The notes under the pieces: model-generated
The model's input: the letters and a program-made list of their open reading frames with translations, nothing else
Database searches by the model: none
What the model was told of the DNA's origin: nothing
Made by a program: the position numbers and the translations under genes
Shown here: positions 1-64,000 of the stretch, piece after piece
How the letters are laid out: each line of letters opens with the position of its first letter
Position numbering within the stretch: position 1 is the stretch's first letter
Assembly (NCBI GenBank): GCA_965217115.1
Contig: OZ244239.1
Location: forward strand, 582,392 to 646,391
Reading direction: 5' to 3'
From: Bdellovibrionales bacterium
GTDB taxonomy: Bacteria > Bdellovibrionota > Bdellovibrionia > Bdellovibrionales > CAYMLA01
Length of the DNA stretch: 64,000 nucleotides

Positions 1-260
1 GGGCAAGTCCTTTTTTCTGGATATGGTAACGAGTTTTTCGAAAAAAAATCCTATCGCTTATGTAAACACTCACTGTAAAGTAAATTGTATAAGCTATATC
101 CCTATTTAGCTACCAAGGTTTTTGGGACCAAATAGAGTACCCTCGGGAAAAGTCTTTTTTTCGAGGGTTCCTAGAGACTTACCCTGTTTTCAATGATTTA
201 AAGAGTATTGAACTTTTCTTTAATAAGTCAGAAGAGATATCGATAGAGTGTTGACTATTG

Positions 261-276
261 GTATCATATATGATAC
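261..276. promoter_or_regulatory. Perfect 16-bp palindrome GTATCATATATGATAC, a candidate operator of the TA operon, directly after a TTGACT -35-like hexamer (251-256)
   Basis: Read directly. The palindrome ends 18 nt before the toxin ATG. A GAGG RBS lies between them. Confidence 0.45.
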
Positions 277-294
277 GTTTATAAGTGAGGTTAC

Positions 295-609
295 ATGCGA
301 CCATTAGAATTGTTCACCTTGCCAAATGGCAAAGTTCCTTTTGAAGAATGGTTTAAGAAACAATCTCCAGGCGCAAGAGTCTCTATTGATAGATACGTTC
401 AACGTCTTCGCAGGGAAGGAGCGAGTCACAACGTAAAACCTGTGGGCGATGGAGTTTTTGAAGTTAAAATTGATAAAGGTCCTGGGTTCAGGGTCTACTT
501 TTGCACTATTGAAAATGTTGTTATTCTCCTTCTTTTAGGGGGAGATAAATCTACTCAAAAACGAGATATTGAAAAAGCAAAAAGTTACAGGAGGTCCATT
601 CATGCGTAG
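295..609 (+). CDS. Type II toxin, RelE/ParE superfamily (HigB / phage Gp49-like addiction-module killer)
   Basis: 104 aa. Pattern ...FEEWF...V..RL..L...G...VKPVGDGVFEVKID.GPGFRVYF...ILLLLGGDKSTQ..DI..A is typical of Gp49/HigB-like killers. The toxin gene comes first and overlaps the downstream HTH gene. Confidence 0.8.
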   Translation: MRPLELFTLPNGKVPFEEWFKKQSPGARVSIDRYVQRLRREGASHNVKPVGDGVFEVKIDKGPGFRVYFCTIENVVILLLLGGDKSTQKRDIEKAKSYRRSIHA

Positions 610-895
610 GTCAAAAAATTATGACGAGTTCTTCTCTGAACAGCTACACGACAAAGACTTTGCTAGAGAGTATTTACTACAGACCATGAAAGAAGATGGC
701 CTCACTCTGGTTGAAACCCTGAAACAAATGATTCAGAGAATGGGCATCACTGAGTTTGCAAGTCTGGTAGGAAACCAAAGGGCTAACATATCAAGATTTG
801 TTACAACTGACGAACACCCTAGAATGGAAACCCTCAACAGGTATTTGGCTCCCTTCAACCTTCAAGTAAAACTAGATATAGAAGACGTTGCTTAG
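602..895 (+). CDS. HTH antitoxin (HigA-like addiction-module antidote)
   Basis: The internal ATG at 602 is preceded by AGGAGG, and the gene overlaps the toxin stop by 8 nt. The HTH segment GITEFASLVGNQRANISRFV and the size (97 aa) fit HigA-type antidotes. Confidence 0.75.
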   Translation: MRRSKNYDEFFSEQLHDKDFAREYLLQTMKEDGLTLVETLKQMIQRMGITEFASLVGNQRANISRFVTTDEHPRMETLNRYLAPFNLQVKLDIEDVA

Positions 896-1308
896 AAAAG
901 AAAGCAAGCAAGGTCACACAGATTGAAAAAAAAGCAAAGGAGATTTTACTAACATTTTCCAAAACCAATATCGCAAGCTAGGGAAAACTATGACACTGAT
1001 AGATGACTTATTGAAAGGAATGATTTTTCTTGGGGAAAAGAGGAGTTAATAGTAAGAAAGGGATCTAATGGTGATTTGCATGCTCAATTGAAAAAAAGAG
1101 TAAAGATGACGAGGTACATATATACGGTTTGATAGTACGAACTGCCATAGGGCTTGAGAGCGAAGACATAACCAACAACGAATATCAATCAAAAGACACT
1201 GATTTCATCTCACCCGATAGGCACAGTGACATCAAAAATGCCATGAAGGAGTTTCTGACCGCCACTGTATTTTAAAGAAATTCAGGGGGAGGGCTAAGAA
1301 TGAGCTTG

Positions 1309-2100
1309 TTAGAAATAGCCCACAAGAGAAATACCAAAACCACTAGCATTCGTCTCTAGAGTCTCTGAAGTGTCTTTAACCTTAAAAGGCACCGATACTA
1401 CACCATAAGACAGAGTTATTCCAAAATAATCCTGTTGCGTAGGAAAAAAAGTGACTCCGACTTCAAAGGATTGACCGATACCAGACAACTCAATATTGCC
1501 TTCTATTCCTTCTTCCTCTCTCTCAATTTGAGCTAATGAAACTTCTATAAATGGAATCAGATAGTTGCCAGATTTATTCTCTATTAAGAATAGAGTCCCA
1601 TGTATACTCTTCGCAGTAGAACTAGATTCTTCTGTTTTCTCTCCCGTTATAAAGCCTCCAAATCCAAAGAAACCATTGTTTTTACTTAGACCTATTGCAA
1701 ATTTTGAAATGCTCGATGTTTCAGAAACTGAACCAATTGAAGCATTAGCCAAAGATGAAAAAAACCGTACATTGAAATAAAAACTTCTACTGAAAACATT
1801 GTTTTTCCTTTGAAAGATTGCTCCTTCTCCAATGTCCCCTCTGTTAGCGCACGAAGATGTATCTATAATAGCCAAAAGTTCTTTCTTCTTCTTTAATAAA
1901 TGAATTACTTTGGCCAAACACTCATCTTCAAATTCATCAATATGAGAAAGTGTATCACCTTCTATTAGATTACCAACTCCACTGACCACAACTCTCTTCT
2001 TATTTTTACTAGCACCTTTTACTAAAATTTGAGCATGACTTGACAGGACACAACACAGTAGAACAAGACCAATTTTAATTGTTAATCTAAGAAAAACCAT
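1309..2100 (-). CDS. Hypothetical secreted protein, possible outer-membrane beta-barrel
   Basis: The ATG at 2100 has a GGAGA RBS (the ORF track starts at TTG 2115). It has an N-terminal signal peptide (LVLLCCVLSSHA), alternating-hydrophobic strands, and a C-terminal ...SLVGYF with terminal Phe typical of OMPs. Confidence 0.4.
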   Translation of the reverse strand: MVFLRLTIKIGLVLLCCVLSSHAQILVKGASKNKKRVVVSGVGNLIEGDTLSHIDEFEDECLAKVIHLLKKKKELLAIIDTSSCANRGDIGEGAIFQRKNNVFSRSFYFNVRFFSSLANASIGSVSETSSISKFAIGLSKNNGFFGFGGFITGEKTEESSSTAKSIHGTLFLIENKSGNYLIPFIEVSLAQIEREEEGIEGNIELSGIGQSFEVGVTFFPTQQDYFGITLSYGVVSVPFKVKDTSETLETNASGFGISLVGYF

Positions 2101-2191
2101 CAAAATTTTCTCCAAATATTATTATTTTCTCTTAACCACTCCACTACCAGCAAGGTCCGCTTGAGAAGCTTTGGGCAAGCTTGTCTGAAAT

Positions 2192-2268
<77 letters not shown>

Positions 2269-2449
2269 ACAAACAAGAAAGGGCAACATACGCCCATATG
2301 CAAAACAGGTCAATATGACTTCACAAACACGTAAAGTCCCTGACGCTCGCCGTAATTACCTTTTGTCAGTGCCAAGAAGACTAAATCCGTGCATTCTCTC
2401 GACGGTTAAATAAACGACTCAAAAACCAGTGGAAAAAGGTCTCTTACAC

Positions 2450-3457
2450 ATGCAACTGCAAACTCCCTATAGAACAAAAATATCTGGTCATGGATCATGT
2501 CTTCCCGAGAGAATTCTGAGTAATCAGGATCTGGAAAAAATGATCGATACCACCGATCAATGGATCACTGAACGCACTGGGATCAGAGAAAGACGTATCA
2601 TCTCTGAAGAGGACTCCCTCAGTGGCATGGGGTTCGAAGCAACAAAGGTCGCCCTGAAAAATGCCAATATGGAAGCCAGTGAAATAGACATGATCCTCTT
2701 TGCCACAGTCACCGCAGAACAGGTCATGCCCAGCACGGCTTGCATTCTCCAAAAAAAATTAGAAGCCCTCGGACTCCGTAAGGTGATGTCCTTTGATCTC
2801 ATCGCCGCCTGCTCAGGGTTTGTCTACGGCCTAACCGTCGCCGATCAATTTATCCGCACTGGAATGTATAAAAATATTTTAGTCGTCGGTGGAGAGACTC
2901 TCAGTCGATACATAGACTATCAAGACCGCTCCACTTGCATTCTCTTTGGGGATGGTGCGGGGGCATTCATCGTCTCACGGGCTGATAGTGATGACTCAAA
3001 CCTTATTCTCAGCGCTGATATTCAAGCCGATGGGTCCCTGGGACACCTTCTCGAATTGCCCAACTCACGCCCAAAAATTCCCCTAAAAACCCATGAACAC
3101 TTTCCCATGGACTATGTGAACATGAACGGTCGAGAGATTTTTAAGCACGCCGTGCGCATGATGAGCCATAGCGCCCTCAAAGTGCTCGACGACTGTCAAC
3201 TCAGCTTAACTGATGTCGACTGGCTCATCCCCCATCAAGCCAACCAAAGAATTATCGAAGCCATCGGCAAGAAATTAGAACTCCCCAGCGATAAGATCAT
3301 CTCCACCATCGCCAAAACTGCCAACACCTCGGCTGGATCAATTCCCATCGCTTTTGATCTCGCTTGCCAGGATGGACGCATCCAACGGGGGCAGATAGTT
3401 CTTCTCGCCGCCTTCGGTGGAGGATTTACAAGTGGCAGTGTCCTATTAAAATTCTAA
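2450..3457 (+). CDS. fabH: 3-oxoacyl-ACP synthase III
   Basis: DLEKMIDTTDQWITERTGIRERR, the active-site region AACSGF and HQAN are present. Start is ATG 2450 or GTG 2429. It heads the fab cluster. Confidence 0.93.
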   Translation: MQLQTPYRTKISGHGSCLPERILSNQDLEKMIDTTDQWITERTGIRERRIISEEDSLSGMGFEATKVALKNANMEASEIDMILFATVTAEQVMPSTACILQKKLEALGLRKVMSFDLIAACSGFVYGLTVADQFIRTGMYKNILVVGGETLSRYIDYQDRSTCILFGDGAGAFIVSRADSDDSNLILSADIQADGSLGHLLELPNSRPKIPLKTHEHFPMDYVNMNGREIFKHAVRMMSHSALKVLDDCQLSLTDVDWLIPHQANQRIIEAIGKKLELPSDKIISTIAKTANTSAGSIPIAFDLACQDGRIQRGQIVLLAAFGGGFTSGSVLLKF

Positions 3458-3497
3458 TCTAATATCACCCCTTTGATCTGCAATAAGGAGAGTTAAA

Positions 3498-4457
3498 ATG
3501 CAAGCGGCTCTATTTCCAGGACAGGGAAGTCAGAAAACTGGCATGGGAAAATTTCTTTACGATAATTTCCAACAGGCAAAAGACACTTTCGAAGAAGCCA
3601 ACGACACCCTCAAACAGGATTTTAAAAAACTCTGCTTTGACGGGCCATTGGACCAACTCTCCCTCACACAAAACACCCAGCCCGCCCTGCTCCTGGTCTC
3701 AACAGCCACCCACAGAGTGATCAACTCCCTCATGCCCCTCCCCCTCACTGCTGTTGCAGGGCACTCCATTGGTGAATACGCCGCCGTTGTCGCCGCCAAG
3801 GGCCTCAGCTTCTCCGAAGCCCTCGTTGCCGTACGCAAAAGGGGCCTGGCCATGCAGGAAGCTGTGCCCGTAGGAGAGGGCTCCATGCTCGCAGTCCTGG
3901 GGCTTGGAGAGGACCAGGTCAGACAACTCTGCCAGTGGACCATGGAAAACTCCGGGGAAAAGCCCCTGGAACCCGCCAACTTCAATGCCCCTGGACAAAT
4001 CGTTATCAGCGGTTCAACCAGAGCTGTTAAGTGGCTCAAAGAAAATTTTAGCCCTGATCTCTTTTCTGAAAAGCCGAGACAAGCTAAGTTAATCCCTCTC
4101 AACGTCTCAGCTCCATTTCACTGCTCACTGATGAAACCAGCACAGGAGACCATGGACCGTGTTCTGGCTGAATTAAACTTCAATGACACTGAGTGTCCAG
4201 TCGTGCAAAACACCGATGCCCAGCCTCGGCAAAGCGCCTCAGACATACGCAATCACCTCGTCTCTCAGGTCTCCTCTCCCGTGCAATGGATAAAGTGCAT
4301 CGAAAAAATGAAAGAGCTTGGAATTCAGCGTTTTATTGAAATGGGCACAGGAAAAGTCCTCTCAGGGCTTGTAAAAAAAATTGACTCAGAGAGCTTCACA
4401 ACATTCAATGTAAACTCATTAGAAGATATAACAGAACTAGAAAAAACAACGACTTAG
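3498..4457 (+). CDS. fabD: Malonyl CoA-ACP transacylase
   Basis: FPGQGSQ and GHSIGEY motifs are present, plus fab cluster synteny. Confidence 0.95.
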   Translation: MQAALFPGQGSQKTGMGKFLYDNFQQAKDTFEEANDTLKQDFKKLCFDGPLDQLSLTQNTQPALLLVSTATHRVINSLMPLPLTAVAGHSIGEYAAVVAAKGLSFSEALVAVRKRGLAMQEAVPVGEGSMLAVLGLGEDQVRQLCQWTMENSGEKPLEPANFNAPGQIVISGSTRAVKWLKENFSPDLFSEKPRQAKLIPLNVSAPFHCSLMKPAQETMDRVLAELNFNDTECPVVQNTDAQPRQSASDIRNHLVSQVSSPVQWIKCIEKMKELGIQRFIEMGTGKVLSGLVKKIDSESFTTFNVNSLEDITELEKTTT

Positions 4458-4464
4458 AAAGTAT

Positions 4465-5214
4465 TTGAAAATGACAAGATTGAGAGACAAGAAAATTATA
4501 GTCACTGGCGGAAGTCGCGGAATCGGAGCTGCCATTGTTCAGTCCATCGCCCAACAGGGAGGACAGGTCGCCTTCTCATACGCCTCCCGTGAAGAGGCTG
4601 CCCAAGAAGTTCTGCAAAATCTTCCAGGAGAAGGACATTTTCATTTTCCCATGGATATTTCTGACGAAACTTCAGTTTTAGAGTCCATCAAAAAAACAAT
4701 CGAAAGACTCGGCGGCCTCTACGGCTTAGTCAACAACGCCGGTATCACCTGTGATCAACTTCTTCTACGAATGAAAACAGAGGATTTTGACAAGGTGGTT
4801 AACACAAATCTCCGTGGAGCCTTTCTCTGCACAAAATCAGTTATGAAAACTCTTATGCGTGCCAAAGGAAGTTCCATTGTGAATATAACAAGCGTGATTG
4901 GCCTCACCGGAAACCCTGGGCAAGCCAACTACGCCGCCAGCAAAGCCGGAGTTGTTGCCTTCAGTAAATCCATTGCACAGGAGGTCGCCTCTCGAAAAGT
5001 TCGAGTCAATTGCGTCGCCCCTGGATTTATTCAAACAGATATGACAAATCAACTGACCGATGGGCAACAACAGGAAATTAAAAATAGTATTCCTTCACAG
5101 GAATTAGGTACAACTGAAGATGTCGCTAACGCCACAGTGTTTCTACTCAGTGACGAGAGCAAATACATCACAGGACATACTCTCAATGTTAATGGTGGAA
5201 TGTTAATGGTTTAA
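4465..5214 (+). CDS. fabG: 3-oxoacyl-ACP reductase
   Basis: SDR motifs [12 protein letters not shown] and YAASKAG are present, plus synteny. Confidence 0.95.
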
Positions 5215-5255
5215 AAAACAATTTTATATTTTTAATAAAACACGGAGGATTAAAA

Positions 5256-5489
5256 ATGGCAGACTTTACAAAAATCAAAGAACTCATCGTCGAACAACTA
5301 GGTGTCGAAGCTGATAAGGTAAAACCTGAGGCTTCCTTCATTGATGACCTGGGTGCCGACAGCCTAGATATCGTCGAACTCATTATGGCCATCGAAGAGG
5401 AGTTTGACCTTGAAGTTCCTGACGAAGAAGCAGAAAAATTAAAAACTGTTCAAGACGTTATCTCCTACCTAGAGTCAAAAGATAAGTGA
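5256..5489 (+). CDS. acpP: Acyl carrier protein
   Basis: 77 aa with the [12 protein letters not shown] phosphopantetheine-attachment motif. Confidence 0.97.
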
Positions 5490-5529
5490 TCACTTTTTGT
5501 CATAGGCACAAAATGGAGCAAGCATAAAT

Positions 5530-6807
5530 ATGGCTATCAAAGAACTCTCATACTCCCGCCCTGATAAAAAGCAGCGGCGGGTTGTCGTCACCGGAATTGG
5601 AGCGCTCACTCCAGTCGGTCTAACAGCTCAGTCATCATGGCAAGCTGTTCTCGATAAAAAAAGTGGCATTGATAAAATCTCACACTTTGATACCAGTCAA
5701 TACACTGTACAGATTGCTGGTGAAGTTAAAGGGTTTGATCCCAATAAATTTATCTCTAGCAAAGAGCAAAAAAAAATGGGCCGCTTCATTCAATTATCCC
5801 TCGCCACCGCACAAATGGCCATGGAAGATGCTCGCCTAGAAATAAAGGATGACCATCAAGCTCGGCGCACTGGTTCTATTATAGGAGTCGGCATCGGTGG
5901 ACTTCCTCATATTGAAGTACAACATAGGAGACTTCTTGAAAAAGGGCCTGAGAAGGTCTCCCCTTTTTTCATTCCCATGGTGATTAGTAATTTAGCTTCT
6001 GGCCACATCAGCATTAAATACAATGCCAAATCTATAAACTATTCCATCAGCTCTGCCTGCTCATCTGGCAACCATGCCATTGGAGAAGCCGCGCAGTACA
6101 TACGCGACCATCGAGCCGATGTTATGATCGCTGGTGGCTCCGAAGCCTCTGTCACCCCCATGGCCATTGCTGGTTTTAACTCCATGAGAGCATTGTCCCG
6201 TAACAACGATTCTCCCAAGAGTGCCAGTTGTCCATTTGACCAAAGAAGAAATGGTTTTGTCCTCTCTGAAGGAGCGGCGACTTTAATATTAGAAGACCTG
6301 GATCACGCCCAAAAACGGGGGGCCACCATCTACGCTGAGGTTTCAGGATATGGGTTCTCGTCCGACGCTTATCACATAAGCAGCCCATCAAGAGATGGCA
6401 GTGGCGCCAGCGCATCCATAGAGGGAGCTCTTAACGATGCCATGTTAACAAGTCAGGATATCTCCTACATCAATGCCCACGGCACAAGCACGCCCGTTGG
6501 AGACTCCATTGAGTGCAAAGCTATTAATAATGTCTTCAAAGATCACCCCGTTCTTGTGAGTAGCACCAAAGGAGCCACCGGCCATCTACTAGGTGCAGCT
6601 GGAGCTATCGAAAGTATTTTCTCTATCATGACAATCAAAGATCAAATAGCTCCACCCACAACAAACTTAGAGAACATTGGCGAAGGATGTGATGTTCAAC
6701 ATATTATTGGTGAACCAAAATCTGGAAACTTCGATCACGTCCTCAGCAATAGTTTTGGTTTTGGCGGAACAAATTCTTCGCTTATTTTTTCCAAAGTTGC
6801 AACCTAA
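5530..6807 (+). CDS. fabF: 3-oxoacyl-ACP synthase II
   Basis: KAS I/II family: SSACSSG active-site Cys, HGTSTPVGD, and GHLLGAAG...NSFGFGGTN at the C-terminus. Confidence 0.95.
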   Translation: MAIKELSYSRPDKKQRRVVVTGIGALTPVGLTAQSSWQAVLDKKSGIDKISHFDTSQYTVQIAGEVKGFDPNKFISSKEQKKMGRFIQLSLATAQMAMEDARLEIKDDHQARRTGSIIGVGIGGLPHIEVQHRRLLEKGPEKVSPFFIPMVISNLASGHISIKYNAKSINYSISSACSSGNHAIGEAAQYIRDHRADVMIAGGSEASVTPMAIAGFNSMRALSRNNDSPKSASCPFDQRRNGFVLSEGAATLILEDLDHAQKRGATIYAEVSGYGFSSDAYHISSPSRDGSGASASIEGALNDAMLTSQDISYINAHGTSTPVGDSIECKAINNVFKDHPVLVSSTKGATGHLLGAAGAIESIFSIMTIKDQIAPPTTNLENIGEGCDVQHIIGEPKSGNFDHVLSNSFGFGGTNSSLIFSKVAT

Positions 6808-6824
6808 GAAAAGGACTTTATAAA

Positions 6825-7286
6825 ATGTCTGATGAAATTTCCTCTAAAACAACTATTCTCTTAGCGAGCGATCACGCTGGTTTTCCCTTAAAAGAAAAAA
6901 TCAAAAAGCATTTACTTCAAAGTGGGAAGAACATCAAAGACATGGGACCTTCAACAGAAGATCGAGTCGATTATCCTGATTTTGCCAATCTCGTTGCAGA
7001 AAAAATACAAAATGAAGATCAAAGCGATATCTTCATTGGAATTCTTGTCTGTGGATCAGGGCAGGGAATGTCTATGAGAGCTAATAAATTCTCAAAAATC
7101 AGAGCCGCTCTCTGCTACAATGAAGAGTCTTGTCTGTTATCACGCCAACATAACAACAGCAATATTCTGTGTCTTGGAGAACGATTAATTGATTACAGTC
7201 TCGCTATTGAGTTAGTTGATTTATTTTTAAAGACTCCCTTCGAAGGTGGTCGTCACAGTGATCGTGTCAGTAAAATTTGTATGTGA
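6825..7286 (+). CDS. rpiB: Ribose-5-phosphate isomerase B
   Basis: RpiB/LacAB family: [17 protein letters not shown] and GGRH. Confidence 0.9.
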
Positions 7287-7294
7287 GGTTCATA

Positions 7295-8533
7295 ATGTTA
7301 AAAAATGCCGACCCAATTATCCATCAATCCATTGAAGAGGAACTTCAAAGGCAAGAGTATGGACTGGAGATGATTGCCTCCGAAAATTATGTCTCCCCCG
7401 CAGTTCTGGAAGCCCAGGGCTCTATTCTTACCAATAAATACGCCGAGGGATATCCAGGCAAGAGATACTACGGCGGCTGTCATGTGGTTGATCAAATCGA
7501 GCAGCTCGCGATCGACAGAGCCAAGGAACTCTTTGGGGCCGAACACGCCAATGTTCAACCCCACTCAGGAAGCCAAGCAAACATGGCTGTCTATATGGCC
7601 GCCCTCTCCCCCGGTGACAAAGTCATGGGCATGGACCTGTCTAATGGTGGGCACCTCACCCATGGTTCACCAGTGAACTTTTCAGGAACATTATACAATG
7701 TTATCTCCTACAAGTTAGATCCTCAAACTCAGAGAATCAATTACGATCAAATGCACTCCCTCGCACAGGAGCATCAACCAAAAATGATCATTGCAGGTTA
7801 CAGTGCCTACCCACGCTCTCTAGAGTTTTCTAAGTTCAGAGAAATTGCCGACTCTATCGGAGCTAAACTCCTCGTAGACATGGCCCACTTCTCTGGTTTG
7901 GTTGCTGGTGGTGTCCATGAGTCCCCTATTCCCTATGCCGACTTTGTGACATCCACAACCCATAAAACCCTACGTGGCCCACGGGGAGGCTTGATTCTCT
8001 GTAAGGAAGAATACGCTAAAAAAGTTAATTCTAAAATTTTTCCCGGTATTCAGGGCGGTCCCCTGGAACACATTATCGCTGCCAAGGCCGTCGCTTTCGG
8101 CGAAGCTCTAAAACCCTCATTCAAAACCTACGTTGAGCAAGTTGTCAAAAATTGCCAAACCTTGGCTAAAGAACTCATGGCGAACGATCTAAAACTTGTT
8201 ACAGACGGAACTGATAACCACCTTATCCTCATTGATCTCTCTTCGACAGAGGTCACGGGTAAACTGGCCGAGAATGCTCTCGATGAAGCTGGTATCACTG
8301 TCAATAAAAACACCGTGCCCAATGAACAGCGCAGCCCTTTCGTAACGAGTGGCATTCGCATCGGTACAGCGGCATTAACAACCAGGGGAATGAAAGAAGA
8401 AGAGATGAAAACCATCGCAAAATGGCTCATCGCCGTCATTGCTGACCCTGAAAATAAATCTCATCTCAAGAAGATAAAACAAGATGTTAAAAAAATGTGT
8501 CTTAATTTTCCATTGTACATAAAATCTTCTTAA
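7295..8533 (+). CDS. glyA: Serine hydroxymethyltransferase
   Basis: [25 protein letters not shown] and the [17 protein letters not shown]-Lys motif are present. ATG 7295 has a GAGG RBS (the ORF track starts at 7277). Confidence 0.96.
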
Positions 8534-8552
8534 AACTTTTACAGGCGCTCCT

Positions 8553-9050
8553 ATGAGTTATCTCTCTACACACTCTTATAAAAAATCACATTTTATTTTC
8601 TTGATACTCACAGGGTTTCTGATCCTTAGTAGCTGTTCAACTCCGCCTCGTATAAGACAGTTGAAAAAAAAAACCTCCCGTAAACATTATTTTGACTGGC
8701 CTGTCGATCGCGCCCGTTTAACGCAAAAATTCAAACTCTACTCCCACCTGGGAATTGATCTCGCCTTTAAAACAGGAACTCCTATCTACGCAGCACACGA
8801 TGGTATCGTTATATACGCAAACTCTGGGTTTTCTGGATTTGGAAAATTAATCATCATCGAGGGAGAAAACAATAACCTGGCCACATTCTACGGCCATTTA
8901 AATAAAATTCGCGTCCAACAAGGGCAGCGAGTCTCTCAGGGCAATCGCATCGGTGATATGGGAAGCACAGGCCGTTCTAGTGGCACCCACCTTCATTTTG
9001 AAATTCGTAAGAACAAACGATCTCAGGACCCTCTCAAGTATCTTCCATAA
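8553..9050 (+). CDS. M23 family peptidoglycan metalloendopeptidase, lipoprotein
   Basis: Lipobox LSSC, HxxxD (HLGID) and HLHFEI motifs are present. Confidence 0.85.
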   Translation: MSYLSTHSYKKSHFIFLILTGFLILSSCSTPPRIRQLKKKTSRKHYFDWPVDRARLTQKFKLYSHLGIDLAFKTGTPIYAAHDGIVIYANSGFSGFGKLIIIEGENNNLATFYGHLNKIRVQQGQRVSQGNRIGDMGSTGRSSGTHLHFEIRKNKRSQDPLKYLP

Positions 9051-9066
9051 TAGATATTAAGATGGC

Positions 9067-9966
9067 CTAATCCTTCTCCGCCATTTTATTTACAGCTAGC
9101 ATAGATTCACGGATCTGCTCAGCCATGCTGCCCACCGCGTTCGCTGAATAAGGAAGTAGCAACGTATTTGTTTTAGAATTTTTTGTCACATCCTGAACCG
9201 TATCATAATGCTGAGTCATCAAAAGCAAAGTCATCACTTCAGATTGCTCCGCCCCTGTTTGTGAAATCGTCTCCATTGCTTCCCTAATACCACCAGCAAT
9301 TTCCAAACGCTGGGCCGCTAAACCAACCCCCTGTAACCGCTTGCTCTCCGCCTCTCCCTCAGCCTCTTTGACTCGCTTAATCTTAGACGCTTCGGCCTCA
9401 TTCTCTGCAGCGACCTTGTCCCTTTCAGTGGCATTAATGCGGTTCATCGAATCTTTGACATCCTTATCTGGTTGAATGTCCGTCACCAAAGATTTTGCAA
9501 TGGAAAAACCGTATTCATCCATCGATTCAGATAGACTGTCCTTAATTGCTAGAGCCACGGCATCTTTATTGGCAAAAACATCATCCAAAGTCATCTTAGG
9601 AATCTCTGATCTCACAACATCAAAAATATAGGCCTCAATCTGTGTTTCAGGAGATTCCAACTTGTAATAGGACTCTTCAATCTTATCAGACAAAACGAAA
9701 AATTGAACAGACACATTCGTAAGAACAAACACATTATCTAACGTTTTTGTCTCTACCTCTACATCCAATTGTCGAATACGCATGTTTTGAAAAAACACAA
9801 TTCTATCAATGAATGGGATCTTTAATTGCAACCCTGGATTAGCAACTCGTTCAAATTTCCCTAATCTCTCTATGATAGCTGCTGTTTTTTGACGAACTAC
9901 AAAAAAACCATCATAAATCACATACAGGGCAACTGCCATTACTACATAAAAAAAAGATCCTTCCAT
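9067..9966 (-). CDS. SPFH/band-7 (stomatin/prohibitin-like) membrane protein
   Basis: An N-terminal TM segment is followed by an SPFH-like core and a coiled-coil AEAE-rich region. ATG 9966 has a GGGAG RBS. Confidence 0.8.
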   Translation of the reverse strand: MEGSFFYVVMAVALYVIYDGFFVVRQKTAAIIERLGKFERVANPGLQLKIPFIDRIVFFQNMRIRQLDVEVETKTLDNVFVLTNVSVQFFVLSDKIEESYYKLESPETQIEAYIFDVVRSEIPKMTLDDVFANKDAVALAIKDSLSESMDEYGFSIAKSLVTDIQPDKDVKDSMNRINATERDKVAAENEAEASKIKRVKEAEGEAESKRLQGVGLAAQRLEIAGGIREAMETISQTGAEQSEVMTLLLMTQHYDTVQDVTKNSKTNTLLLPYSANAVGSMAEQIRESMLAVNKMAEKD

Positions 9967-10011
9967 AATCAAACTCCCGTTGGGTTAGGAATACACTGAC
10001 ATTAAATCGAT

Positions 10012-10224
10012 TTATTTTTTCTTATGATGTTTGCATTCACCTTTTTTATGGCTCCTACATTCTCTTTTTTTCTTTATTGAACAACTTTTCTTTTTGCAAA
10101 CCCCTTTATGGGAGCAACTAGCCTTGCCGTGATGACCACGCTTACCGTGATGTCCGTGACCTCCATGATGAGCACAGCTCGCTAGTAGAAAAATAAAACT
10201 TAATGCAATCATCATTGTCTTCAT
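10012..10224 (-). CDS. Small His/Cys/Lys-rich lipoprotein (candidate periplasmic metal-binding peptide)
   Basis: 70 aa with a GGGAG RBS and lipobox LLASC. The mature part is almost only H, K, G and C (HHGGHGHHGKRGHHGK...CSHKGVCKKKSCS...CRSHKKGECKHHKKK). Confidence 0.6.
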   Translation of the reverse strand: MKTMMIALSFIFLLASCAHHGGHGHHGKRGHHGKASCSHKGVCKKKSCSIKKKRECRSHKKGECKHHKKK

Positions 10225-10407
10225 CTAAAACTCCCTTTTTTAAATTGTTATTTATAAATTCGGTGCCAAATTATAAGGACCTCTAGCCTCTTTCTACAAT
10301 CTTTTTTATTGATTTTTCACTGCTCTGTACCAAATACTGAAACCAACCCCCAGTGAGCCCTTGATTTCACATCTCGCCTATCATAAGCTCGCCACAGATA
10401 ATGCTGC

Positions 10408-10484
10408 GCAGCCGTAGTTCAACTGGATAGAGCACCAGACTTCGAATCTGGGGGTTGCAGGTTCGAGTCCTGCCGGCTGCACCA
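10408..10484 (+). tRNA. tRNA-Arg (anticodon TCG)
   Basis: GCAGCCGTAGTTCAACTGGATAGAGCACCAGACTTCGAATCTGGGGGTTGCAGGTTCGAGTCCTGCCGGCTGCACCA folds as a cloverleaf by eye, with anticodon loop CTTCGAA and an encoded CCA end. Confidence 0.9.
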
Positions 10485-10574
10485 TTCTGACCTCCTGGGG
10501 CTAACCAGGTCCATTTTTTATGTTAAAATGGACAGGGTGCTGACTGTGTAGATTGGTCTTGCTAGAATAAACAC

Positions 10575-11012
10575 ATGGCTCGAAGTATAAAATTTTTAAT
10601 AATTATTATGTTCATATATTTTTCATGTCTAGCGGAGAAAAATAAGAGCTTAGAAAAGTCATTGCCTGCTAAGCAGGATTTTAGAAATATTTTTAATTTT
10701 TTAGGCCGTGATTTTGGGTGTAGAGCCAAGCATAGTTGGATTGGAATAAAACTGTTATCAAAACACATAATTCTACTCGAAAATGACGGTGACTCAGATA
10801 CCGAATATTATAGAAGCACCTCCTATAAAAAAGGAAAATTAAGTGCTGAAAATTTTCTAGAAGGACATTATGATTATACAACAACAGTTCGTAAGTCATC
10901 ATCACATCAATCAAAAATTGAACTGAAAGGGTACAAAGACCATTTGGAATTAACAGTTTTTAAAAGAAATTCTAAAAATCAAAAAAAACTTATTTGCAAA
11001 CCAAGACTTTAA
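10575..11012 (+). CDS. Hypothetical secreted/lipoprotein (145 aa)
   Basis: A hydrophobic N-terminus ends in FSC. No family was recognised. It is the first gene of the island 3' of tRNA-Arg. The RBS is weak. Confidence 0.45.
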   Translation: MARSIKFLIIIMFIYFSCLAEKNKSLEKSLPAKQDFRNIFNFLGRDFGCRAKHSWIGIKLLSKHIILLENDGDSDTEYYRSTSYKKGKLSAENFLEGHYDYTTTVRKSSSHQSKIELKGYKDHLELTVFKRNSKNQKKLICKPRL

Positions 11013-11014
11013 AC

Positions 11015-11108
11015 CACTAGGTAGCTGACCAAATATCTGCCCAAAAAGACAATGGAAAAAGGGCCAGTTAAGTAGCTGGCCCTGCGGTTAAAAACCATTC
11101 CTTAGAAA
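11015..11108 (+). repeat. Gene-terminal repeat, copy A (~92 nt) containing hairpin GGGCCAG-N8-CTGGCCC
   Basis: It is near-identical to 12047-12138, and its first 37 nt match 13825-13861. It starts 3 nt after the stop codon of the upstream ORF. Confidence 0.85.
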
Positions 11109-11233
11109 GTGAGTTGAAACTCTCGGTTAATGGAGTTCAGTTTGTCCTTCTGGTCGAAAGTCTAACTAAAATAGAACCTTCCCCCCTCCTAGATATTATA
11201 TTATAATGTTCCTGGACAACTAGGAGGTTGTAA

Positions 11234-12028
11234 TTGTTGAGACTTAGAAATTTTTTGGTTTTTTTTATTCTTTGTTTTTTATCTCTATTTTTATTTGGAG
11301 AAAGTAAGTCCGAGGTTCTTGGGCGAGTTCTAAATCTGAACTCGTGGGATATTGGCTCTGGTTTTACTTTTGACTCAAAAGGAGGAGTTCTATTTGATAG
11401 TGCTTTGTGGACTAAAAATGGTTCGACTTATACATCAAGAAAAGAGCCAAAGGGAGTCACTTTGAAGGAGAATGGGAATAGAATAGAAATCACTCGCTAT
11501 GACGACTCTAATTATGGAAACTTTTTTAAGGACGCTTCTATAACGGTGATTTTAAATAATAAGGTTTCTTCACACACTGAAGTAAGTTTTGGAGGAGCTT
11601 ATACCGTTACTCCTCTTCTTTGTCTAACTATGGCTAAAAAGGTTGGAGCAAAAAATTTTGATGATTTAAAAGAAAAAGGTCAACACTGCGGTAAGTTAGT
11701 TGATACAATTGTTTCTAGTATATTTAATGATACTGCATTAGAACTATACACTCGTGATATTCAGAAATCTAACCTTAAGAGGATGAAGTCTTCATCTGAG
11801 ACATTATCTAAAATTGTTACTGACCGGACAGAGCGTGCTGGAAACTGGATTTTTGACAGTAAGCCTCGAGAAGGTAGATTTTTTAATAAATCCTTAGGAG
11901 GAAATGCAGGGAGAGCAGCTTCGGCGGTGTCTGAGGCTGTAGATGTCTGTAGAGCACTTTTCCCAAATTCTTTATTAAGGCCTTCTAATACAACGACTGT
12001 CCCCAATAAAAAGTCGGCTGTCAATTAG
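11234..12028 (+). CDS. Hypothetical secreted protein (264 aa)
   Basis: A TTG start sits 5 nt after AGGAGG. It has an N-terminal signal-like hydrophobic segment. No family was recognised. Confidence 0.6.
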   Translation: MLRLRNFLVFFILCFLSLFLFGESKSEVLGRVLNLNSWDIGSGFTFDSKGGVLFDSALWTKNGSTYTSRKEPKGVTLKENGNRIEITRYDDSNYGNFFKDASITVILNNKVSSHTEVSFGGAYTVTPLLCLTMAKKVGAKNFDDLKEKGQHCGKLVDTIVSSIFNDTALELYTRDIQKSNLKRMKSSSETLSKIVTDRTERAGNWIFDSKPREGRFFNKSLGGNAGRAASAVSEAVDVCRALFPNSLLRPSNTTTVPNKKSAVN

Positions 12029-12046
12029 GTGGCCTGAGCCCTGTTG

Positions 12047-12138
12047 ACTAGGTAGATGACCAATATCTGCCCAAAAAGACAATGGGAAAAGGGCCAGTTA
12101 AGTAGCTGGCCCTGCGGTTAAAAACCATTCCTTAAAAA
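12047..12138 (+). repeat. Gene-terminal repeat, copy B
   Basis: By eye it differs from copy A by about 3 substitutions and one 1-nt indel. It starts 19 nt after the stop of the 264-aa ORF. Confidence 0.85.
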
Positions 12139-12139
12139 A

Positions 12140-12652
12140 GGTTCTTTGTGATAAATATTGGTGGAGCCAGTTTTTTTCTGATGAGCCGTTTTTTTTCTAG
12201 AGTATCTCCCAAAAGACTCTAGCCCTCTTCTTGCTCAAACATCCGTTTGTCACCTTCCATTGCAGAGAAATGCAATGGAAGTCGCCAAGCCAAACTCGCC
12301 GAAAAGAACTGGACTCTTTTGGAAGATACCCTAGAAAAAAATGCCGTATTCAATCAATGAGTCAATGGATCTTTAGTGTAATATCAAAGGGAATTGTACA
12401 AAAGACTGGGAAGGCCAAAGTGTTGGTTTAGAAATAGGTCATTTATTCTGAACAAATTCGATCGAAAGTTTGAAACGAATAATAATAAACCTGGGTTGGT
12501 TTAGAAAACTGAGCTCCATTAACTAGACAGATTTCCTCTATTTCTATGACTGACCTCCATGTATAACAACGCTGTTATCCATGGATAGTTTTAAAAGAGA
12601 ACCCTCAAGATGAGTCTCTTGGGAATAGTTCCACTATTTATCACAAAGAACC
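12140..12652. repeat. About 0.5 kb non-coding segment bounded by a perfect 17-nt inverted repeat (GGTTCTTTGTGATAAAT / ATTTATCACAAAGAACC); MITE-like candidate
   Basis: The IR arms are at 12140-12156 and 12636-12652. The interior contains a perfect 11-bp hairpin (12254-12281) and only a weak 66-aa ORF. Confidence 0.35.
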
Positions 12653-12749
12653 AAACATTACTTAAAAAATCAAATTTTTACAAGAATTGTCACTGTTAAC
12701 TTTTTAAACAGAATATCTTAGTTAACTGCCTGTAACTACTATTTGAGAT

Positions 12750-12765
12750 TGGCAGTCATCTTGCT
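12750..12765 (+). promoter_or_regulatory. Sigma-54 (-24/-12) promoter candidate TGGCAG-N5-TTGCT
   Basis: It matches the consensus TGGCAC-N5-TTGCW with one mismatch and correct GG/GC spacing. It lies about 55 nt upstream of ATG 12820. Confidence 0.55.
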
Positions 12766-12819
12766 TTAAATAGCACTGATAAGCTGAATTTTTATTCACA
12801 AAACTGTAGGGTTACCGCT

Positions 12820-13830
12820 ATGAGATTTCTTATATATTTTGTGTGTGTGGTGTTAACATTGAAGGTTGACGCAAACTCAGAACTAATAATTAGTAAAAAC
12901 TGTTCTGCCATTTTTTCTAGAACTAAATTAAATATTAATAATAAGGGAGCATCTCAGCAATTTGTAGAGTCCTTAAGGAAGGCACTCTTAGAAGTAAATA
13001 ATAACTTGGATCCATTAAAACAACCTGTAGGATATCGAATTGATCTCTACAAGGCTATTAAACACACGAGTAATTATAATGGCCCATTAAATCAGTTTGG
13101 AGTAATTAGGTCGTCTGAATATTATTCAGTCATAACTAAATCAGGAAAAATGCACTCTGTTCACCCTGAGTACAGTAAGGCAATTGCTGTACATGAATAT
13201 GGGCATGAAGTTTTTGCGCAAAATATTGGGCAATATATCACAAATACGAGGGTACAAGAATTTTTCAAAGGGCGCGAATTAATATTTAAAAATCAGCAAC
13301 AAACTAGTGTACTGAGGCAAAAAATTGAAAAATTGAAAAGAGCTGGTCTTAATAATGAAGAGATTATTGAGCATCCATACTTTGTAGAATTTGTAAAAAG
13401 ACGTGACTTAATAGACAAAGGGTTAAATGCTTATTCTATAAATGAGAAACAGAAGAATATTATTATTTCTTACGATGAATTATTTGCAGATGTAATAGCA
13501 GTTATCGGTACAAATAGACCTAGAGCGGTCTATCGTGCAAACAATGCAGGAGGAAGAGGCCATACTGGTAGAGACTTTACAGCACATACACCATTAAGAA
13601 GTTGGAAGGGTGCCTCTTTGCATGAAATGTTTTCCCCTACTAGGTCACATTTATGGAAACAGTATTTGTCCCATCCAAAATTTCAGTATGAGAAACCTAA
13701 GATATTAGAGGCTTTACTAAGAGCTATTGGTAAGGAAATTGATTTTTATACTTCTATTAAATTTGTAGATTTACCACATGAAAAAAACGCCAGATTAATT
13801 GACGCTTTTGGTAGGGAATTTGAACACTAG
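12820..13830 (+). CDS. Secreted putative zinc metallopeptidase (HExxH)
   Basis: It has a signal peptide, HEYGHE at codons 125-130 (nt 13192-13209) and a downstream ELFAD (ExxxD, gluzincin-like third-ligand motif). The family is not identified. Confidence 0.55.
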   Translation: MRFLIYFVCVVLTLKVDANSELIISKNCSAIFSRTKLNINNKGASQQFVESLRKALLEVNNNLDPLKQPVGYRIDLYKAIKHTSNYNGPLNQFGVIRSSEYYSVITKSGKMHSVHPEYSKAIAVHEYGHEVFAQNIGQYITNTRVQEFFKGRELIFKNQQQTSVLRQKIEKLKRAGLNNEEIIEHPYFVEFVKRRDLIDKGLNAYSINEKQKNIIISYDELFADVIAVIGTNRPRAVYRANNAGGRGHTGRDFTAHTPLRSWKGASLHEMFSPTRSHLWKQYLSHPKFQYEKPKILEALLRAIGKEIDFYTSIKFVDLPHEKNARLIDAFGREFEH

Positions 13831-13861
13831 GTAGATGACCAAATATCTGCCCAAAAAGACA
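13825..13861 (+). repeat. Gene-terminal repeat, truncated copy C (first 37 nt only)
   Basis: CACTAGGTAGATGACCAAATATCTGCCCAAAAAGACA. The TAG stop of the metallopeptidase ORF lies inside the repeat. Confidence 0.8.
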
Positions 13862-13955
13862 GATCGTCTCCACTCCATCCCTTTTAAAGGCAACCCTCAG
13901 AAAAATTGAAAAATTTACATCACTCGATGAATTTCCCCTTAAAGACATTGACATC

Positions 13956-13964
13956 TGTTATAAT
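13956..13964 (+). promoter_or_regulatory. Extended -10 promoter candidate TGTTATAAT
   Basis: A TGnTATAAT match lies about 90-160 nt upstream of the first paralog gene. There is no properly spaced -35. Confidence 0.3.
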
Positions 13965-14119
13965 GGTTCAAAAGTTTAAACTGAATAAAAAACTTTAACC
14001 CTACTAATTTAATTTCTTAGATTAACAGTGCATACTAAAGAAGGAGAATTATGATGAGAAAAATAGGACAAAACGAAAATGGCTCGGCGACCCTTGTCAC
14101 ATTAATGGAGAAATTATCT

Positions 14120-14731
14120 ATGAAAACATTAATTCTAATTATGGCAATATTTGTGTCTGCTCAGGCATCTGCTAATGCCCAAGTATTAACTCAGATTGTG
14201 AAGAACATAACTGGTTTGACGAGCACGGCTGGCAAGACTTCAAGGATTCAAAAAAAGGTTCTCAAAGAGTTTCTAGACCGACAGGTCATAAAAACTACCG
14301 ATGACTTTGGACGCATATCAGAAGTGAAATTTCACCAGACACTAGACGTTAAAAATCTTGAGCTTACAATGACTTCTCTAAAACCCCGTAAAAGAGCTGG
14401 AGGTCCAGATTGGACGATAAAAATCAATCATGTGGACTCTCTAGTTGAAGGGTTTAAAAAAGCAGACATTGATCGGTTGATAAAAAACTTTCTTAAAAGC
14501 AAAGGCTTAAAAGGGACACAAGTAAAAAATTCCAATCTCACAGACGTGAAGCATATGAACTATGGTATGCTCAATTATAAATTAAGCTCGCGCGCAAATG
14601 ATTCTTTTATAGAGATTGAATTAATCGATGTTAGCAGGATGTACAACCACGGGGATGTTATTGCTGGGCTTTTAGAGAAAATATCCACTAAATATCTTAA
14701 TTTTTCAAACTCAGCAGCGGCGTTGCTCTAA
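14120..14731 (+). CDS. Secreted protein of unknown function, paralog 1
   Basis: MKTLILIMAIFVSAQASANA signal peptide. The conserved GGAG lies 7 nt upstream of ATG 14120. A longer alternative start at 14051 has an AAGGAG RBS. It is homologous along its whole length to the next gene. Confidence 0.65.
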   Translation: MKTLILIMAIFVSAQASANAQVLTQIVKNITGLTSTAGKTSRIQKKVLKEFLDRQVIKTTDDFGRISEVKFHQTLDVKNLELTMTSLKPRKRAGGPDWTIKINHVDSLVEGFKKADIDRLIKNFLKSKGLKGTQVKNSNLTDVKHMNYGMLNYKLSSRANDSFIEIELIDVSRMYNHGDVIAGLLEKISTKYLNFSNSAAALL

Positions 14732-14765
14732 AGAAATTTTATAGCTAATGTCATTAAAAAGAAGG

Positions 14766-14801
14766 CAGACATTAAACCTGAGTATATGTCTGTGTCTTTT
14801 T
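14766..14801 (+). terminator. Rho-independent terminator candidate
   Basis: CAGACAT-N13-ATGTCTG stem followed by TGTCTTTTT, about 35 nt after the paralog 1 stop. Confidence 0.4.
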
Positions 14802-14936
14802 AACGAGGTAAATAATTGATCCCCAGCCGACAAGGCGAGAAGACCATGGCGGGGTCACTTTGCAGCGCCTAAAATGGCACCTGTCTCAAATATCTACAGC
14901 CAAAAGGCCTTAACTCTCTTAAGTGGCATTCTAACA

Positions 14937-14952
14937 TGGCACTCGTATTGCT
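14937..14952 (+). promoter_or_regulatory. Sigma-54 (-24/-12) promoter candidate TGGCAC-N5-TTGCT (perfect core match)
   Basis: TGGCACTCGTATTGCT lies about 50-65 nt upstream of the ATGs of paralog 2. Additional TGGCA boxes are at 14873 and 14924. Confidence 0.6.
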
Positions 14953-15015
14953 CTAATAGTGGAGTGAAATGACGTGAAGTCATTGGAAATAAATCAAACG
15001 ATGGAGAAAATATCT

Positions 15016-15609
15016 ATGAAAACATTAATTCTAATTATGGCAATCTTTGTATCTGCTCAGGCATCTGCTAATGCCCAAGTATTCACTCAGATTGTGAAGA
15101 GCACGATTGCAAGTCCAAGGATTCAAAAAAGGGCTACCCAACAGTTTCTAGACCGACAAATAATAGACATTGTCGATAACTTTGCAGGCATATTATTAAA
15201 AGTGGATTTTCACAAAACACTAGGCGTTAAAAATCTTGAGCTTACAATGCTTTCTCTAAAAGACTATAAAAAAGGTGCCGCTTCAGAATGGAAGATACAA
15301 ATCAAGCATGTGGACTCTCTGGTTGAAGGCTTTAAAAGAGCAGACATTGATCGGTTGATAGAAGATTTTTTTAAAAGCAAAGGTTTAAAATGGACACTCA
15401 TTAAATTTCCCAATAACATAATCGAGAAACATATAGACTCTGGCATGCTCAAATATAGCTTCAGCTCGTCCACCAATGACTCTGTTATAAATATTCGATT
15501 AATCAATGTTAGCTCGCAAGACGCCTACCAAACTATTATTACTGAACTCTTACAGAAAATATCCACTAAATATCTTAATTTTTCAAACTCAGCAGCGGCG
15601 TTGCTCTAA
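15016..15609 (+). CDS. Secreted protein of unknown function, paralog 2
   Basis: It has the same signal peptide and an identical C-terminal KISTKYLNFSNSAAALL as paralog 1. The ORF track starts at GTG 14974. Confidence 0.65.
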   Translation: MKTLILIMAIFVSAQASANAQVFTQIVKSTIASPRIQKRATQQFLDRQIIDIVDNFAGILLKVDFHKTLGVKNLELTMLSLKDYKKGAASEWKIQIKHVDSLVEGFKRADIDRLIEDFFKSKGLKWTLIKFPNNIIEKHIDSGMLKYSFSSSTNDSVINIRLINVSSQDAYQTIITELLQKISTKYLNFSNSAAALL

Positions 15610-15632
15610 TCCAAAAAGTGGAGAGATTAAAT

Positions 15633-17141
15633 ATGCGTCGTTATTCATCTGCTCTCTGGCTTTTTTCTTTGTTTCAAATATTTTTGGTTGGAAACACTTA
15701 CGCCGATCAAGTATCTTTAGATCAAAAAATTGATTTCTTAATTCGTCAAAAATCCTTTTTTACATTACTGAAAAATGTCAATCATCAGCATCTCTCCCGT
15801 TATCAAAAATGCCTTCAGAATCCAGAAGAGGATTTTACCATTACAGTTATCGGGGAAAATGCTCAAATGAAAGATTACACTCGTCCATGCAAGAAATTGA
15901 TCAAAATTCGTTTTAGAAGGTCCTTTCGGCTACACTACGAAAAAATGAGACTCTACCTTGCATTGAGCAAAACAAGGTACAGAGAATCCCCAGAAATAAT
16001 GTCTCAATCCAATAATATTGATCATAAACTCAATAGAGATATCTCACACCCATCATTTCTTGCCTACTTAGGGTTTAACTATCAACCTATGGATTTATCT
16101 CCTTTATCTGAAAGTGAAACGCGTAAAGCTCTAGATATGTACAGTCAAGACACAAAAGATTTTTGCATAAAATATAAAGAAAACCATTTGGATAAGAGAT
16201 TATATTTTCTAAAAAATGAAACTGATAAAAAACACTTAAAAGAACGGTTTTGTGAAGAATCTCTATTAAAAATCAGCAAAAACCTTGGCCATACAAAATT
16301 CGAAAGAGCCTCGAATCAATTAAATCTAGAGCAATTAAATAGAGATTACCATCGTTCAATAGAATATAACCGAGACAAACTAAGGGCTACATACAAGGGG
16401 CTCTATGAACAAACTATTTCAAAATACCCACTTCTGATATATGGAAAAACAGCTCACCCCACCAACAGGGAGTTATTAGATATTCTAGAGAAAATATCGA
16501 TGCACAATACTGCATTTAATATTAAGGTTGAAGATTATATCGTTGAAAATAACTTAGAGACTGAGATTAATAGTTTTCGCCAAGGCTTGCATAGTCCTAA
16601 GGAAAAAGAGGCCTTATTCGAAAACCTCCTTTTCTTTTTAAAAGAGGGTATTTTTAATGCCTATATGACTAAATACACACTGAACTCCCAGGATTCAGAG
16701 AAAATAAAAGAACTCGTTAAAGAGAAGAAAGAAACCATACAAAGAACAAATATGTTTAAGAGCCTGGGGCTTTTATCAGTTGCCCTTGGTAGTTGCTTTT
16801 TGCCTATTGGAAAAATTATTAAAGTGGCTCAAGTGGCTAAATATATAAAATTAGGTTGCTTTGTCTCTCTTGGAATACCGTTAAATCTATATTTTTTAAA
16901 CATCGCTTATCATGACTTTAATGACGGCTTGTCAGATGTCTTTTCCTCCCCTGATGGAGAGTATATTTTTGGTGATTTTCAACAACTCTCTAGCCATTAT
17001 CAAATGATTGTTTTAAATACGCTTCTGCTTGGTGTTGGGATTGGTCCCATCAAAGAATTTGTCTCTATAACCAAACAGGCGGCCATCCTTAGAAACCCTC
17101 TAAGAGAGAAGAAAAAAAACCTTGATAGATACCTCAATTGA
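15633..17141 (+). CDS. Hypothetical protein with N-terminal signal peptide and C-terminal TM helices (about 502 aa)
   Basis: ATG 15633 has a GGAGA RBS. The body is long and K/E/N-rich and probably helical, with 2-3 hydrophobic helices near the C-terminus. No family was recognised. Confidence 0.6.
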   Translation: MRRYSSALWLFSLFQIFLVGNTYADQVSLDQKIDFLIRQKSFFTLLKNVNHQHLSRYQKCLQNPEEDFTITVIGENAQMKDYTRPCKKLIKIRFRRSFRLHYEKMRLYLALSKTRYRESPEIMSQSNNIDHKLNRDISHPSFLAYLGFNYQPMDLSPLSESETRKALDMYSQDTKDFCIKYKENHLDKRLYFLKNETDKKHLKERFCEESLLKISKNLGHTKFERASNQLNLEQLNRDYHRSIEYNRDKLRATYKGLYEQTISKYPLLIYGKTAHPTNRELLDILEKISMHNTAFNIKVEDYIVENNLETEINSFRQGLHSPKEKEALFENLLFFLKEGIFNAYMTKYTLNSQDSEKIKELVKEKKETIQRTNMFKSLGLLSVALGSCFLPIGKIIKVAQVAKYIKLGCFVSLGIPLNLYFLNIAYHDFNDGLSDVFSSPDGEYIFGDFQQLSSHYQMIVLNTLLLGVGIGPIKEFVSITKQAAILRNPLREKKKNLDRYLN

Positions 17142-17199
17142 ATGAAATACTATGACAGCCTTGATGGATGCGCTAGTTATTAACTACGAGGGGATCTAA

Positions 17200-18414
17200 A
17201 TGAAAAAAATATTGAATGTGTTTGTAATCTTAATCACCCCTTTGTTCAGCGCCCTACTTACCTCTGCAAGTGACCATGTCGATGGACCTGTCACTAAGGA
17301 GCATCGTGTCGCCGATATTAGTGACTTCTATGTCTTTCAATCACCTGGGAACAAGAACAACACAACCATCATAATGAACACCTATCCGTTTGTAGGGAAA
17401 TCTGGGCATTTCTCAAATAAGGTGACATATGAGATTCATATCATTAACCTCAATATTAATAAATCAACGGGGATTTTTGATAAAAAAGAAAAAGCTAAGA
17501 TCGTGTGTGAATCAGTCACCCCACATTCTTCTCGTGAAGATCACTCCCTCTCTAAAATAACTTGTACCGATACGAAGGGAAACAAATCAATCGCCACCCT
17601 CAATGCTAGCCCAAAAAGTAATTTCAATAATCATAAAAATAATCATTTCCCTATTTTTGCAGGTAGAAGGCTTGATCCATTCTTTATCGATACCAAGTGG
17701 GCCACAGAAACAAACAATAGTGGAAAAATTAGCCCCTCTTCTGGAGGTGACAATGACATAGAAGATTTAAATGTCCTTAGCATTGCAATTGACATTAACT
17801 TAAAAGATCTCTTTGGTCATACTTCGTCAAAAATCTATGGCTTCTATGTAGAGTCACTAACACAAGACTCCCCTGGATCTGTAAAGAGAATCCTCGACAG
17901 AGTCGGGCGGGCAGAGATAACAAACTTCGCCATAAACCAAAAAACAGTTCCAGATATTAGAGACTCCTATAACCAAACCGATACTCTTAATATTCCACCG
18001 AGAAAGAAGAAAGAAATCCTTGATAGACTCCTCAATCAGATAAAATACTATGACAACCTTGATGGATACACTGACTGGAGTAAGAGCGAGCAACAACATC
18101 TTGCGAATATTTTTATAGATGATTTTCTTGTCATTGACCTGTCAAAACCCTGTTCTGGTAACGGCTTCTTGGAGATAGAGAAATCACTCATTGCAGGGAG
18201 GCCCCACGAAACATGTGGAGGAAGAAAGCTCACTGACGATATTGTTGATCGTATTTATACATATTATATATCCAAGGATAGAAAAGAATATGGCGACTCT
18301 GTTAATACCCCATCCAAATCTTTTGGAAAAAGCTTTCCCTACCTAAACACGCCAGCAACAGGAGTCTGGGCTTGGATAAAAGCTAAATTTGCATACAAAA
18401 AAGCAAACTTTTAA
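17200..18414 (+). CDS. Secreted DUF4331-like protein
   Basis: A signal peptide is followed by SDHVDGP...VADISDFYVFQSP, resembling the SSHREAP...D.TD.YAF.SP N-terminus of DUF4331 proteins. GAGGGG RBS. Confidence 0.55.
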   Translation: MKKILNVFVILITPLFSALLTSASDHVDGPVTKEHRVADISDFYVFQSPGNKNNTTIIMNTYPFVGKSGHFSNKVTYEIHIINLNINKSTGIFDKKEKAKIVCESVTPHSSREDHSLSKITCTDTKGNKSIATLNASPKSNFNNHKNNHFPIFAGRRLDPFFIDTKWATETNNSGKISPSSGGDNDIEDLNVLSIAIDINLKDLFGHTSSKIYGFYVESLTQDSPGSVKRILDRVGRAEITNFAINQKTVPDIRDSYNQTDTLNIPPRKKKEILDRLLNQIKYYDNLDGYTDWSKSEQQHLANIFIDDFLVIDLSKPCSGNGFLEIEKSLIAGRPHETCGGRKLTDDIVDRIYTYYISKDRKEYGDSVNTPSKSFGKSFPYLNTPATGVWAWIKAKFAYKKANF

Positions 18415-18436
18415 AAATAATTTAAACAATGACTAA

Positions 18437-19699
18437 CTACGACCTTCCATCACGAATCGCCAGGGACGGCCGCAACCCACTCAAACTACGGGCAGGTAAC
18501 CAAGCACTCATAAAGGCCAGCACTACAGATACCAAGAAAACTATACTCACTAAAAACAAATCCACTCGCACGGGAATTTGGGAATCGTAATAAATCCCTG
18601 GAAGCACATTAAGAGGATAGGTCTTCAACAACCAAATGGCTAAAAAAGAAGAGATCATTCCCCCAATGATACCGAGCAATGACAGAAGAAAACCCATTCT
18701 GCCAAATATCTTCGTCACCATCGCAGATGACATTCCAAGGGCCATCAACACCCCGATCTCTTGCTTTTTTTGTGAAACAAGTAACAACATCACTGTAATA
18801 ACACTACATACAGCCATCAAACCACTCAAACATAAAAACAGCCCTATGACCAACTTCTCCAGTTTCAGTGCAAAAAACAATGCCGCATTACGATCTTTCC
18901 AAGATTCTACAATCGCCCCCGGCATTTGTAATAATGCTTCTGTCTCTTCTAACAAATTCATATCATCCAACCACAACTCCACCCCTAAATAACGACTGGG
19001 AGATTCTTTAAACACATGAAGAGCCTTACCTAATTGATAAAAAATAAATTTACTATCCACATCTGACACATTCGTCGTGATGATTTTTCTCACCACCACC
19101 TTCTCTAATCGAGGGACTTCCCCTGAGGGAAGTAACAGTGCCTCAGGAGGTATGACTGTCAATGTATCTCCTTCCAACACCCCCAATCTCTGTGCCAAAT
19201 CAACACCTATCACAACCTCCCCTGCCTCTAAAGGAAAATTGTCTTCCTCCTCCCACAAGGCTTCTTCCCCCTGATTCTTTTGTCGCAATTGTTGAAGGCG
19301 TGAAAACATTTTTTCTAAAGACCTTCCCTTTAACCCTCTAGCCATAGCTCCACGGTAAGCGCCATCAATCGTTCTAAGAATAATATCCTGATTTTCAAAA
19401 ATAGAAAATTGAACTCCCTGCAAAGATTTTACTTTTTTGTAAAAAGAGCTCTCTTCGAGTTTTTTTAAATCATTCGAATCACTCGACCTAATGATCAAAT
19501 GAGGTTCTACTGATAGAATACGCTCCCTAATATTATCATTAAACCCATTCATTATACTCAACACTAGAACAAAACTAAAAACTCCCATAGCAATACCCAA
19601 AACACTCAGGCGAGCAATAACCTTTACCAAAGATCCTGAACGTTTAGAAAAGATGTATCGAGAAAAATAGACCCAACTAAGCATGATCAATAGGCCCAC
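18437..19699 (-). CDS. LolC/LolE-family (FtsX/MacB-type) lipoprotein-release ABC permease
   Basis: N-terminal TM, a periplasmic MacB-like domain and a C-terminal FtsX-like 3-TM bundle. FSRYIFSKRSG...ISVLGIAMGV is typical of the LolC/E N-terminus. An alternative ATG is at 19684. No adjacent LolD ATPase. Confidence 0.8.
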   Translation of the reverse strand: MGLLIMLSWVYFSRYIFSKRSGSLVKVIARLSVLGIAMGVFSFVLVLSIMNGFNDNIRERILSVEPHLIIRSSDSNDLKKLEESSFYKKVKSLQGVQFSIFENQDIILRTIDGAYRGAMARGLKGRSLEKMFSRLQQLRQKNQGEEALWEEEDNFPLEAGEVVIGVDLAQRLGVLEGDTLTVIPPEALLLPSGEVPRLEKVVVRKIITTNVSDVDSKFIFYQLGKALHVFKESPSRYLGVELWLDDMNLLEETEALLQMPGAIVESWKDRNAALFFALKLEKLVIGLFLCLSGLMAVCSVITVMLLLVSQKKQEIGVLMALGMSSAMVTKIFGRMGFLLSLLGIIGGMISSFLAIWLLKTYPLNVLPGIYYDSQIPVRVDLFLVSIVFLVSVVLAFMSAWLPARSLSGLRPSLAIRDGRS

Positions 19700-20268
19700 A
19701 GTGAATAGAAAAAAGATTTACACGATTCTATAAAAGTTTCCCAAAATCCTAAATAATAATTTCCAGAAACAACAGCTCTTACATAAATAGGATAATCAGG
19801 GGGGAACACAGATTTAAACGTATCATAAGCCCTCTTCATATGTAGCCTTGATGTGATTAATAAGATATCACGACAATGAAGAGCGCCAATAATAGCCAAA
19901 GACTGTCTAGCATTACCATAGGTTGTTCTTGATTGTTTTTCCAAAATAACATTCTCCTCTTTTATATCACCATAAAAAGGCCATTGAGGAAAAATTTGAC
20001 GTAACTCAGATCGCGGATGAACACCTGAGATAATTAAATTCTTAACTTGTTTCCGAGCTAAAGCATCAAACCCTTCTTTGACACGACCAACACTGCCCGT
20101 CAAAACCACGGCACAATCTGCCGATCTGTCCTCCAACCAAGAACTCACAGGAGTTCGAGAGACTTTTTGATATTCATCACGAATATTCCAAGTAAAAACC
20201 CCGATTAACAAAACCAATAAAATTAGAAATTTTCGTGTAATACTCAATCTTGTTCTGATTTTCAGCAT
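19687..20268 (-). CDS. DUF218 / YdcF-SanA-ElyC family protein
   Basis: N-terminal TM, then VVLTGS..R...G..L.....NLIISG and TTYGNA...LLITS..HM.RA patterns. Confidence 0.7.
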   Translation of the reverse strand: MLKIRTRLSITRKFLILLVLLIGVFTWNIRDEYQKVSRTPVSSWLEDRSADCAVVLTGSVGRVKEGFDALARKQVKNLIISGVHPRSELRQIFPQWPFYGDIKEENVILEKQSRTTYGNARQSLAIIGALHCRDILLITSRLHMKRAYDTFKSVFPPDYPIYVRAVVSGNYYLGFWETFIESCKSFFYSLWAY

Positions 20269-20270
20269 GT

Positions 20271-20657
20271 CTATTTCTGGAAGTGAGCAATCACCTCAAT
20301 CTCCACATTAACTCCTTTAGGCAAGGCGCTTACAGCAACGCAGGAACGAGCAGGAAAAGACTCATGGAAAAAACTCTGATAAACCTGATTTACTTCTTTA
20401 AAATCATCCATATCCGTCAAAAATACACTCGTTTTTATAATATGAGAAAAATCCAGGCCAACTTCCTTCAAGAGAGCCTTAATATTTTCCATCACGATTT
20501 CTGTTTGACGCCCCACTTCTCCACGGAAAACCTCGTTAGTCTTAGGATCAATGGCTATTTGTCCTGAACAAAAGAGAGTGTTCTCTACGCGCACTGCTTG
20601 AGAATAGGAGCCAACTGGTAGAGGGGCTTGACTGGTCACAATAATGTTCTTTTTCAC
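20271..20657 (-). CDS. ridA: RidA/YjgF family reactive-intermediate deaminase
   Basis: 128 aa. The ...APLPVGSYSQAV....LFCSGQI...P.T... and ARSCVAVSALPKGVNVEIEVIA patterns are present. Confidence 0.88.
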   Translation of the reverse strand: MKKNIIVTSQAPLPVGSYSQAVRVENTLFCSGQIAIDPKTNEVFRGEVGRQTEIVMENIKALLKEVGLDFSHIIKTSVFLTDMDDFKEVNQVYQSFFHESFPARSCVAVSALPKGVNVEIEVIAHFQK

Positions 20658-20863
20658 TGAATTCTCCTCTCTCTATCCTACAGTTTGATATCCCATTGAG
20701 AATAAATCCTCTCCTACAAAAAGACAACCTCACATTTATTATCCTGAAGGTCTGGGACAATTTACTTCATAACATCGATTTTCCCACCGATTTTTCTATT
20801 TGACACTCTCAAATTTTATAAGAAAGATCTAAGACTCTATCTCTGTTTTCAAAGGAGCATGAA

Positions 20864-21262
20864 GTGTCCACCCAGAAAGAACCAACAGGTCTGCTGTCTA
20901 CCCGCACCCTCGCCATGCCTGCCTATACGAACCCCAGCGGAGATATTTTTGGAGGATGGCTTCTGTCAGAGATGGACATCGCTGGAGCTATATTAGCTCA
21001 AAAACATGCCAAAGGGCGGGTCTCTACCGTCGCCTTAAATGGTATGACGTTTTACTTGCCTGTCTGCGTCGGTGATGTTGTCTGTTGCTACGCCAATCTG
21101 ATTAAAGTCGGAAAAACATCTTTAACCATAGATATACAAGCATGGAAAACCCCTCAAAAAAGTACCCAGAGAATAAAAGTCACCGAAGGGACTTTCACCT
21201 ATGTCGCCATTGACGAAAACCGTAAACCTCGCCCTCTGCCCCACATCGACACGCCTACCTAG
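20864..21262 (+). CDS. yciA: Acyl-CoA thioesterase, hotdog fold (YciA-like)
   Basis: TLAMPAYTNPSGDIFGGWLLSEMDIAGAILA...GDVVCCYA is closely similar to E. coli YciA. The GTG start has an AAGGAG RBS. Confidence 0.85.
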   Translation: MSTQKEPTGLLSTRTLAMPAYTNPSGDIFGGWLLSEMDIAGAILAQKHAKGRVSTVALNGMTFYLPVCVGDVVCCYANLIKVGKTSLTIDIQAWKTPQKSTQRIKVTEGTFTYVAIDENRKPRPLPHIDTPT

Positions 21263-21318
21263 AATTGATTCCATCGACTCTCTAAATAAAATGATTCTAA
21301 AACTCCCCCCACACGCTC

Positions 21319-22767
21319 CTACCCTCTCTCCTCTGTTAGATCCCTAAATGATTGCACAGTGTAATACTCAGCTTCTTTTATAATTTTCTCACTGATTTCA
21401 GTTTTACCCTCTAAATCCGCTATGGTTCTGGCAACCCTCAATAGAGACCCCCTTCTCCTCATAGAAGAAAACTTTGGCAGAAGATTTTTTAAAACAAACG
21501 CAGGGATGTCTCTCTCAATTTTATTCACACACAGCCGCTCATTCACCTGTGTAGATAAAGTTTTCTCTCTCCTGCTATTCATAGCAAATTCCTGACTCTG
21601 TTTAAGGTCATCCAAAATATCCTTCACTCTTATCTCTTTCTCACTACCCCATTTGTGGCTAAAGTTTAAAATGGTAAAACGATCTAGTAATGGACCCGAT
21701 AACCTCTCTAGATAAGCCATACATTTTCTCGCACTGCGATTGCAATTAATCACTTTTTGCGGAACCCATTTCCCACATGGACATAAATTCGTTGTGGATA
21801 AAATCAAAGATCTCGCTGGAAAAATGCTGCACCTCCCTGAACGCACAATCGTGATCTCTCCTTGTTCAAATGGCTCCCGCAAACCCTCTTGAGCTTTGAC
21901 TGAAAATTCTAGAAGTTCATCCAATAATAAAACTCCCCCGTGGGCCCTTGATATCTCCCCAGGTTGCGGAACTGTTCCTCCGCCTAATAAACCTATCGCT
22001 GTAATACTATGATGGGGTGCCACAAACGGACGCCATTTCAAATGATGTCCAAACAGTCTTGACAGAATTTGACTCAGAAGAAAAGTGTCCTTATCAGGCT
22101 CTTTCAAAAGGGCGTGAATCATCTTTGCGGTCGTTGTTTTTCCCGACCCCGCAGGACCTGCAAACAGAGTCGAGTGTTCCCCGTGCACAACAATTTTTAT
22201 GAGCTGTGCTACTGATAGAGATACTTTTAACTCAGAAAAATCCTCAGGCCTTTCAAAGGAAGGTTGCCAATTGGATCTCTTTGGCTTTAAATCATTCTTT
22301 AATTCTTGTAACTGATTGATTTGCAAAAAAGAATAATCTGACATCAGAGGACCGCTCCCTGTCAGAATAGAAATTTCTTTCCCATGCTCAAAGAGATCTG
22401 ATAGATCCTCTGGCGCTTTCACCTCACCTGTTAAACCCAGCTCTCCATAGGCAAAAACTCTATCTCCTCCCCACCGTGGTTTTGGCACTTGCTCTGTTGC
22501 CAACAAGATAGCAAAAGCAATCGCTAAGTCTAAACCACGACTTTGTTTCTTAAGATAGTGGGGTCGAAGGTTCACTAAAATCATCTGTGCCCGAGGAAAT
22601 TGAAAACCTTGTGCCTTCAGAGCAGACTTCACACGCACCGTGCTTTCCTTAATCACCGAATCTGGCTGCCCCATGATCTGTATTTGAGGAATTCCTGATA
22701 GCAAGTGCACTTCAACTTCAATTGGAAGTAATTTCCACTCATGGCGAATGAAAGAATGAACAGTCAT
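21319..22767 (-). CDS. YifB/ComM family Mg-chelatase-like AAA+ ATPase
   Basis: Walker A GPAGSGKTT, Walker B VLLLDEL and a Lon-like N-terminal domain. ATG 22767 has an AGGAG RBS (the ORF track starts at 22848). Confidence 0.88.
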   Translation of the reverse strand: MTVHSFIRHEWKLLPIEVEVHLLSGIPQIQIMGQPDSVIKESTVRVKSALKAQGFQFPRAQMILVNLRPHYLKKQSRGLDLAIAFAILLATEQVPKPRWGGDRVFAYGELGLTGEVKAPEDLSDLFEHGKEISILTGSGPLMSDYSFLQINQLQELKNDLKPKRSNWQPSFERPEDFSELKVSLSVAQLIKIVVHGEHSTLFAGPAGSGKTTTAKMIHALLKEPDKDTFLLSQILSRLFGHHLKWRPFVAPHHSITAIGLLGGGTVPQPGEISRAHGGVLLLDELLEFSVKAQEGLREPFEQGEITIVRSGRCSIFPARSLILSTTNLCPCGKWVPQKVINCNRSARKCMAYLERLSGPLLDRFTILNFSHKWGSEKEIRVKDILDDLKQSQEFAMNSRREKTLSTQVNERLCVNKIERDIPAFVLKNLLPKFSSMRRRGSLLRVARTIADLEGKTEISEKIIKEAEYYTVQSFRDLTEERG

Positions 22768-22946
22768 ACAACTCCTTTCACTGAGCATAATTATAAAAAC
22801 GAAGCAATAATAGAAGAGCCCTTGAAACACACTTGTTGCAAGAGCCATGGAGAAGATTTTCCCGGCGGATTTCTAATACAGGAAATAAATACGAATTATC
22901 TTCCATAAAATGGTCAGAATTTCAGAAATAAAAATCGCTTCTGTTC

Positions 22947-23828
22947 TTATTTCTGCTCTGACTCCACATCTAAGCTAGATAACGGATGAAACTCATCAAT
23001 CGTCTGTTTCATTTTCTCCGTTGTTACGCTCGTGTAGATTTGGGTGGTCTGAATATTAGCATGCCCCAAGAGCATCTGAATAGAACGGAGGTTAGCACCA
23101 GACTCCAATAACGCCGTCGCACAGCCATGACGAAATTTATGGGGACTTATCGGTATAGATAAACCCGCCTCTTTCGACCAAGAAGAGAGCCATCGCCATA
23201 TATCCGTGCGACTAGGCCGCTTACCCCGATCATTTAATAAAACAGCATCTGTCCCTGTTTTTAACAAATGGGGGCGGACCTCTTTAAGGTACGTAACAAA
23301 CTCTTCCATCAAGCCTTCAGTCAACGGCACTAAACGCTCTTTTTCTCCCTTACCAAGAACCTTTAACCACCCATCAGTATGGCTAAAAGAAGAGAGATTT
23401 AAATCAATCAACTCCGTCACGCGACAGCCCAATCCATAGAGTAAAAGCAATGTGATTTTATTACGAGCTGTTTTAAATATATCTTTGACCTCACAGGCCT
23501 CGTAGAGCTTTTTAAAATCATCCATTGTAATAGGCTTCGGTAGGGTGGCTTGAATACGGGGAGACTTTAAATCCCTTAATTCAGGCGTTTTTTTACCACG
23601 GCTCTCTAAAAATTTAAAATAAGTCCTCAAGCTACTAATAACCCTCGCCTGAGAGCGGCTCGACAACCCCTGTTCCCCCATGAATTGATAAAAACCAAGA
23701 ATATCTTGGGGCTTCCCATACTTAACGAAAAGTCCCAAATCCCTTCGATAGGCCATGACTGTATTGCGAGAGCGTCCACGAACATTTTCTAAATCATCAA
23801 AAAAATCTGCCCATAAAATTAAGCCCAT
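22947..23828 (-). CDS. xerD: Tyrosine site-specific recombinase, XerD-like
   Basis: NTVMAYRRDL (XerD-type), catalytic region ...PHKFRHGCATALLESGANLRSIQMLLGHANIQTTQIYTSV. Confidence 0.75.
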   Translation of the reverse strand: MGLILWADFFDDLENVRGRSRNTVMAYRRDLGLFVKYGKPQDILGFYQFMGEQGLSSRSQARVISSLRTYFKFLESRGKKTPELRDLKSPRIQATLPKPITMDDFKKLYEACEVKDIFKTARNKITLLLLYGLGCRVTELIDLNLSSFSHTDGWLKVLGKGEKERLVPLTEGLMEEFVTYLKEVRPHLLKTGTDAVLLNDRGKRPSRTDIWRWLSSWSKEAGLSIPISPHKFRHGCATALLESGANLRSIQMLLGHANIQTTQIYTSVTTEKMKQTIDEFHPLSSLDVESEQK

Positions 23829-23861
23829 GCAGAGAGCTTACCTAATACAACCCCCACTAGC

Positions 23862-23897
23862 AAAAAAAAAGTTCATCCACTAAAGTAGTAGATGAAC
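23862..23897 (-). terminator. Rho-independent terminator of the two-lipoprotein operon
   Basis: The minus strand reads GTTCATC-N13-GATGAAC followed by T9. Confidence 0.6.
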
Positions 23898-23922
23898 TTA
23901 TATGAATTAGAAAGCACTCAGA

Positions 23923-23932
23923 GGGGGGGGGG
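23923..23932. repeat. Homopolymeric G10 (C10 on the coding strand)
   Basis: Read directly. It lies between the lipoprotein-gene stop (23965) and its terminator hairpin. Confidence 0.95.
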
Positions 23933-23964
23933 ATATCTAAGCGCTCTCTGACTTCCAAGGTTGT

Positions 23965-24642
23965 TTAGTAAGTCACTATCACTAATCCAGGATTACAGAC
24001 TTGCCCATTGACCGTTTCCACCAAAAAGGGCGCGGCATTTATTCTGTATTCATAATCTAATTTTACGTTACCGTTAGAATCAATTCCGCTATAACTACCT
24101 GGTCCAAGAATGTTCATGCTCATCCTGATACGAGCAGTGTTGTTACTAGAGCGTCCACGGGCTTCCATAACGATCGTGTTGTCTCCATGTTTTCCTGACC
24201 ATTGACCCGCTTGAATTGTTTCAAGATCGTATTCACCTTGAGGTAGAAGACAAGTCTCAGGCGTCACATAATTAATAGAGAGGTAGCCACGTACGCCAAA
24301 TGTTCCTATGTTATTAGGCACGACTCCTATATGGTGATCTGCGATTTCCTGAGTTCCCATATTCTCGTATGAACCATTCTGTGCAATAAGACCCACAGAC
24401 ATCGTTCCAATATCATTCCATCCGATAGCTACTTTTCCTGTAGCATCTGCGAAAAGACCTTTTGTATTTAAAGGCAGACATCCTGAAGATGTGCAACTTG
24501 ATCCGTTTCCAGAACGTATTACGTTGCCACTATCATCCTTTTTAGAGCAGCCCACTGTGAATCCAGCTAAGGAGACAACTAGGCCAACTATAATAGATAG
24601 GTTCTGCCATTTTCTTTTTTTGTACACAGATAAAAATTTCAT
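23965..24642 (-). CDS. Lipoprotein of unknown function
   Basis: ATG 24642 follows a GGAGGGAG RBS. Lipobox FTVGC. No family was recognised. Confidence 0.65.
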   Translation of the reverse strand: MKFLSVYKKRKWQNLSIIVGLVVSLAGFTVGCSKKDDSGNVIRSGNGSSCTSSGCLPLNTKGLFADATGKVAIGWNDIGTMSVGLIAQNGSYENMGTQEIADHHIGVVPNNIGTFGVRGYLSINYVTPETCLLPQGEYDLETIQAGQWSGKHGDNTIVMEARGRSSNNTARIRMSMNILGPGSYSGIDSNGNVKLDYEYRINAAPFLVETVNGQVCNPGLVIVTY

Positions 24643-24657
24643 TTTTACTCCCTCCAA

Positions 24658-25401
24658 TTAATTTAATTTAAATGCTTGGTTTAAGCTTAAGTTTCTAAAT
24701 TCACCCAGGAGAGTGTATCCTCCCTCTGGAGTTATTCTATTTTCATCATCATAACCAGCCCCACAGCTGTAAGGACCTCTAGTGACAAACCAACATTTCG
24801 TCGGTGATGGCGGCGCATACACGTTCCCAAAGTTCTTGTAATAAATTCTTCCGTTCACATCATCGTCTGGACCCAAACCATCACCTAAATCAATGACATC
24901 ATCAATAATAACAATCACAGACCCGTACTCATCTTGAAACATCGCTCGAAACATAGTTTTACCGTCTAGAGTTAACCATTTATTGTACTTGTTCTCTTTT
25001 TGCCCATCATATTTATTATATCTAACGTCAATTATTTCAGATCCAGTGCTTTGAGAACTCTGATGAAAAACCCCATCATCATAATAAGAGATACTTACAT
25101 TTCCTTTATAGAGATCACTCTCTTCATCCCTCTCAAGACTTAAGCGAATTTTATACTCGCCAGGATTGTTAAGTGGTCGCTCATAGACATAGTCTTCCAT
25201 CGTACGTGCTTTCTCATGATCTGTTGAACCTGCAGGAAAGAAGTTCGCGACCCCACCCGACAGACCATCATCAAATTGACCTGTTGGTGCTCCAGGAACT
25301 GTTCCATAGGCTGGGGAATTGTCACCAACATCAACCTGCTTCTTAGCACAGCCTCCAAGCCATAATGACAGAACACTTAGTATAATAATTAACGCCCTCA
25401 T
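24658..25401 (-). CDS. Lipoprotein of unknown function
   Basis: AGGAGGAG RBS and lipobox LGGC. The mature protein is D/G/Y-rich. No family was recognised. Confidence 0.65.
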   Translation of the reverse strand: MRALIIILSVLSLWLGGCAKKQVDVGDNSPAYGTVPGAPTGQFDDGLSGGVANFFPAGSTDHEKARTMEDYVYERPLNNPGEYKIRLSLERDEESDLYKGNVSISYYDDGVFHQSSQSTGSEIIDVRYNKYDGQKENKYNKWLTLDGKTMFRAMFQDEYGSVIVIIDDVIDLGDGLGPDDDVNGRIYYKNFGNVYAPPSPTKCWFVTRGPYSCGAGYDDENRITPEGGYTLLGEFRNLSLNQAFKLN

Positions 25402-25454
25402 GATCTCCTCCTAATATCCACCCCCTCAATAAGGAGGTTTCTTGTCTTAAGCTA

Positions 25455-25471
25455 TTGCCAAGCGTGTGCCT
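25455..25471 (-). promoter_or_regulatory. Sigma-54 (-24/-12) promoter candidate AGGCAC-N5-TGGCA
   Basis: The minus strand reads AGGCACACGCTTGGCAA. GG and GC are correctly spaced and the -12 box is imperfect. It lies about 55 nt upstream of ATG 25401. Confidence 0.4.
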
Positions 25472-25514
25472 ATTTTCTTTTCACTGTGTAACTATTTGAC
25501 TTTACTTGTTAAAG

Positions 25515-25540
25515 TAAAAAACTGTCTGATTTTGAGACAG
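25515..25540 (-). terminator. Rho-independent terminator candidate downstream of the LOG-family gene
   Basis: The minus strand reads CTGTCT-N7-AGACAG followed by T6-7. An alternative pairing partner is at 25548-25554. Confidence 0.4.
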
Positions 25541-25588
25541 AAAAATCCTGTCTAAAAAATGATTGTAAACCAAAAAATGTCACTTTTA

Positions 25589-25597
25589 GGGGGGGGG
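25589..25597. repeat. Homopolymeric G9 (C9 on the coding strand)
   Basis: Read directly. It lies between the LOG-gene stop (25701) and the terminator candidate. Confidence 0.95.
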
Positions 25598-25700
25598 TTT
25601 TTGAACAAATGGCTGTGGAATCTAGTGTCTATATTATGTGATATCAATATAATGGGAGCTGAAAACCCCATAGGATTGCACGCAGAACCCTTCTACGCTA

Positions 25701-26261
25701 TCATCTTCTCCCAGCCAGGTAATCAATGGCTTCTTGACTCGATTCGCACACATGGAATATTTTTTTTGCCCTTTCATCTATCATCGCGTGGGCTAAGAAA
25801 TCATCCATTAACTTGAGCAATGAATTCCAAAAACCTCTGTAATTGATTAAGACGATGGGTTTATCTATAAAATTGAGCTGTTTCCACGTTAGAACCTCAA
25901 GCAATTCATCTAAAGTCCCATAGCCACCAGCAAAAATGATAAAAGCATCGGAATATTCAATCATTTTTCTCTTTCGTTCATCCAAAGTCTCCACCACGAC
26001 TAAATCCTTTAGATTTGGATGCTCAATTTCCCGTATGGCCGCTAAATTTCGTGGAATAATCCCTTTTATTTCTTCACTCAATTCTAAAAAACCATCAGCC
26101 ACAGACCCCATTAATCCTGCAGAACTTCCACCATAACAGAGCTTAAACCCTTCCTGTGCAATACTGTAACCTAGCACCCTCGCCGCTTCATGGAAATGCA
26201 GCTCTAGATGGTAGCTAGCGCTGCAAAACACACAGATTGAAGAGCCTCTCTTTAATTCCAT
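25701..26261 (-). CDS. LOG family protein (TIGR00730-type nucleotide 5'-monophosphate nucleosidase / cytokinin riboside 5'-monophosphate phosphoribohydrolase-like)
   Basis: GGSSAGLMG and AGGYGTLDEL (PGGxGTxxE) motifs; 186 aa. Confidence 0.85.
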   Translation of the reverse strand: MELKRGSSICVFCSASYHLELHFHEAARVLGYSIAQEGFKLCYGGSSAGLMGSVADGFLELSEEIKGIIPRNLAAIREIEHPNLKDLVVVETLDERKRKMIEYSDAFIIFAGGYGTLDELLEVLTWKQLNFIDKPIVLINYRGFWNSLLKLMDDFLAHAMIDERAKKIFHVCESSQEAIDYLAGRR

Positions 26262-26538
26262 TCTAAAAACTCACAATGATAAATACATATTCCATCATCT
26301 CTCTCTCCCATTTCATCCTTGTTGGAGATACTACAAAAAATATTCTCATAAATAAAGATCTAAGTGACTTACCGCTATTACAGGGATTATCATATAATTA
26401 ATTCAAAGCTAAAAGATTTGTAACTATTCAGTTTTTTTTCCCACAAAAAAGGACTATGACCAGAAGACGAGCGTTGTGCAATACGTATCTGCAAAGTGGA
26501 ATAGCTTATCTTGAAACACACTGATATGAGGTACATCT

Positions 26539-26997
26539 ATGGCAAAAAAATACTGGCTTATGAAATCAGAACCTAATGTCTATTCTATCGATCACCTCAA
26601 AAAAGAAAAAAAATGTCTTTGGGATGGTATTAGAAACTACCAAGCGCGAAACTTCATGGTGAAAGAGATGAGTGTTGATGATGAAGTTCTCTTTTATCAC
26701 TCAAATGCCAAACCTCCAGGTATCGTTGGTTTAGCAAAAATATCAGCACCTGCACAAATCGACCCCACTGCTTTTGATAAAAAGTCCAAATACCATGATG
26801 AGAAATCCTCCCCCGACAAGCCAAGGTGGTTTTGTGTTGAAGTGAAATTCTCAAAAAAATTTCCACGCCTCATTAGCCTCGAAGAACTCAAAAACTACAG
26901 AGAACTCAAGGATATGCTGGTCATTAGAAGAGGAATGCGATTATCTATTCAACCCGTGACTGAAAAAGAATTTCAATTTATCTCCACACTCTCTTAA
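26539..26997 (+). CDS. EVE (PUA-like, DUF55) domain protein
   Basis: KYWLMKSEPNVYSIDHL......WDGIRNYQARNFM...GD.VLFYHS is the typical EVE N-terminus. Confidence 0.85.
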   Translation: MAKKYWLMKSEPNVYSIDHLKKEKKCLWDGIRNYQARNFMVKEMSVDDEVLFYHSNAKPPGIVGLAKISAPAQIDPTAFDKKSKYHDEKSSPDKPRWFCVEVKFSKKFPRLISLEELKNYRELKDMLVIRRGMRLSIQPVTEKEFQFISTLS

Positions 26998-27006
26998 TTC
27001 AGATTT

Positions 27007-27660
27007 TTAAAACGCGCTAAATGGCTTCAAAATTGCCACACGCTCATGGGGGAACTCACAATGGTAGGAAAACCTCTCTCCTATCCACTGAAATGTTTTC
27101 TGACTATAAAAACTCACATGGGTTTCATCTCGCCAATAATGCCAACCTGAAAAATCAGACACCTCATCATGTCTGTTAGTCATGATCACGACGGGGGCAG
27201 ATAATCCGATGACAGATAATATCTTCCTCCACTCTTGATTCACATCGTGAAAATGCTCCACAACTTCTGTAGATACTAAAAAATCGTATTTCTTTTCCTT
27301 TAAATCAGGAAAAAACGCGGGATCATAGGTATCCACCTGAATTCCATTCTCTGACAAAATCTCTGCCAATGCTGGGTAGGGACCACAACCATAATCTAAG
27401 CCAATCCATCCCGATTGATAGAGGTCTCTTATGCCCTCCACACTCGGCTGTAAAAAAGCACGATAGCCCTCATCCAAATTGCTGTTTTCATGCTGCGCAT
27501 AACGCCTCCTCTCCTCCGATCTATCAAGCAAGTCCTTGCGGTTCGCAAAAACAAGATCACAAACCCCACAGCGATAAAACACCCTCCGAGACTTGGTGTG
27601 TTGAAAATACAATTTACCACCCTCTTCATGGCAAAGAGGACATTCTTTATTCCTTTTCAT
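27007..27660 (-). CDS. Class I SAM-dependent methyltransferase with N-terminal Zn-ribbon
   Basis: CPLC...CGVC pairs, then motif I GLDYGCGPYP. Confidence 0.7.
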   Translation of the reverse strand: MKRNKECPLCHEEGGKLYFQHTKSRRVFYRCGVCDLVFANRKDLLDRSEERRRYAQHENSNLDEGYRAFLQPSVEGIRDLYQSGWIGLDYGCGPYPALAEILSENGIQVDTYDPAFFPDLKEKKYDFLVSTEVVEHFHDVNQEWRKILSVIGLSAPVVIMTNRHDEVSDFSGWHYWRDETHVSFYSQKTFQWIGERFSYHCEFPHERVAILKPFSAF

Positions 27661-27729
27661 ACTGACGTGATGTTATACTATTTTCCATAAAACAACCCGG
27701 AAATAATTCCTCAAGGAACGATAAAGACA

Positions 27730-29556
27730 ATGGAAAAAAATCACACAGGTCTAAATTGGCTCATCGGTGCTGGTATTGTTGGAGCAGATATCGGAACATC
27801 CATTTTTTACTCTACAGGGTTACTTTACCCTATTGTTGGCTACCTCGCTCCACTGTGCATTATCTTTGTTTGCATAATGATGTGGGCCTTAAAGGCCACC
27901 TATGAGGAAGGGCTCGCATTGAGCCCTTATAACGGTGGAGCCTACTCCATGATTCTCAGAACCATCGGAAGGCGGGGAGCCGTTGTTGCTGGAGCACTGA
28001 CCTTTATCACTTATTTAGCGACAGCTGCTGTCAGTGCATTGTCTGGCGCTTTTTATATGTCCTCCCTCTTTAATATGAGCGCTTCCCAGGTTGTTCTTTA
28101 CTCATTTATTCCTATTATCCTCTTTGGACTGCTCAACTCAAGGGGCATTAAGGAACCTGCCAAGTTAGTCACAGGGGTGGCCATCTTTCACTTTGCCCTT
28201 CTCATCTTTATATCCCTATGGGGACTCAGCTACATTGCCACCCACGATATTGATTGGGAAAAGATGAGCCAAATCACTCCATCGGGGGAATTAAGTGTCG
28301 CCATGATATTCCATGGTATCGCAGCCGCTTTTCTTGGTATCTCTGGGTTTGAATCGGCAGCACAGATTGTCGAGGAACTCGAAGCCCCGATTAATAAAAC
28401 AGTTCGTTCTCTCTACAAAGCCGTTGTTATTCTCGTTTCCATCACAGCCCCTGTTATTTCATTTCTATGTTTAGCCATTCTCTCTGAATCAGAAATCAAT
28501 GGCAATCTGCAATCTCTCCTATCAGCTTTTGCCAACAAAATTGGCGGTTCAATCCTTGCCACCATTATCGTTATTGATGCCACCTTAACTCTCTTTGCTG
28601 CCGTCAATACTGCCTTTGTCGGCTTCATCGGCTTAGCAACAACCATGGCTAAACAAGGGAATTTACCACAAACTCTACTTACACGACTGGCCCACAAATT
28701 CCCATCCATCCAAGGATATCCATTTATTGCTATCCCTTTTATGCTTATTGCTATGACAATGTCAGCCCTTGTCATGGGAGAGGTCGACATTATTGCCAAA
28801 GTTTATGAGATGGCTTTTCTTGGAGTCATGGTCAGCTTTTGCCTAGGTGTTGTTCTCATGCGAAATAGACCTCTGCGCAGAGATACCCCCAAGCAGTATC
28901 TTTCAACAACTGTTATTAAAACCAAAAACCATGTTTATCCTCTCATACCCTTAATCTCAGGTATCATACTCGCTATTGCTAACTTGATGCTTATTCTTCA
29001 TTCGCCAAGTCGCGCTACAAATATGCTCATTGAATTCATTTCCATCGTTATCCTTATTATGGCCTACTACCGATGGGGAACTTTAGAGAAGAGATTAGAA
29101 AATCGTTCCGATTTGCGCCTAGGTTTGGGGAAGTTTTCCACCCAAATAGATCTTCCTGACAATTTACCAAAGTTTGTTCTCTGCACGGGTGGCTCTGGAG
29201 CTAGATCATTAATTAATGCTGGTATCCGATATTCCATGGATAAAATGAAAGGCCTGCCTTTTGAACTTATTATTTTTCACGCTGAACCTGAAAGAGATAA
29301 AAATGGTTTCACTGCTGAATTATTACAACGAGTCGCCTCCCAACAAATTGCCCCCATCTATCATCAAGATTTCATCCTAAGTGTTAAAGTTTTACCTGGA
29401 GATTTTCTCGAAGGCCTTATTCTTCTTAAAGAAAAAACTCATTTTGACACTTTACTCATTGGCGCAGGACGCAGCTACGAAGGCGCAAAAAGCTTTACTG
29501 AAGACCTAAAAAAAGAGCTTGAGATTGACGTTCATAATCTTGGAATTAGAGGGTAG
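27730..29556 (+). CDS. APC-superfamily amino acid/polyamine permease with cytoplasmic C-terminal domain
   Basis: About 12 predicted TM helices, a GADIGTSIFY N-terminal motif and a soluble tail of about 150 aa. Confidence 0.6.
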   Translation: MEKNHTGLNWLIGAGIVGADIGTSIFYSTGLLYPIVGYLAPLCIIFVCIMMWALKATYEEGLALSPYNGGAYSMILRTIGRRGAVVAGALTFITYLATAAVSALSGAFYMSSLFNMSASQVVLYSFIPIILFGLLNSRGIKEPAKLVTGVAIFHFALLIFISLWGLSYIATHDIDWEKMSQITPSGELSVAMIFHGIAAAFLGISGFESAAQIVEELEAPINKTVRSLYKAVVILVSITAPVISFLCLAILSESEINGNLQSLLSAFANKIGGSILATIIVIDATLTLFAAVNTAFVGFIGLATTMAKQGNLPQTLLTRLAHKFPSIQGYPFIAIPFMLIAMTMSALVMGEVDIIAKVYEMAFLGVMVSFCLGVVLMRNRPLRRDTPKQYLSTTVIKTKNHVYPLIPLISGIILAIANLMLILHSPSRATNMLIEFISIVILIMAYYRWGTLEKRLENRSDLRLGLGKFSTQIDLPDNLPKFVLCTGGSGARSLINAGIRYSMDKMKGLPFELIIFHAEPERDKNGFTAELLQRVASQQIAPIYHQDFILSVKVLPGDFLEGLILLKEKTHFDTLLIGAGRSYEGAKSFTEDLKKELEIDVHNLGIRG

Positions 29557-29564
29557 CTTTCTAT

Positions 29565-30734
29565 ATGCGAGAGAAAAACCAAACACCTCAATTTAACTCC
29601 TACTCTCCCAACCTCAAAATTGGTTTTCTTGGCGGCGGGCAACTTGCCAGAATGCTCTGTCTTGAGGCCCATAGCCTTGGTCTTGAAAGTCACGTTCTAA
29701 GCTCTAACTCCAGTGACCCTGCTGCCCAGGTCTGTAACCAATGGCACAAAGGAGAAATTAATAGTGTTCAGAGTTTAAAGAGCTTCTTTAAATCCGTTTC
29801 CCTTGTTACGTTTGAAAGTGAATTCATTGATCCCCATATTATCCAAAAAGCTCTCGATAACATCCAAAAACCTCTCATCTATCCAACACTCGACACCATG
29901 GCTCTCTGCCAAGATCGGCTCCCGCAGAAAGAACTCTTCCAAAAACATTCTCTTGCAACTTCCCCTTTTATGTCCGTTGACACAAAAGAAGATCTTGAAC
30001 TAGCTGTCTCAAAATTAAAATTTCCCCTTGTTTTAAAAAAACGTTACGGAGGTTATGACGGCTATGGAACCTTTATCTTAAAAAACCAGTCTGACATTAA
30101 AAAATTTCAACCACTTATAAAGAAAGAGCCTCGAGGCTTTATTGCTGAACAGTTTATTTCCTTTAAAAAAGAAGTGGCTCTTGTCGTTGCACGCAATAAG
30201 CAAGGTCAGTGTGTTAAATTCCCCTGGGTTGAAACACATCAGGAGAACTCTCGATGTCTCTGGGTCAAGGGACCCATCTCACCTGTAGGATACCGGAAAA
30301 TAGAATCCCGTATCAATAAAATATTATCTCAATTGAATTATGTAGGCGTTATGGGCCTTGAATTTTTTATTGATAAAAAAAACGACCTTATCATCAATGA
30401 GATTGCTCCAAGGGTACATAACTCCGCACATTATTCTCAAAACGCAATGGATGTAAATCAATTTCAACTGCATCTAAAGGCGGTACTTGGTTTTAAACTT
30501 TCTACCCCTGTTTTGCAAACGCCAGGGTTTGCTATGTTAAATCTTATCGGTACAGAAAAAAATAAAAAAAAGAAGCTCCCACAATGGGACCTTCCTCCTA
30601 ATATACATCCTCATTGGTACCGCAAAGATCAAAATCGACCAAATCGTAAAATGGGGCATTTAAATGCTCTAGGAAAAACCCCACAAAGAGCTTTAAATTA
30701 TTTACTCAAACATAAAAAGGAATTTGATTTATGA
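29565..30734 (+). CDS. purK: N5-carboxyaminoimidazole ribonucleotide synthase
   Basis: ATP-grasp fold; [13 protein letters not shown]; translationally coupled (ATGA) to purE. Confidence 0.88.
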
Positions 30735-31231
30735 AAATCACAAACAAAACTCCCCATGTCGCCATTATTATGGGCAGTGACTCTGATCTTCCCGTAATGT
30801 CCTCAGCTAAGGATGTTTTAGATTCTTTCTCTATTTACTATGAAGTCAAAATTGTCTCTGCCCACAGGACTCCAAAGGCAATGATAAAATATGCTGAACA
30901 GGCAGCTAAAAGAGGAGTTAAAATCATTATTGCTGGAGCTGGTGGAGCGGCACATCTGCCAGGCATGGTGGCTTCATTAACAACTCTGCCTGTTATAGGA
31001 GTTCCAATACAAGTTGGCAAACTAGAAGGGCTTGATGCTTTATTGTCCATCGCACAAATGCCAAAAGGCATTCCTGTTGCGACAATGGCTGTAGATAATT
31101 CCTACAATGCAGGACTTTTGGCTATAAGAATTCTAGCTCTTAACAGTAAAAGGTTACAAGCTAAGATCATCGACTTTAATCAATCACAAAAAAACAAAGT
31201 CACTCTAGCAAATAAGAGCCTTAAAAAGTAA
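30731..31231 (+). CDS. purE: N5-carboxyaminoimidazole ribonucleotide mutase
   Basis: [18 protein letters not shown] and [13 protein letters not shown] motifs. Confidence 0.95.
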
Positions 31232-31364
31232 TCCTTCCCGAAAATACCACAACTTATTACTCAAATAGCCCCTTCAAATACCCGATAAGTCTCATAACAG
31301 AACACAGGGGTTTGAGTGTGCTTAAGGGTTTCATCATTAATCATTTTATCAAGGCGAGGTCTCT

Positions 31365-31748
31365 ATGAAAAAGGGGCTTAAGGTTCTTCTCGCCGAAGAT
31401 GACCAGAATATTTTTGAAATTCTCTCCCTCTCTCTAAATCATATAGGAGGACACAGTGTTAGCAAGGCCAGTAACGGCGAACAAGCATTATCAATGGCTC
31501 TCAGTGAAAATTTTGACCTTCTCCTCCTAGATGGAATGATGCCAAAAAAAGATGGCGTCACTGTCTGTCGCGAGTACATTGCACAAAAGAAAAATCCTGC
31601 TCCTGTTATTTTTCTCAGTGCTAGATCCTCTCAGCAAGATATCCAATTAGGACTAGAGTCTGGGGCTATTGGTTACATTGCCAAGCCCTTTGACCCCACA
31701 ACCATTTGTCAGGATATCTCCAACATCCTCTCCAAGCCACGGTTGTAG
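31365..31748 (+). CDS. Single-domain response regulator (CheY-like receiver)
   Basis: VLLAEDD, the LLLDGMMP phospho-acceptor Asp region and the YIAKPF Lys. Confidence 0.88.
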   Translation: MKKGLKVLLAEDDQNIFEILSLSLNHIGGHSVSKASNGEQALSMALSENFDLLLLDGMMPKKDGVTVCREYIAQKKNPAPVIFLSARSSQQDIQLGLESGAIGYIAKPFDPTTICQDISNILSKPRL

Positions 31749-31750
31749 CC

Positions 31751-33103
31751 ATGAAGTATCAACCTATTCGCCGAAAAATATCCTTTATCGCTTTTATCTT
31801 CTCTAGTATTATGTTGGGCTTTGGTTTTCTCTCTCTTCAAGTACTCAAAGGTAACCAATATTTACGTCAATCACTGCTCTATAGCTACTCATTAGAAGCA
31901 CACGTCAAAGCAGCTCAACACTATAAGTACAGCAAAAAACAATATGCAACCCTACAAAATATTCGTAAAAATCTCATCGATAATACCAGAATTGGTCTTC
32001 TTAGTGACGTTGTTCAATCTTTTTCTGCCGAGGACAAATCTCAACTACAGAAACGCATTCGAAAATTCTCTCAATATGAAACTCGTTACCGTCATCAACT
32101 AAGTGTTAAACTATCAGGTAGTGAAAAACATCTAGAGGAAATTATTGTAAGTCTTATTACTTTCTTTACATTGATGATTGCTCTTCTTCCTATTTTTCTA
32201 TCAAGGCAAGTTTTCTCTCCTATGAAAAAATTAGCACAGAGAATGTCTGATTTTATCTATAGTAAATACACTTATCAAATGACTCCGCCTGACAGAACAG
32301 AAATTGGTCAGCTCCATGCAACTTTTAATTCTCTAGCCGAACGAGTCGTTAATAACGTGAACAAACTCAAAGCCCTTGATGAAGCCAAAACAGATTTTCT
32401 TAACATTGCCAGCCATGAACTACGCACGCCTATGACCTCTATCAAAGGGTCCTTAAGCCTGTTGTCTAAAGGAATCGTTGGACAATTAGACAGTAAGGCT
32501 CAAAATTTAATTAATATCGCTGAAGGTGAATCCGATCGTCTTATTCGCTTGATCAATGACATTCTTGATCTTGCAAAGTTGGAAGCGAATCAATCATCTA
32601 TAAAACCTGAATGGGTGAATACCCATTCTTTCGTAGATAGAACAATCAAAGGACTTACAGGACTCTCCCAACAAGCCTCTGTTGATGTTATTATCAACGA
32701 TCAATTTTCTAAAAACATAGAAGCCTATGTAGATGAAGATCGTGTCATTCAAGTTCTCACAAACTTTCTATCTAATGCAATTAAGTATACGGAAAAAGGA
32801 TGCACTGTGAGGGTTCATTGCCATATAGTGGATCAATCCCTACGCATTGATGTCGTCGATGAAGGACCTGGAATCGCCTTTGAAGACCAAGAAAAAGTAT
32901 TTGATAAATTTCGTCAAATCTCTGGTCCAAATAACCCATTGGTAAAAGGAACTGGTCTTGGATTAGCCATCGCTAAAGCCATTGTAGAAGATCACAATGG
33001 AACCCTTGGACTTCACTCTTCACCAGGAAGAGGAAGCACGTTTTATTTCACTATTCCAAAATGGCGTAAACAATTACAAACAACTAAGAAGACAGCCGCA
33101 TGA
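31751..33103 (+). CDS. Membrane sensor histidine kinase
   Basis: Two TM segments, H-box FLNIASHELRTP, and N/G boxes (LSNAIKYT, DEGPGI, GTGLGLAI). Start taken at ATG 31751, just after the RR stop. Confidence 0.88.
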   Translation: MKYQPIRRKISFIAFIFSSIMLGFGFLSLQVLKGNQYLRQSLLYSYSLEAHVKAAQHYKYSKKQYATLQNIRKNLIDNTRIGLLSDVVQSFSAEDKSQLQKRIRKFSQYETRYRHQLSVKLSGSEKHLEEIIVSLITFFTLMIALLPIFLSRQVFSPMKKLAQRMSDFIYSKYTYQMTPPDRTEIGQLHATFNSLAERVVNNVNKLKALDEAKTDFLNIASHELRTPMTSIKGSLSLLSKGIVGQLDSKAQNLINIAEGESDRLIRLINDILDLAKLEANQSSIKPEWVNTHSFVDRTIKGLTGLSQQASVDVIINDQFSKNIEAYVDEDRVIQVLTNFLSNAIKYTEKGCTVRVHCHIVDQSLRIDVVDEGPGIAFEDQEKVFDKFRQISGPNNPLVKGTGLGLAIAKAIVEDHNGTLGLHSSPGRGSTFYFTIPKWRKQLQTTKKTAA

Positions 33104-33459
33104 ATTCAAGTCATCCCATGAAACAACTACAAGAAGACTACCTTAAATCTCTCCCTGAAAAAATAGTTCAACTTCAACACGCAAAAATGAATAAAGACTG
33201 GGAAGTTCTCCAAAATGACTTTCACAAGTTAAAGGGCTCTGGAAAAACATACGGCTTTCCACAAATTACAGATATTGCCCAGATTGTCGAACAAATACTT
33301 GAATTAGAAAAAAACCCCGATAAGCTTTCAGTGATTTCTCAAAAAGGCATAGAACTCTTAGACAAGATTGCTAAGAATGATGTCGGTTTTGACCTTGTAT
33401 CCGATGTTGAGTTTCAAGAATTACTTAAGTTTTATGAAGAACTTTCATCAAATAAATAA
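33100..33459 (+). CDS. Hpt (histidine phosphotransfer) domain protein
   Basis: HKLKGSGKTYGF (HxxKG) motif; overlaps the HK stop by ATGA. Confidence 0.75.
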   Translation: MNSSHPMKQLQEDYLKSLPEKIVQLQHAKMNKDWEVLQNDFHKLKGSGKTYGFPQITDIAQIVEQILELEKNPDKLSVISQKGIELLDKIAKNDVGFDLVSDVEFQELLKFYEELSSNK

Positions 33460-33476
33460 AAAACCACCACCGACGA

Positions 33477-34637
33477 TCAAGCGAACTGCAGAGTTCCTGT
33501 GTAGTGATTCCACTGAGCATAGGCAAGTTTGTACTCACTCTTCGCCTCTTTAAGCTTGGACTTCATCAAGGCAATACGTTCACGACCTTGCTCTGTCTTT
33601 AATTTTTTTAAACTCTGATACTCTTCTCTATACTTGCTCTTAACTTTTTGCCAATCTATATAGGCTCTCTCTACTCTTTCCTTCATTTGCTCAACAATCT
33701 CATCCATATCAAAATTTTCTATTTTACTCTCTAATTTCTTCTTCTGCATCGCCATTCTGGCTTGTAATATCTTAATCTGAGAAGTTCGTCTTAATTTCTT
33801 CGCTCCTCCTAAGAAGGCGATAAAAGCAATGAACCATTTTGTTGGATCATAATCATACCAACGAATCCCATTGCGATAATCATTGTGAAATAAATGGTGA
33901 AAATTATGATAGCCCTCTCCATAGGTAAATAAAGCTAAGAAAGCGCTATCTTTGGATGAGTTCTCATCCGTGTAGGTTTGTTTTCCCCACCAATGACAAG
34001 CTGAATTAATAAAAAACGTAAAATGATGAACCACAACAATCCTCAAAAACCCTGCTAAAGCAAATCCACCAAAAGCAGAACCTAGCATCCACCCAAGCAG
34101 CGTCGGCAACACCCCACCGACGGCTAAACCAATCAAAGGATAATACTTATCTTGCCAAATAATCAGTTTATTACTCGCCAAATCTCTATTATAACGAGAA
34201 AAATCCTTGGGGTTTCCACTCTTGCAAATCCACCCCATGTGGGCATACCAAAAACCCTCTTTGATATTGTATGGGTCATCCTCGTCATCAACATAACGAT
34301 GATGAATTCGATGGTCCGTACACCACTTTAAAGCCGAGTTTTGAAATGCCGCTGCACCAAAAATAAGATACAAAAACTCTATAATCGGATGAACTTCGTA
34401 ACATTTATGGGAGAAGAGACGATGATAACCCGCCGTGATCGCTATCCCCGTCACAAAATAAAAGAAGACAAATAATCCAATAATACCATAATTTATTTCT
34501 TCCATAACGAAATAAGCCACCGTTACAACAACAGCCACTATTGGACAGAGCACCATAAATGAAGTATTCACCCAGTCCCACTTTGCGTTCACTCTCCAAT
34601 CAGAGTTTTGTTTGATATTCTCTGGTAATCTTCCCAA
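33477..34637 (-). CDS. Acyl-CoA (delta-9 type) fatty acid desaturase
   Basis: His boxes HRLFSH, HRIHHRY and HNFHHLF; 4 TM segments; a K/E-rich helical C-terminal tail. Confidence 0.88.
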   Translation of the reverse strand: MGRLPENIKQNSDWRVNAKWDWVNTSFMVLCPIVAVVVTVAYFVMEEINYGIIGLFVFFYFVTGIAITAGYHRLFSHKCYEVHPIIEFLYLIFGAAAFQNSALKWCTDHRIHHRYVDDEDDPYNIKEGFWYAHMGWICKSGNPKDFSRYNRDLASNKLIIWQDKYYPLIGLAVGGVLPTLLGWMLGSAFGGFALAGFLRIVVVHHFTFFINSACHWWGKQTYTDENSSKDSAFLALFTYGEGYHNFHHLFHNDYRNGIRWYDYDPTKWFIAFIAFLGGAKKLRRTSQIKILQARMAMQKKKLESKIENFDMDEIVEQMKERVERAYIDWQKVKSKYREEYQSLKKLKTEQGRERIALMKSKLKEAKSEYKLAYAQWNHYTGTLQFA

Positions 34638-34704
34638 AAAAAACTTCCTTTACTATTAAACGATAACAAGCTAATCACTTAAAAAATTTTACCTAAATCT
34701 CCAT

Positions 34705-35904
34705 TCAAGTACAAACAATACGTGTACGCACACTCACTTGCAATTTTGATATGGCCTCTCTTAACCCATTAATATCAGATTTTTCAACATCCATCACTAA
34801 ATAACCAATTTGGTCATCAGTCCCCAAGGACTGTGCGCGAATATTTGCACCCAATTCAGAAACAATACCATTAATCTCCCTTAAAACTCCAGGAACGTTT
34901 TTATGAACATTCAACAATCGTAGAGAATCCGGCGCTTGAGGTGTTTCTATCTGAGGAAAATTCACTGCCCCGAGTGTACTTCCTCGATGTAAAAAACGCC
35001 TCAAACTCTCGGCCACTTCACGACCTATGGCTTCCTGAGCCTCTTCTGTGCTACCGCCTATGTGAGGAGTCAAAATAACGTTAGGAACACCCTGAAGTGT
35101 ATTCTGAAATTTCTCTTTATTACTCTTAGGTTCTTCTGGATAAACATCGATGGCAGCCCCCGACAAACGTCCACCCATCAAAGACTCTTTTAAGACCTCT
35201 AGATCAACCACTGTTCCTCGGCTTGCGTTAATAAGATACGCCCCTTTTTTCATTTCTTTTAACTGATCTCTACCTATCATTCTTTTTGTTTGCGGAGTTT
35301 CAGGAACGTGTAACGTCACAAAATCAGCCTGTTGGAGAAGCTCATTCAAGCTCTCTACACACCGGGAATTTCCTAAGGGAAGTTTCTTTATCACATCATA
35401 GAACAGGACGTTTAAGCCTAGAGATTCAGCCAAAACACTCACCTGACTCCCTATATGACCGTAGCCAACAATTCCTAAAGTTTTACCACGCACTTCTTTA
35501 GAACCATGGGCCGATTTGCTCCACTCTCCCCGATGACTCTTCATGCTCCGATCAAAGAGCTGCCTCGACAAGGCAATCATTTCTGAAATCACCAACTCAG
35601 CCACACTCCTTGTGTTGCTATAAGGTGCATTAAAAACAGGTATTCCTAAACGATTTGCTATCTTTAGATCCACCTGATTCGTCCCGATACAAAAAGTCCC
35701 CAGAGCATGGAGGTGGGGAGAGGCCTCTAACACCTTCCCTGTAACCTGAGTTTTTGAACGAATTCCTAAAACCTGAAAGCTTGAAAGTTTCTCAATTAAA
35801 TTATCATCAGATAGGGCTGTCGGTAAAAGTTCCGTCTCCCAACCCCAACTCTCCATTTTCTCTTTGGCTACAGAATGGATTCCCTCCAGAAGCAGAACTT
35901 TCAA
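34705..35904 (-). CDS. serA: D-3-phosphoglycerate dehydrogenase with C-terminal ACT domain
   Basis: 2-hydroxyacid dehydrogenase motifs GIVGYGHIG and ...NASRG..VD; an ACT-like tail; a TTG start with an RBS. Confidence 0.85.
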   Translation of the reverse strand: MKVLLLEGIHSVAKEKMESWGWETELLPTALSDDNLIEKLSSFQVLGIRSKTQVTGKVLEASPHLHALGTFCIGTNQVDLKIANRLGIPVFNAPYSNTRSVAELVISEMIALSRQLFDRSMKSHRGEWSKSAHGSKEVRGKTLGIVGYGHIGSQVSVLAESLGLNVLFYDVIKKLPLGNSRCVESLNELLQQADFVTLHVPETPQTKRMIGRDQLKEMKKGAYLINASRGTVVDLEVLKESLMGGRLSGAAIDVYPEEPKSNKEKFQNTLQGVPNVILTPHIGGSTEEAQEAIGREVAESLRRFLHRGSTLGAVNFPQIETPQAPDSLRLLNVHKNVPGVLREINGIVSELGANIRAQSLGTDDQIGYLVMDVEKSDINGLREAISKLQVSVRTRIVCT

Positions 35905-36010
35905 ATCATCTCCCTTTCCATTAAAAAATTCTTCTAAAAATTAGCAAAGTCCATGGAAATAAGTTAGCATTAATTCTTTATTTGTAACCATTTATTTTTC
36001 CGAGGTTTTT

Positions 36011-37357
36011 TTGGCCTTTAATCTACTCATTGTAGATGATGATCCTCTTGTGCAACAATCCATAGATATGATTGTCAAAGACCCGTGGAAGTTCCATGGG
36101 GCCTCCTGTTTAAAATCTATTCCTTCAGGAACCACTCTTCACGCCGCCTTTGTCGATATGCACTTGAGTGATGATCTGGAACAAACGGAGGGCCTACAAG
36201 TCCTATCTGCTTTGAGAAAAACCCACCCTCATATAGAGCTTATTGCCATCTCTGGAGATCTTAATCAAAAGCTCATGGAAAACGGATTAAAATGCGGTGC
36301 TTCTAAATTTCTGGCAAAACCCCTCAGCCCAGAAGAAGTTCTTCTCACATTAGAAAAAATCGAAGCTCATTATTTGCTGCAAAACACCATTTCGCAGAAT
36401 TTTCTTCATTATAAACACTCACACGCTGTGTGGATTGGCTCCAGTGCTTCTTCGCTGAAAATTCGCCATCAAGTGTCACAACTCAAGGGAGAGACAGCGC
36501 CCATTCTTATTCACGGAGAAACAGGAACTGGTAAAGAAGTTGTCTCACAAATGTTAGGCACTCAAGAGTCAGGACCTTTTATTCAAGTTAATATCGCCTC
36601 CTTGCCAGAGAACCTTTTTGAAAGTGAGATCTTTGGCCATATCAAGGGATCATTTACTGGTGCCAATCAAAATAAAATTGGCCTTGCCGAAGCCGCTCAC
36701 AACGGAACTTTACTTCTTGATGAGATCGAAGCCCTGCCGACACATCTGCAAGTAAAACTTCTACGCTTTCTCGAATCAGGTGAAATAAAAAGAATTGGTA
36801 GCACCACTGCAATACATCTCAACGTGCGAGTGATTACCACCACCAACGAAAATTTAGACAGCAAGGTCAGTGATGGAAGCTTCCGCGAAGACCTCCTGTG
36901 GAGAATAAAAAGTCATCTCATAGAACTCCCACCATTGAGAGATAGAAAAGAAGATATCAAGGAGCTTGCCCAATATTTTCTCAAAAAAGAACGGCCCCAT
37001 CGCAATAAGAGCTTCACCGAAGAAGGTATTGAGTCTCTACAAGATCACCCGTGGCCAGGGAATGTTCGCGAACTCAAGCGCGTCTGTGAACAACTCAGTC
37101 TCCACTCACCTCTACCCATTATACGAGAAGAAGATATTAAGCATCTTTTACAACCTTCTCCTAATCATCAAGACCTTCCTAAATGGGAACAACTGGATTT
37201 CAGCAAAGGCCTTTCCCATTTAGTCAATCAATACGAAGCAAAACTGATTAGAATTACGATGCAACAAGATAAAAACATCGATAATGTCACTAAAAAATTG
37301 CAAATCTCCCGCTCTAGCCTTTATAAAAAGTTAAAGGATTATGATATTAGTAAATAA
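36011..37357 (+). CDS. Sigma-54-dependent response regulator (NtrC-family enhancer-binding protein)
   Basis: Receiver domain (VDDD...VDMHL...KPL), AAA+ GETGTGKE, the GSFTGA sigma-54 contact loop, ELPPLRDR, and a C-terminal Fis-type HTH. TTG start after GAGG. Confidence 0.88.
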   Translation: MAFNLLIVDDDPLVQQSIDMIVKDPWKFHGASCLKSIPSGTTLHAAFVDMHLSDDLEQTEGLQVLSALRKTHPHIELIAISGDLNQKLMENGLKCGASKFLAKPLSPEEVLLTLEKIEAHYLLQNTISQNFLHYKHSHAVWIGSSASSLKIRHQVSQLKGETAPILIHGETGTGKEVVSQMLGTQESGPFIQVNIASLPENLFESEIFGHIKGSFTGANQNKIGLAEAAHNGTLLLDEIEALPTHLQVKLLRFLESGEIKRIGSTTAIHLNVRVITTTNENLDSKVSDGSFREDLLWRIKSHLIELPPLRDRKEDIKELAQYFLKKERPHRNKSFTEEGIESLQDHPWPGNVRELKRVCEQLSLHSPLPIIREEDIKHLLQPSPNHQDLPKWEQLDFSKGLSHLVNQYEAKLIRITMQQDKNIDNVTKKLQISRSSLYKKLKDYDISK

Positions 37358-37371
37358 CTAAGGTAATAATT

Positions 37372-38304
37372 ATGATGACTGAATTTATTTCGCAAAGCTT
37401 TTGGCAAGACCCGCTCTACAGACAGATTTTTATCATTGCTCTCTCATCTTTATTTATTACTAGTGTCCCTGTTTATTTTTTTCGGCAAAGAAATCACTAT
37501 TTAAAAATGGCTTGGTGGAGTGTCAAGAGTTGGCTCTTAGCCGCGCCTATTATGTTATTTGTTTTAGGCGCTCCTAAACCATGGCCCCTTGTTTTTCTCA
37601 CTATCACTGCCATCTTTGGAACTAAAGCATTCTTTAAAATTATGGGCATCTATCACAAAACACCTTTTGTGATCACTTCTTATTTAGGTATTATTGCCCT
37701 TGCATTCGCCACTCATTTCGAGCGCACGGACCTTTATAATCTTATACCTATGGTTGTACTCGGAGTTTTATGTTTCATTCCTATTTTTCTTAATTCCTAT
37801 AAAAGCATGGTTCAATATATAGCTCTGACACTCATGGCATTTATCTTTCTGGGTTGGTCCTTTATGCACTTGGGACTTATTCTTAATTTAGAGAATGGTC
37901 TTTATCAGCTACTCTATCTTATTCTTCTCACTGAATTCTGTGACAATACAAACCTGGCGATGGCACGTTATTTCTCTAAACCTAAGCGTCTTGATCAAGT
38001 CATGATTAGAAGGACCTACGGTAGCACTCTCTTTTCAGCCGTTCTCACCTTGGCATTGGCCTTTGCCATGCGACATCTTCTCCCTGTTAGTTCAGAAATC
38101 TTCTGGCTTACGGCCGGGCTTGTCTCTTCTCTTGCTGGTAGTTTTGGGGATATTATTTTAAACGTTGTTCGACGTGACATTGGTATCAAAGTCGTTGGAG
38201 CCTTTGTTCTCGGTCGAGGAGATTTTTTAAGCCGCATTGACCGTCTTATTTTCGTTGCACCTATTTATTATTATCTCATGATCTATCTCCATAAAATAAT
38301 TTAA
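37372..38304 (+). CDS. Divergent CdsA-family (CTP_transf_1) integral membrane protein
   Basis: About 8 TM segments. The C-terminal GSFGD...RRDIGIK..G....GRGDFLSRIDR parallels the CdsA signature S..KR..G.KD.G...PGHGG..DR.D, but key residues differ. Confidence 0.45.
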   Translation: MMTEFISQSFWQDPLYRQIFIIALSSLFITSVPVYFFRQRNHYLKMAWWSVKSWLLAAPIMLFVLGAPKPWPLVFLTITAIFGTKAFFKIMGIYHKTPFVITSYLGIIALAFATHFERTDLYNLIPMVVLGVLCFIPIFLNSYKSMVQYIALTLMAFIFLGWSFMHLGLILNLENGLYQLLYLILLTEFCDNTNLAMARYFSKPKRLDQVMIRRTYGSTLFSAVLTLALAFAMRHLLPVSSEIFWLTAGLVSSLAGSFGDIILNVVRRDIGIKVVGAFVLGRGDFLSRIDRLIFVAPIYYYLMIYLHKII

Positions 38305-38331
38305 AGGACTTACTTTAGAAGGACTCTAGTT

Positions 38332-39054
38332 GTGAAGAAATGGAATTATGACAATGATCAGTGGACCAAACTGCCCTCTCATCTGAAACACCTACCTTTG
38401 TTCACACGACATATTGACCTGATGAGTATCTTTATACGCATGTGCTGGGCCTTTCTCTTGAGAGGAATTATTTTCCGTTATTTTATTCGTTTAAAAGTAA
38501 TTGGTCATTACAAAGATATATACAAATCCCATCCCCGTCTTCTTGTTATCTCTAACCATTCAAGCCATTTGGATGCGGCGGCAATCACTGCTTCTATGCC
38601 TATGAGCTATTGGTTACATCTTTACATTGCTGCAGCTAAGGATTATTTTTTCTCTAATTTTCTTTTTACTTTTTTTTCAGCCCATTGCCTTGGGGCTATC
38701 CCCATAGATCGTAAAGATAAAAAAGGCGAGGCAATCAAATTATGCACCTCTCTACTCAAAGACCTTGATCGTATTTGGCTTATTATTTTTCCTGAAGGAA
38801 CTCGCTCAAAAGATGGTTACATCCATGATTTTAAAAAAGGTCTCTCTCTCTTCTCCAGAACAACAAACACGCCTATTTTGTTCTTGTATCTAGACGAAGC
38901 TCATAAACTTTTCCCTAAAGGACAAAGATTACCCAAACCAGGAAAACTCTCTATCCACGTAGGCCCTGTCTGTCCTCCTGGTGATATCGAAGGGATCCAG
39001 AAAGCCTACAAGGATTGGGTCGCCACTATTAATCCACAGGCCTACAAAGAATAG
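38332..39054 (+). CDS. Lysophospholipid (1-acyl-sn-glycerol-3-phosphate) acyltransferase family
   Basis: NHSSHLD (HX4D) and FPEGTRS motifs. Confidence 0.8.
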   Translation: MKKWNYDNDQWTKLPSHLKHLPLFTRHIDLMSIFIRMCWAFLLRGIIFRYFIRLKVIGHYKDIYKSHPRLLVISNHSSHLDAAAITASMPMSYWLHLYIAAAKDYFFSNFLFTFFSAHCLGAIPIDRKDKKGEAIKLCTSLLKDLDRIWLIIFPEGTRSKDGYIHDFKKGLSLFSRTTNTPILFLYLDEAHKLFPKGQRLPKPGKLSIHVGPVCPPGDIEGIQKAYKDWVATINPQAYKE

Positions 39055-39175
39055 TCTCTCTTATCTCAATGGAGTACCTACATACTCAGTTCTGCTTAAA
39101 AGCTTCCATTTAAAGAGATAATTCAATAAACCTTACTGACAGCAGAGTTGTATCTGTGGTAGTTTCTGCGACGAT

Positions 39176-40990
39176 ATGGACGGAAAAATCATTCCTAATA
39201 ATTTTGTCATTGATATAGCTACTACCAACGGAAGTGGTAGCCAATCGTCGAATAATATTCTTGTGAAAAGTCTCTTTCGTATGGGTCTGCCAGTGGGAGG
39301 GAAGAATCTATTTCCTTCTAATATCCAAGGGCTTCCCACTTGGTTCACCATCAGAGTCAGTGACAAAGGGTACACTGGCCACTCTCTAGCCATTGATATG
39401 AAAATAGCTATGAATGCCACCACCATTTACAAAGACATTCAAACCGTTAAACCCAAGGGGGTTTTTCTTTACAACAAAGACCTGAAGTTCGACGATAGCC
39501 AACTCAGAGATGACACCATCAATATTGGTCTGCCCTTCCGAAAAATCGTCTCAGATGTCACAAAATCCATTCAACTTAAGAAGCTACTGACAAATATGGT
39601 TTATGTAGGAGCCTTAGGACAACTGCTCAAAATGGATTTAGATATTCTATGCAAAACTGTTTCCGATCAATTCGCTGGTAAGACCGATGTGATTAAAATC
39701 AATATCAATGCACTCAAGGCTGGTTGGGATTACACCAAAAATCATGTTACCTTTGACATTCCCTACAAAATTACGCCTCTAAAGAACACTCAATTAAATG
39801 CAGGGAAAATTCTTATCGATGGCAACACGGCGGCTGGATTGGGACTGACCTATGCTGGTTGTACTTTTGCCGCTTGGTATCCTATCACCCCGAGCAGTTC
39901 TCTGATGGAAAGTTTTTCCAATTATGCAAGTGACCTGCGCTTAGACAGTGAAGGTAAAAAGAACTTTGCTATTGTTCAAGCTGAAGACGAACTGGCTTCC
40001 ATCGCTATGGTCGCAGGGGCTGGTTGGGCTGGAGCCAGAGCCGTGACGGCGACATCTGGTCCTGGATTAAGTTTGATGGCTGAGACAGCGGGGCTCTGCT
40101 ATTTTGCCGAGATTCCCGCAGTGATATGGGATGTGCAACGGGCTGGCCCATCCACAGGACTGCCTACGCGAACAATGCAATGTGATGTTTCTTCGGCCGT
40201 AACACTCTCCCATGGAGACACCAAACATCCTGTCATTATTCCTGGAACTCCCACTGAATGTTTTGAATTTGCTCAAACAAGCCTTGATTTAGCTGAAAGA
40301 CTACAAACTCTTATCATCGTTCTCTCCGATCTCGATTTAGGAATGAATTTACATATCACCCATGATTTTGATTTTCCTAAAAATCCAATGGATCGAGGAA
40401 AGGTTTTAAAAAAAGAAGATTTAGATAATATGACTGAGTTTGCACGTTACCGCGATCTTGACGGAGACGGTATAGCTCACCGAACACTCCCTGGGACTGA
40501 GAATGATCTTGCTGCCTATTTCACCCGTGGAACAGGACATGATGAATTCAGTAAATACACCGAAGACAGCACAATCTTTCAAAACACTCTAGACCGCTTG
40601 GCTCTTAAATGGCAGACAGCCAAAAGCATTATGCCTAAGCCTGTGATTGACGACGAAGAAAATGAAGTTGGTCTTATTGCCTATGGATCTTCTGGCTCTG
40701 TTATGACAGAAACACGGGATCTCTTAAAACAAAATAACAACCTGTCTACGGACTACCTAAGATTGCGAGCCATTCCATTTAGCAATGAAGTCCATGAGTT
40801 TATCAAATCACACAAAACTCTCATTGTTATCGATCAAAATCGTAACGGTCAAATGCGTAACCTCCTACAACTCGCCTACCCTGATTCTGCGAATAAACTT
40901 TTGTCTATTTGTCACTATGATGGCTTAATGCTAGATGCTGATTTTCTTGTTCACAACATCTCACTTATTAATCAGAAATTAGAGGTTTAG
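39176..40990 (+). CDS. korA: 2-oxoacid:ferredoxin oxidoreductase, alpha (fused gamma-alpha) subunit
   Basis: The N-terminal gamma-like domain (GSGSQS.N) is followed by the PFOR alpha core (YPITPSS, QAEDE.A). Confidence 0.85.
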   Translation: MDGKIIPNNFVIDIATTNGSGSQSSNNILVKSLFRMGLPVGGKNLFPSNIQGLPTWFTIRVSDKGYTGHSLAIDMKIAMNATTIYKDIQTVKPKGVFLYNKDLKFDDSQLRDDTINIGLPFRKIVSDVTKSIQLKKLLTNMVYVGALGQLLKMDLDILCKTVSDQFAGKTDVIKININALKAGWDYTKNHVTFDIPYKITPLKNTQLNAGKILIDGNTAAGLGLTYAGCTFAAWYPITPSSSLMESFSNYASDLRLDSEGKKNFAIVQAEDELASIAMVAGAGWAGARAVTATSGPGLSLMAETAGLCYFAEIPAVIWDVQRAGPSTGLPTRTMQCDVSSAVTLSHGDTKHPVIIPGTPTECFEFAQTSLDLAERLQTLIIVLSDLDLGMNLHITHDFDFPKNPMDRGKVLKKEDLDNMTEFARYRDLDGDGIAHRTLPGTENDLAAYFTRGTGHDEFSKYTEDSTIFQNTLDRLALKWQTAKSIMPKPVIDDEENEVGLIAYGSSGSVMTETRDLLKQNNNLSTDYLRLRAIPFSNEVHEFIKSHKTLIVIDQNRNGQMRNLLQLAYPDSANKLLSICHYDGLMLDADFLVHNISLINQKLEV

Positions 40991-40994
40991 AAAA

Positions 40995-42008
40995 ATGACG
41001 ACGTCGGGTTATACTAAGGAAGATTATAAAGGTGGTAAGTCAACTCTTTGTACTGGCTGTGGACATGACAGTATTACCACGCAGATTATTAATGCTTATT
41101 CTAAATCAGATATTAATCCTTATATGGTTGCAAAAGTCTCAGGAATTGGTTGTTCCTCTAAAACTCCCGCTTATTTTCTAAAAAAATCCCATGGCTTTAA
41201 CTCTCTCCATGGACGTATGGCCCCTGTTGCTACAGGTGCCAAACTCGCCAATCATCAGCTTCAGATACTTGGAATCTCTGGAGATGGAGACACGGCCAGT
41301 ATTGGCGTGGGCGGCTTTACTCATATCATACGCCGTAATCTACCTATGGTTTATATTATTGAAAATAACGGGGTTTATGGTCTTACAAAAGGACAATTCT
41401 CTGCCACTGCTGATAAATCTTCCACGCTGAAAGCAGGAGACTTAAATCCATTTGCAAATATTGATCTATGCACGTTAGCACTTAATCTTGGAGCCACTTT
41501 TGTTGGACGATCTTTTTCGGGTGACTCCAAGCAACTTGTTCCCATGATTCAAGCGGCAATTGCCCATAAAGGAACGGCCATTCTTGATATCATTTCGCCT
41601 TGCGTGACTTTCAACAATCACAAAGGCAGCACCAAAAGCTACGACTTCATCAAAGAGACCACAACAGCCTTTCAACAACTGGGATTTGTACCCTCCTTTG
41701 AAGAAAAATCTGTGGATTACAAAGAAGGCTCCACTCAAGAAGTGGAAATGCACGATGGTTCTACACTCACTCTACGCAAGCTGATGACAGAAGAACTTGA
41801 TCTACAAAAACCGTTGTCAGCCCTCAAATTGATTGAACAATATAAATCTCAGGGACAGATCCTCACCGGAGTATTTCATATCAATACAAATAAGAAAGAT
41901 CTTATCGCTATTTTTGATTTAACGAACAGGCCTTTAGTTAGTCTTGAACAAAAGGATTTACAGCCTACCGAAGAGAGTTTGCAAAAAATTTTGACAGTTT
42001 TCCGTTAA
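40995..42008 (+). CDS. korB: 2-oxoacid:ferredoxin oxidoreductase, beta (TPP-binding) subunit
   Basis: CTGCGH, the GDGD TPP motif and NNGVYGLTKGQ. Confidence 0.88.
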   Translation: MTTSGYTKEDYKGGKSTLCTGCGHDSITTQIINAYSKSDINPYMVAKVSGIGCSSKTPAYFLKKSHGFNSLHGRMAPVATGAKLANHQLQILGISGDGDTASIGVGGFTHIIRRNLPMVYIIENNGVYGLTKGQFSATADKSSTLKAGDLNPFANIDLCTLALNLGATFVGRSFSGDSKQLVPMIQAAIAHKGTAILDIISPCVTFNNHKGSTKSYDFIKETTTAFQQLGFVPSFEEKSVDYKEGSTQEVEMHDGSTLTLRKLMTEELDLQKPLSALKLIEQYKSQGQILTGVFHINTNKKDLIAIFDLTNRPLVSLEQKDLQPTEESLQKILTVFR

Positions 42009-42254
42009 TTCCAATAGAATAATATTGCTTTATAATCAAAAGCTAATAGCGTCTCTTTTCCCTCGGCGGTGCAACTCTTTTAGCAAAAGAATTCTAGCCG
42101 TTGGTCTAGCTTGAAAACTTTGATATTCTTAAAAAAATCGCTTACTCTTTATACAGAGAAATGGGTTGGTCGGTTTTTGTAAGTTCTAACTCTCTCTCTC
42201 ACATAGGAGTTGAGTTATTTTCGCAAGTTAGACGTATCTTAAAAAAGGAAAAAC

Positions 42255-42270
42255 TGGCCCATATCTTGCC
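42255..42270 (+). promoter_or_regulatory. Sigma-54 (-24/-12) promoter candidate TGGCCC-N5-TTGCC
   Basis: GG/GC spacing is correct with one mismatch in the -24 box. It lies about 80 nt upstream of ATG 42350. Confidence 0.5.
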
Positions 42271-42349
42271 TTAGTTATAAGATTGAAAGCCGTATACTGA
42301 GTACAAATTCAAATTGGAAAATTATTTAACCTTTTAGGAGGAAAACACA

Positions 42350-43405
42350 ATGAAACAGACCAACTATTACCTTTTTGCCTTTTCTATCATTTTTGTGGCT
42401 GTACTTTCTGGCTGTGGCGCTAAGTTTAAATTTGACGGCATCCCAAATAAGAAAAAACCTGATCCTATAAAAAAAATCACTGAATCCGTTCAAGTCACTT
42501 CCACTCAGAAGGTTGTTGATATTTTAGTTATTACTGACGACTCTTTTTCTATGGAGTCGGAGCAAGAGAGACTGTCTGAACGTTTTTCAAGTTTTATTCA
42601 AGATCTCTCTGCAGTTGATTGGCAAATGGGTATCACAACGACTGATATCGACAGTGGTGGCCTTCAGGGAGAACTCTCTAATTTTTCTGATACTTCCCTT
42701 AAAATAATTAATGCCGCCACACCTAATGCTGAGCAACTATTTAAAGATACCGTACAGAGAGAAGAATTTGGAAGTTCTGATGAGCAACCCTTGGCTGCAG
42801 CTATAAAAGCTATGGAGAAGAGAGATTCTGTGAACCAAGGATTCTTTCGCGATGATGCTAATTTAGCTATTGTGGTGCTCACTGATGAAGACGAACTGAG
42901 TGATGGCCCTAGGGGAGCAACACAACCCCAGGCTGTTATTGATAAATTCTCTAGCATCTGGGGAGGAGCCGAAAAACAGTTAAGAGTTTATGGGCTTATT
43001 ATAGAGCCTGGTGATACAGCTTGTTATGACTATCAAAATGAACACGGCGGATGGGGCGCTACTTCCTATGGAACTTTTGTCGCCAACTTGGCTAGCGCAA
43101 CTGGTGGCCTAACGGGAAGTATCTGCCAATCTGATTATAGTTCGACATTACAGACCATAGGACAAAATATCGACGAATTATTTAGAAGCTACACTCTGTC
43201 TGATACTCCGAAACCTGGGTCTCTAGAAATAAGAATGATTCCTAGACGGAATATCCCATGGACTATTTCAGATAAACTCGTCACATTTGACTCAGTCGTC
43301 CCAGCAGGAACAGAAATTCGGTTTACCTACGAGAAAAAATTGACTGATCCTGACACTGATCCTGACAATGATCCTACTCCCGACGACGATGACGACGATA
43401 ATTAG
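42350..43405 (+). CDS. vWA-like lipoprotein with poly-acidic C-terminal tail
   Basis: AGGAGG RBS, lipobox LSGC, and a MIDAS-like DDSFS after a beta-strand (ILVITDDSFSM). The C-terminus is TDPDTDPDNDPTPDDDDDDN. Confidence 0.6.
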   Translation: MKQTNYYLFAFSIIFVAVLSGCGAKFKFDGIPNKKKPDPIKKITESVQVTSTQKVVDILVITDDSFSMESEQERLSERFSSFIQDLSAVDWQMGITTTDIDSGGLQGELSNFSDTSLKIINAATPNAEQLFKDTVQREEFGSSDEQPLAAAIKAMEKRDSVNQGFFRDDANLAIVVLTDEDELSDGPRGATQPQAVIDKFSSIWGGAEKQLRVYGLIIEPGDTACYDYQNEHGGWGATSYGTFVANLASATGGLTGSICQSDYSSTLQTIGQNIDELFRSYTLSDTPKPGSLEIRMIPRRNIPWTISDKLVTFDSVVPAGTEIRFTYEKKLTDPDTDPDNDPTPDDDDDDN

Positions 43406-43472
43406 GCCTCTTTTCGCCAACTAGGGATTTCCCATTGAAATCCCGCTCTTTTCTGATAAGAATAGCGTGCAT

Positions 43473-43549
43473 GGTGGTGTAGCTCAGCTGGATAGAGCAA
43501 CAGCCTTCTAAGCTGTAGGTCGAAGGTTCGAATCCTTCCACCATCACCA
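43473..43549 (+). tRNA. tRNA-Arg (anticodon TCT)
   Basis: GGTGGTGTAGCTCAGCTGGATAGAGCAACAGCCTTCTAAGCTGTAGGTCGAAGGTTCGAATCCTTCCACCATCACCA folds as a cloverleaf by eye, with anticodon loop CTTCTAA. Confidence 0.9.
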
Positions 43550-43601
43550 TCACCGCTCCTGGCGATAAATCGTATAATGGATGAATACAGAGGGTTTTAA
43601 A

Positions 43602-44132
43602 ATGATTCGTATCGAACAAATACATCATGTTGCCTACAGGTGTAGAGACGCCAAAGAGACTGTCGAGTTTTACCGAAAACACCTTAATATGGACTTACTG
43701 GTTTGTATTGCCGAAGACGAAGTCCCCTCTACCAAAGAGCCAAATCCTTATATGCATGTTTTTTTAGATGCTGGTAAAGGTAATATCCTCGCTTTTTTTG
43801 AAATTACTGGTGAAAAAGATATGAGCCGAGATCTTAATACACCTAAGTGGGTTCAACACATTGCTTTTCAAGTCGCCGACCAAAAAGCTCTTATAGAAGC
43901 CAAAAAAGAGCTCGAACAAAAAAATCTCGATATCCTCGGTATCACTGAACATGGCATCATTGAGTCTATCTATTTTTTTGACCCTAACGGACACCGTATC
44001 GAATTGACTTGTGTTACTGGTACACCTGAACAGATGGGAAAATTAAAAGATGCCGCCCCCGAAATGTTAGAGGAGTGGAGTAAAACTAAGACGCCCCCAC
44101 GGCAAGCTTCATGGCTACATGAAAAAAAATGA
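43602..44132 (+). CDS. VOC (glyoxalase/bleomycin-resistance/extradiol dioxygenase) family protein
   Basis: IHHVAYRC...FY...L...., a second H (VQHIAF) and a metal-binding E pattern (RIELT). ATG 43602 follows an AGAGGG RBS. Confidence 0.7.
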   Translation: MIRIEQIHHVAYRCRDAKETVEFYRKHLNMDLLVCIAEDEVPSTKEPNPYMHVFLDAGKGNILAFFEITGEKDMSRDLNTPKWVQHIAFQVADQKALIEAKKELEQKNLDILGITEHGIIESIYFFDPNGHRIELTCVTGTPEQMGKLKDAAPEMLEEWSKTKTPPRQASWLHEKK

Positions 44133-44149
44133 TGGAAAGAATATCCCTC

Positions 44150-45415
44150 TCAAGGGAGATTCCCCCCTTTTTCTGTCAAAAATTTCAGCGTCAATTTTTT
44201 TCCAATATCGACACCTGGCTGATCAAAAGCATTGATTTGATAGAATTCTCCTAAAGTTCCTACTATCATTTCAAATAAAACAAACATTTGTCCAAGATGA
44301 AATTCATCGATCTTATCCACAACTAGCTCCAAGCAGGAGACTCCCACTTGCTCCATACCTTGACGGGTAGCAATCGCTTCAGAAGAAAATAACTCAGATA
44401 ACGAGCGGCCTTTAAGAAAATCTTGCCCTGAAAATAGGTTTTTCTGCAAAGACAACTCTATTTCCTCCACATCTTTAAATCTTAAGAACCAAACAAACTT
44501 GTCCTTTTGCCCCTCCATCACCTGTTGCAATAGTGAGTGCTGATCACTCGTTCCAATACAAGAAAGTGGTGTGCTGACCTTAGGCCCTTCCTCTCCAGAG
44601 CTTGTTATCTTCTTAGCTAAAGATTCGGCCCATAGTTGCTCCAACCAAGCTCCAAACTCTTTCATGTATCGACTGTAAAACCAAAACATCGTTACAAATT
44701 CTTTTCTTGAAAAACTAGTGACCGTCTGCGCGACAAGCTCCTCTATCAAACCTCTATAAGTTTTTAGAACTTGTGGAATGGATTGACGAAAACTTTCAAC
44801 CTCTAGACCCAAGAACGCAGCAGGAAACATTCCTACAGGCGTTAACACAGAAAATCTTCCCCCTACATTTTCAGAAATTTCTAATCTAGGGACGTCATTC
44901 TCATTAGCCCATTGATTCAAAGGATTTAATTTTTCTTCAGAAATCACAATGGCTTTTTTAGCTAAATCAATGCCTTTTTTCAGTAATTCTTGGGATACAA
45001 AGTTTGTAAGTGCTAAGGTCTCTAAAGTCCTACCGCTTTTAGAAATTAAGACCCAGCCCGTTCGCGACCAATCGATTTCTTTTGACATCAATTCTAAAAA
45101 AACGATGGGATCTACATTATCTAAAAAATAAAGCCTTTTATGCCGTCGAAAATCCTTCAACTGCCTTTTAACTCCAAGCATCTCATCAATTACACGAACC
45201 CCTAAAGAGCTTCCTCCAATACCCACAATAACCAATTGATCATATTTCTCCCGAAACTCTTTTCCCCTCTCAGTACTTTCTCTCCAAAATTTCCCTTTCT
45301 CATGCAGGCGAAAAAAATCCACATCTTCACGTTGTAAAAGCTGATCGTAGGCCAAATTGACCTGTTTCCTTAAATTTTCACCGATAGAGGTATTATTAGA
45401 TTTGAAATGAATCAT
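44150..45415 (-). CDS. pgi: Glucose-6-phosphate isomerase (short bacterial type)
   Basis: IGIGGSSLG, SKSG.T.ET and the conserved C-terminal QPGV... region. Confidence 0.85.
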   Translation of the reverse strand: MIHFKSNNTSIGENLRKQVNLAYDQLLQREDVDFFRLHEKGKFWRESTERGKEFREKYDQLVIVGIGGSSLGVRVIDEMLGVKRQLKDFRRHKRLYFLDNVDPIVFLELMSKEIDWSRTGWVLISKSGRTLETLALTNFVSQELLKKGIDLAKKAIVISEEKLNPLNQWANENDVPRLEISENVGGRFSVLTPVGMFPAAFLGLEVESFRQSIPQVLKTYRGLIEELVAQTVTSFSRKEFVTMFWFYSRYMKEFGAWLEQLWAESLAKKITSSGEEGPKVSTPLSCIGTSDQHSLLQQVMEGQKDKFVWFLRFKDVEEIELSLQKNLFSGQDFLKGRSLSELFSSEAIATRQGMEQVGVSCLELVVDKIDEFHLGQMFVLFEMIVGTLGEFYQINAFDQPGVDIGKKLTLKFLTEKGGNLP

Positions 45416-46476
45416 CCCTTCTCCTGTTTATCGGGTAACAACACATTAATTTTCATTTTTACATAAAAAACTGCACCTAAAAGGCCCCACATTAAACTCA
45501 TCATTTGAAACAACGTCATAATATTAGGGCCCACATCAGATTCAACTCCTGTTTGATGCTTAATCAAAAAATAAATAGCGGCTTGTCCAACTCCAATACC
45601 TGCTGGAGCTAGAGGGAGAGTCGTTGCCAAAAGAGCTAACGGCATCGCAAATAGATAAACAAATAAAGGAAAATGAGCCCCTGAACCCTCTGCCAAGCTT
45701 TCTGCAAGGTTCTCTCCCATTAATTCACCACCTAGGTAAAATGCAAATATAACTGGGCACAACTGTGACAATAAACTTAATAATACGCCCATTGAAATGA
45801 CCCGAGGGTTTTTGCCATACAAGTGAAAGGCCATTAGTAACCTACAGAATCTATTAATCCAATATTTACTTTTTAACTTATTTCCACCGTTTTCTATAAC
45901 GTTTTTTTTCAATATTGTACTCTCTAAATACCTGTAAACCCAGTTAGAGAAGCCCAAACCAGAGAAAAGAAGGATTGCTACCAAGAGCCCCAAAACTCCC
46001 CAAAAAAAGACAGTCATCTCTCCTGTCTTCCAAATATGATTCCACTGATAAAACATCACTCCAAGGGCAAGTAAAAGCATAGCAACCAGACCAAACACCC
46101 GATCTATCAAAACTGTCATACCTGCATTGATCTTATGTTGAGGGTATTTTTTTATAATGTAATACCCTTTTATAACATCTCCACCGACTCCTCCTGGAAC
46201 AGCAAAATTAAAAAACTGCCCTATAAGAGTCAAACGAAATACCTCTTTAAAAGAGAGGATTATGCCCTTTGAATCAAGTAAGATCTTCCAACGCCAGTTG
46301 TTCAAAACAAGTTGTAAAAAAACAAAAAAGGCACAAATCACCCCGCCTTTAACCGTTATTGTTTCAAAAAGAAAAGTAACATCCAACATTCCATTATTAA
46401 AGAGCCAAGTCATCAGACCAACGGCTATGACTAACTTCAATAACGAAGGAATAACTGCCTTTAATTTTTTTTTCAT
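45412..46476 (-). CDS. UPF0104 / LPG-synthase-TM-like flippase-like membrane protein
   Basis: About 8 TM segments with the conserved GG.GGD..K segment (VPGGVGGDVIKGYY). It overlaps the pgi start by ATGA. Confidence 0.45.
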   Translation of the reverse strand: MKKKLKAVIPSLLKLVIAVGLMTWLFNNGMLDVTFLFETITVKGGVICAFFVFLQLVLNNWRWKILLDSKGIILSFKEVFRLTLIGQFFNFAVPGGVGGDVIKGYYIIKKYPQHKINAGMTVLIDRVFGLVAMLLLALGVMFYQWNHIWKTGEMTVFFWGVLGLLVAILLFSGLGFSNWVYRYLESTILKKNVIENGGNKLKSKYWINRFCRLLMAFHLYGKNPRVISMGVLLSLLSQLCPVIFAFYLGGELMGENLAESLAEGSGAHFPLFVYLFAMPLALLATTLPLAPAGIGVGQAAIYFLIKHQTGVESDVGPNIMTLFQMMSLMWGLLGAVFYVKMKINVLLPDKQEKG

Positions 46477-47201
46477 CTAAACCTATACGCTTGTATCAAA
46501 ATAAATTCACCACATCGTTGTTGGTGATGGAGCATTGCACACGTTCATGGTGTTTTTTACTAAATAACGACGACTTCCCTTCAATTATCTCGCTAAAATA
46601 ACCACAAGAGCCTTCTTCCGCCACTATTTCTAAAATGACGCTGCGCTCTGTTTTGTTGTGGCCCTCCACACTTTCAAAACACCTATGAACGACTCCACGA
46701 TAGAGAGTACAGAATCACCATAAAATAAGATATGAGCCTCTGTGAAAGAAATCCAAAAAAATAAATGTCGTATAAACAGTCAGAAAAATATCCCCAAACA
46801 TATCACATCATAATTAACAGCTAGATACGGGGCGCACTTTAAAATCACTTTTCACAGGCGTTCAAAGATAATCAAAAACCTACAAGAAGAACTTACTGTT
46901 AAAAAAAAAGGATATAAAACGGCTATAATAGATATTAAATTGGAAGGGTACAGACCTGATACTATCGTAAAAACCATTGATTTGATTTCTATTTTCTACA
47001 TGCAATACACTCTTAAAAAACGGGCTAGTACGACTTCTGTTATAATTATTGATTCCGCTATGGCACTGAGTGAAACAGTGAAACCCAGAAAACTTCTTTC
47101 TATACTTATTAGTTTAGTACCATTTTAGGCTTTTTCTCATCTCTCACTCTTATTCTTATTCGTGAAGCATAGGCACAAAAATAAAAAAATCAAAGAAATC
47201 T

Positions 47202-48290
47202 TCAAACTGAGGCCAAAACTATTTTGGTCACTTTTTTTATATCTTCATAACTCAAATAAGGATGCATGGGTAAGCTCACTACTCTCTGTGCCACATCCTC
47301 AGCATTAGGTGTCGATACATTCCCATAGCCCATCTCCTGGTAAATAGGTTGTTTATGCAAGGGGATCGGATAGTGCACTGCTGTGGGAATTCCTTGCCTC
47401 TTCATATTCTCAATAAATTTCTCTCTATCTGGAACCTCAATAGTGTACTGAGCAAAGACTGACGTCCGTCCCTCCTTAATCAAAGGTGTCTTCACATGGT
47501 CTTGCAGAAGTTCAGTGTACCACTCGCCAACTTGAGCTCTTTTCTTAACCTCTTCAGGGAAAATTTCTAATTTACATAATAAAATGGCTGCTTGTAATGT
47601 ATCCAAACGTCCATTAATTCCTATCAAAGTATGGGTGTATCTGGCTGACTGACCATGATTCACTAATTCTCTCAAAGTCTTAGCTAATTGATCGTCATTG
47701 GTAAAACAAGCACCTCCATCTCCATATCCAGCAAAGGGCTTAGATGGGAAAAAGCTTGTACAAGCAATGGTCGACAAACCACAAGATTTCTTATTTCCAT
47801 ACTCTGCTCCAAACGATTGTGCCCCGTCTTCTATAACAGGAATTCCATGCTTATTTGCAATAACGTTAATCCCATCCATATCAGAGCACTGACCATAGAG
47901 GCTCACAGGAATAATTGCCTTCGTTTTATCAGTGATTTTTTCTTCTATTTTTTTCCCATCAATATTATACGTGTCAGGCTCAATATCGACAAAAATAGCC
48001 TTAGCTCCTAGGAGAGAGATCACCTCCCCCGTCGCAAAAAATGTGAACGGTGTGGTGATAACTTCATCTCCAGATTTGACACCTAAAGCCAAGAGGGCCA
48101 ACAAGAGAGCATCCGTGCCATTGGAGCACCCAATACAGTGCCTTACTCCCACATACGCACTGAGCTTCTTTTCCAATTCTCCAATTTCAGGCCCATTGAT
48201 ATACTGCCCATGGGATAACACATCTTGAATTTTCTTGTCTATCTGGGGCTTAATCAGAGATTGCTGTGTTTTAAGATCTATAAAGTCCAT
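47202..48290 (-). CDS. DegT/DnrJ/EryC1/StrS-family PLP-dependent sugar aminotransferase (PglE/WecE-like)
   Basis: GPEI.ELE, CSNGTDAL and the FFPSKP Lys region. Confidence 0.88.
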   Translation of the reverse strand: MDFIDLKTQQSLIKPQIDKKIQDVLSHGQYINGPEIGELEKKLSAYVGVRHCIGCSNGTDALLLALLALGVKSGDEVITTPFTFFATGEVISLLGAKAIFVDIEPDTYNIDGKKIEEKITDKTKAIIPVSLYGQCSDMDGINVIANKHGIPVIEDGAQSFGAEYGNKKSCGLSTIACTSFFPSKPFAGYGDGGACFTNDDQLAKTLRELVNHGQSARYTHTLIGINGRLDTLQAAILLCKLEIFPEEVKKRAQVGEWYTELLQDHVKTPLIKEGRTSVFAQYTIEVPDREKFIENMKRQGIPTAVHYPIPLHKQPIYQEMGYGNVSTPNAEDVAQRVVSLPMHPYLSYEDIKKVTKIVLASV

Positions 48291-48390
48291 GATTCTCTCT
48301 CTTTTTTCATATTGAGGTTACTTCTGAATAATTATAAGATAACTATGTCTAAAAACAAAATGAACTTTTCCTAAAAAAAGGATTTATACA

Positions 48391-49638
48391 GTGAGCCGTA
48401 TTCTACAAACCATTCTAGGCGGCACTTTTTTTCTTTATCTGTTTTCTCTCCCCCTATCTATAACGGGTCTAGAGATGTTTTCATGGCTCTCAGTCATTCT
48501 CTTCTGTTTTGCTCTTCTATTTAAAAACCCTTATTTTCTCGCCTCTTCAAAACAATTCAACTTTAAAAGGATATACTGGGCCCTTCCATTTATTGGAGTT
48601 ATTCTGCTTGAGATATTCTTAGCCCCAAATATCCCAAAGAAACACCAATTCTATATCATCGGAGAACTCAGATGGGGTGTTCTTCTCTTTTTTCTTCCTG
48701 TGCTTTTATTTCATTTTTGGAGTAAAGGAGAGAAAGTATTTTCAATTTTCTGTGCGATTCTCACATTGAGCGCTTCTTACGCTATTATACAGTCTTTCAC
48801 AGGCCTTGATCTACTCAGTGACTCCGACTATTTTCCCCTCAAGTCAGGAGGCCTATGGCGTGCGAAAGGTTTACTCGAAATCATGACCTATTCCCATTCC
48901 ATCTCCATGCTATTTCTCTTTGTCTACTCTACCATTCTTCTGAATTGGGGGAATAAAAAGTGGCTTATTCCATGTGTGATTCTCATAGGAGTAAGCCTCG
49001 TTCTCACTTTCACCCGTGGCATGTGGTTATCACTCTCTATTGCTACAATTACAATCACCTTCATAGTTCATCGCCAGAAGGCCCTACATCTCATTGGAAT
49101 TGGTGTAGGATTAATCTCTGTTTTAGTGTTAACAGTTGATGAAATACAGCATCGTCTTTTACTCACATTTAATTTCTCTGATTCATCCACCTCCGCACGA
49201 TTTCAGTTATGGAAAGCCAATTGGAATATATTTCTCGATCACCCCTTCTTTGGAGTTGGGTTTCAACGGAATAAAGCCCATCTTCCCCAGTATTACAAAT
49301 CTCTGGGAATAGAAGACGGCATGATCAGCCACGCTCATAACAATTATTTCAGTGTTTTAGCTGGCACGGGACTTTTTGGCTTTATTGCTTATTTAGTATT
49401 TGCATTTGGCTTTTTTAAAATAGCCTCCTCTCTTTGGAGAAACCACCGTTGCCTGCCTCTCTTTGATCAGGTCATTGTTCTCGGAAGCCTCGGAGCATTG
49501 ATTAATTTTCATATCGGTGGACTCACAGAGTGTAACTATTTAGATATAGAGGTGTTCCACACCTACATTATCGTTCTCAGCCTACTCATTGCCGTTCTCA
49601 ATAGATACGAAAAACAAAGTAATTACAGTACTTTATAG
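48391..49638 (+). CDS. O-antigen ligase family (Wzy_C domain) membrane protein
   Basis: About 10-12 TM segments, the conserved TFTRGMW segment and the periplasmic-loop motif ...HAHNNYF. Confidence 0.75.
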   Translation: MSRILQTILGGTFFLYLFSLPLSITGLEMFSWLSVILFCFALLFKNPYFLASSKQFNFKRIYWALPFIGVILLEIFLAPNIPKKHQFYIIGELRWGVLLFFLPVLLFHFWSKGEKVFSIFCAILTLSASYAIIQSFTGLDLLSDSDYFPLKSGGLWRAKGLLEIMTYSHSISMLFLFVYSTILLNWGNKKWLIPCVILIGVSLVLTFTRGMWLSLSIATITITFIVHRQKALHLIGIGVGLISVLVLTVDEIQHRLLLTFNFSDSSTSARFQLWKANWNIFLDHPFFGVGFQRNKAHLPQYYKSLGIEDGMISHAHNNYFSVLAGTGLFGFIAYLVFAFGFFKIASSLWRNHRCLPLFDQVIVLGSLGALINFHIGGLTECNYLDIEVFHTYIIVLSLLIAVLNRYEKQSNYSTL

Positions 49639-49658
49639 AGCTTGTCATCATACCTATC

Positions 49659-51560
49659 TTGTCATACATTGGGCACATGCTTCATCGAGTCGATTCCCTT
49701 TTTCCGTCACCCTATGCACGTCGAGCTATTATCATCGCTTATGATGCTCTCTGTATTCTATTGGCTTATTATTTAGCCTATGCTCTCCGTTTTGAATCCT
49801 TCTCTATCACTGAATTTGATTCGCCTTTTTTTGTACAGAACTGCTTGTTCAACTTTTTTTTACAACTCTCTACTGTCGCTATCATGGGCATTCATAGAGG
49901 TCTATGGAGATTTTCTAGCACCTCTGATCTCACTCTCATTATCAAAGCTGTCATTACAGCTATAACTATTTCCTTTGTAGGAACTTTTCTTCTAAATCGC
50001 CTGGAGGGCACTCCTCGGTCAGTCTACCTTATCGACAGCTTACTGCTTATTATTTCTTTAAGTGGGGGCCGCTTTGCCTACAGAATATTTAAACAAAAAT
50101 CTAATACAAAACACTCGAAAAATGCCATTCTTGTCGGCGCTGGTTTTGCTGGAGAACAACTCATCCGAGAATTTAAAAGAAACTCTCATAATATGGAGTA
50201 CAACATCTCCTGCATATTAGATGATGATCCTAAAAAAATAAACAGCACCGTTCACGGAATTAAAATCAGAGGAATCATTGATGAACTCCCTAAATTTTGT
50301 GAAAAATACCAGGCCCAACTCATCTTTATTGCAATTCCCTCTGCTTCTAATAACACCATCCGCCACATTTATTCTTTAGCTAAAAAAACTGCCATAAAGG
50401 TCCACACTCTCCCACCCATCACTGATCTCTTGAGTGGAAAAATCTCCTTTAAACAAATGCGTGAAGTACAGGTTGAAGATCTTGTCGGTCGTAATACTGT
50501 CGATCTCCATATCAATAATATGGCTCACACTCACAGAGATAAAATCATTTTAATCACTGGTGCAGGAGGCTCTATTGGCTCCGAGCTTTGCAGGCAAGTT
50601 CTCAAATACCACCCGCGAAAACTCATCATGGTAGATAATAGCGAGTTTAACATCTACAAAATAATCGAAGAATTCACTCCCTATGAGAACTCAACTAAAT
50701 TGGAGTTCTTCACTGACAGTGTTTATGACCAGGAACTCATGGATACTATCTTCGATCAACACTCCCCTAATATAGTATATCATGCTGCCGCCTATAAGCA
50801 CGTTCCTATCATGGAGCAAAACCCCCTCTCAGCAATTAAAACAAATATTTTAGGAACATACATTATTTCTCGTTTGGCTGTAAGACATCATGTGGATAAA
50901 TTCATTTTAATTTCTACAGATAAGGCCGTCAATCCAACTAACATTATGGGCACAACAAAAAGAATCGCTGAGATGATCTGTGAGAAACAAAATATGGAGA
51001 AAAAAACGACTTTCTCCATGGTTCGTTTTGGCAATGTGCTAGGAAGCTCAGGCTCTGTCATCCCCAAATTTAAAAAACAAATTGCTCAAGGTGGTCCTGT
51101 TACTGTCACCCATCCTGAAGTCACCCGTTTTTTTATGACTATTCCAGAGGCCTCACAATTAGTTATTCAAGCAGGATGTCTTGCTAAGGGTGGTGAAATC
51201 TTTGTGCTCGATATGGGCACTCCCATCAAAATTGCTGATCTGGCCAAAGAGCTCATCAATCTAGCTGGTTACGAAGTCGACACTGAGATAGAGATAAAAT
51301 ACACAGGCCTTAAACCTGGAGAAAAACTCTACGAAGAGGTTTTATCTGACAGCGAGTCCACTCGCCCCACAACTCATACCATGGTTCGTGTCGCCCAGAC
51401 ACGTCCTCTACCTGAGCAATTTGATAAACTATTTAAGGAAATTATTAATCTCCCACCAAAAATATCCAAAAATGAGACTCGACGTCTTCTCAAAGAACTT
51501 GTTACTGAGTACTCTCCACAGTATGACAGTCAAATTCTCGATCTATCAGGAGAAAACTAG
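49659..51560 (+). CDS. Membrane-anchored NDP-sugar 4,6-dehydratase (CapD/PglF/WbpM family)
   Basis: 4 N-terminal TM segments, ITGAGGSIGSEL, AAAYKHVP and the STDKAV catalytic region. Confidence 0.88.
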   Translation: MSYIGHMLHRVDSLFPSPYARRAIIIAYDALCILLAYYLAYALRFESFSITEFDSPFFVQNCLFNFFLQLSTVAIMGIHRGLWRFSSTSDLTLIIKAVITAITISFVGTFLLNRLEGTPRSVYLIDSLLLIISLSGGRFAYRIFKQKSNTKHSKNAILVGAGFAGEQLIREFKRNSHNMEYNISCILDDDPKKINSTVHGIKIRGIIDELPKFCEKYQAQLIFIAIPSASNNTIRHIYSLAKKTAIKVHTLPPITDLLSGKISFKQMREVQVEDLVGRNTVDLHINNMAHTHRDKIILITGAGGSIGSELCRQVLKYHPRKLIMVDNSEFNIYKIIEEFTPYENSTKLEFFTDSVYDQELMDTIFDQHSPNIVYHAAAYKHVPIMEQNPLSAIKTNILGTYIISRLAVRHHVDKFILISTDKAVNPTNIMGTTKRIAEMICEKQNMEKKTTFSMVRFGNVLGSSGSVIPKFKKQIAQGGPVTVTHPEVTRFFMTIPEASQLVIQAGCLAKGGEIFVLDMGTPIKIADLAKELINLAGYEVDTEIEIKYTGLKPGEKLYEEVLSDSESTRPTTHTMVRVAQTRPLPEQFDKLFKEIINLPPKISKNETRRLLKELVTEYSPQYDSQILDLSGEN

Positions 51561-51588
51561 TAATGACTTACATCATATTGGTTACATC

Positions 51589-52149
51589 GTGAAAAGATTT
51601 ATTGATTTGTTATTGCTCATCCTAACTATTCCATTAACAGGAACATTAATCATTTTTCTAATTCCAATCATGAGGGTATCTTCAAGGGGGCCCATATTAT
51701 TCTGGTCAGACAGGGTTGGTCTTAATAATAAAATCTTTAGAATGCCTAAACTACGTACTATGAAGGTGAATGCGCCAGTCATCGCGACACATCTTATAAA
51801 GAATCCTGACGAGCTTCTAACTCCTATTGGTGCCTTCCTGAGGTCATCTAGTTTAGATGAATTACCTCAACTATGGTGTGTCCTTATAGGTGAGATGAGT
51901 TTTGTTGGCCCAAGACCTGCCCTTTTTAATCAATATGATTTAGTTAATCTAAGAACACAACATGGCATTGACAAGGTCTTGCCTGGCTTAACTGGTTGGG
52001 CACAAATTAATGGCCGGGATGAAATCTCGATACCTCAAAAAGTCAAACTTGACCTTTATTACAAGCAGAAGCAGTCAGTATTTTTTGATATGAAGATCAT
52101 TTTAAAAACGTTTCTCAATATTATTATAGCTCAAGATGTCTCACATTAA
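51589..52149 (+). CDS. Small polyprenyl-phosphate sugar-1-phosphate transferase (PglC/WecA-unrelated 'bacterial sugar transferase' family)
   Basis: KRFIDLLL...ILFWSDRVGLNNKIFRMPKLRTM...DELPQL...GEMSFVGPRP. I place the start at in-frame GTG 51589, because the ORF-track start (51388) overlaps the upstream gene by 173 nt. Confidence 0.8.
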   Translation: MKRFIDLLLLILTIPLTGTLIIFLIPIMRVSSRGPILFWSDRVGLNNKIFRMPKLRTMKVNAPVIATHLIKNPDELLTPIGAFLRSSSLDELPQLWCVLIGEMSFVGPRPALFNQYDLVNLRTQHGIDKVLPGLTGWAQINGRDEISIPQKVKLDLYYKQKQSVFFDMKIILKTFLNIIIAQDVSH

Positions 52150-52230
52150 AATGACCATACTCTCAGAACGATGTTTAAAAAATATAGTTTTTAGGAATTT
52201 GAAGATAACTTTATTCAATCTAAACACGGC

Positions 52231-53712
52231 CTAGTTATCAATTCTTCTGCCATTCTCGGTATTAATAAATCTGTGGTTTAAATTTGATTCAAAAGGTAGG
52301 TCTTTTATAAATTTAGCTTTATCAAAAGAATCTAAAACATCTAAAGTCGTTTTTACAAACAAATCTATGGGAGATTCTTCGTTATTTACTGTTAAAGATT
52401 CAATTTTAAGTTTCTTCCTATCCTCTTTTAATGAATCGCTTACTTGAATTTCATCTAATAAAGAAAATAAATCTCCCTTATACAAATCAAAATAATATGC
52501 TGCACGAGAAAGGCTATTGTTATTCAAGAATTGATTTCTATCACTAAAAGTATCAATTAGTATATAGGGTTTTAGAGAGTACAGCCAGTCTCCCACAGTG
52601 CTCGAAATATCAGACAAAAGACAGTCTGAAGAATTGATACAATCAGTAATATTTTCATAAGTTGAATCAAATTTGGAATGATTTACGACACAATGACCAT
52701 TAGAAGTTTTTAACCCTTCTCGTTTATTGATTTTCAATAATATAGAAGCTATTTTATTTATTATTCGTACCTGAGAAAAATCTTTATAGGAATACGGATG
52801 AGGTCTAAAAATAATTCGGTAACTTTTTTTCAATAATATTCGAACAATTTTTTCTGCTTCATGGATAGATGTAAAATTACTTCCATTATCATAACCTGAC
52901 CAAGTTGTTGTATAAAAAACCGTTCCTTTGAAGTTTTTGGAAGATAATACCGGAAATTTTTCAATAAGTACATCAGAACACTGGGGGCGACTGACAAATT
53001 TAAATTTGTACTCTGGAATGTTAACTCCATTATATCTATAACGATCTTTAGCGGTTTTTCCACTAACAAATATGAAGTCATACATCTGAGAAACTGGATT
53101 ATAACTTGGTGGCTTGTCACTCTCACCATGTAATAATTGAACATGAGTCAATTCACTGAATTTGACCATATGGGTATTGCACTCTGCATTGTTTACATAG
53201 AACACAGACCTGAAACTATACTTCTTAATAGATTTTTCGATTTCTCGAATAGATCGACAAAGCAATACTGGTTCTTTTATCTGTTTAAAAAAGGAATAAT
53301 AATAATATTTTCTCCGTAAAATAATCGCATAACTTTTATTCAGAAGCTTCAAATAAGGTAGCCACATCAGAACTTGTTGCTTACTATTTTCTGGGGCATC
53401 AAAATAAATCACAAAATCCAATTTTTGCACCCGCACGCTTTTTTTTCCACTGTCTATTAGATAAAATTGCCATTTTTTTGTGAGCTTTTTTAACGGTAGC
53501 AAAAGAACTGACATATTATTTTTTATAAAGAAATAATAATATTTTAGAAAAACACGTAACCTTACTTCAAAAACGTCTAATAATACATATAACAGAAATG
53601 AAAAGTAAATAAAATTAACTTCAATAGAGATAAAACTAAAGATAACAACAGCTAAAGATGCTATCAAAATAGCTAATACAAATTTAACAACCCAAAAGTT
53701 TTTAGTATCCAT
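52231..53712 (-). CDS. CDP-polyol (glycerol/ribitol) phosphotransferase, TagB/TagF family
   Basis: The C-terminal catalytic region ...FRPHP... and CLLSDISSTVGDWLYSLKPYILID resembles the Glyphos_transf signature (LITDYSS..FD....KP.I). N-terminal TM segments. Confidence 0.7.
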   Translation of the reverse strand: MDTKNFWVVKFVLAILIASLAVVIFSFISIEVNFIYFSFLLYVLLDVFEVRLRVFLKYYYFFIKNNMSVLLLPLKKLTKKWQFYLIDSGKKSVRVQKLDFVIYFDAPENSKQQVLMWLPYLKLLNKSYAIILRRKYYYYSFFKQIKEPVLLCRSIREIEKSIKKYSFRSVFYVNNAECNTHMVKFSELTHVQLLHGESDKPPSYNPVSQMYDFIFVSGKTAKDRYRYNGVNIPEYKFKFVSRPQCSDVLIEKFPVLSSKNFKGTVFYTTTWSGYDNGSNFTSIHEAEKIVRILLKKSYRIIFRPHPYSYKDFSQVRIINKIASILLKINKREGLKTSNGHCVVNHSKFDSTYENITDCINSSDCLLSDISSTVGDWLYSLKPYILIDTFSDRNQFLNNNSLSRAAYYFDLYKGDLFSLLDEIQVSDSLKEDRKKLKIESLTVNNEESPIDLFVKTTLDVLDSFDKAKFIKDLPFESNLNHRFINTENGRRIDN

Positions 53713-53715
53713 TAA

Positions 53716-54435
53716 TTAAAGCCTTACTACGAGGTTTTCGCTATCAACAAATCGTCCCGTATCACTCAGTAGTAATTTAACTACGTCAGCAACATGCTCT
53801 GGCTGCATAATAGTTGAAAAATCTTCATCTGGAGCTAAAGTTCTTCTTAAATTTGTCGCACATCGACCTGGAGAAATAGATGTTACACGGATGCCCAAAG
53901 GAAGAAGCTCCTCTCTTAAAGATTCACTCATCGCAATAAGAGCTGCCTTAGAACTTGAATAAGTTAACCATCCCCCACGCCCCTTAATACCAGCTGTAGA
54001 AGCAATATTTATAATGTGAGAAAATTTATTTCCTGCTTGTAATAGCTTTTGCACCATCAAGAAAGGAGCAAAGAGATTGACATCAATACTCTGTTTTAAC
54101 TCTTCATAATTTGCTTCAAAAATAGTTTTCGGAGAAGTAAACCCTGCATTATTAATTAAAATGTTAATATCTCTCTTTTCTGCAATGAGCTGATCTAAAA
54201 AAAAATGAACTTCTTCATGGTTTCCCAAGTCACAGTGGACGGTCACCACTTCTTGTTGTGGCCTTGATTTGCGTTTGAGTTCAGAAACCAGGTTTTCAAA
54301 ATCTTCTGACTCTCTGGCTACTAATAGAATTTTTAAGGCTTCTTCTTTCAAAAACATCTGAGATAGAGCAGCACCTATGCCCCTAGATGCACCTGTAACC
54401 ATAATTGTCTTTCCAGCAATATTTCCAGACATCAA
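53716..54435 (-). CDS. Short-chain dehydrogenase/reductase (candidate ribulose-5-phosphate reductase)
   Basis: TGASRGIG, NNAG and YSSSKAA motifs. It overlaps the upstream cytidylyltransferase gene by 4 nt. Confidence 0.85.
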   Translation of the reverse strand: MMSGNIAGKTIMVTGASRGIGAALSQMFLKEEALKILLVARESEDFENLVSELKRKSRPQQEVVTVHCDLGNHEEVHFFLDQLIAEKRDINILINNAGFTSPKTIFEANYEELKQSIDVNLFAPFLMVQKLLQAGNKFSHIINIASTAGIKGRGGWLTYSSSKAALIAMSESLREELLPLGIRVTSISPGRCATNLRRTLAPDEDFSTIMQPEHVADVVKLLLSDTGRFVDSENLVVRL

Positions 54436-55121
54436 GAACTCTTCCCCGAATCTGTAAGTAAAAACTCAGCAATATGAATATCTAATGGAGTCGTCACCTT
54501 TATATTTTTCTCAGATCCTTTTATAATTTGAACTCTTCCTCCGTTAGCAAACACTAAGGAGGCATCTTCAGTGTAATTTGCCCCCTCTTTCAAGGCCCTA
54601 ACATGAGCTCTTCGAAGTTCGTCAGATGTGAATTTTTGCGGAAGCTGAACATTAATTAATCGATCTCTATCTAAAATTTCACTTATGCAGTTATTTTTTT
54701 TATCAGCCTCCAAAACAGTGAATGGAACTGGAAGTACATACGTTACATTCTGGACTGGATGTTCAATAAGATCAATGAACTCCTGTTCTGTCACCAAAGG
54801 ACGAGCTGCTTCGTGTAATATTACAGTCTCAGTTGTACAAACATCAAGCATTCGGCGGACAGAATCTTGACGAGTTTGACCAGCTGACACAAACTCAATA
54901 GGTTTTTGGATAGCGTATTTTGAAGTAAGATTTTGTAATTTATCTAACCAGCCGTCAGGGTAATTCACAACAATTTTGGTAATAGCATCGATATTACAGG
55001 CAATACGCAATGAATATATAAAAAGAGGTATGGACTTTACTCTGATAAATTGCTTTGGGGTTTCACCGCCAATCCTTCGGCCAAGTCCACCATTAAGTAA
55101 CAATAACGTTGCCATAAACAC
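54432..55121 (-). CDS. IspD/TarI-family cytidylyltransferase (candidate ribitol-5-phosphate cytidylyltransferase)
   Basis: LLNGGLGRRIGGETPKQF N-terminal nucleotide-binding motif; 229 aa; context with an SDR and a TagF-like enzyme. Confidence 0.75.
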   Translation of the reverse strand: MFMATLLLLNGGLGRRIGGETPKQFIRVKSIPLFIYSLRIACNIDAITKIVVNYPDGWLDKLQNLTSKYAIQKPIEFVSAGQTRQDSVRRMLDVCTTETVILHEAARPLVTEQEFIDLIEHPVQNVTYVLPVPFTVLEADKKNNCISEILDRDRLINVQLPQKFTSDELRRAHVRALKEGANYTEDASLVFANGGRVQIIKGSEKNIKVTTPLDIHIAEFLLTDSGKSS

Positions 55122-55141
55122 CTCGTAATTGCGTTATAACT

Positions 55142-56380
55142 CTAAGAGATAATAACTTTATTTAAACAAGTCAATCCATCTACCTGGTAAATTAACTTTT
55201 GCAATCGTAACTGATTATAAAGACTCTCATACGCTTGTATATCTGTTTGGTATAGCATAATCAAGCGTCTAATTAAGAAGCAAATAGTATGTAAATTTCT
55301 TACAAAAGTTAGGTTTGTTGTGTCTGAAGAACACGAAAATTTTTTCTTTTCAACTCTCCACTCACCATAATGCTCTGTCAAATATAAATCAGCCTCACTT
55401 GGCCCAAAAACTTCTTGTTTCCCAATACTATAACTTTTTAATTCAAAAGAAGTGTTCACCCAGTGCATAGAGCCCGAGCCGTGCCAACACTCGCCATTTC
55501 GGTTCTTATGGAAAAATACATCTAAATTTATGCCATTTTTATGAATAAGCTTAAGCAAGGAGGGTTCTTTATTTAAATACAACTTTCCTTTAGGACTCTT
55601 TTGAATTTCTGACTGCATATCAAACTTTGCAATGGAAAAAAGAGACGAATTATTTTGAATTTTCACTAGAAACTGGTCTAAATCTAATCCATCCAAATGC
55701 ACTCCGACATCAATATCGACATCGTGTTTTAAGAAAAAACCTTCTCGAACTGCTCCAAGGAAAGTTCCTCCTGTCACAAACCAATTCCAGTCCTCTTTAG
55801 GAACTACTTTTTGAAAATCACTTAAGGTCTCTGGGGCTTTATGTATAAATTCATTTCCTTCCTCAGCTTCACTTTCTAAACTTTTCCTTGAATTTTGAGA
55901 TTGAGGCTTGTTCAAGAGTTTCAATAAATGATTTATTTTTCTATTGTACTCTTTCTGGTATTTTTTAAATAACTCAATATCTTCATTCTCTAATGACCTA
56001 TGAGCAGATTCGGCTAAAATAGATGCTTGATAACCATAATAAAGAGCATTTGCACCGTTATCCTGAATATCAGGCTTTTTTAAAAAATGAGATTGCTTCT
56101 TCAATAATTTATCAGAAGAGAGATGGGTAAAGTCAAAGAATGGGTCAAAAGAAATATCATATTTCGTCCAGCCATTTCTAATATACCAGCCCGCTAAACG
56201 ACCTGCATCTTTGAACTCATCCTTTCTAAAGATATTAAAAACATGCTTGGCAAAACTTAGCTTCAAGGTTGCAAGAGCAACAATTATAAAAGATGATATA
56301 GAAAAAAAGAAGCATACAGGCAAGGCGTGTTTCTGATTTAAAAAACGGATAATTCTAAAAGATCTCGGTATCTTAAACAT
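55142..56380 (-). CDS. LicD-family phosphotransferase (nucleotidyltransferase fold)
   Basis: The TGGTFLGAVREGFFLKHDVDIDVG motif corresponds to the LicD GTLLGAVRH.GFIPWDDDIDI signature. N-terminal TM. Confidence 0.65.
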   Translation of the reverse strand: MFKIPRSFRIIRFLNQKHALPVCFFFSISSFIIVALATLKLSFAKHVFNIFRKDEFKDAGRLAGWYIRNGWTKYDISFDPFFDFTHLSSDKLLKKQSHFLKKPDIQDNGANALYYGYQASILAESAHRSLENEDIELFKKYQKEYNRKINHLLKLLNKPQSQNSRKSLESEAEEGNEFIHKAPETLSDFQKVVPKEDWNWFVTGGTFLGAVREGFFLKHDVDIDVGVHLDGLDLDQFLVKIQNNSSLFSIAKFDMQSEIQKSPKGKLYLNKEPSLLKLIHKNGINLDVFFHKNRNGECWHGSGSMHWVNTSFELKSYSIGKQEVFGPSEADLYLTEHYGEWRVEKKKFSCSSDTTNLTFVRNLHTICFLIRRLIMLYQTDIQAYESLYNQLRLQKLIYQVDGLTCLNKVIIS

Positions 56381-56442
56381 ATACAGGCATTATACAAGAC
56401 AGGGGACAAATAGCAATCATCTTATTTTGAAAACATCAATAA

Positions 56443-57129
56443 TTACAGCTTATTGTAGGCCTCCACCGCATCATCTATTCCTCCATAAAAACAAGATATC
56501 CCGTTATTAATTACCAGCCCTTTTTCACATAGCTCTTTCAGAGTGTCTTGATTATGAGAGACAATCACTGCAGTAGATTTATTAATTTTACTTTTTATGG
56601 TTTTAAAAGATTTCTCTTTAAAAGCCCTATCACCTACACCTAAAACTTCATCTATTAAGATAATATCTGGCTCTATCGCATTGGAAATAGCAAACCCTAA
56701 GCGAGCCCTCATGCCAGAAGAATACGTGCCCACTGGATAATCGATAAAATCTTCTAATTCAGAATACTCAATTACCTCGTCCATTTTTTTGAGAGCTTCT
56801 ACCTTAGACAAGCCAAGTAACATTCCAACAAGAATAACATTTTTACGCCCCGATAGATGATTCAAAAATCCTGCTTGTAGGGAAAGAAGAAATGAAGGAC
56901 CAAAATTATTAGTCATAGTGCCTTTATCATTTTCAATAATACCAGCGATCAAAGACAACACTGTACTTTTGCCTGCTCCATTCTTACCCAAAATACCTAA
57001 AGTTTGATGCCTATTTAATATAAAATTCACATCTTTGAGTGCCCAGAATTCACTAACTCCGTAATTAATTCCTTTTTTTTTACGATGCTGAAATTTAACA
57101 CCAACATTCTTAAATTCTAACCGAGACAT
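56443..57129 (-). CDS. Polysaccharide/teichoic-acid-type ABC exporter ATP-binding protein (Wzt/TagH/KpsT-like)
   Basis: Walker A GKNGAGKST, signature YSSGM and Walker B IILIDEV. Confidence 0.88.
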   Translation of the reverse strand: MSRLEFKNVGVKFQHRKKKGINYGVSEFWALKDVNFILNRHQTLGILGKNGAGKSTVLSLIAGIIENDKGTMTNNFGPSFLLSLQAGFLNHLSGRKNVILVGMLLGLSKVEALKKMDEVIEYSELEDFIDYPVGTYSSGMRARLGFAISNAIEPDIILIDEVLGVGDRAFKEKSFKTIKSKINKSTAVIVSHNQDTLKELCEKGLVINNGISCFYGGIDDAVEAYNKL

Positions 57130-57138
57130 AAATAACCT

Positions 57139-57897
57139 CTAAATAACAATTTTTGCATATCTTTTTCCATTTTTCTTTAATATCCAATATCCCAAAATAT
57201 AAAGAAAAATGCCCAGGGCACTTAGTATACTTAAACTAAAAAATTCAGGAGAGCTCTTGTACATTAAAATATTCCTAAAACTCTGTATAGAACCAACAAT
57301 TGGGTTAAGTTTAATAAAAAACTGTAGGTCACTTGGCAAGTCATAGACATTGAATAAAACACCCGAAGGATAAAATAATAACCTGAGAAAATGTGGCAAA
57401 AACAACTTTAAATCAGGTATTAAAGGGAATATAGATGAAAGAAATAAACCAAACCCAGCTATAAATATAAACATGGATATTAAAGGTAGAAAAATTAAAG
57501 TATGGTAAATTGTAATTCCATAAGAGAAACTAAAACACACAAATACAAAAATGAAAATAGTCATGAACTTCACAAAAACAGCTAACGTCTCTGATAGTGG
57601 GAATACTATTTTATGTATATTTACTTTTTTTATAAGGCTCGCTTTTGATAGGATAGAATTGGCTGATTTTGTAACAGAGATATTAAGCCATCTCCATACG
57701 ATAACACCAATAATTAAAAATTGAATATAATCAGCCCCTCCTCTATTTAAAATGACTTTAAATAAAAGAAAATATATACAAATATTTAAAGCTGGCTCAA
57801 TCACCCACCATAAATAGCCTAAATATGATTTTTGAGATTCTTCCTCTAACTTAAAGCTCGTGTAAATTAAAAGAAGGTTTAGAAAATGCCCTCCCAA
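57139..57897 (-). CDS. ABC-2 type polysaccharide exporter permease (Wzm/TagG/KpsM-like)
   Basis: 6 TM segments; SYLGYLWWVIEP N-terminal motif; TTG start. Confidence 0.8.
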   Translation of the reverse strand: MGGHFLNLLLIYTSFKLEEESQKSYLGYLWWVIEPALNICIYFLLFKVILNRGGADYIQFLIIGVIVWRWLNISVTKSANSILSKASLIKKVNIHKIVFPLSETLAVFVKFMTIFIFVFVCFSFSYGITIYHTLIFLPLISMFIFIAGFGLFLSSIFPLIPDLKLFLPHFLRLLFYPSGVLFNVYDLPSDLQFFIKLNPIVGSIQSFRNILMYKSSPEFFSLSILSALGIFLYILGYWILKKNGKRYAKIVI

Positions 57898-57998
57898 TAC
57901 TCCTACCCTCTCTTCGTCTTTTAGTTCTAAATAATTTCTATAGTATGGCTTTATCGAGTTCTCTTCCGAGAGTCAAACTCCACTTTACTTACCTTCTT

Positions 57999-58139
57999 TC
58001 ATTTTTTATTCTCCATGGATTCATATTTCTGATTCCAGTTAGAATGTGTCACATTCGTTAGAGGGAGCCCTACATACCCTAATCCCACGATTCCGATTTT
58101 TGCTGACTTGTTCTCTAATTTTTCAATCAATTCTTGCAT
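57999..58139 (-). pseudogene. 5' remnant of an NDP-sugar dehydrogenase gene (UDP-glucose/GDP-mannose dehydrogenase family)
   Basis: From ATG 58139 it reads MQELIEKLENKSAKIGIVGLGYVGLPL, the Rossmann N-terminus of this family. It then continues as unrelated sequence to a stop after about 20 more codons. Confidence 0.65.
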
Positions 58140-58181
58140 ACAAGAAACCCTGACATTCTTATTCACACAATGACGCATACT

Positions 58182-58360
58182 ACACAACGGGCGATGGGGA
58201 TTCAAAGCATTCTCTCCATAAGGTTTAATTATTTTAAACCTTTACCATGTGCTGCTCAGCGTTATTTCTAAAACACAACGGGCGATGGGGATTCAAAGCA
58301 TTCTCTCCATAAGGTTTAATTATTTTAAACCTTTACCATGTGCTGCTCAGCGTTATTTCT
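58182..58360. repeat. Perfect tandem duplication of an 88-nt unit (58182-58269 and 58273-58360, 3-nt spacer AAA)
   Basis: Compared base by base; the two copies are identical. It lies in the divergent intergenic region between the dehydrogenase remnant and manC. Confidence 0.97.
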
Positions 58361-58543
58361 CTGCTGACACGCCCCCTTCATCCCATTTCAGCCTTCTCCT
58401 AAGCGCCTATAAGAAAATAATAGCCTACTCAAATACTGTATTGTAGATTTCTAGCTGCAAGAACCTCTTCTGCTGTAAGTATGATAAGAGAGGAAGCTAG
58501 CTAACATCAGTTAAATTTATTCTTATAAAAGGAAAATCATCAA

Positions 58544-59971
58544 ATGATCCCTGTGATTCTATCAGGTGGAAGCGGAACCAGGCTGTGGCCTGTGTCACGG
58601 ACCAATTATCCTAAACAATTCTGCCAACTCTTTCCTGAACCTCTGATGATTCAAACCCTTAAAAGAGTTGCCTCCTTTGGACCTGCTACTGTTATCACCA
58701 CCGAAGATCTCAAAGTGTTAACTGAAAAAACTCTTAAGAGCCCCACTCTCTCTGACACTGCTTGTATCTACGAACCTTTTGGCCAAAATACAGCCCCTGC
58801 CATAGCTCTTGTCTGCCAAATTCTTAGCAGACAAGGTAAAAAATCAGAAGCCGTGGGGGTTTTTCCAGCCGATCAACTCATAGAAAACAACTCTGTCTTT
58901 CAACAAGCCATACAGCTCAGTGAACAATACGCTCAAAAAAATCAAGTTGTCACACTCGGCATCAAACCCACCCACCCTGCCACTGGCTATGGTTATATCG
59001 AAATCAAAAATGAATCCAGCAGTAACACGACTTCTGCAGAAGACTTTGTGGAGATATCTATTCATAAAGAAAAACCTCTCAAGGCCTTCCCTATCGCTAA
59101 TTTTCACGAAAAACCCGATTCAACAACTGCACAAGCCTACCTAAATAAGGAAACTTTTTTCTGGAATGCTGGTATTTTTATTTTTAAAGTCCAAACTATG
59201 ATCGATCTTTTAACGAAACACGCTCCTAAGCTCTGGGCAACTATCTCACAAATTAACTCTGATCTTAGTAATATCAAAGAAATTTATAACTCTGTCGAAA
59301 GCATCAGTATTGATCACGCTCTTATAGAGAAACTCTCCCCTGAACAACTCACCTGTATTCCAACTGATATGGGTTGGAATGATATTGGCTCCTGGGATGC
59401 CATGTCTGATATACCCGCTAAAATAAAATCCTCTCAAACAATCCAAATTAACTCTAAAAACAATTATCTCTTCTCTGAAAAAAACAAGACCTATGCCCTT
59501 AATAACGTTTCCGAACTAATCGTTGTCGATACTAACGACGCTCTGCTTATTACTCGCAAGGGGTGCTCTCAAGAGATTAGAGAGGTTGTCAAAAAATTAA
59601 ATGCCGAGGAAAATCCGCGAGTAAAAGATTTTCCCTCTGAACAAAAGCCATGGGGCCAGTATGAAATTTTAAAAGATTCAACTAAATTCAAAACTAAAGC
59701 AATCACCATTGACCCCAAAAGTCAGATTTCCTATCAATCCCATAAACAACGGGAAGAACACTGGATCATTGTCTCAGGCTCTGGAGAAGTTGTTCTTAAC
59801 GGTGAGACAATCTCTGTTAAAAAAGGCAGTTACATCCATATTCCTCAGGAAAGCAAACATCGCATACGTAATACAGAGAACATCCCTCTTGAATTTATTG
59901 AAGTCCAAATGGGGGAATATTTTGGTGAAGACGATATCATTCGTTATGATGACGACTACAATAGAACCTAA
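58544..59971 (+). CDS. manC: Mannose-1-phosphate guanylyltransferase / mannose-6-phosphate isomerase (type II PMI-GMP)
   Basis: IPVILSGGSGTRLWPVSR and a C-terminal cupin (WG.Y......K.I.I.P...IS.Q.H..R.EHW). Confidence 0.9.
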   Translation: MIPVILSGGSGTRLWPVSRTNYPKQFCQLFPEPLMIQTLKRVASFGPATVITTEDLKVLTEKTLKSPTLSDTACIYEPFGQNTAPAIALVCQILSRQGKKSEAVGVFPADQLIENNSVFQQAIQLSEQYAQKNQVVTLGIKPTHPATGYGYIEIKNESSSNTTSAEDFVEISIHKEKPLKAFPIANFHEKPDSTTAQAYLNKETFFWNAGIFIFKVQTMIDLLTKHAPKLWATISQINSDLSNIKEIYNSVESISIDHALIEKLSPEQLTCIPTDMGWNDIGSWDAMSDIPAKIKSSQTIQINSKNNYLFSEKNKTYALNNVSELIVVDTNDALLITRKGCSQEIREVVKKLNAEENPRVKDFPSEQKPWGQYEILKDSTKFKTKAITIDPKSQISYQSHKQREEHWIIVSGSGEVVLNGETISVKKGSYIHIPQESKHRIRNTENIPLEFIEVQMGEYFGEDDIIRYDDDYNRT

Positions 59972-60003
59972 TATCATCATACAGCGATAAGGAATCTTTC
60001 TCT

Positions 60004-60531
60004 ATGAGCCTCGTACTTAAACAAATTTTTTCCTTTCTGAAGCTTCTCAATTCAGAAACAGGAACAACACAAATCGCCCTCGGACTATCCCTTGGAATCA
60101 TCCTAGGTTTTGCTCCAACTCTTTCTCTACAAACTCTCTTCGTTTTTGGTCTTAGTTTTGTTTTCCGTATTCAATTAGGAGCTGTCTTTCTCTCAACATT
60201 TGTTTTTAAATTTTTAGCCTATCTCGCCGATCCTCTCTGTCATGAAATTGGCCGCCTTGCCCTTGAAAATACCTCAATGCAACCTCTCTTCACAACACTC
60301 TATAATATGCCCGTAGTTCCCTTAAGTCAGTTTAATAACACCATCGTTATGGGATCTGCCATTCTCTCTATTCTTCTCTCTATTCCCATGGTTTTTATCT
60401 TTCAAAAACTCATTCAAAAATATCGACAAAACATACTCGAACACTTTAAAAACAGCCGCTTTTACAAAATCCTTAAAACCACTTCATTTTACCGATGGTA
60501 TCATAAGTACAACGAACTCTATGGTTCATAA
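60004..60531 (+). CDS. DUF2062 / TIGR03546-like small membrane protein
   Basis: 175 aa. The N-terminal ...LL.S..G...IALG.SLG...GF.P...LQ and 3-4 TM segments, plus pairing with the next gene, match my recollection of the TIGR03546/TIGR03545 pair. Confidence 0.5.
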   Translation: MSLVLKQIFSFLKLLNSETGTTQIALGLSLGIILGFAPTLSLQTLFVFGLSFVFRIQLGAVFLSTFVFKFLAYLADPLCHEIGRLALENTSMQPLFTTLYNMPVVPLSQFNNTIVMGSAILSILLSIPMVFIFQKLIQKYRQNILEHFKNSRFYKILKTTSFYRWYHKYNELYGS

Positions 60532-60542
60532 AAGGCCTCGTC

Positions 60543-62498
60543 ATGACGAAAAAAATAAAAAAACCTCCTTTTAGGCTAGAGGCCCTCATTCCATTTGCTA
60601 TTGTTATTTTTCTTTTTTCTATTTATTCCCATTTCTTTTTTCATTCCCATGTAAAAAATCTTATCCAATTCTCCGCAACATGGATCAACGGCGCCGAAGT
60701 TAATATTGGCAGCTTTAAATCTAGTATCTTCAATGCTAGTTTTGAATTTAAAAATATTCAAATCACAGACCCTCAGAATCCTAAACGAAATTCCATAGAG
60801 ATTGAACGTATACACTCTCAAGCCCTCTGGGATGGGCTACTTAGAGGAAAACTCATTGTTGAACTCGCCAGTGTTGAAGGAATTGCAATTAACTCTCTAC
60901 GAAGAACCCAAGGAAAAACCCTTTCACAATCAGATAGATCTAGCCGCCAGAGAACCATTGAGAAAACAGAAAAAATAGCAACAACTCACATTCAAGAAGA
61001 GTTTTCCAATAACATTCTCTCCGATATGGCCTCTATTGCAGGGGGAAATAGCTCCAAAAAACAGTTAGAACTCATTCAAGGAAATCTGCAAACTTCGAAA
61101 TACATTGAAAAACTTAAAAAAGAGTTGCAAAAAAAACAACGCTCTTGGCAAGAGAGGCTTAAGACTCTACCTACTAATAAAGCTCTTAAAGAGTTACAGG
61201 TGAAATTAAAAAATATAAAAACCTCCAACTTTAAAAATGTCTTCGAACTTCAAAATTCTATAGAACGGCTAAAAACCGTCATTGATGACTCTAAGGGAAA
61301 ATATAAAACCATTTTCAGCGCAAACAAAGAGTTAAAACAAGATATCTCTTCTATTCAAAAAAAAATCAACAGTATCAACCATTTTGTTAAAAATGATATT
61401 CAATCTTTGGAGAAAAAACTTCGCATACCATCTCTTGATCCCAAAGAAATTTCTAAATCTCTTTTTCAAAAACAGTTTACCCCCTATCTACAAAAATTCG
61501 ATGCTTACATGAAGATAGCTGAAGAATACATGCCCCCTAAAAAAACAGCTGAGCAACTAAAAGAAGAACGTAAACAAAAACTCTCCCCCCATAAAAGACA
61601 TCAAGGGCGTAATTATCACTTTGGCACATCCACATCATATCCCCTCGTTTGGATAAAAAAAGTTGTCATTTCATCCAAAGAGAATAAGTCTAAAAATACG
61701 GGGTCTTTACGTGGAGAAATCCTAAATATCTCAACAAATCAATCTCAAATTAATAAACCTCTTATTGCATCCATATCTGGAGATTTCCCTCAGAAAAACA
61801 TCTACGGCCTCATCTCCCATCTCACCATTGATCATCGAAGCACAGTGCCATCAGAAACTCTTGACCTCTCAGTTACCCGTTACCCAATAGAGACACGGGA
61901 AATATCCAACACCCCAGAGGTGAAGCTTATTATAACCGAGGCCCAGGGGGGATTAAAACTCAAAGCCTTGCGCACAAACAATCTGGTAACAATGGTCATC
62001 AACAATCATTTCTCTTCCCTTAAGTATGAAATTGATTCTAAACAGAAAGAAATTAAAAATCTTGTTACCAATGTTATGGGCAATGTTCCTAAAATCTCAA
62101 TCAGCGCTTCGGCAAAAGGCTCTTTTCCACTTATGAACTGGCATATCTCTTCTAATATCGGCTACGAATTACAAAAAGGATTTGAACAGCAGATCAGAGA
62201 AAGAGTCAAAGGAGCAAAGAGAAGGATCAAAAAAGAGGTCAACGGAGTTATTTCTAAACAAAAAAATCAACTCAAAAAAAGTATGTACGATTTTAAAAAT
62301 CAATATCAAAAAGAAATAAATAACTTAAAACAGGAAGTACAATCAACACGTAAGTCAGCTAATATGAAAATTTCTCGGGCTAAAAAACAGGAAGGAAAGA
62401 AAGCTAAAGATAAAATTGAAAAAGAACTCAATAAAATTCTTAAAGATAAGGATGCTAAAAAGCTTCTTGATGATCTAAAAAAGAAGTTCAAATTCTAA
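60543..62498 (+). CDS. TIGR03545-like large uncharacterised envelope protein
   Basis: 651 aa. One N-terminal TM, a long coiled-coil K/E/Q-rich middle, a beta-rich C-terminal part and a Lys-rich tail. It lies directly downstream of the DUF2062-like gene. Confidence 0.45.
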   Translation: MTKKIKKPPFRLEALIPFAIVIFLFSIYSHFFFHSHVKNLIQFSATWINGAEVNIGSFKSSIFNASFEFKNIQITDPQNPKRNSIEIERIHSQALWDGLLRGKLIVELASVEGIAINSLRRTQGKTLSQSDRSSRQRTIEKTEKIATTHIQEEFSNNILSDMASIAGGNSSKKQLELIQGNLQTSKYIEKLKKELQKKQRSWQERLKTLPTNKALKELQVKLKNIKTSNFKNVFELQNSIERLKTVIDDSKGKYKTIFSANKELKQDISSIQKKINSINHFVKNDIQSLEKKLRIPSLDPKEISKSLFQKQFTPYLQKFDAYMKIAEEYMPPKKTAEQLKEERKQKLSPHKRHQGRNYHFGTSTSYPLVWIKKVVISSKENKSKNTGSLRGEILNISTNQSQINKPLIASISGDFPQKNIYGLISHLTIDHRSTVPSETLDLSVTRYPIETREISNTPEVKLIITEAQGGLKLKALRTNNLVTMVINNHFSSLKYEIDSKQKEIKNLVTNVMGNVPKISISASAKGSFPLMNWHISSNIGYELQKGFEQQIRERVKGAKRRIKKEVNGVISKQKNQLKKSMYDFKNQYQKEINNLKQEVQSTRKSANMKISRAKKQEGKKAKDKIEKELNKILKDKDAKKLLDDLKKKFKF

Positions 62499-62499
62499 T

Positions 62500-63945
62500 T
62501 TATTTGTAACTTCTCAAGTGCATTGCTTTATATATCTTGTAAAGACAAACTATGGTTATCACCGAAATAATCCCTGGAAAGGCCTCTGTGACTACAGGGC
62601 TTAAGCCAAACATTCTCCATAAAACAGTGACCAATCCTCCTACAAAAACAATAAATAAACACATCGTTTCTTTTATAGAAGGAAAAAGTATTTGTAAACA
62701 AGCTGCTGTTCCTAAAGTCACTCCCAAGGTTGACCATGAGAATACCACCATATCAAAAATGCTCCCACTGGAAAAAATAGCGGTCAGTGTTGTTACAATT
62801 ACTAAAATCACTGTTAACAATTTCGTAAAATGATACCTTGATCTATTTTTCAATAAAGAGACCTTTGGCATAATACTCTGAGAAATCGCAGCTGAACAAC
62901 TAATAATCTGCGAATCCACTGTTGACATTACTGATGAAAATATTCCCGCCAAAACAATCCCCACCAAAATCGCCGGCATTAGCTTTAAAGACAACAGAGG
63001 CAGTGCCATTTCAGGATCAAATTCTCCGACTCCCACATCTTTTAAAATTAAACGACACGCTAATCCTACAAAAAATAAGAACACAAAAAGAAGATTATTT
63101 GCTAGGTAATAATAGATTCTCATCTTCCTTAAGTTCTCGATTTTATCGAGGACCATTATTCTCACCATAACATGGGGTTGTCCCAAGATGCAAAGTCCTG
63201 AAAATACCCAACCTATAAGGAATAACAGGAACCCCCCTACTCCACCGCCTCCTGAGTTTTCAGGGAATAGAGTAAAATAATTAGAAGACACTCCTTGGAG
63301 ACCTCCCATAAACTCTTTCCATCCTCCTAAATAAATAAGCGAGTAAATCGTCAGACCCACACTCGAAGCAAGCATAACAATGGCCTGTACCGCATCAGTC
63401 CAGATAGAAGCCCTAATTCCTCCTGACCAACTATAAAACAATACAAAAAAAGCACACAGGATCGTTCCTGAAATCTCTGACCATCCCAGAACTGCCTGTA
63501 AGGCCTTACTACTAGCCTTTAACTGGGCTGAAGCGTAAATTGATAGAAAAATCAAAATCATAACAGCCAAAAAAAATCTTAATTTTTTATAAACCCCTGA
63601 AAATCTCTGGGAGACTAGGTCTTCATAACTCAAAGAGTTGTACTGGTTATGCAACTTTTTAAGCTTTGAACTTAAAGTATAAAAAACAATGATATCTCCC
63701 GTTAATAGACCAAACATCAACCAAGCAGCTGCTACGCCATTAAGATAAACAACTCCAATAAACCCAATAAACATATATCCACTCAGCTTTGAGGCCATCA
63801 TTGATAGAGCGCTCAACGCAGGAGAGACATCTCCACTAGAAAGCAAATAATCTTTCGAAGATTTCTGGCTTTTACGACTAGCTAAAAAACCCACCCCTAC
63901 AAATATAAGCATAAAGAAAATGAAACTATATAAAATCATATGCAC
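62500..63945 (-). CDS. Sodium:solute symporter (SSF) family transporter
   Basis: About 12-13 TM segments, SSF-like spacing, and the GGxxAxxWTDxxQ motif (WSGGIRASIWTDAVQ). Confidence 0.75.
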   Translation of the reverse strand: MHMILYSFIFFMLIFVGVGFLASRKSQKSSKDYLLSSGDVSPALSALSMMASKLSGYMFIGFIGVVYLNGVAAAWLMFGLLTGDIIVFYTLSSKLKKLHNQYNSLSYEDLVSQRFSGVYKKLRFFLAVMILIFLSIYASAQLKASSKALQAVLGWSEISGTILCAFFVLFYSWSGGIRASIWTDAVQAIVMLASSVGLTIYSLIYLGGWKEFMGGLQGVSSNYFTLFPENSGGGGVGGFLLFLIGWVFSGLCILGQPHVMVRIMVLDKIENLRKMRIYYYLANNLLFVFLFFVGLACRLILKDVGVGEFDPEMALPLLSLKLMPAILVGIVLAGIFSSVMSTVDSQIISCSAAISQSIMPKVSLLKNRSRYHFTKLLTVILVIVTTLTAIFSSGSIFDMVVFSWSTLGVTLGTAACLQILFPSIKETMCLFIVFVGGLVTVLWRMFGLSPVVTEAFPGIISVITIVCLYKIYKAMHLRSYK

Positions 63946-64000
63946 CCTTCTATAATTATTCAGTTTCTAATAAATATTTAAAAAACGTTAGGGTCTCTTT

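Follow-up and report, generated by a model that had tools for sequence, protein, structure and literature searches.

The window, i.e., the whole 64-kb stretch of DNA that was analyzed, harbors seven plus-strand open reading frames (ORFs), here named g1 to g7, between tRNA-Arg(TCG) and a convergent gene that we assign to the LolC/E type because it encodes FtsX and MacB_PCD domains. All seven ORFs, which an earlier note on this DNA had described as an island, were confirmed. The features of the region are the following:

10408-10484 (+): tRNA-Arg(TCG), which bounds the variable region on the left (ARAGORN; Rfam, 69.4 bits)
10575-11012 (+): g1, 145-amino-acid (aa) orphan with a signal-like, hydrophobic N-terminal segment
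11015-11108 (+): gene-terminal repeat, copy 1, a 37-nt core plus a GC hairpin (repeat families, alignment, hairpin fold)
11234-12028 (+): g2, 264-aa orphan with a signal-like N-terminus and an AGGAGG ribosome-binding site
12046-12138 (+): gene-terminal repeat, copy 2 (repeat search, alignment)
12134-14806 (no strand): strain-variable block comprising a non-coding stretch, g3 and g4 (blastn against second strain L001)
12140-12652 (no strand): 513-bp non-coding segment between 22-nt inverted repeats, with a nested 41-nt pair (repeat search, sequence reading)
12750-12765 (+): sigma-54-type -24/-12 site, TGGCAG-N5-TTGC, one mismatch, upstream of g3
12820-13830 (+): g3, 336-aa putative secreted zinc metallopeptidase (HEYGH and ELFAD motifs, one homolog)
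13825-13861 (+): gene-terminal repeat, copy 3, partial, core only (repeat search, alignment)
14120-14731 (+): g4, 203-aa predicted secreted paralog of g5; longest ORF from 14051
14937-14952 (+): sigma-54-type promoter, perfect TGGCAC-N5-TTGC, upstream of g5-g6 and possibly g7
15016-15609 (+): g5, 197-aa predicted secreted protein, upstream partner of g6; longest ORF from 14974
15633-17141 (+): g6, 502 aa, from a small family restricted to Bdellovibrionota (phmmer, alignment); longest ORF from 15618
17076-17180 (+): decayed DUF4331 gene fragment (tblastn; DNA repeat, 78% identical)
17200-18414 (+): g7, 404-aa predicted secreted DUF4331 protein (Pfam PF14224, E=2.8e-31)
18437-19699 (-): LolC/E-type permease gene, right boundary, outside the islet

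Export signals were judged by a simple heuristic only, by which all seven ORFs begin with a basic and then hydrophobic N-terminus, suggesting that the island gene products are exported. The signal-like starts claimed earlier were thus found in 7/7 proteins, but a canonical lipobox in none (0/7). Profile searches of the seven proteins gave a library family match for g7 only, and this DUF4331 match, together with the HEYGH and ELFAD motifs of g3, bears out the claim that only two of them carry a recognizable signature. g7 has 51 homologs, the best about 40% identical, encoded in varying genomic contexts, and is probably a typical secreted member of the DUF4331 family, for which a search for solved structures found none. 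The neighboring fragment matches g7 residues 259 to 293 (51% identity over 35 aa, tblastn) and provides the last ~21 codons of g6.

Searching 5.8 billion proteins returned a single homolog of g3 (P0010, from Bacteriovorax sp. BSW11_IV, 40% identity), in which both HEYGH (residue 125 of g3) and ELFAD (residue 220) are invariant. Neither a profile nor a PDB match was obtained for g3, and its AF2 model was unusable (pLDDT of 40.7). These motifs make g3 a probable secreted zinc peptidase of the HExxH/ExxxD type. No family match to g1 was found in the profile libraries, and no homolog of g2 in viral contigs; the orphan status of g1, g2, g4 and g5 is defined by 90% clusters only, with one or two members each.

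An exhaustive phmmer search of 1.84 billion proteins showed that the g6 family has 43 representatives. The named ones come from Bdellovibrio bacteriovorus and from Bdellovibrionales and Halobacteriovoraceae metagenome-assembled genomes, plus one labeled only "bacterium." Since the named homologs of both g3 and g6 are from Bdellovibrionota, the host lineage appears to be Bdellovibrionota-like. Following its predicted signal peptide, g6 has a helical domain, in which five cysteines are invariant across the family alignment and a sixth is almost so, and then three hydrophobic helices at the C terminus. These helices are only moderately hydrophobic (mean Kyte-Doolittle values of 0.7 to 1.1 across the family), and the net charges of the loops (+3.3, -1.4 and +2.5) follow a positive-inside pattern. 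In the structure comparison proposed in the earlier note, the AF2 model of g6 reached a pLDDT of 81.2, but Foldseek found no match to it in PDB or BFVD, and the g3 model could not be used. We infer that the helical domain of g6 may lie in the periplasm as a large, disulfide-bonded unit, with the three C-terminal helices as its anchor.

Six of the seven g6-family loci have, immediately before the g6-type gene and in the same orientation, a 174- to 236-aa ORF with a signal peptide; such upstream ORFs have a background frequency of 7%. Binomial estimates gave a P value of about 3e-4 for four of the six foreign loci (strict heuristic) and 1e-5 for five of the six. The small partners have no detectable similarity to one another, and the pairing could be a positional coincidence or reflect non-homologous replacement. 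As read from gene order, g5-g6 would be a conserved two-gene unit of a small periplasmic protein plus g6, which in this genome would be expressed from the sigma-54-type promoter ahead of g5. g5 also has a paralog within the island, g4 (61% amino acid identity); at the DNA level the ends of the two genes are 93 to 95% identical and the middle is 78 to 79% identical, and the dN/dS, 1.16 over the whole length, is 1.27 for the middle part.

Four unrelated genes end in the 37-nt core of the gene-terminal repeat, which is inverted in one of these cases. Every reading frame meets a stop codon within the core, and the first TAG of the core is used as the stop codon by two genes, of which one is g3, at copy 3. 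Copies 1 and 2 are 97% identical, and copy 1 reads as a terminator on the minus strand. Within the window the core occurs in the islet only, and searches of JGI metagenomes and of all the other loci retrieved did not find it. Folding did not reveal an attC-type imperfect palindrome across the whole repeat. Downstream of g2 lies a non-coding stretch of 680 bp overall with nested inverted repeats: the outer pair, 12140-12161/12631-12652, matches at 21 of 22 nt and encloses the 41-nt pair 12190-12230/12301-12341. This segment (12140-12652) may be MITE-like or an inverted duplication. One further pair was found at 11126-11143/12506-12523. All the signs of rearrangement listed earlier, namely, gene-terminal repeats, inverted repeats, the g4/g5 paralogs and the DUF4331 fragment, are therefore present.

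The two sigma-54-type sites claimed for the island were also found, both 45 to 65 nt upstream of a gene start. Over the whole window and both strands, 1.41 such sites are expected, and a Poisson estimate for at least two on the island plus strand is about 0.004. The site preceding g5-g6 is kept in the second strain (at 8447 of its contig), and a sigma-54-type site also precedes a distant g6-family pair (L098). Because the sites are well placed and the window contains a gene for an NtrC-type activator (36011-37357), sigma-54 control is plausible for two units, but not for the whole island as had been proposed. The island divides into at least five transcription units: g1, g2, g3 and g4 singly and g5 together with g6, the last unit perhaps extending to g7. 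A separate hairpin repeat stands after g1 and another after g2, and g4 has a terminator to itself.

Island genes have a mean GC content of 34.9%, versus 40.0% for the other 50 genes of the window (Mann-Whitney P = 0.001), and a GC3 of 30.7% versus 36.3% (P = 0.049). The AT-richness noted earlier is thus real but modest. The codon-usage comparison suggested alongside it showed no difference from the other window genes (P = 0.99). A second block, at 52 to 58 kb of the window, is more AT-rich than the island. Lower GC would likewise be predicted for foreign DNA.

No close relative was present in the species-representative genome collection, and the strain comparison was made with one other strain, on a single 8.6-kb low-coverage metagenome contig (L001). 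By blastn, its positions 1 to 3025 correspond to window positions 9108 to 12133 at 98.9% identity and its positions 8317 to 8591 to 14807 to 15081 at 96.7%, without any match across the intervening block. In place of 12134-14806, L001 carries a different 5.3-kb block, which lacks g3 and g4 and has genes for a trypsin-like protease and for a further HExxH lipoprotein. The left breakpoint (12133) lies at the 3' end of repeat copy 2, and the right one (14807) is not at any repeat. The tRNA is identical in both strains, and the difference begins 1.65 kb away from it. g1 is present in L001 with 2 nonsynonymous differences, and g2 shows 13 nonsynonymous and 1 synonymous difference, compared to 1 nonsynonymous and 2 synonymous differences for the flanking SPFH gene. 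The block replacement, the 13:1 ratio of g2 and the dN/dS of about 1.3 in the middle of g4/g5 support the earlier view that the region is fast-evolving and, in addition, strain-variable. A dN/dS near or above 1 is also compatible with genes losing function.

Could the seven genes form one sigma-54-controlled secreted module, for instance, a prey-attack arsenal, as the earlier note had hypothesized? Their common strand, the signal-like N-termini, the two sigma-54-type sites with an activator gene in the window, putative proteases in both strain variants and the Bdellovibrionota-like lineage are in line with this. However, homologs of g3, g6 and g7 lie in unrelated contexts and in no locus of another genome accompany other island genes, g3 and g4 are missing here from a 99%-identical strain, and the sigma-54-type sites precede only two of at least five units, with separate hairpins or terminators after g1, g2 and g4. 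We thus hold a single module to be very unlikely, and a link of the islet to predation is speculation. Horizontal acquisition through the tRNA, giving a classical tRNA-integrated island whose integrase has since been lost, would fit the location immediately 3' of a tRNA gene, the GC below the rest of the window and the strain-specific content; it is nevertheless improbable, given that domain searches of the window found no integrase or transposase (as the earlier note had stated), that the tRNA 3' end is not directly repeated anywhere in the window, that codon usage is ordinary, that the g3 and g6 homologs all belong to the same phylum and that the strains diverge only at a distance from the tRNA.

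Two further readings bear on the repeat and on the state of the genes. A core that ends four unrelated genes, once in reverse, offers three-frame stops of which two genes use the first TAG, coincides with a strain breakpoint and is confined to the islet could be the recombination site of an integrase-less, integron-like array in which gene plus repeat forms a mobile cassette. We consider this unlikely, since the window region contains no tyrosine recombinase, the fold is not an attC-type palindrome spanning the element, the right breakpoint is away from repeats, the known copies number only three to four, with none in JGI metagenomes or other fetched loci, and homologous recombination between duplicated 3' untranslated regions accounts for the same facts. 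An AT-rich junk region of mostly decaying or non-functional DNA, with pseudogenes and ORFs that are not real genes, would in turn explain a dN/dS of at least 1 for g2 and g4/g5, the gene fragment, the long non-coding stretch and the orphans g1 and g2. Against it, long intact ORFs are kept at 35% GC in two strains, g3, g6 and g7 align from end to end with homologs that preserve motifs and cysteines, AF2 models g6 with confidence (pLDDT of 81) and ribosome-binding sites and promoters are in place; this reading, too, has little probability.

The lack of an integrase, of a tRNA-derived direct repeat and of a codon-usage anomaly, together with the Bdellovibrionota origin of every named homolog of g3 and g6, suggests that the island genes are native and fast-evolving rather than imported. 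In our preferred reading, which we regard as probable, the stretch is a small islet on the chromosome whose gene content varies between strains; its genes, in at least five separate units, would be native, specific to the lineage and code for exported or envelope proteins. The islet would have been shaped by gene duplication (g4/g5 and two former DUF4331 copies), by partial deletion that fused the DUF4331 remnant to the end of g6 and by block swaps between strains, one of which has a breakpoint where a gene-terminal repeat peculiar to this locus ends, with the coding sequences under relaxed or diversifying selection. The stretch is hence a common kind of variable region and not a new seven-gene machine; two parts of it are of real interest, namely, the g6 family with its upstream partner and the 37-nt gene-terminal core.

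Among known families, g7 scores above the curated threshold of Pfam DUF4331 (PF14224), aligns over its full length with 50 relatives and shares with them the N-terminal SDHxDGP motif as well as a number of invariant Asp, Gly and Pro residues; it shows no difference from this family. g3 resembles gluzincin metallopeptidases, which combine HExxH with a Glu further downstream, often as part of ExxxD, in that ELFAD follows HEYGH by 91 residues and both motifs, invariant in the sole homolog, lie in predicted helices, but it has no peptidase profile or structure match, and the spacing and sequence context of its motifs resemble none of the families in the searched libraries. As in integron arrays and CALINs, same-strand genes are followed by a structured repeat at or near the stop codon and strain content changes at a repeat boundary; in contrast to these, the repeat lacks the R''/L''-L'/R' palindrome, IntI is absent, one of the three to four copies is inverted and the genes have their own promoters. 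With tRNA-linked integrase-mediated islands the islet shares the tRNA 3' position, lower GC and strain-variable content, but it has no integrase, att direct repeat or codon-usage anomaly, and its variable block does not abut the tRNA. The closely related predator strains BE01 and SJ of Halobacteriovorax marinus (98% average nucleotide identity) share most genes and have regions, A and B, of 48 to 74 genes that are mostly strain-unique and encode hypothetical proteins, one of these regions carrying integrase and transposase genes (Enos et al. 2018, PMC5760749). Likewise, close strains (~99% identical locally in our case) differ here in a region filled mostly with hypothetical proteins; unlike the H. 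marinus regions, the islet spans 8 kb, is free of mobility genes, is seemingly devoted to exported proteins and possesses a gene-terminal repeat of its own.

The region between tRNA-Arg(TCG) and the convergent lolC/E-like gene was found to hold seven plus-strand genes (g1 to g7), as the earlier note had described, with ORF calls, ARAGORN, Rfam and the FtsX and MacB_PCD domains of the convergent gene all in agreement:

10408-10484, plus strand: tRNA-Arg(TCG), called by ARAGORN and Rfam
10575-11012, plus strand: g1, ORF
11234-12028, plus strand: g2, ORF
12820-13830, plus strand: g3, ORF
14120-14731, plus strand: g4, ORF
15016-15609, plus strand: g5, ORF
15633-17141, plus strand: g6, ORF
17200-18414, plus strand: g7, ORF
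18437-19699, minus strand: LolC/E-type gene, next after g7, with FtsX and MacB_PCD domains

This islet is flanked by housekeeping genes; on its left lie fabH, fabD, fabG, fabF and glyA, together with genes for an M23 peptidase and an SPFH protein. All seven products start with a basic and then a hydrophobic stretch according to a heuristic, in keeping with the export-type N-termini claimed previously, but none of them carries a canonical lipobox; judged by these starts, the products look exported. Recognizable signatures were indeed limited to two genes, namely, the HExxH and ExxxD motifs of g3 and the DUF4331 domain of g7 (PF14224, E=2.8e-31, scoring 109.6 bits where the Pfam gathering threshold is 27), while g1 to g6 had no match in Pfam, NCBIfam, PADLOC or PHROGs. 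Since the searches of PADLOC and PHROGs with all seven ORFs returned 0 matches, a defence-system or prophage origin was rejected; g2 also had no match among viral contigs.

Presence or absence of the genes at tRNA-Arg was mapped against one metagenome contig of a second strain, L001 (8.6 kb, ENA). Positions 1-3025 of L001 correspond to 9108-12133 of the window (98.9% identity) and positions 8317-8591 to 14807-15081 (96.7% identity), and between these matched ends the two sequences are unrelated. While g1 and g2 recur on L001, the 2.7 kb comprising the non-coding stretch, g3 and g4 are replaced by 5.3 kb with genes for a Cys-rich protein of 681 aa, a protease of the trypsin type (Pfam E=1e-9), a 161-aa protein with a signal peptide and a lipoprotein of 309 aa that contains the motif HELIH, showing that gene order is not conserved even at ~99% identity. 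Putative exported hydrolases are present in both strain variants. The shared g2 differs between the strains by 13 nonsynonymous and 1 synonymous substitutions, ten of which fall inside residues 57-111, compared to 1 nonsynonymous and 2 synonymous differences in the flanking SPFH gene. Searching the contigs of the genome collection with the latter gene returned distant taxa only (51% identity or less) and no close relatives, and exact-protein look-ups of g7 and RidA did not retrieve the right flank in the second strain.

The left breakpoint coincides with the 3' end of the repeat copy located behind g2, and no repeat was found at the right breakpoint. A GC-rich stretch of ~60 nt (14807-14870, about 60% GC by eye), conserved in L001, starts exactly at this right-hand breakpoint, just upstream of the sigma-54-type promoter of g5, and may serve for activator binding or form a structured element. 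We also observed a 70-aa ORF (10012-10224, minus strand), located between the SPFH gene and tRNA-Arg, in which a lipoprotein-type signal, LLASC, precedes a tail rich in His, Cys and Lys (HHGGHGHHGKRGHHGK...). It shows one synonymous change and no other difference in the second strain and may encode a small metal-binding lipoprotein.

All of the signs of rearrangement reported before, that is, a gene-terminal repeat, inverted repeats, a paralog pair and a gene fragment, were confirmed. A 95-nt repeat lies behind g1 (11015-11108) and g2 (12046-12138), with 97% identity between the two copies, and a shorter copy, comprising the first 37 nt, sits at the end of g3 (13825-13861). Inverted repeats of 22 nt (21/22 matching) border the non-coding stretch 12140-12652, inside which a 41-nt inverted pair is nested. 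The paralogs g4 and g5 share 61% amino-acid identity; their signal peptides are identical, as are their last 17 residues (KISTKYLNFSNSAAALL; 14680-14731 and 15558-15609), and their middle parts gave a dN of 0.305 and a dS of 0.24 (dN/dS ~1.3). The identical ends could reflect gene conversion, or the C-terminus could be conserved as a tag for sorting or interaction. Finally, a 35-codon DUF4331 fragment at 17076-17180, from which g6 takes its last ~21 codons, is 51% identical to residues 259-293 of g7, indicating that a second DUF4331 copy formerly stood here and was mostly deleted.

Aligning six copies of the repeat revealed an invariant 37-nt core, ACTAGGTAGATGACC(A)AATATCTGCCCAAAAAGACA, which terminates four unrelated genes: g1, g2, g3 and, in reverse orientation, the gene for the 161-aa protein of L001. 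The core opens with TAG-g-TAG-a-TGA and hence provides stops in all three frames, its first TAG being the stop codon of both g3 and the L001 gene. Full copies carry an additional GC hairpin of 9-10 bp, whose loop contains all three inter-copy differences, and the T-run beside this hairpin is on the minus strand. Within the window the core occurs in the islet only, and searches of JGI metagenomes and of the other fetched loci did not recover it. The restriction to the islet leaves a REP or MITE repeat unsupported within the 64-kb window. An array of integron or CALIN cassettes, in which attC pairing spans the whole element, also failed: folds of the islet repeat pair only in the central 9-10-bp hairpin, the attC architecture (an R''-L''...L'-R' imperfect palindrome with a GTTRRRY core) is absent, and the seven ORFs include neither IntI nor any other recombinase. 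The repeat may be a site of recombination, a 3' UTR and terminator module that has been duplicated, or a mobile repeat of the small type.

The islet is more AT-rich than its surroundings, as the sequence had suggested at first reading. The mean GC content is 34.9% for its genes and 40.0% for the 50 remaining window genes (p=0.001), and GC3 is 30.7% versus 36.3% (p=0.049), but the synonymous codon-usage distance of the islet genes from the window average is the same as that of the other genes (p=0.99). A second, more AT-rich block is present at 52000-58000, where genes of 29-38% GC all lie on the minus strand; it adjoins a ManC-type GDP-mannose gene (58544-59971), and its genes are probably for surface polysaccharides. 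The AT-richness of the islet is thus real yet unremarkable and, given the typical codon usage and the second block, is by itself no sign of foreign origin.

The position of the islet, with g1 starting at 10575 directly behind the tRNA 3' end at 10484, is that of a tRNA island. However, the seven ORFs contain no integrase or transposase domain, in line with the earlier note, no second copy of the tRNA 3' end occurs in the 64 kb with up to 3 mismatches allowed, and blastn-short with this end gave nothing beyond chance matches, none longer than 12 nt. In addition, the strain difference begins 1.65 kb away from the tRNA, and the named homologs of g3 and g6 come from Bdellovibrionota, except for one g6 member labelled just "bacterium". 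Because integrase, att repeat and codon anomaly are all absent, and because the homologs remain within Bdellovibrionota and the strain difference is remote from the tRNA, native, fast-evolving, lineage-specific genes fit better than import through the tRNA. Of the two origins proposed for the islet, fast evolution is borne out by the strain comparison; horizontal acquisition is not supported.

The seven genes are not a conserved module, contrary to the initial proposal, since the loci of g3, g6 and g7 homologs lack the other islet genes and the order differs in L001. For g3, exactly 1 homolog was found among 5.8 billion proteins, a hypothetical protein of Bacteriovorax sp. BSW11_IV with 40% identity over the full length, and no other islet gene surrounds it. 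Both HEYGHEVF and DELFAD are invariant between the two proteins. The conserved HExxH and the downstream Glu motif make g3 a putative zincin/gluzincin metallopeptidase; it had no family or PDB match. All 51 homologs of g7 carry PF14224, the best being ~40% identical, and a profile search of g7 against PDB sequences gave nothing. Three sets of DUF4331 homolog contexts, one beside a HupE/UreJ-type gene, one beside trypsin and dioxygenase genes and one with unrelated genes and no recurring partner, resemble neither one another nor the window, and none includes homologs of g1 to g6. In the first set (L083-L085, 10001-12231), the DUF4331 homolog is convergent with the HupE_UreJ_2 gene with a 4-nt overlap, which hints that DUF4331 may be tied to metal handling in some lineages; a literature search on DUF4331 retrieved no papers.

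An exhaustive phmmer search returned 43 representatives of the g6 family among 1.84 billion sequences, the named sources being Bdellovibrio bacteriovorus, Bdellovibrionales MAGs, Halobacteriovoraceae MAGs and one "bacterium". A B. bacteriovorus strain with the family carries WP_061836630.1. Each locus has one member, and no homolog of g1 to g4 or g7 was found at the other loci. In 6 of 7 independent loci (the window, L091, L092/93, L094/95, L098 and L099), the g6-family gene is directly preceded by a same-strand ORF of 174-236 aa whose N-terminus is signal-like, the spacing ranging from a 1-nt overlap to 78 nt; at L096/97, a similar small ORF is divergent relative to the g6-family gene. Small signal-type ORFs make up 7% of the ORFs in these loci, and we estimate binomial p values of ~3e-4 for a partner upstream in 4/6 foreign loci (strict heuristic) and 1e-5 for 5/6. 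The partners have no significant similarity to each other or to g4 and g5 by BLAST, phmmer --max or hhalign. One of these loci, L091 (positions 1-21485 of a 2.78-Mb circular metagenome contig), has its g6 homolog in a 20-kb stretch of almost entirely Pfam-less ORFs that also carries an rve-type transposase and probably represents a further variable region, this one in a related lineage.

The g6 alignment shows five invariant cysteines, a sixth that is nearly invariant, and the motifs CFxP, GxPLNxYF and LSSPDG. The fold check yielded a confident and almost wholly helical AlphaFold2 model of g6 (19 sequences, pLDDT 81.2, pTM 0.76), but Foldseek gave nothing with E<1 in the PDB and nothing significant in BFVD, and the g3 model, built on a two-sequence alignment, was unreliable and unusable (pLDDT 40.7). 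A profile search of g6 against PDB sequences was likewise empty. Structural similarity to solved alpha-helical pore-forming toxins of the ClyA/Xax/Yax type was not detected in this PDB search, YaxA and XaxB appearing at E=7-10 with a probability of 0.01-0.02. Averaged over the family, the loop joining the first and second C-terminal hydrophobic helices has a net charge of +3.3, the following loop -1.4 and the tail +2.5. We tentatively predict that g6 has a large disulfide-bonded periplasmic domain and a three-helix anchor, the topology being tentative because the anchor helices are just moderately hydrophobic.

Sigma-54-type promoters had been noted at two of the genes, and both sites were recovered: a TGGCAC-N5-TTGC without mismatch upstream of g5 (14937-14952, plus strand) and a site with one mismatch upstream of g3 (12750-12765, plus strand), each with -24 GG and -12 GC at sigma-54 spacing on the same strand as the gene. 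Three such sites were found in the whole window versus 1.41 expected on both strands, and our own Poisson estimate for at least two on the plus strand of the islet is ~0.004. The organism probably has a sigma-54 regulon, given that the window encodes an NtrC-type activator (36011-37357, plus strand) with receiver, Sigma54_activat and HTH_8 domains; rpoN is absent from the 64 kb. Sigma-54 control of two islet units is plausible from these motifs, and a one-mismatch site also precedes the distant g6-family pair at L098. A histidine kinase gene lies at 31706-33103 (plus strand), and a further sigma-54-like site, TGGCCCATATCTTGCC, with two mismatches (42255-42270, plus strand), precedes the gene at 42350-43405 by ~95 nt.

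The boldest reading would make the 37-nt core, with or without its GC hairpin, the junction of an undescribed cassette exchange that operates without a local integrase and lets Bdellovibrio-like bacteria reshuffle secreted-protein genes at a dedicated locus, and would make g5-g6 a two-component device of the envelope that is specific to the phylum and combines a new fold, a hypervariable partner and sigma-54 control; we consider it improbable. Two leads are left: the pairing of g5 with g6, and the gene-terminal repeat that brings stops in all frames.

Bdellovibrio-like predators encode very many uncharacterised exported proteins, and in Halobacteriovorax hypothetical annotations account for about 40% of the genes (PMC5760749); which of these proteins matter for predation, and how the repertoire diversifies, is the question. 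The locus offers a compact, well-delimited case of such diversification with three handles: the phylum-restricted g5-g6 pair, with a confident g6 model of no known fold, the orphan HExxH protein and the breakpoint-coincident repeat. It leaves current concepts unchanged and is a modest, useful lead rather than a novel type of system. Similar regions, specific to one strain and with many hypothetical proteins, have been described in Halobacteriovorax marinus BE01 and SJ (PMC5760749), and the islet is another instance of this already known type of variable region.

Follow-up and report, generated by a model that had tools for sequence, protein, structure and literature searches.

Neisseria Correia elements and pneumococcal RUP are TA-duplicating MITEs of the IS630/Tc1-mariner type, and mobile insertion cassettes (MICs) consist of IS-type inverted ends around passenger genes, with no transposase. 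Insertion of IS630/Tc1-mariner elements takes place at TA and is accompanied by TA duplication (PMC2170065); IS630 favours TA within CTAG according to Tenzen & Ohtsubo 1991, as cited by PMC2170065. The attC sites of integrons comprise R″/R′ boxes with conserved AAC/GTT pairing ends as well as L boxes, and the whole site forms a hairpin with extrahelical bases (PMC4889954). At least two attC sites are the criterion for a CALIN, and an integron integrase nearby that for a complete integron.

The window, as the whole 64-kb stretch of DNA analysed is called here, comes from a predatory, Bacteriovorax-like bacterium. An initial annotation had proposed a family of structured repeats attached to the 3′ ends of three of its genes. 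Like bacterial MITEs, this repeat is small, non-coding and sharp-ended, lies beside gene ends, is predicted to form hairpins in transcripts, has flanking TA dinucleotides that may mark a CTAG-type target and is associated with strain-to-strain rearrangement; a complete unit with long imperfect terminal inverted repeats is present in a related strain (L018). Unlike them, it has been found at only four loci, all in one island, and no partner transposase was seen; the window copies are direct and have no second end, the end of the 88-nt form falls on an internal point that is used repeatedly, and the terminus carries stops in three frames. All in all the repeat looks most like pieces of a miniature transposable element of a familiar sort, and not like new biology.

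Repeat copies at gene ends of a variable island

A low-GC variable island occupies about 10.5-18.4 kb of the window, with the GC content falling from 42-45% to 35-36%. Its left edge is formed by tRNA-Arg(TCG) (10408-10484, plus strand; ARAGORN, Rfam). The repeat has no similarity to the 3′ end or flank of this tRNA gene, and a tRNA-derived att site was therefore rejected. Three plus-strand genes are associated with the repeat. The first, g1 (10575-11012, TAA stop at 11010-11012), is an orphan ORF of 145 aa whose N-terminus is hydrophobic; it belongs to no Pfam or NCBIfam family and its only homologue is encoded on a related-strain contig. The second, g2 (11234-12028), is an orphan ORF of 264 aa; its N-terminus resembles a signal peptide, and it evolves fast (88% amino acid identity between strains). 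The third, g3 (12820-13830, 336 aa), has no Pfam family and is 40% identical to a homologue in Bacteriovorax sp. BSW11_IV; its signal peptide and HEYGH (HExxH) motif, read from the sequence, make it a putative secreted metalloprotease. Promoter-like sites were found just upstream of g1, g3 and g4, and none above the scan threshold upstream of g2. Downstream of the repeats no minus-strand gene is encountered in the window before 18.4 kb.

The long form of the repeat (about 88 nt) is represented by copy c1 (11015-11104, plus strand), flanked by TA at 11018-11019 and by TA at 11103-11104 followed by G, and by copy c2 (12046-12133, plus strand). They are 96.6-97% identical over 88-89 nt, which bears out the near-identity claimed for them. 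The short form, c3 (13825-13861, plus strand), consists of the 5′ module only and agrees with c1 at 36 of 37 positions. The positions given for the copies in the initial annotation held to within 1-4 nt. With respect to stop codons, c1 starts 2 nt past the TAA of g1, c2 starts 17 nt past the TAG of g2, and c3 encloses the TAG of g3 (13828-13830), a stop codon that comes from the repeat itself. Just 6 nt past c2 lies an unrelated MITE-like insertion of 513 bp (12140-12652, no strand assigned) with 22-nt terminal inverted repeats, which is missing in related strains.

All three window copies lie within 3 kb in direct orientation, and none was found in the other 61 kb. Neither half of the element had another match in the window with up to 3 mismatches (100 shuffles gave 0 matches), and nhmmer --max profile searches, run with the full element and with the 5′ module, detected no weaker copies in the 64 kb. 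The proteins encoded by g1, g2 and g3 show no detectable similarity to one another, so that the copies do not belong to a segmental duplication taking in coding sequence; this explanation was excluded with the 161-aa protein of contig L016 also included in the comparison. The claim of a true repeat family at the 3′ ends of unrelated genes stands, and the repeat in the window is shown to be real and sharp-ended. In genome, metagenome, viral, plasmid and phage collections the repeat gave chance 19-mer matches or nothing, and homologue searches with g1, g2 and g3 together with cluster look-ups led to no further copies beyond those on the related-strain contigs L016/L017 and L018. The lineage is sparsely sampled, to the extent that even its housekeeping proteins fall into 90% clusters with a single member.

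Modular structure and predicted folding

The repeat is bipartite, with a 5′ module that contains stops in three frames and a 3′ module with a strong hairpin. In c1 the 5′ module (11015-11051, plus strand; from sequence reading and folds) has one stop per frame, TAG at 11018, TAG at 11022 and TGA at 11026, and a weak inverted repeat GGTAGCT (11020-11026)/ATCTGCC (11035-11041). The 3′ module (11051-11099, plus strand; from folds and strand scans) is predicted to form an outer stem AATGG (11051-11055)/CCATT (11095-11099) that encloses a hairpin at 11061-11082, composed of GGGCCAG (11061-11067), the loop TTAAGTAG and CTGGCCC (11076-11082). The corresponding GGGCCAG-N8-CTGGCCC hairpin of c2 is predicted at 12091-12112, and the nesting of this hairpin within the AATGG/CCATT pairing, as originally described, was predicted by folding at both long copies. 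With -20 kcal/mol it is the most stable 3′-flank hairpin among the 60 window ORFs checked. The 88-nt form by itself shows no convincing terminal inverted repeats.

On the plus strand the stem is followed by the tail TGCGGTTAAAAACC, which has no U-tract, in keeping with the earlier statement that the copies are not classical sense-strand terminators. That the element lacks a U-tract is correct for this strand only; on the minus strand the hairpin is succeeded by the T-run TTTTTCCATTGTCTTTTT, with TTTTTCC directly after the hairpin of c1, and a terminator-like site was called by the scan at 11083-11060. Covariation, which had been suggested as a check of the structure, was seen at 0 of 26 pairs among copies that are too few and too alike for it, with invariant stems. 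In Rfam 15 only three tRNAs of the window reached the gathering score, with nothing over the repeats at E<=10.

The 37-, 88- and 173-nt forms have no coding capacity: they contain only ORFs of 21-29 aa, whose frame is shifted by a 1-nt indel between copies, and a search with the ORF peptide returned nothing relevant. A minus-strand small protein or type I toxin of 29 aa was rejected because a 1-nt indel alters its C-terminus between copies, the ribosome-binding spacing is unusable and the sole database match is an irrelevant tandem-repeat ORF. Stop-codon read-through, SECIS and PYLIS elements were discarded as well, since the frame of the gene relative to the module varies among the copies; a DGR, a CRISPR and a riboswitch were dismissed on the grounds of no reverse transcriptase, wrong spacing and no Rfam match.

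Haplotypes of closely related strains

The window was compared with two ENA contigs of closely related strains, L016/L017 and L018. The DNA to the right of c2 differs in all three haplotypes, beginning 0-3 nt beyond the 3′ end of the repeat, and the end of c2, CCATTCCTT (12125-12133), is the breakpoint among them. Four different right-hand partners follow CCATTCCTT (those of c1, window c2, L016 c2 and L018 c2); no cryptic repeat homology was found in these partners, and the opposite ends of the rearrangements are free of the site. Since the other junction partners have no repeat homology, homologous recombination between repeat copies was rejected as the cause of the breakpoints. The initial annotation had listed three possible roles with no preference: REP/BIME-like mRNA stabilisation or insulation, a 3′-UTR-derived sRNA, and recombination sites shuffling the upstream ORFs as cassettes. 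The last of these is upheld in its link with rearrangement and not in its choice of genes, as it is the downstream neighbour that changes.

A fourth copy, c4, occurs in L016 and L018, where it runs opposite to c1 and c2 of the same contig. Its homology extends over about 43 nt, versus 37 nt in c3, which rules out a shared cut base for the two short copies. A unit of 173 nt is made up in L018 by c2 and, in inverted orientation, c4; its 43-nt arms are 86% complementary and lie 87 nt apart, and the predicted fold has -80.7 kcal/mol (z = -11.3). The unit reads TA-GGTAGATGACC...GGTCATCTACC-TA and is flanked outside by C and G, from which the empty site GAC-TA-GTC, containing CTAG, can be reconstructed. 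Between these inverted ends, c2 and c4, L016 carries 3.5 kb of DNA with genes for a 674-aa protein, an 82-aa protein and a trypsin-like protease and without a transposase, and L018 represents the empty version. Such inverted ends around three passenger genes resemble a MIC; alternatively, the 3.7-kb unit of L016 may reflect an insertion or deletion in a small element that was already in place. The next gene of L016 begins 42 nt past the element.

The repeat copies are 97-100% identical between strains, as against a difference of 5-6% in the adjacent coding sequence of g2. The block encoding the 309-aa and 161-aa proteins is 99.8% identical between L016/L017 and L018, compared with about 95% for the g2 block. 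Gene conversion between copies is hinted at by the 5′ module of c1 in L016, which bears the variants of c2.

Origin of the repeat

The same sequence is fused to unrelated genes at four independent loci (c1, c2, c3 and c4), and the similarity among them begins at [C/G]AC-TA-GGTAG. In c3 and c4 the TAG of the gene is composed of the target TA and the first G of the terminus. The flanks of c1 (TA...TA-G) allow an empty site CCAC-TA-GAAAG, again containing CTAG, to be reconstructed; c2 is flanked by TA...TA-A in the window and by TA...TT-G in L016 and L018, with TT instead of TA at the right. The TA/CTAG flanks, together with the inverted configuration in the related strain, point to a miniature transposable element. 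The explanation that we tentatively prefer, while giving it somewhat less than an even chance, is that the repeats represent a MITE-like element specific to this lineage, together with fragments of its left end, and that insertion took place at TA/CTAG within stop codons or directly behind them.

A small non-coding element of the TA-duplicating IS630/Tc1-mariner type would, according to this explanation, have inserted at TA within (A)CTAG, in or directly past the stop codons of genes of the hypervariable island. The 5′ module would be its terminal repeat, in which TAG-TAG-TGA would halt any entering reading frame, and the 3′ module its subterminal sequence with the strong hairpin. As the 5′ module begins with G, insertion into the TA of a TAG or TAA stop would restore TAG. 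Transposition would presumably have depended on a transposase whose gene lies elsewhere or has since been lost, none being encoded in the 64-kb window. Terminal inverted repeats are present in the L018 unit, and c1, c2 and c3 have no inverted partner in the 64 kb, so that every window copy would be half an element; these halves may derive from later rearrangements, or the 88-nt form may itself be mobile. Effects on the upstream mRNA, such as a 3′ hairpin or antisense insulation, would be a by-product, as in other bacterial MITEs. Several observations fit less well with a mobile element. The TA lies within the region of similarity (the arms in L018 include GACTAGG/CCTAGTC), and it could hence belong to the repeat and not to a target duplication. 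Simple decay would not be expected to leave c1 and c2 with an identical last base, as is the case. Target choice alone does not account for the position at gene ends of 4 of 4 copies, when, of the other 28 non-coding CTAGs in the window, only 5 lie at a stop or within 25 nt past it.

If a MITE-like origin is correct, the repeat constitutes a new family of small mobile repeats from a predatory bacterium that has barely been sampled, able to occupy a stop codon without lengthening the protein while adding a hairpin to gene ends. It would also mark the points at which a strain-variable island of secreted-protein genes is rebuilt, an island holding a putative HExxH protease and, in the sister strain, a trypsin-like protease. 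This would be of use for island annotation and for the study of strain variation in the predator; it opens no long-standing question.

Another reading is a cis-acting element of mRNA 3′ ends, comparable to REP, ERIC or Correia sequences, in which the three-frame stops would hold ribosomes back from a stable stem-loop, the stem-loop would set or protect the 3′ end of the upstream transcript, and the element would be passive in rearrangement. The orientation of the repeat always equals that of the upstream gene, including c4, whose gene is read in the other direction from g1 and g2 of its contig, and its hairpin is the strongest 3′-flank hairpin in the window. Between strains c1 has three adjacent loop changes (TTAAGTAG to TTTGATAG) with 10 of 10 stem pairs kept, the sole outer-stem change converts G-U to A-U, and both stem changes of c4 maintain pairing. 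Such a role is nevertheless rather improbable, given that c3 and c4 lack the hairpin, none of the 26 pairs has compensatory changes, Rfam gave no match, the start of the next L016 gene at 42 nt suggests read-through, and spread to unrelated genes with base-exact ends is left unexplained. With REP/BIME elements the repeat shares an intergenic hairpin immediately 3′ of genes, a GTAG motif beside the stem and possibly the character of a hot spot for rearrangement and insertions (the 513-bp MITE-like element is 6 nt away). It differs from them in its two-part structure, with a non-palindromic 5′ module that can stand alone; no RAYT-type gene was seen, and the short imperfect palindromes that typify REP/BIME, dispersed over many intergenic sites and often in inverted pairs, were not found within the 64-kb window. 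The GC-rich 7-10 bp stem near a stop codon likewise recalls intrinsic terminators, but the sense strand has no U-tract, the marginal T-run is on the strand opposite to the gene, and clear U-tracts are present at canonical terminators in other parts of the window. That the 3′ module is instead a minus-strand intrinsic terminator, shielding the island genes from antisense or convergent transcription, agrees with the T-run after the hairpin, with the site called in c1 and with the L018 position, which fits the expected terminator of the convergent 161-aa gene. We regard this as the most improbable of the readings: c2 fails the scan, having TTTT then CCC, the terminator-like sites of the region number 7 versus 6.6 expected by shuffles, the first minus-strand gene downstream is reached only at 18.4 kb, and neither the 5′ module nor the sharp ends are explained. 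The restriction of the copies to 3 kb of the window, the presence of other local duplications in the island (the g4/g5 paralogues) and the signs of gene conversion would be compatible with a neutral relic: a short piece of non-coding DNA, immobile and without function, that illegitimate recombination or gene conversion had multiplied locally. This too is very unlikely when the junction with four unrelated genes falls on the same base beside their stops, c4 is opposite to c1 and c2 on one contig, one 3′ boundary recurs whether paralogous or orthologous copies are compared, and the element is more conserved than the adjacent coding sequence.

Next in probability to a MITE-like origin, although still unlikely, is a cassette composed of a promoter, a single gene and the 88-nt site, exchanged at the 3′ end of the site by a recombinase encoded elsewhere, in a non-attC analogue of the integron. 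Several features recall attC/CALIN arrays (PMC4889954): the repeats are co-oriented with the genes and lie 0-17 nt past the stops of unrelated orphan ORFs, the array content is strain-variable, and the three haplotypes diverge at 0-3 nt beyond the 3′ end of the site. Promoter-like sites directly upstream of g1, g3 and g4, the different histories of the modules (309aa-161aa versus g2 block) and the position of the low-GC island next to a tRNA gene also speak for cassettes. The repeat itself differs from attC in having no R/L boxes and no conserved AAC/GTT triplets (the 5′ module of c1-c3 has no AAC), its 5′ and 3′ ends pair in no fold of either strand, and the genes have their own upstream regions, unlike those of attC/CALIN arrays. 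Only two sites are complete, the rearrangement far ends have no copy, and the two breakpoints do not coincide but lie 1-3 nt from each other. The sole recombinase of the 64 kb, a tyrosine recombinase at 22947-23828, is XerD-like (272.6 bits) and scores 93.6 bits with the integron-integrase model against a cutoff of 265. An integron attC site or CALIN was ruled out by the repeat structure and the absent integrase. The fuller proposal, that the 88-nt form is the site of an undescribed Bacteriovoracaceae cassette system in which secreted-protein genes are swapped beside a tRNA gene by crossover at its 3′ end, is quite improbable; it is only under this minority reading that the repeat would be of wide interest, as the system would diversify the secreted arsenal of the predator. 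It counts for cassettes that a relative (L008) possesses a true attC-type array with the same spacing, 0-21 nt from stops, 1.7 kb from the g3 homologue; this array looks quite unlike the repeat, and its attC-like site folds end-to-end.

Structure and location of the repeat

Two long copies of the repeat (c1, 11015-11104; c2, 12046-12133), identical at ~97% of positions, and a short one (c3, 13825-13861) matching the first 37 nt only (36 of 37 positions identical to c1) are located behind genes of a tRNA-adjacent island. Neither half of the repeat was matched at ≤3 mismatches in the remainder of the window or in any of 100 shuffles, and nhmmer profiles (--max) detected no weaker copies in the window; the three-copy family described in the initial annotation is thus real. 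Scans of collections of genomes, metagenomes, viruses, plasmids and phages returned at most isolated 19-mer matches attributable to chance. This lineage has hardly been sampled: even for SHMT and the Band-7 protein, its sequence is the sole member of a 90% cluster.

The three copies are found in a region of low GC content (35-36% vs 40-48% in the 2-kb windows leftward) which starts immediately after tRNA-Arg(TCG) (10408-10484). The genes preceding c1, c2 and c3, designated g1 (145 aa), g2 (264 aa) and g3 (336 aa, with a HEYGH motif), encode products with hydrophobic N-termini. None of them belongs to a Pfam or NCBIfam family and no mutual similarity was detected among them, which excludes a duplication including coding sequence, the outcome that had initially been named as refuting a repeat family. 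Homologue searches left g1 and g2 as orphans; a homologue of g3 (40% identical) encoded by Bacteriovorax sp. BSW11_IV places the source among Bacteriovorax-like predators.

The first part of the repeat (5′ module) reads (C/G)AC-TA-GGTAG(A/C)TGACCAA(A)TATCTGCCCAAAAAGACA; its initial TAG, TAG and TGA provide a stop in each of the three reading frames, and a weak inverted repeat of 7 bp (GGTAGAT/ATCTGCC) is also present. The second part (3′ module), AATGG-A5-GGGCCAG-TTAAGTAG-CTGGCCC-TGCGGTTAAAAA-CCATT-CCTT, is predicted to form a hairpin on both strands in RNA and DNA folding alike, with z-scores for the long copies from about -0.9 (RNA, minus strand) through -2.0 (RNA, plus strand) to -3.3 (DNA). 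No Rfam family matched the repeat.

Haplotypes of related strains

Two contigs of one ENA assembly, L016 (analyzed also in reverse complement as L017) and L018, come from close relatives. L016 is 98.9% identical to the window between 9108 and 12133, with c1 and c2 present, diverges directly past CCATTCCTT and resumes the match at 14807. The intervening genes encode a 674-aa and an 82-aa protein, a trypsin-like protease, and proteins of 161 and 309 aa; the TAG of the 161-aa gene falls within c4, the fourth occurrence of the 5′ module, which is oppositely oriented and more strongly diverged. A (CAATAG)5 microsatellite (L017, 2143-2172), which could be a contingency (phase-variation) tract, lies ~30 nt upstream of the protease gene. 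L018 carries a different allele of g2 (88% aa identity) and lacks the 3.5 kb separating c2 and c4, the breakpoint being at CCATTCCTT(TGT).

The right-hand neighbour of c2 is therefore different in each of the three haplotypes, and all three neighbours begin 0-3 nt beyond the point where similarity between c1 and c2 also stops. Since no homology to the repeat was found among the other junction partners, plain homologous recombination between copies fails to explain these junctions. Between strains c2 is conserved at 98.9-100%, against 5-6% divergence in the coding sequence of g2; in c1 three adjacent hairpin-loop positions are changed and the stem is unchanged. A 513-bp MITE-like insertion (12140-12652) starts 6 nt past c2. 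Its terminal inverted repeats are 22 nt long (GGTTCTTTGTGATAAATATTGG, 95% complementary), and a further inverted repeat of 41 nt lies in its interior; it is missing from the sister strains and has no second copy in the window.

Possible origin of the repeat

In L018 the inverted c4 lies 87 nt from c2, and their 43-nt arms are 86% complementary. The resulting 173-nt unit (fold of -80.7 kcal/mol, z = -11) reads TA-GGTAGATGACC...GGTCATCTACC-TA between outer flanks C and G, so that its removal leaves GAC-TA-GTC, containing CTAG. At all four loci C-TA directly precedes GGTAG, and the right side of c1 is followed by TA-G. Insertion at TA, with duplication of that dinucleotide, is characteristic of the IS630/Tc1-mariner family, IS630 itself having a preference for TA within CTAG (PMC2170065). 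Insertion of the repeat in this manner would join the target TA to the first G of the terminus, creating TAG, which would explain both the stop codon "inside" the repeat and its base-exact ends. On this view L016 looks like a unit of the L018 type to which passenger genes have been added, and L018 like its miniature version without them.

The closest known kind of element is the small TA-duplicating bacterial MITE, exemplified by Correia and RUP, with L016 as a passenger-carrying variant. A MITE-like origin is the favoured reading, but only tentatively, at somewhat less than an even chance, on account of several observations. In the window the three copies share one orientation and lack an inverted partner, and would thus be left-end halves; the end base shared by c1 and c2 does not fit; the TA may be repeat sequence and not target; and the right flank of c2 in the sister strains is TT. 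Moreover, of the window's 28 other non-coding CTAGs, just 5 coincide with a stop or are close to one, so target choice alone does not yield insertion at gene ends in four cases of four and must be supplemented by selection or function. That the repeat is a cassette recombination site, as initially proposed, is a live but less likely rival: the exchange of sequence at the end of c2 in every haplotype speaks for it, but attC and integrase features are missing. Unlike in attC, the two ends of the repeat fail to pair, AAC/GTT triplets are absent, and no integron integrase was found in the window, hence an integron attC site was rejected. A role as an mRNA 3′-end element, the other live rival, is somewhat less likely still. 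The hairpin (-20 kcal/mol) is the most stable among the 3′ flanks of 60 window ORFs; the covariation test supported 0 of 26 pairs, the copies being few and near-identical. The repeat was not assigned to the REP/BIME family on present evidence, nor to sense-strand terminators, as the U-tract is indeed absent on the gene strand. On the opposite strand the earlier no-U-tract claim does not hold, the hairpin being followed by TTTTTCCATTGTCTTTTT and listed as a terminator-like site (11083-11060) in a scan which gave no excess of sites in the region over shuffles (7 vs 6.6).

An array which looks like an integron attC array, quite different in appearance from the window repeat, is present in BSW11_IV (AUNE01000050.1, 12748-20688), 1.7 kb from the g3 homologue. 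Small co-oriented genes (beta-lactamase fold, acetyltransferase, SocA_Panacea, orphans) precede its 5-6 copies, with 0-21 nt between stop codon and copy; the best one (18040-18104) is a 65-nt near-perfect palindrome, GCTCCAAC...GTTGGAAC (-30 kcal/mol).

Other features of the window

The remainder of the window comprises housekeeping genes, with no transposase. The sole recombinase (22947-23828, minus strand) is a 293-aa XerD-like tyrosine recombinase adjoining a ComM-like Mg-chelatase gene; XerD is its best match, at 272.6 bits, below the equivalog cutoff of 329.6. Within the island, g4 and g5 (14051-14731 and 14974-15609) are tandem paralogues that share 61% aa identity and are almost the same in their signal peptides and C-termini; a single copy is present in the sister strains, in which the upstream region of g5 is joined to a coding sequence resembling that of g4. 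An 87-nt direct repeat (78% identity) has one copy extending from the end of g6 into the spacer between g6 and g7 (17088-17174) and the other within g7 (DUF4331; 17986-18072). A 70-aa ORF (10012-10224, minus strand) with a lipoprotein-like signal sequence matches no family, its mature part being nearly all His, Gly, Lys and Cys. A toxin-antitoxin pair (295-895; Gp49/HigB-like toxin, HI1420-type antidote) adjoins tRNA-Met (2192-2268), and a perfect 88-nt direct duplication (58182-58360, copy starts 91 nt apart) is intergenic, upstream of the mannose-1-phosphate guanylyltransferase gene in a low-GC polysaccharide cluster.

Follow-up and report, generated by a model that had tools for sequence, protein, structure and literature searches.

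The window discussed here is the whole 64-kb stretch of DNA that was analyzed, from a small genome (2.17 Mb, GC content ~39%) whose owner is probably a member of the Bdellovibrionota or similar to Bacteriovorax. Its relevant features are given below in order of position, with the palindromes carrying no strand.

12693..12711: palindrome CTGTTAACTTTTTAAACAG, candidate activator-binding site (UAS) that begins 57 nt before site 1
12750..12765, plus strand: site 1, -24/-12 element TGGCAGTCATCTTGCT (15.1 bits; ATG 12820 at 54 nt)
12820..13830, plus strand: secreted protein of 336 aa, HEYGH motif conserved, no family match
14881..14899: palindrome CTGTCTCAAATATCTACAG, candidate UAS that begins 56 nt before site 2
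14937..14952, plus strand: site 2, -24/-12 element TGGCACTCGTATTGCT (16.4 bits; ATG 15016 at 63 nt)
15016..18414, plus strand: probable three-gene unit behind site 2
15016-15609, plus strand: gene 1 of this unit, secreted 197-aa orphan paralogue
15618-17141, plus strand: gene 2, signal-peptide protein of 507 aa whose C-terminal part has hydrophobic segments
17200-18414, plus strand: gene 3, DUF4331 secreted protein
23869..23899, minus strand: terminator-like hairpin (14 pairs and a T-run) closing the two-lipoprotein operon
23965..25401, minus strand: two-lipoprotein operon, 247 aa (LGGC lipobox) and 230 aa (TVGC lipobox)
25456..25471, minus strand: site 3, -24/-12 element AGGCACACGCTTGGCA (12.5 bits; ATG 25401 at 54 nt)
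25522..25540: palindrome CTGTCTCAAAATCAGACAG (minus-strand reading), candidate UAS that begins 69 nt before site 3
25570..25586, minus strand: a second conserved block (AAAAGTGACATTTTTTG) in the upstream region of site 3, ~100-115 nt away
36011..37357, plus strand: NtrC-type sigma-54 activator with receiver, AAA+ (GETGTGK, GSFTGA) and HTH_8 domains
42255..42270, plus strand: site 4, -24/-12 element TGGCCCATATCTTGCC (13.4 bits; ATG 42350 at 79 nt)
42350..43405, plus strand: 351-aa lipoprotein with an LSGC lipobox (Cys22) and an integrin-beta-I-like vWA/MIDAS domain (DDSFS motif)
43424..43444, plus strand: terminator-like hairpin 3' of the vWA gene

All four elements contain GG-N10-GC and depart from TGGCAC-N5-TTGCW by one mismatch at site 1, none at site 2 and two each at sites 3 and 4. 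They are intergenic and oriented toward the downstream gene, with measured gaps to the start codon of 54-79 nt, which bears out both the positions proposed in an earlier note for four sigma-54-type matches and its estimate of 55-80 nt. Matches to the loose consensus (up to two mismatches) are not enriched in the window, with 31 found versus 24.4 expected. A weighted scan of the whole window on both strands, using a position-weight matrix modeled on the Barrios consensus rather than on a curated alignment, places sites 1-4 among the five top-scoring matches; oriented upstream regions make up 4.2% of strand positions, yet contain four of these five. Inside genes, the only comparable match is at 55471-55487 on the minus strand (15.9 bits), and its -12 half, GGGCT, is poor. 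Ranked by best score, the 41 oriented upstream regions are led by those of sites 1-4 at 12.5-16.4 bits, while the next reaches 6.6 bits, and shuffled versions of these regions give 0.09 expected matches at 12.5 bits or above. The claim that nothing comparable precedes the housekeeping genes of the window was thus upheld. In Bdellovibrio-like organisms, the sigma factor known to act globally in the attack phase is FliA (PMC3627812); no FliA-type promoter was found at the four units, and sigma-70-type matches show no excess over shuffle expectation. Judged by statistics, orientation and position in the sequence, sites 1-4 behave like genuine sigma-54 promoters.

Ribosome-binding sites are strong at sites 2-4 (GGAG, AGGAGGAG and AGGAGG) and weak at site 1 (AGGG), so the earlier description of a strong site before each gene applies to the former. 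The product of the site 1 gene is a possible zinc peptidase, its previous label of metallopeptidase having as basis only the conserved HEYGH motif. Its single homologue (locus L104, Bacteriovorax sp. BSW11_IV, 40% identity) lacks the site 1 element, and a search for homologues of the site 2 gene family found none. The first gene of the site 2 unit begins earlier in the list of open reading frames, at GTG 14974 versus ATG 15016. The three genes are probably co-transcribed because they are separated by gaps of 8 and 58 nt without a convincing terminator. At site 4, the hairpin following the vWA gene suggests a monocistronic unit.

Upstream of sites 1-3 lies the palindrome CTGT-N11-ACAG. Sites 2 and 3 supplied the pattern, and the copy at site 1 was then found independently. 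Four copies occur in the window versus 0.61 expected, and three of them belong to sites 1-3, where they precede the -24 element by 56-69 nt; site 4 has none. Palindromes of the form TGT-N10/11-ACA are classic sites of NtrC-family activators, among them the NifA UAS (TGT-N10-ACA). The copies in the window resemble NifA-type sites in their short TGT...ACA arms, AT-rich spacer, position upstream of -24/-12 and presence at several promoters, and differ in having a spacer of 11 instead of 10 nt and CTGT/ACAG arms. The 19-bp palindromes would be centered ~73-86 nt upstream of the transcription start, closer than the -100 to -150 that is usual for a UAS. Because sites 1-3 carry the same palindrome, co-activation by one enhancer-binding protein is most likely, and because site 4 lacks it, there are likely two or more modules, each with its own activator; the palindrome itself is known from three promoters in one window.

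There is a smaller chance that CTGT-N11-ACAG is a terminator or attenuator hairpin, or the site of an architectural protein, a repressor or some other DNA-binding protein. The site 3 copy, with the TTTTTT run that follows it, also qualifies as a weak terminator-like hairpin and could weakly end the upstream gene; no such T-run, however, stands behind the palindromes of sites 1 and 2. Arms of just 4-6 bp and centers at the near end of typical UAS distances would suit such a role, as would the left half TGTCTCA at site 3, which orthologues keep at -70 and conserve more strongly than the right half, as in an asymmetric site. The similar spacing to the -24 element (57, 56 and 69 nt, with the site 3 copy farther out by about one helical turn) and the familiar use of this type of palindrome by NtrC-type activators nevertheless argue for activator binding.

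Signal peptides or lipoboxes, called by eye from the N-terminal sequence and hydropathy, are visible in all seven products downstream of sites 1-4, in agreement with the earlier reading. Its further remark that these products have no assigned function does not extend to the third site 2 gene (DUF4331) or to the site 4 product, a MIDAS/vWA adhesin relative. About 10 of the 41 genes with an upstream region encode exported proteins, and the sites precede such genes in four cases out of four, so that the association in the window is nominally significant (hypergeometric P ~0.002, hand calculation). Across ~160 upstream regions from low-GC related loci, a biased sample since these loci were fetched via exported-protein genes, no match of at least 12 bits precedes a cytoplasmic protein. 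Matches of this strength outside the two families through which the loci were fetched number two, both in locus L106 (19.0 and 15.3 bits), intergenic and before signal-peptide proteins. Control of the bacterial exterior has been proposed for sigma-54 regulons generally (Francke et al. 2011, PMC3162934), and we found no description of a sigma-54 regulon of Bdellovibrio-like organisms in the searchable literature. Sites 1-4 share with canonical systems the GG-N10-GC core with its TGGCAC/TTGCW flanks, the intergenic location and distance to the start codon, a genome that encodes an NtrC-type activator, envelope or secreted products and, at sites 1-3, an upstream palindrome spaced like a UAS. The targets usually listed are flagella, pili, exopolysaccharide, LPS or nitrogen genes; here they comprise orphan secreted proteins specific to the lineage, together with a MIDAS adhesin.

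The promoters may also be real and their link to exported proteins a sampling effect, with a full regulon that includes flagellar, metabolic or other cytoplasmic functions and is not dedicated to the envelope. We consider this less likely, since it must accommodate the P value in the window, the two unselected L106 sites together with the lack of cytoplasmic targets in the related loci, and the agreement with the published theme. It draws on the small number of sites, four in 64 kb, with two in one low-GC island rich in exported-protein genes, and on the at least two classes of upstream element, which suggest several activators. In addition, the activator gene of the window adjoins phospholipid genes, and in related predators flagellar genes are expected to be under sigma-54 control through FlrA (PMC13147790).

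Two of the elements recur in other genomes. The lipoprotein gene pair and its XerD/YifB synteny are preserved in L019 and L020, and the site 3 element (GGCA..CTT.GCA) is conserved in all three distinct orthologous loci (L019, L020-22 and L023), where 53-64 nt separate it from the ATG. Across four orthologous spacers, the only invariant sequence apart from the ribosome-binding site and the ATG is the block made up of GGCA, CTT and GCA; the upstream block AAAAGTGACATTTTTTG is an identical 17-mer in L019, where the surrounding spacer has diverged. For site 4, five of six loci found via protein homologues have the site (11.1-15.6 bits). The element is present in homologous loci L016, L018, L105, L106 and L107, and also in L024, L027, L031, L032 and others. 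Scores of at least 11 bits occur in 15 of all 57 distinct loci of site 4 relatives versus 1.2 expected, and in 11 of the 34 low-GC ones versus 0.28. In this family the lipobox Cys codon follows the element at a distance of 72-129 nt. The closest vWA relative, the syntenic L017, has no -24/-12 site.

It is very improbable that the conserved GGCA..N..TTGC serves some unrelated DNA-binding protein as its operator or acts as a leader RNA element. Such a reading would fit with rpoN not being seen within the 64-kb window, but the invariant positions are the GG and GC at 10-nt spacing plus canonical flanks, and this invariance spans diverged spacers and two unrelated gene families. The window also encodes an activator with a Sigma54_activat domain, Walker A motif and GSFTGA sigma-54 contact loop, indicating that the genome uses sigma-54. 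Least probable of all, and strongly disfavored, is that four chance matches to a short degenerate consensus sit near sigma-70 promoters responsible for the real transcription, for despite the unremarkable loose-consensus count and weak sigma-70-like matches close by (e.g. 12687-12714), this leaves unexplained the score gap and the retention of sites 3 and 4 across genomes at fixed distance.

The site 4 product is a relative of Bd0875, a MIDAS adhesin that the predator Bdellovibrio uses in prey invasion. It resembles the MIDAS-family lipoprotein adhesins Bd0875/Bd1483 of B. bacteriovorus (Tyson et al. 2024, PMC11003981; NCBIfam NF052240) in its lipobox Cys at residue 22, a D-x-S-x-S MIDAS motif near residues 63-67 (D66 in Bd0875), a length of ~350 aa, and a small beta-rich domain, formed by the N- and C-termini, that has a vWA domain inserted into it. 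All 21 members of the site 4 family match NF052240. The site 4 product itself scores 99.7 bits against an equivalog cut-off of 700, and therefore belongs to a related family and is not the Bd0875 orthologue. Ten of the 21 members also weakly match NF033765, the family of CglD, an adventurous-gliding-motility lipoprotein of Myxococcus xanthus that likewise has a vWA/MIDAS segment. CglD differs in its ~1100 aa and many extra domains, and the match covers only ~57 residues (23.5 bits versus a cut-off of 400).

Taken together, sites 1-4 are quite probably functional sigma-54 promoters of exported-only units, with sites 1-3 under one activator module and site 4 under another. Sigma-54 RNA polymerase would wait at these promoters in a closed complex, beginning transcription only once an upstream-bound AAA+ enhancer-binding protein hydrolyses ATP. 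Each site would drive a self-contained unit encoding exported proteins exclusively: the secreted HExxH protein (site 1), the orphan, 507-aa and DUF4331 proteins (site 2), the two lipoproteins (site 3) and the Bd0875-like, integrin-like MIDAS lipoprotein adhesin (site 4). Sites 1-3 would most likely share one enhancer-binding protein, and the sigma-54 dependence of site 4 would be ancestral to the adhesin family. The analysis shows the sequences, their statistics, orientation and conservation, the kind of product and an encoded activator; that sigma-54 binds, where transcription starts, which protein recognizes the palindrome and that the downstream genes are co-transcribed is inferred, and the inducing signal would plausibly be surface or prey contact.

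The regulon for envelope or secreted factors suggested previously thus gains from the promoter statistics, two conserved footprints, the encoded activator and the exported products. A single 'dedicated' regulon is not supported as worded, given a span of just 64 kb, the missing palindrome at site 4 and the flagellar role expected of sigma-54, through FlrA, in relatives (PMC13147790). The four-site set adds to the published association of sigma-54 with the bacterial exterior, a theme that is not itself new. The bd0875 gene is induced ~3-fold on prey contact, and the study reporting this names no promoter or sigma factor (PMC11003981). For the wider MIDAS adhesin family, the sigma-54 element is a new regulatory observation.

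Transcription from promoters of the sigma-54 type begins only once a dedicated ATPase activator fires, and such promoters therefore mark strictly signal-dependent genes. The window contains four -24/-12 elements of this type, all found where the earlier note had placed them, and each has the GG-N10-GC core within TGGCAC and TTGCW flanks. The genes behind them are referred to below as units 1-4.

The four -24/-12 elements of the window (mismatches counted against TGGCAC-N5-TTGCW; scores from a weighted matrix).
Site 1: 12750-12765, plus strand, TGGCAGTCATCTTGCT, one mismatch, 15.1 bits; gap of 54 nt to ATG 12820 of an HExxH protein gene
Site 2: 14937-14952, plus strand, TGGCACTCGTATTGCT, no mismatch, 16.4 bits; gap of 63 nt to ATG 15016 of a three-gene unit
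Site 3: 25456-25471, minus strand, AGGCACACGCTTGGCA, two mismatches, 12.5 bits; gap of 54 nt to ATG 25401 (minus strand) of a two-lipoprotein operon
Site 4: 42255-42270, plus strand, TGGCCCATATCTTGCC, two mismatches, 13.4 bits; gap of 79 nt to ATG 42350 of a vWA/MIDAS lipoprotein gene

All four are non-coding, and each points towards a gene, 54-79 nt from the ATG. The strong ribosome-binding site previously ascribed to every unit is present at sites 2-4 but is weak at site 1. Counting the loose consensus with up to two mismatches was uninformative, with no enrichment in the window (31 found against 24.4 expected), so both strands were scanned with a weighted matrix instead. The matrix frequencies approximate the consensus of Barrios et al. 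1999, reportedly YTGGCACG-N4-TTGCW, rather than a curated alignment. Four of the five best matches on the two strands are sites 1-4, while oriented upstream regions make up just 4.2% of the strand positions. Among the 41 oriented intergenic upstream regions, the four are clear outliers (16.4, 15.1, 13.4 and 12.5 bits, with the next region at 6.6), and shuffles of these regions yield an expectation of 0.09 matches of at least 12.5 bits. For this reason the four-site observation is real and non-random. The scan also agrees with the earlier note that housekeeping genes lack a comparable match, as no upstream region of such a gene in the window has one. The fifth top match (TTGGCACGGCTCGGGCT, 55471-55487, minus strand, 15.9 bits) is intragenic and on the strand of its gene, with a perfect -24 half, a poor -12 half and the next start 350 nt away; it is probably due to chance. 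FliA-type promoters (TTAAG-N16-CCGATA), considered as an alternative, were found at none of the four units.

Site 3, the weakest of the four by score, is the best supported by footprinting, because all distinct orthologous loci keep the element. Its 247-aa lipoprotein has three distinct homologues, with a -24/-12 element 53-64 nt ahead of the ATG at each of their loci. These loci, and those of the site-4 family, were fetched from other genomes through homologues of the window proteins.

The -24/-12 elements at loci from other genomes.
Site-3 orthologue, L019: TCGGCACATCCTTGGCA
Site-3 orthologue, L020-22: TAGGCATCCCCTTCGCA
Site-3 orthologue, L023: TCGGCACAGGCTTCGCA
Site-4 family, L016: ATGGCCCAATCGTTGCC
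Site-4 family, L018: AAGGCATCGGTCTTGCT
Site-4 family, L105: TCGGCACTGGTCTTGCT
Site-4 family, L106: TTGGCCCTGAGTTTGCA
Site-4 family, L107: GGGGCACGGCAATTGCC

When the four spacers of the site-3 group are aligned, GGCA, CTT and GCA form the only invariant block besides the ribosome-binding site and the ATG. Synteny around the unit also extends to the second lipoprotein gene and, downstream, to XerD and YifB. A further conserved block (AAAAGTGACATTTTTTG), identical in L019, lies ~100-115 nt upstream of site 3. In the inferred 5' leader behind site 3 (25402-25455, minus strand), a putative stem-loop, CCTCC..GGGGG, was seen by eye. Stem-loops of other sequence were likewise seen by eye in the leaders of L020 (GAGGCTCT..AGAGCTTC) and L023 (GGAGA..TCTCC), and a leader hairpin may be conserved among the three.

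For site 4, the comparison extends to a larger protein family. The 351-aa lipoprotein has 21 homologues, and five of the six loci fetched through them have a -24/-12 site. L017 (2514-4000), the closest vWA relative and a syntenic one, has lost the sigma-54 site at the place where an extra 398-aa gene is inserted upstream; at a seventh locus, L108 (5950-6000), the -12 half is a variant with GT for GC (TTGGCCCTAATATTGTA). Scanning metagenomes with the family alignment brought in another 80 loci, and the 57 distinct loci with a recognisable lipobox were tested for matches of at least 11 bits in the 330 nt preceding the Cys codon. Such matches occur at 15 of the 57, compared with 1.2 expected from shuffles, and at 11 of 34 in the low-GC subset (0.28 expected), clustering 72-129 nt before the Cys codon. 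The excess among these loci, with the five of six homologue loci, suggests that sigma-54 dependence is a recurrent trait of the vWA/MIDAS lipoprotein family, with losses, and is probably ancestral.

Unit 4 is monocistronic and ends in a terminator at 43424-43444. Its product has an LSGC lipobox with Cys22, a residue invariant among the 21 family members, and a MIDAS motif, D63-D-S65-F-S67, in which D63, S65 and S67 are invariant columns in the same set. In the AF2 model (pLDDT 83.4), strands from residues 42-62 and 280-329 flank an alpha/beta core. A PDB profile search with the family gave marginal sequence matches only, so a fold search was needed; the PDB structures ranked highest in it are integrin beta-subunit headpieces and the pilus adhesin SpaC. 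The same layout, in which the N- and C-termini form a small beta domain that holds an inserted vWA domain, is described for the MIDAS-family lipoprotein adhesins of Bdellovibrio bacteriovorus, the invasion adhesin Bd0875 and Bd1483 (PMC11003981), and Bd0875 has its lipobox cysteine at the same position, Cys22. Their NCBIfam model, NF052240 (Bdellovibrio ‘MIDAS family adhesin’), is matched by all 21 family members with a best E-value of 2.6e-38, and ranks first among the NCBIfam matches of the site-4 product. Since that product scores 99.7 bits, below the equivalog cut-off of 700 bits, it is assigned by sequence score to a family related to Bd0875, as neither an orthologue nor an equivalog.

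Sites 1 and 2 are both near-perfect consensus matches. They are without comparative support because there is one homologue for site 1 and none outside this genome for site 2. The homologue search with the site-1 product gave a single match, in Bacteriovorax sp. BSW11_IV (40% identity), with no -24/-12 site upstream. Together with the Bdellovibrio adhesin model matched by the site-4 product, this homologue hints at a Bdellovibrionota organism, short of proof. An exhaustive search of 1.84 billion representative proteins with the orphan paralogue behind site 2 found no relative outside this genome.

Both sites are contained in a low-GC block (10408-18414; ~0.36 versus 0.39-0.44 elsewhere) that begins at tRNA-Arg(TCG) (10408-10484) and encodes signal-peptide proteins only, with few or no homologues; it looks like a genomic island. 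A repeat family with a 37-nt core (CACTAGGTAGMTGACCAAATATCTGCCCAAAAAGACA) lies at, or directly after, the stop codons of three exported-protein genes in a row (11015-11108, 12046-12138 and 13825-13861). Two of the copies reach ~95 nt, are 97% identical over 77 nt and include a hairpin, GGGCCAG..CTGGCCC; the family may represent a 3' RNA element, a REP/MITE-like element or the boundary of a cassette. Two tandem paralogues, 14105-14731 and 15001-15609, share 79-95% DNA identity and have no homologue outside this genome. Only the second copy has the -24/-12 promoter because the duplication starts ~15 nt before the ATG; the first has a different, unclassified upstream region. In addition, 17088-17174, the 3' end of a 507-aa ORF plus spacer, is 78% identical to 17986-18072 inside the DUF4331 gene, which looks like the remnant of a partial duplication or recombination.

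The upstream regions of sites 2 and 3 have a 10-mer in common, CTGTCTCAAA; it forms the left arm of the palindrome CTGT-N11-ACAG, 19 bp long. The window has four copies of this pattern, compared with 0.61 expected.

Copies of CTGT-N11-ACAG in the window.
12693-12711: palindrome that begins 57 nt before the -24 element of site 1
14881-14899: palindrome that begins 56 nt before site 2
25522-25540: palindrome that begins 69 nt before site 3
13157-13175: palindrome inside the site-1 gene

Since it was sites 2 and 3 that supplied the pattern, the site-1 copy, at the same distance, is an independent match, with a chance probability of ~0.004 by hand estimate. Only the gapped palindrome is enriched in the window: neither the 10-mer nor a 9-mer (AAAGTGACA) is enriched alone, and the looser TGT-N11-ACA is not enriched either (15 against 13.9). 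Loci orthologous to site 3 retain TGTCTCA, the left half of the palindrome, at exactly -70. If transcription starts ~12 nt downstream of the GC, the centres of the palindromes at sites 1, 2 and 3 would be at about -74, -73 and -86. The site-3 copy is followed by a T-run and also meets a weak terminator pattern. We consider the palindrome a candidate binding site of one enhancer-binding protein that would co-activate units 1-3. It was not found at site 4 or at the vWA-family promoters, which implies a second activator. A related genome (GCA_964653235.1) has, at L106 (3870-4206), a divergent pair of -24/-12 sites: CTGGCACCTGATTTGCT with 19.0 bits and GTGGCATCCAAATTGCT with 15.3 bits. Downstream of them are 81-aa and 111-aa secreted proteins, and each site has an imperfect CTGT-N11-ACAG-like palindrome with one mismatch ~87 nt upstream.

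An NtrC-type enhancer-binding protein is encoded at 36011-37357, with receiver, Sigma54_activat and HTH_8 domains, the Walker A motif GETGTGK and the contact loop GSFTGA. Because the window encodes this GSFTGA-loop activator, the organism probably uses sigma-54; rpoN itself is not within the 64 kb. A cluster of response regulator, histidine kinase and Hpt genes (31365-33459) lies upstream of the activator gene, which is followed by CdsA-like and PlsC-like phospholipid genes (36011-39054 in all), and site 4 is 4.9 kb downstream of the activator. The contig is 2,170,531 bp long, and the GC content of the window is ~39%. Its proteins are singletons in a 15-billion-protein collection, a query for syntenic relatives with the LolE-like protein (18437-19699) returned only distant Verrucomicrobiota and Acidobacteriota matches, and an Rfam search of the window found three tRNAs only.

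Each of the seven proteins encoded behind the four sites has a signal peptide or lipobox, as judged from N-terminal sequences and hydropathy, which bears out the earlier description of them as exported. Unit 1 encodes a secreted 336-aa protein whose HEYGHEVF motif is kept in the single homologue; no family match was found in Pfam, NCBIfam or PDB sequences, and the label ‘metallopeptidase’ is only a guess. Unit 2 comprises the 197-aa orphan, a 507-aa signal-peptide protein with C-terminal hydrophobic segments and a DUF4331 protein. The two lipoprotein genes of unit 3 are closed by a terminator with a 14-bp stem, and AF2 modelling of the 247-aa protein of this unit from four aligned sequences reached a pLDDT of only 41.

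About 10 of the 41 window genes with an upstream region encode exported proteins, and all four sites fall on such genes (hypergeometric P ~0.002, hand calculation), two of them within the one low-GC island full of exported-protein genes. In ~160 distinct upstream regions from low-GC related loci, a small sample fetched through exported-protein genes, the only matches of at least 12 bits outside the two query families are the two divergent L106 sites. Both precede small signal-peptide proteins, and no match of this strength precedes a cytoplasmic protein in these regions. The association of the sites with exported proteins is supported, in a small and biased sample. The proposal of a sigma-54 regulon dedicated to envelope or secreted factors is partly upheld: the elements are probably real sigma-54 promoters and the products are exported, but a single module is improbable, as site 4 lacks the palindrome and at least two modules are probable. 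‘Dedicated’ is also probably too strong a word: two or more activator modules are implied, and in related predators flagellar genes are expected to be under sigma-54 with FlrA (PMC13147790).

The mechanism is the standard system of sigma-54 and an enhancer-binding protein, and Francke et al. 2011 (PMC3162934) proposed that sigma-54 regulons centre on the cell exterior. Our finding fits this established theme, and so confirms and extends it and overturns nothing. For rpoN in Bdellovibrio-like organisms, we found only mentions of its existence in the literature, as bd0843 (PMC3464611) and in Bacteriovorax marinus (PMC3526173). The attack-phase promoter map is centred on FliA, so far the only described global regulator of these promoters, and leaves a third of them without an identified motif (PMC3627812). 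The study of Bd0875 reported induction on prey contact and named neither promoter nor sigma factor (PMC11003981). The novelty lies in the particular targets, in the sigma-54 element conserved within the MIDAS lipoprotein family and in the upstream palindrome as a candidate shared element.

With these sites, gene regulation in Bdellovibrio-like organisms gains a sigma-54 layer. They also suggest a way in which prey contact induces the MIDAS adhesins of predatory bacteria, and offer an entry point to orphan secreted proteins beyond homology-based annotation. The most useful leads are sigma-54 control of the predator-adhesin family and the palindrome, a handle on activator and signal, as its binding protein would lead to the signal. 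A joint reading, which we hold as speculative and rather unlikely in full, is that one activator binding CTGT-N11-ACAG co-activates a set of secreted proteins and lipoproteins specific to the lineage, a ‘secreted arsenal’ triggered by contact or prey, in this uncultivated small-genome Bdellovibrio-like bacterium, and that the Bd0875-like MIDAS invasion-adhesin family is ancestrally sigma-54-dependent across several lineages. If true, predatory bacteria would have a tightly off-until-signalled switch for invasion factors, distinct from the FliA attack-phase programme.
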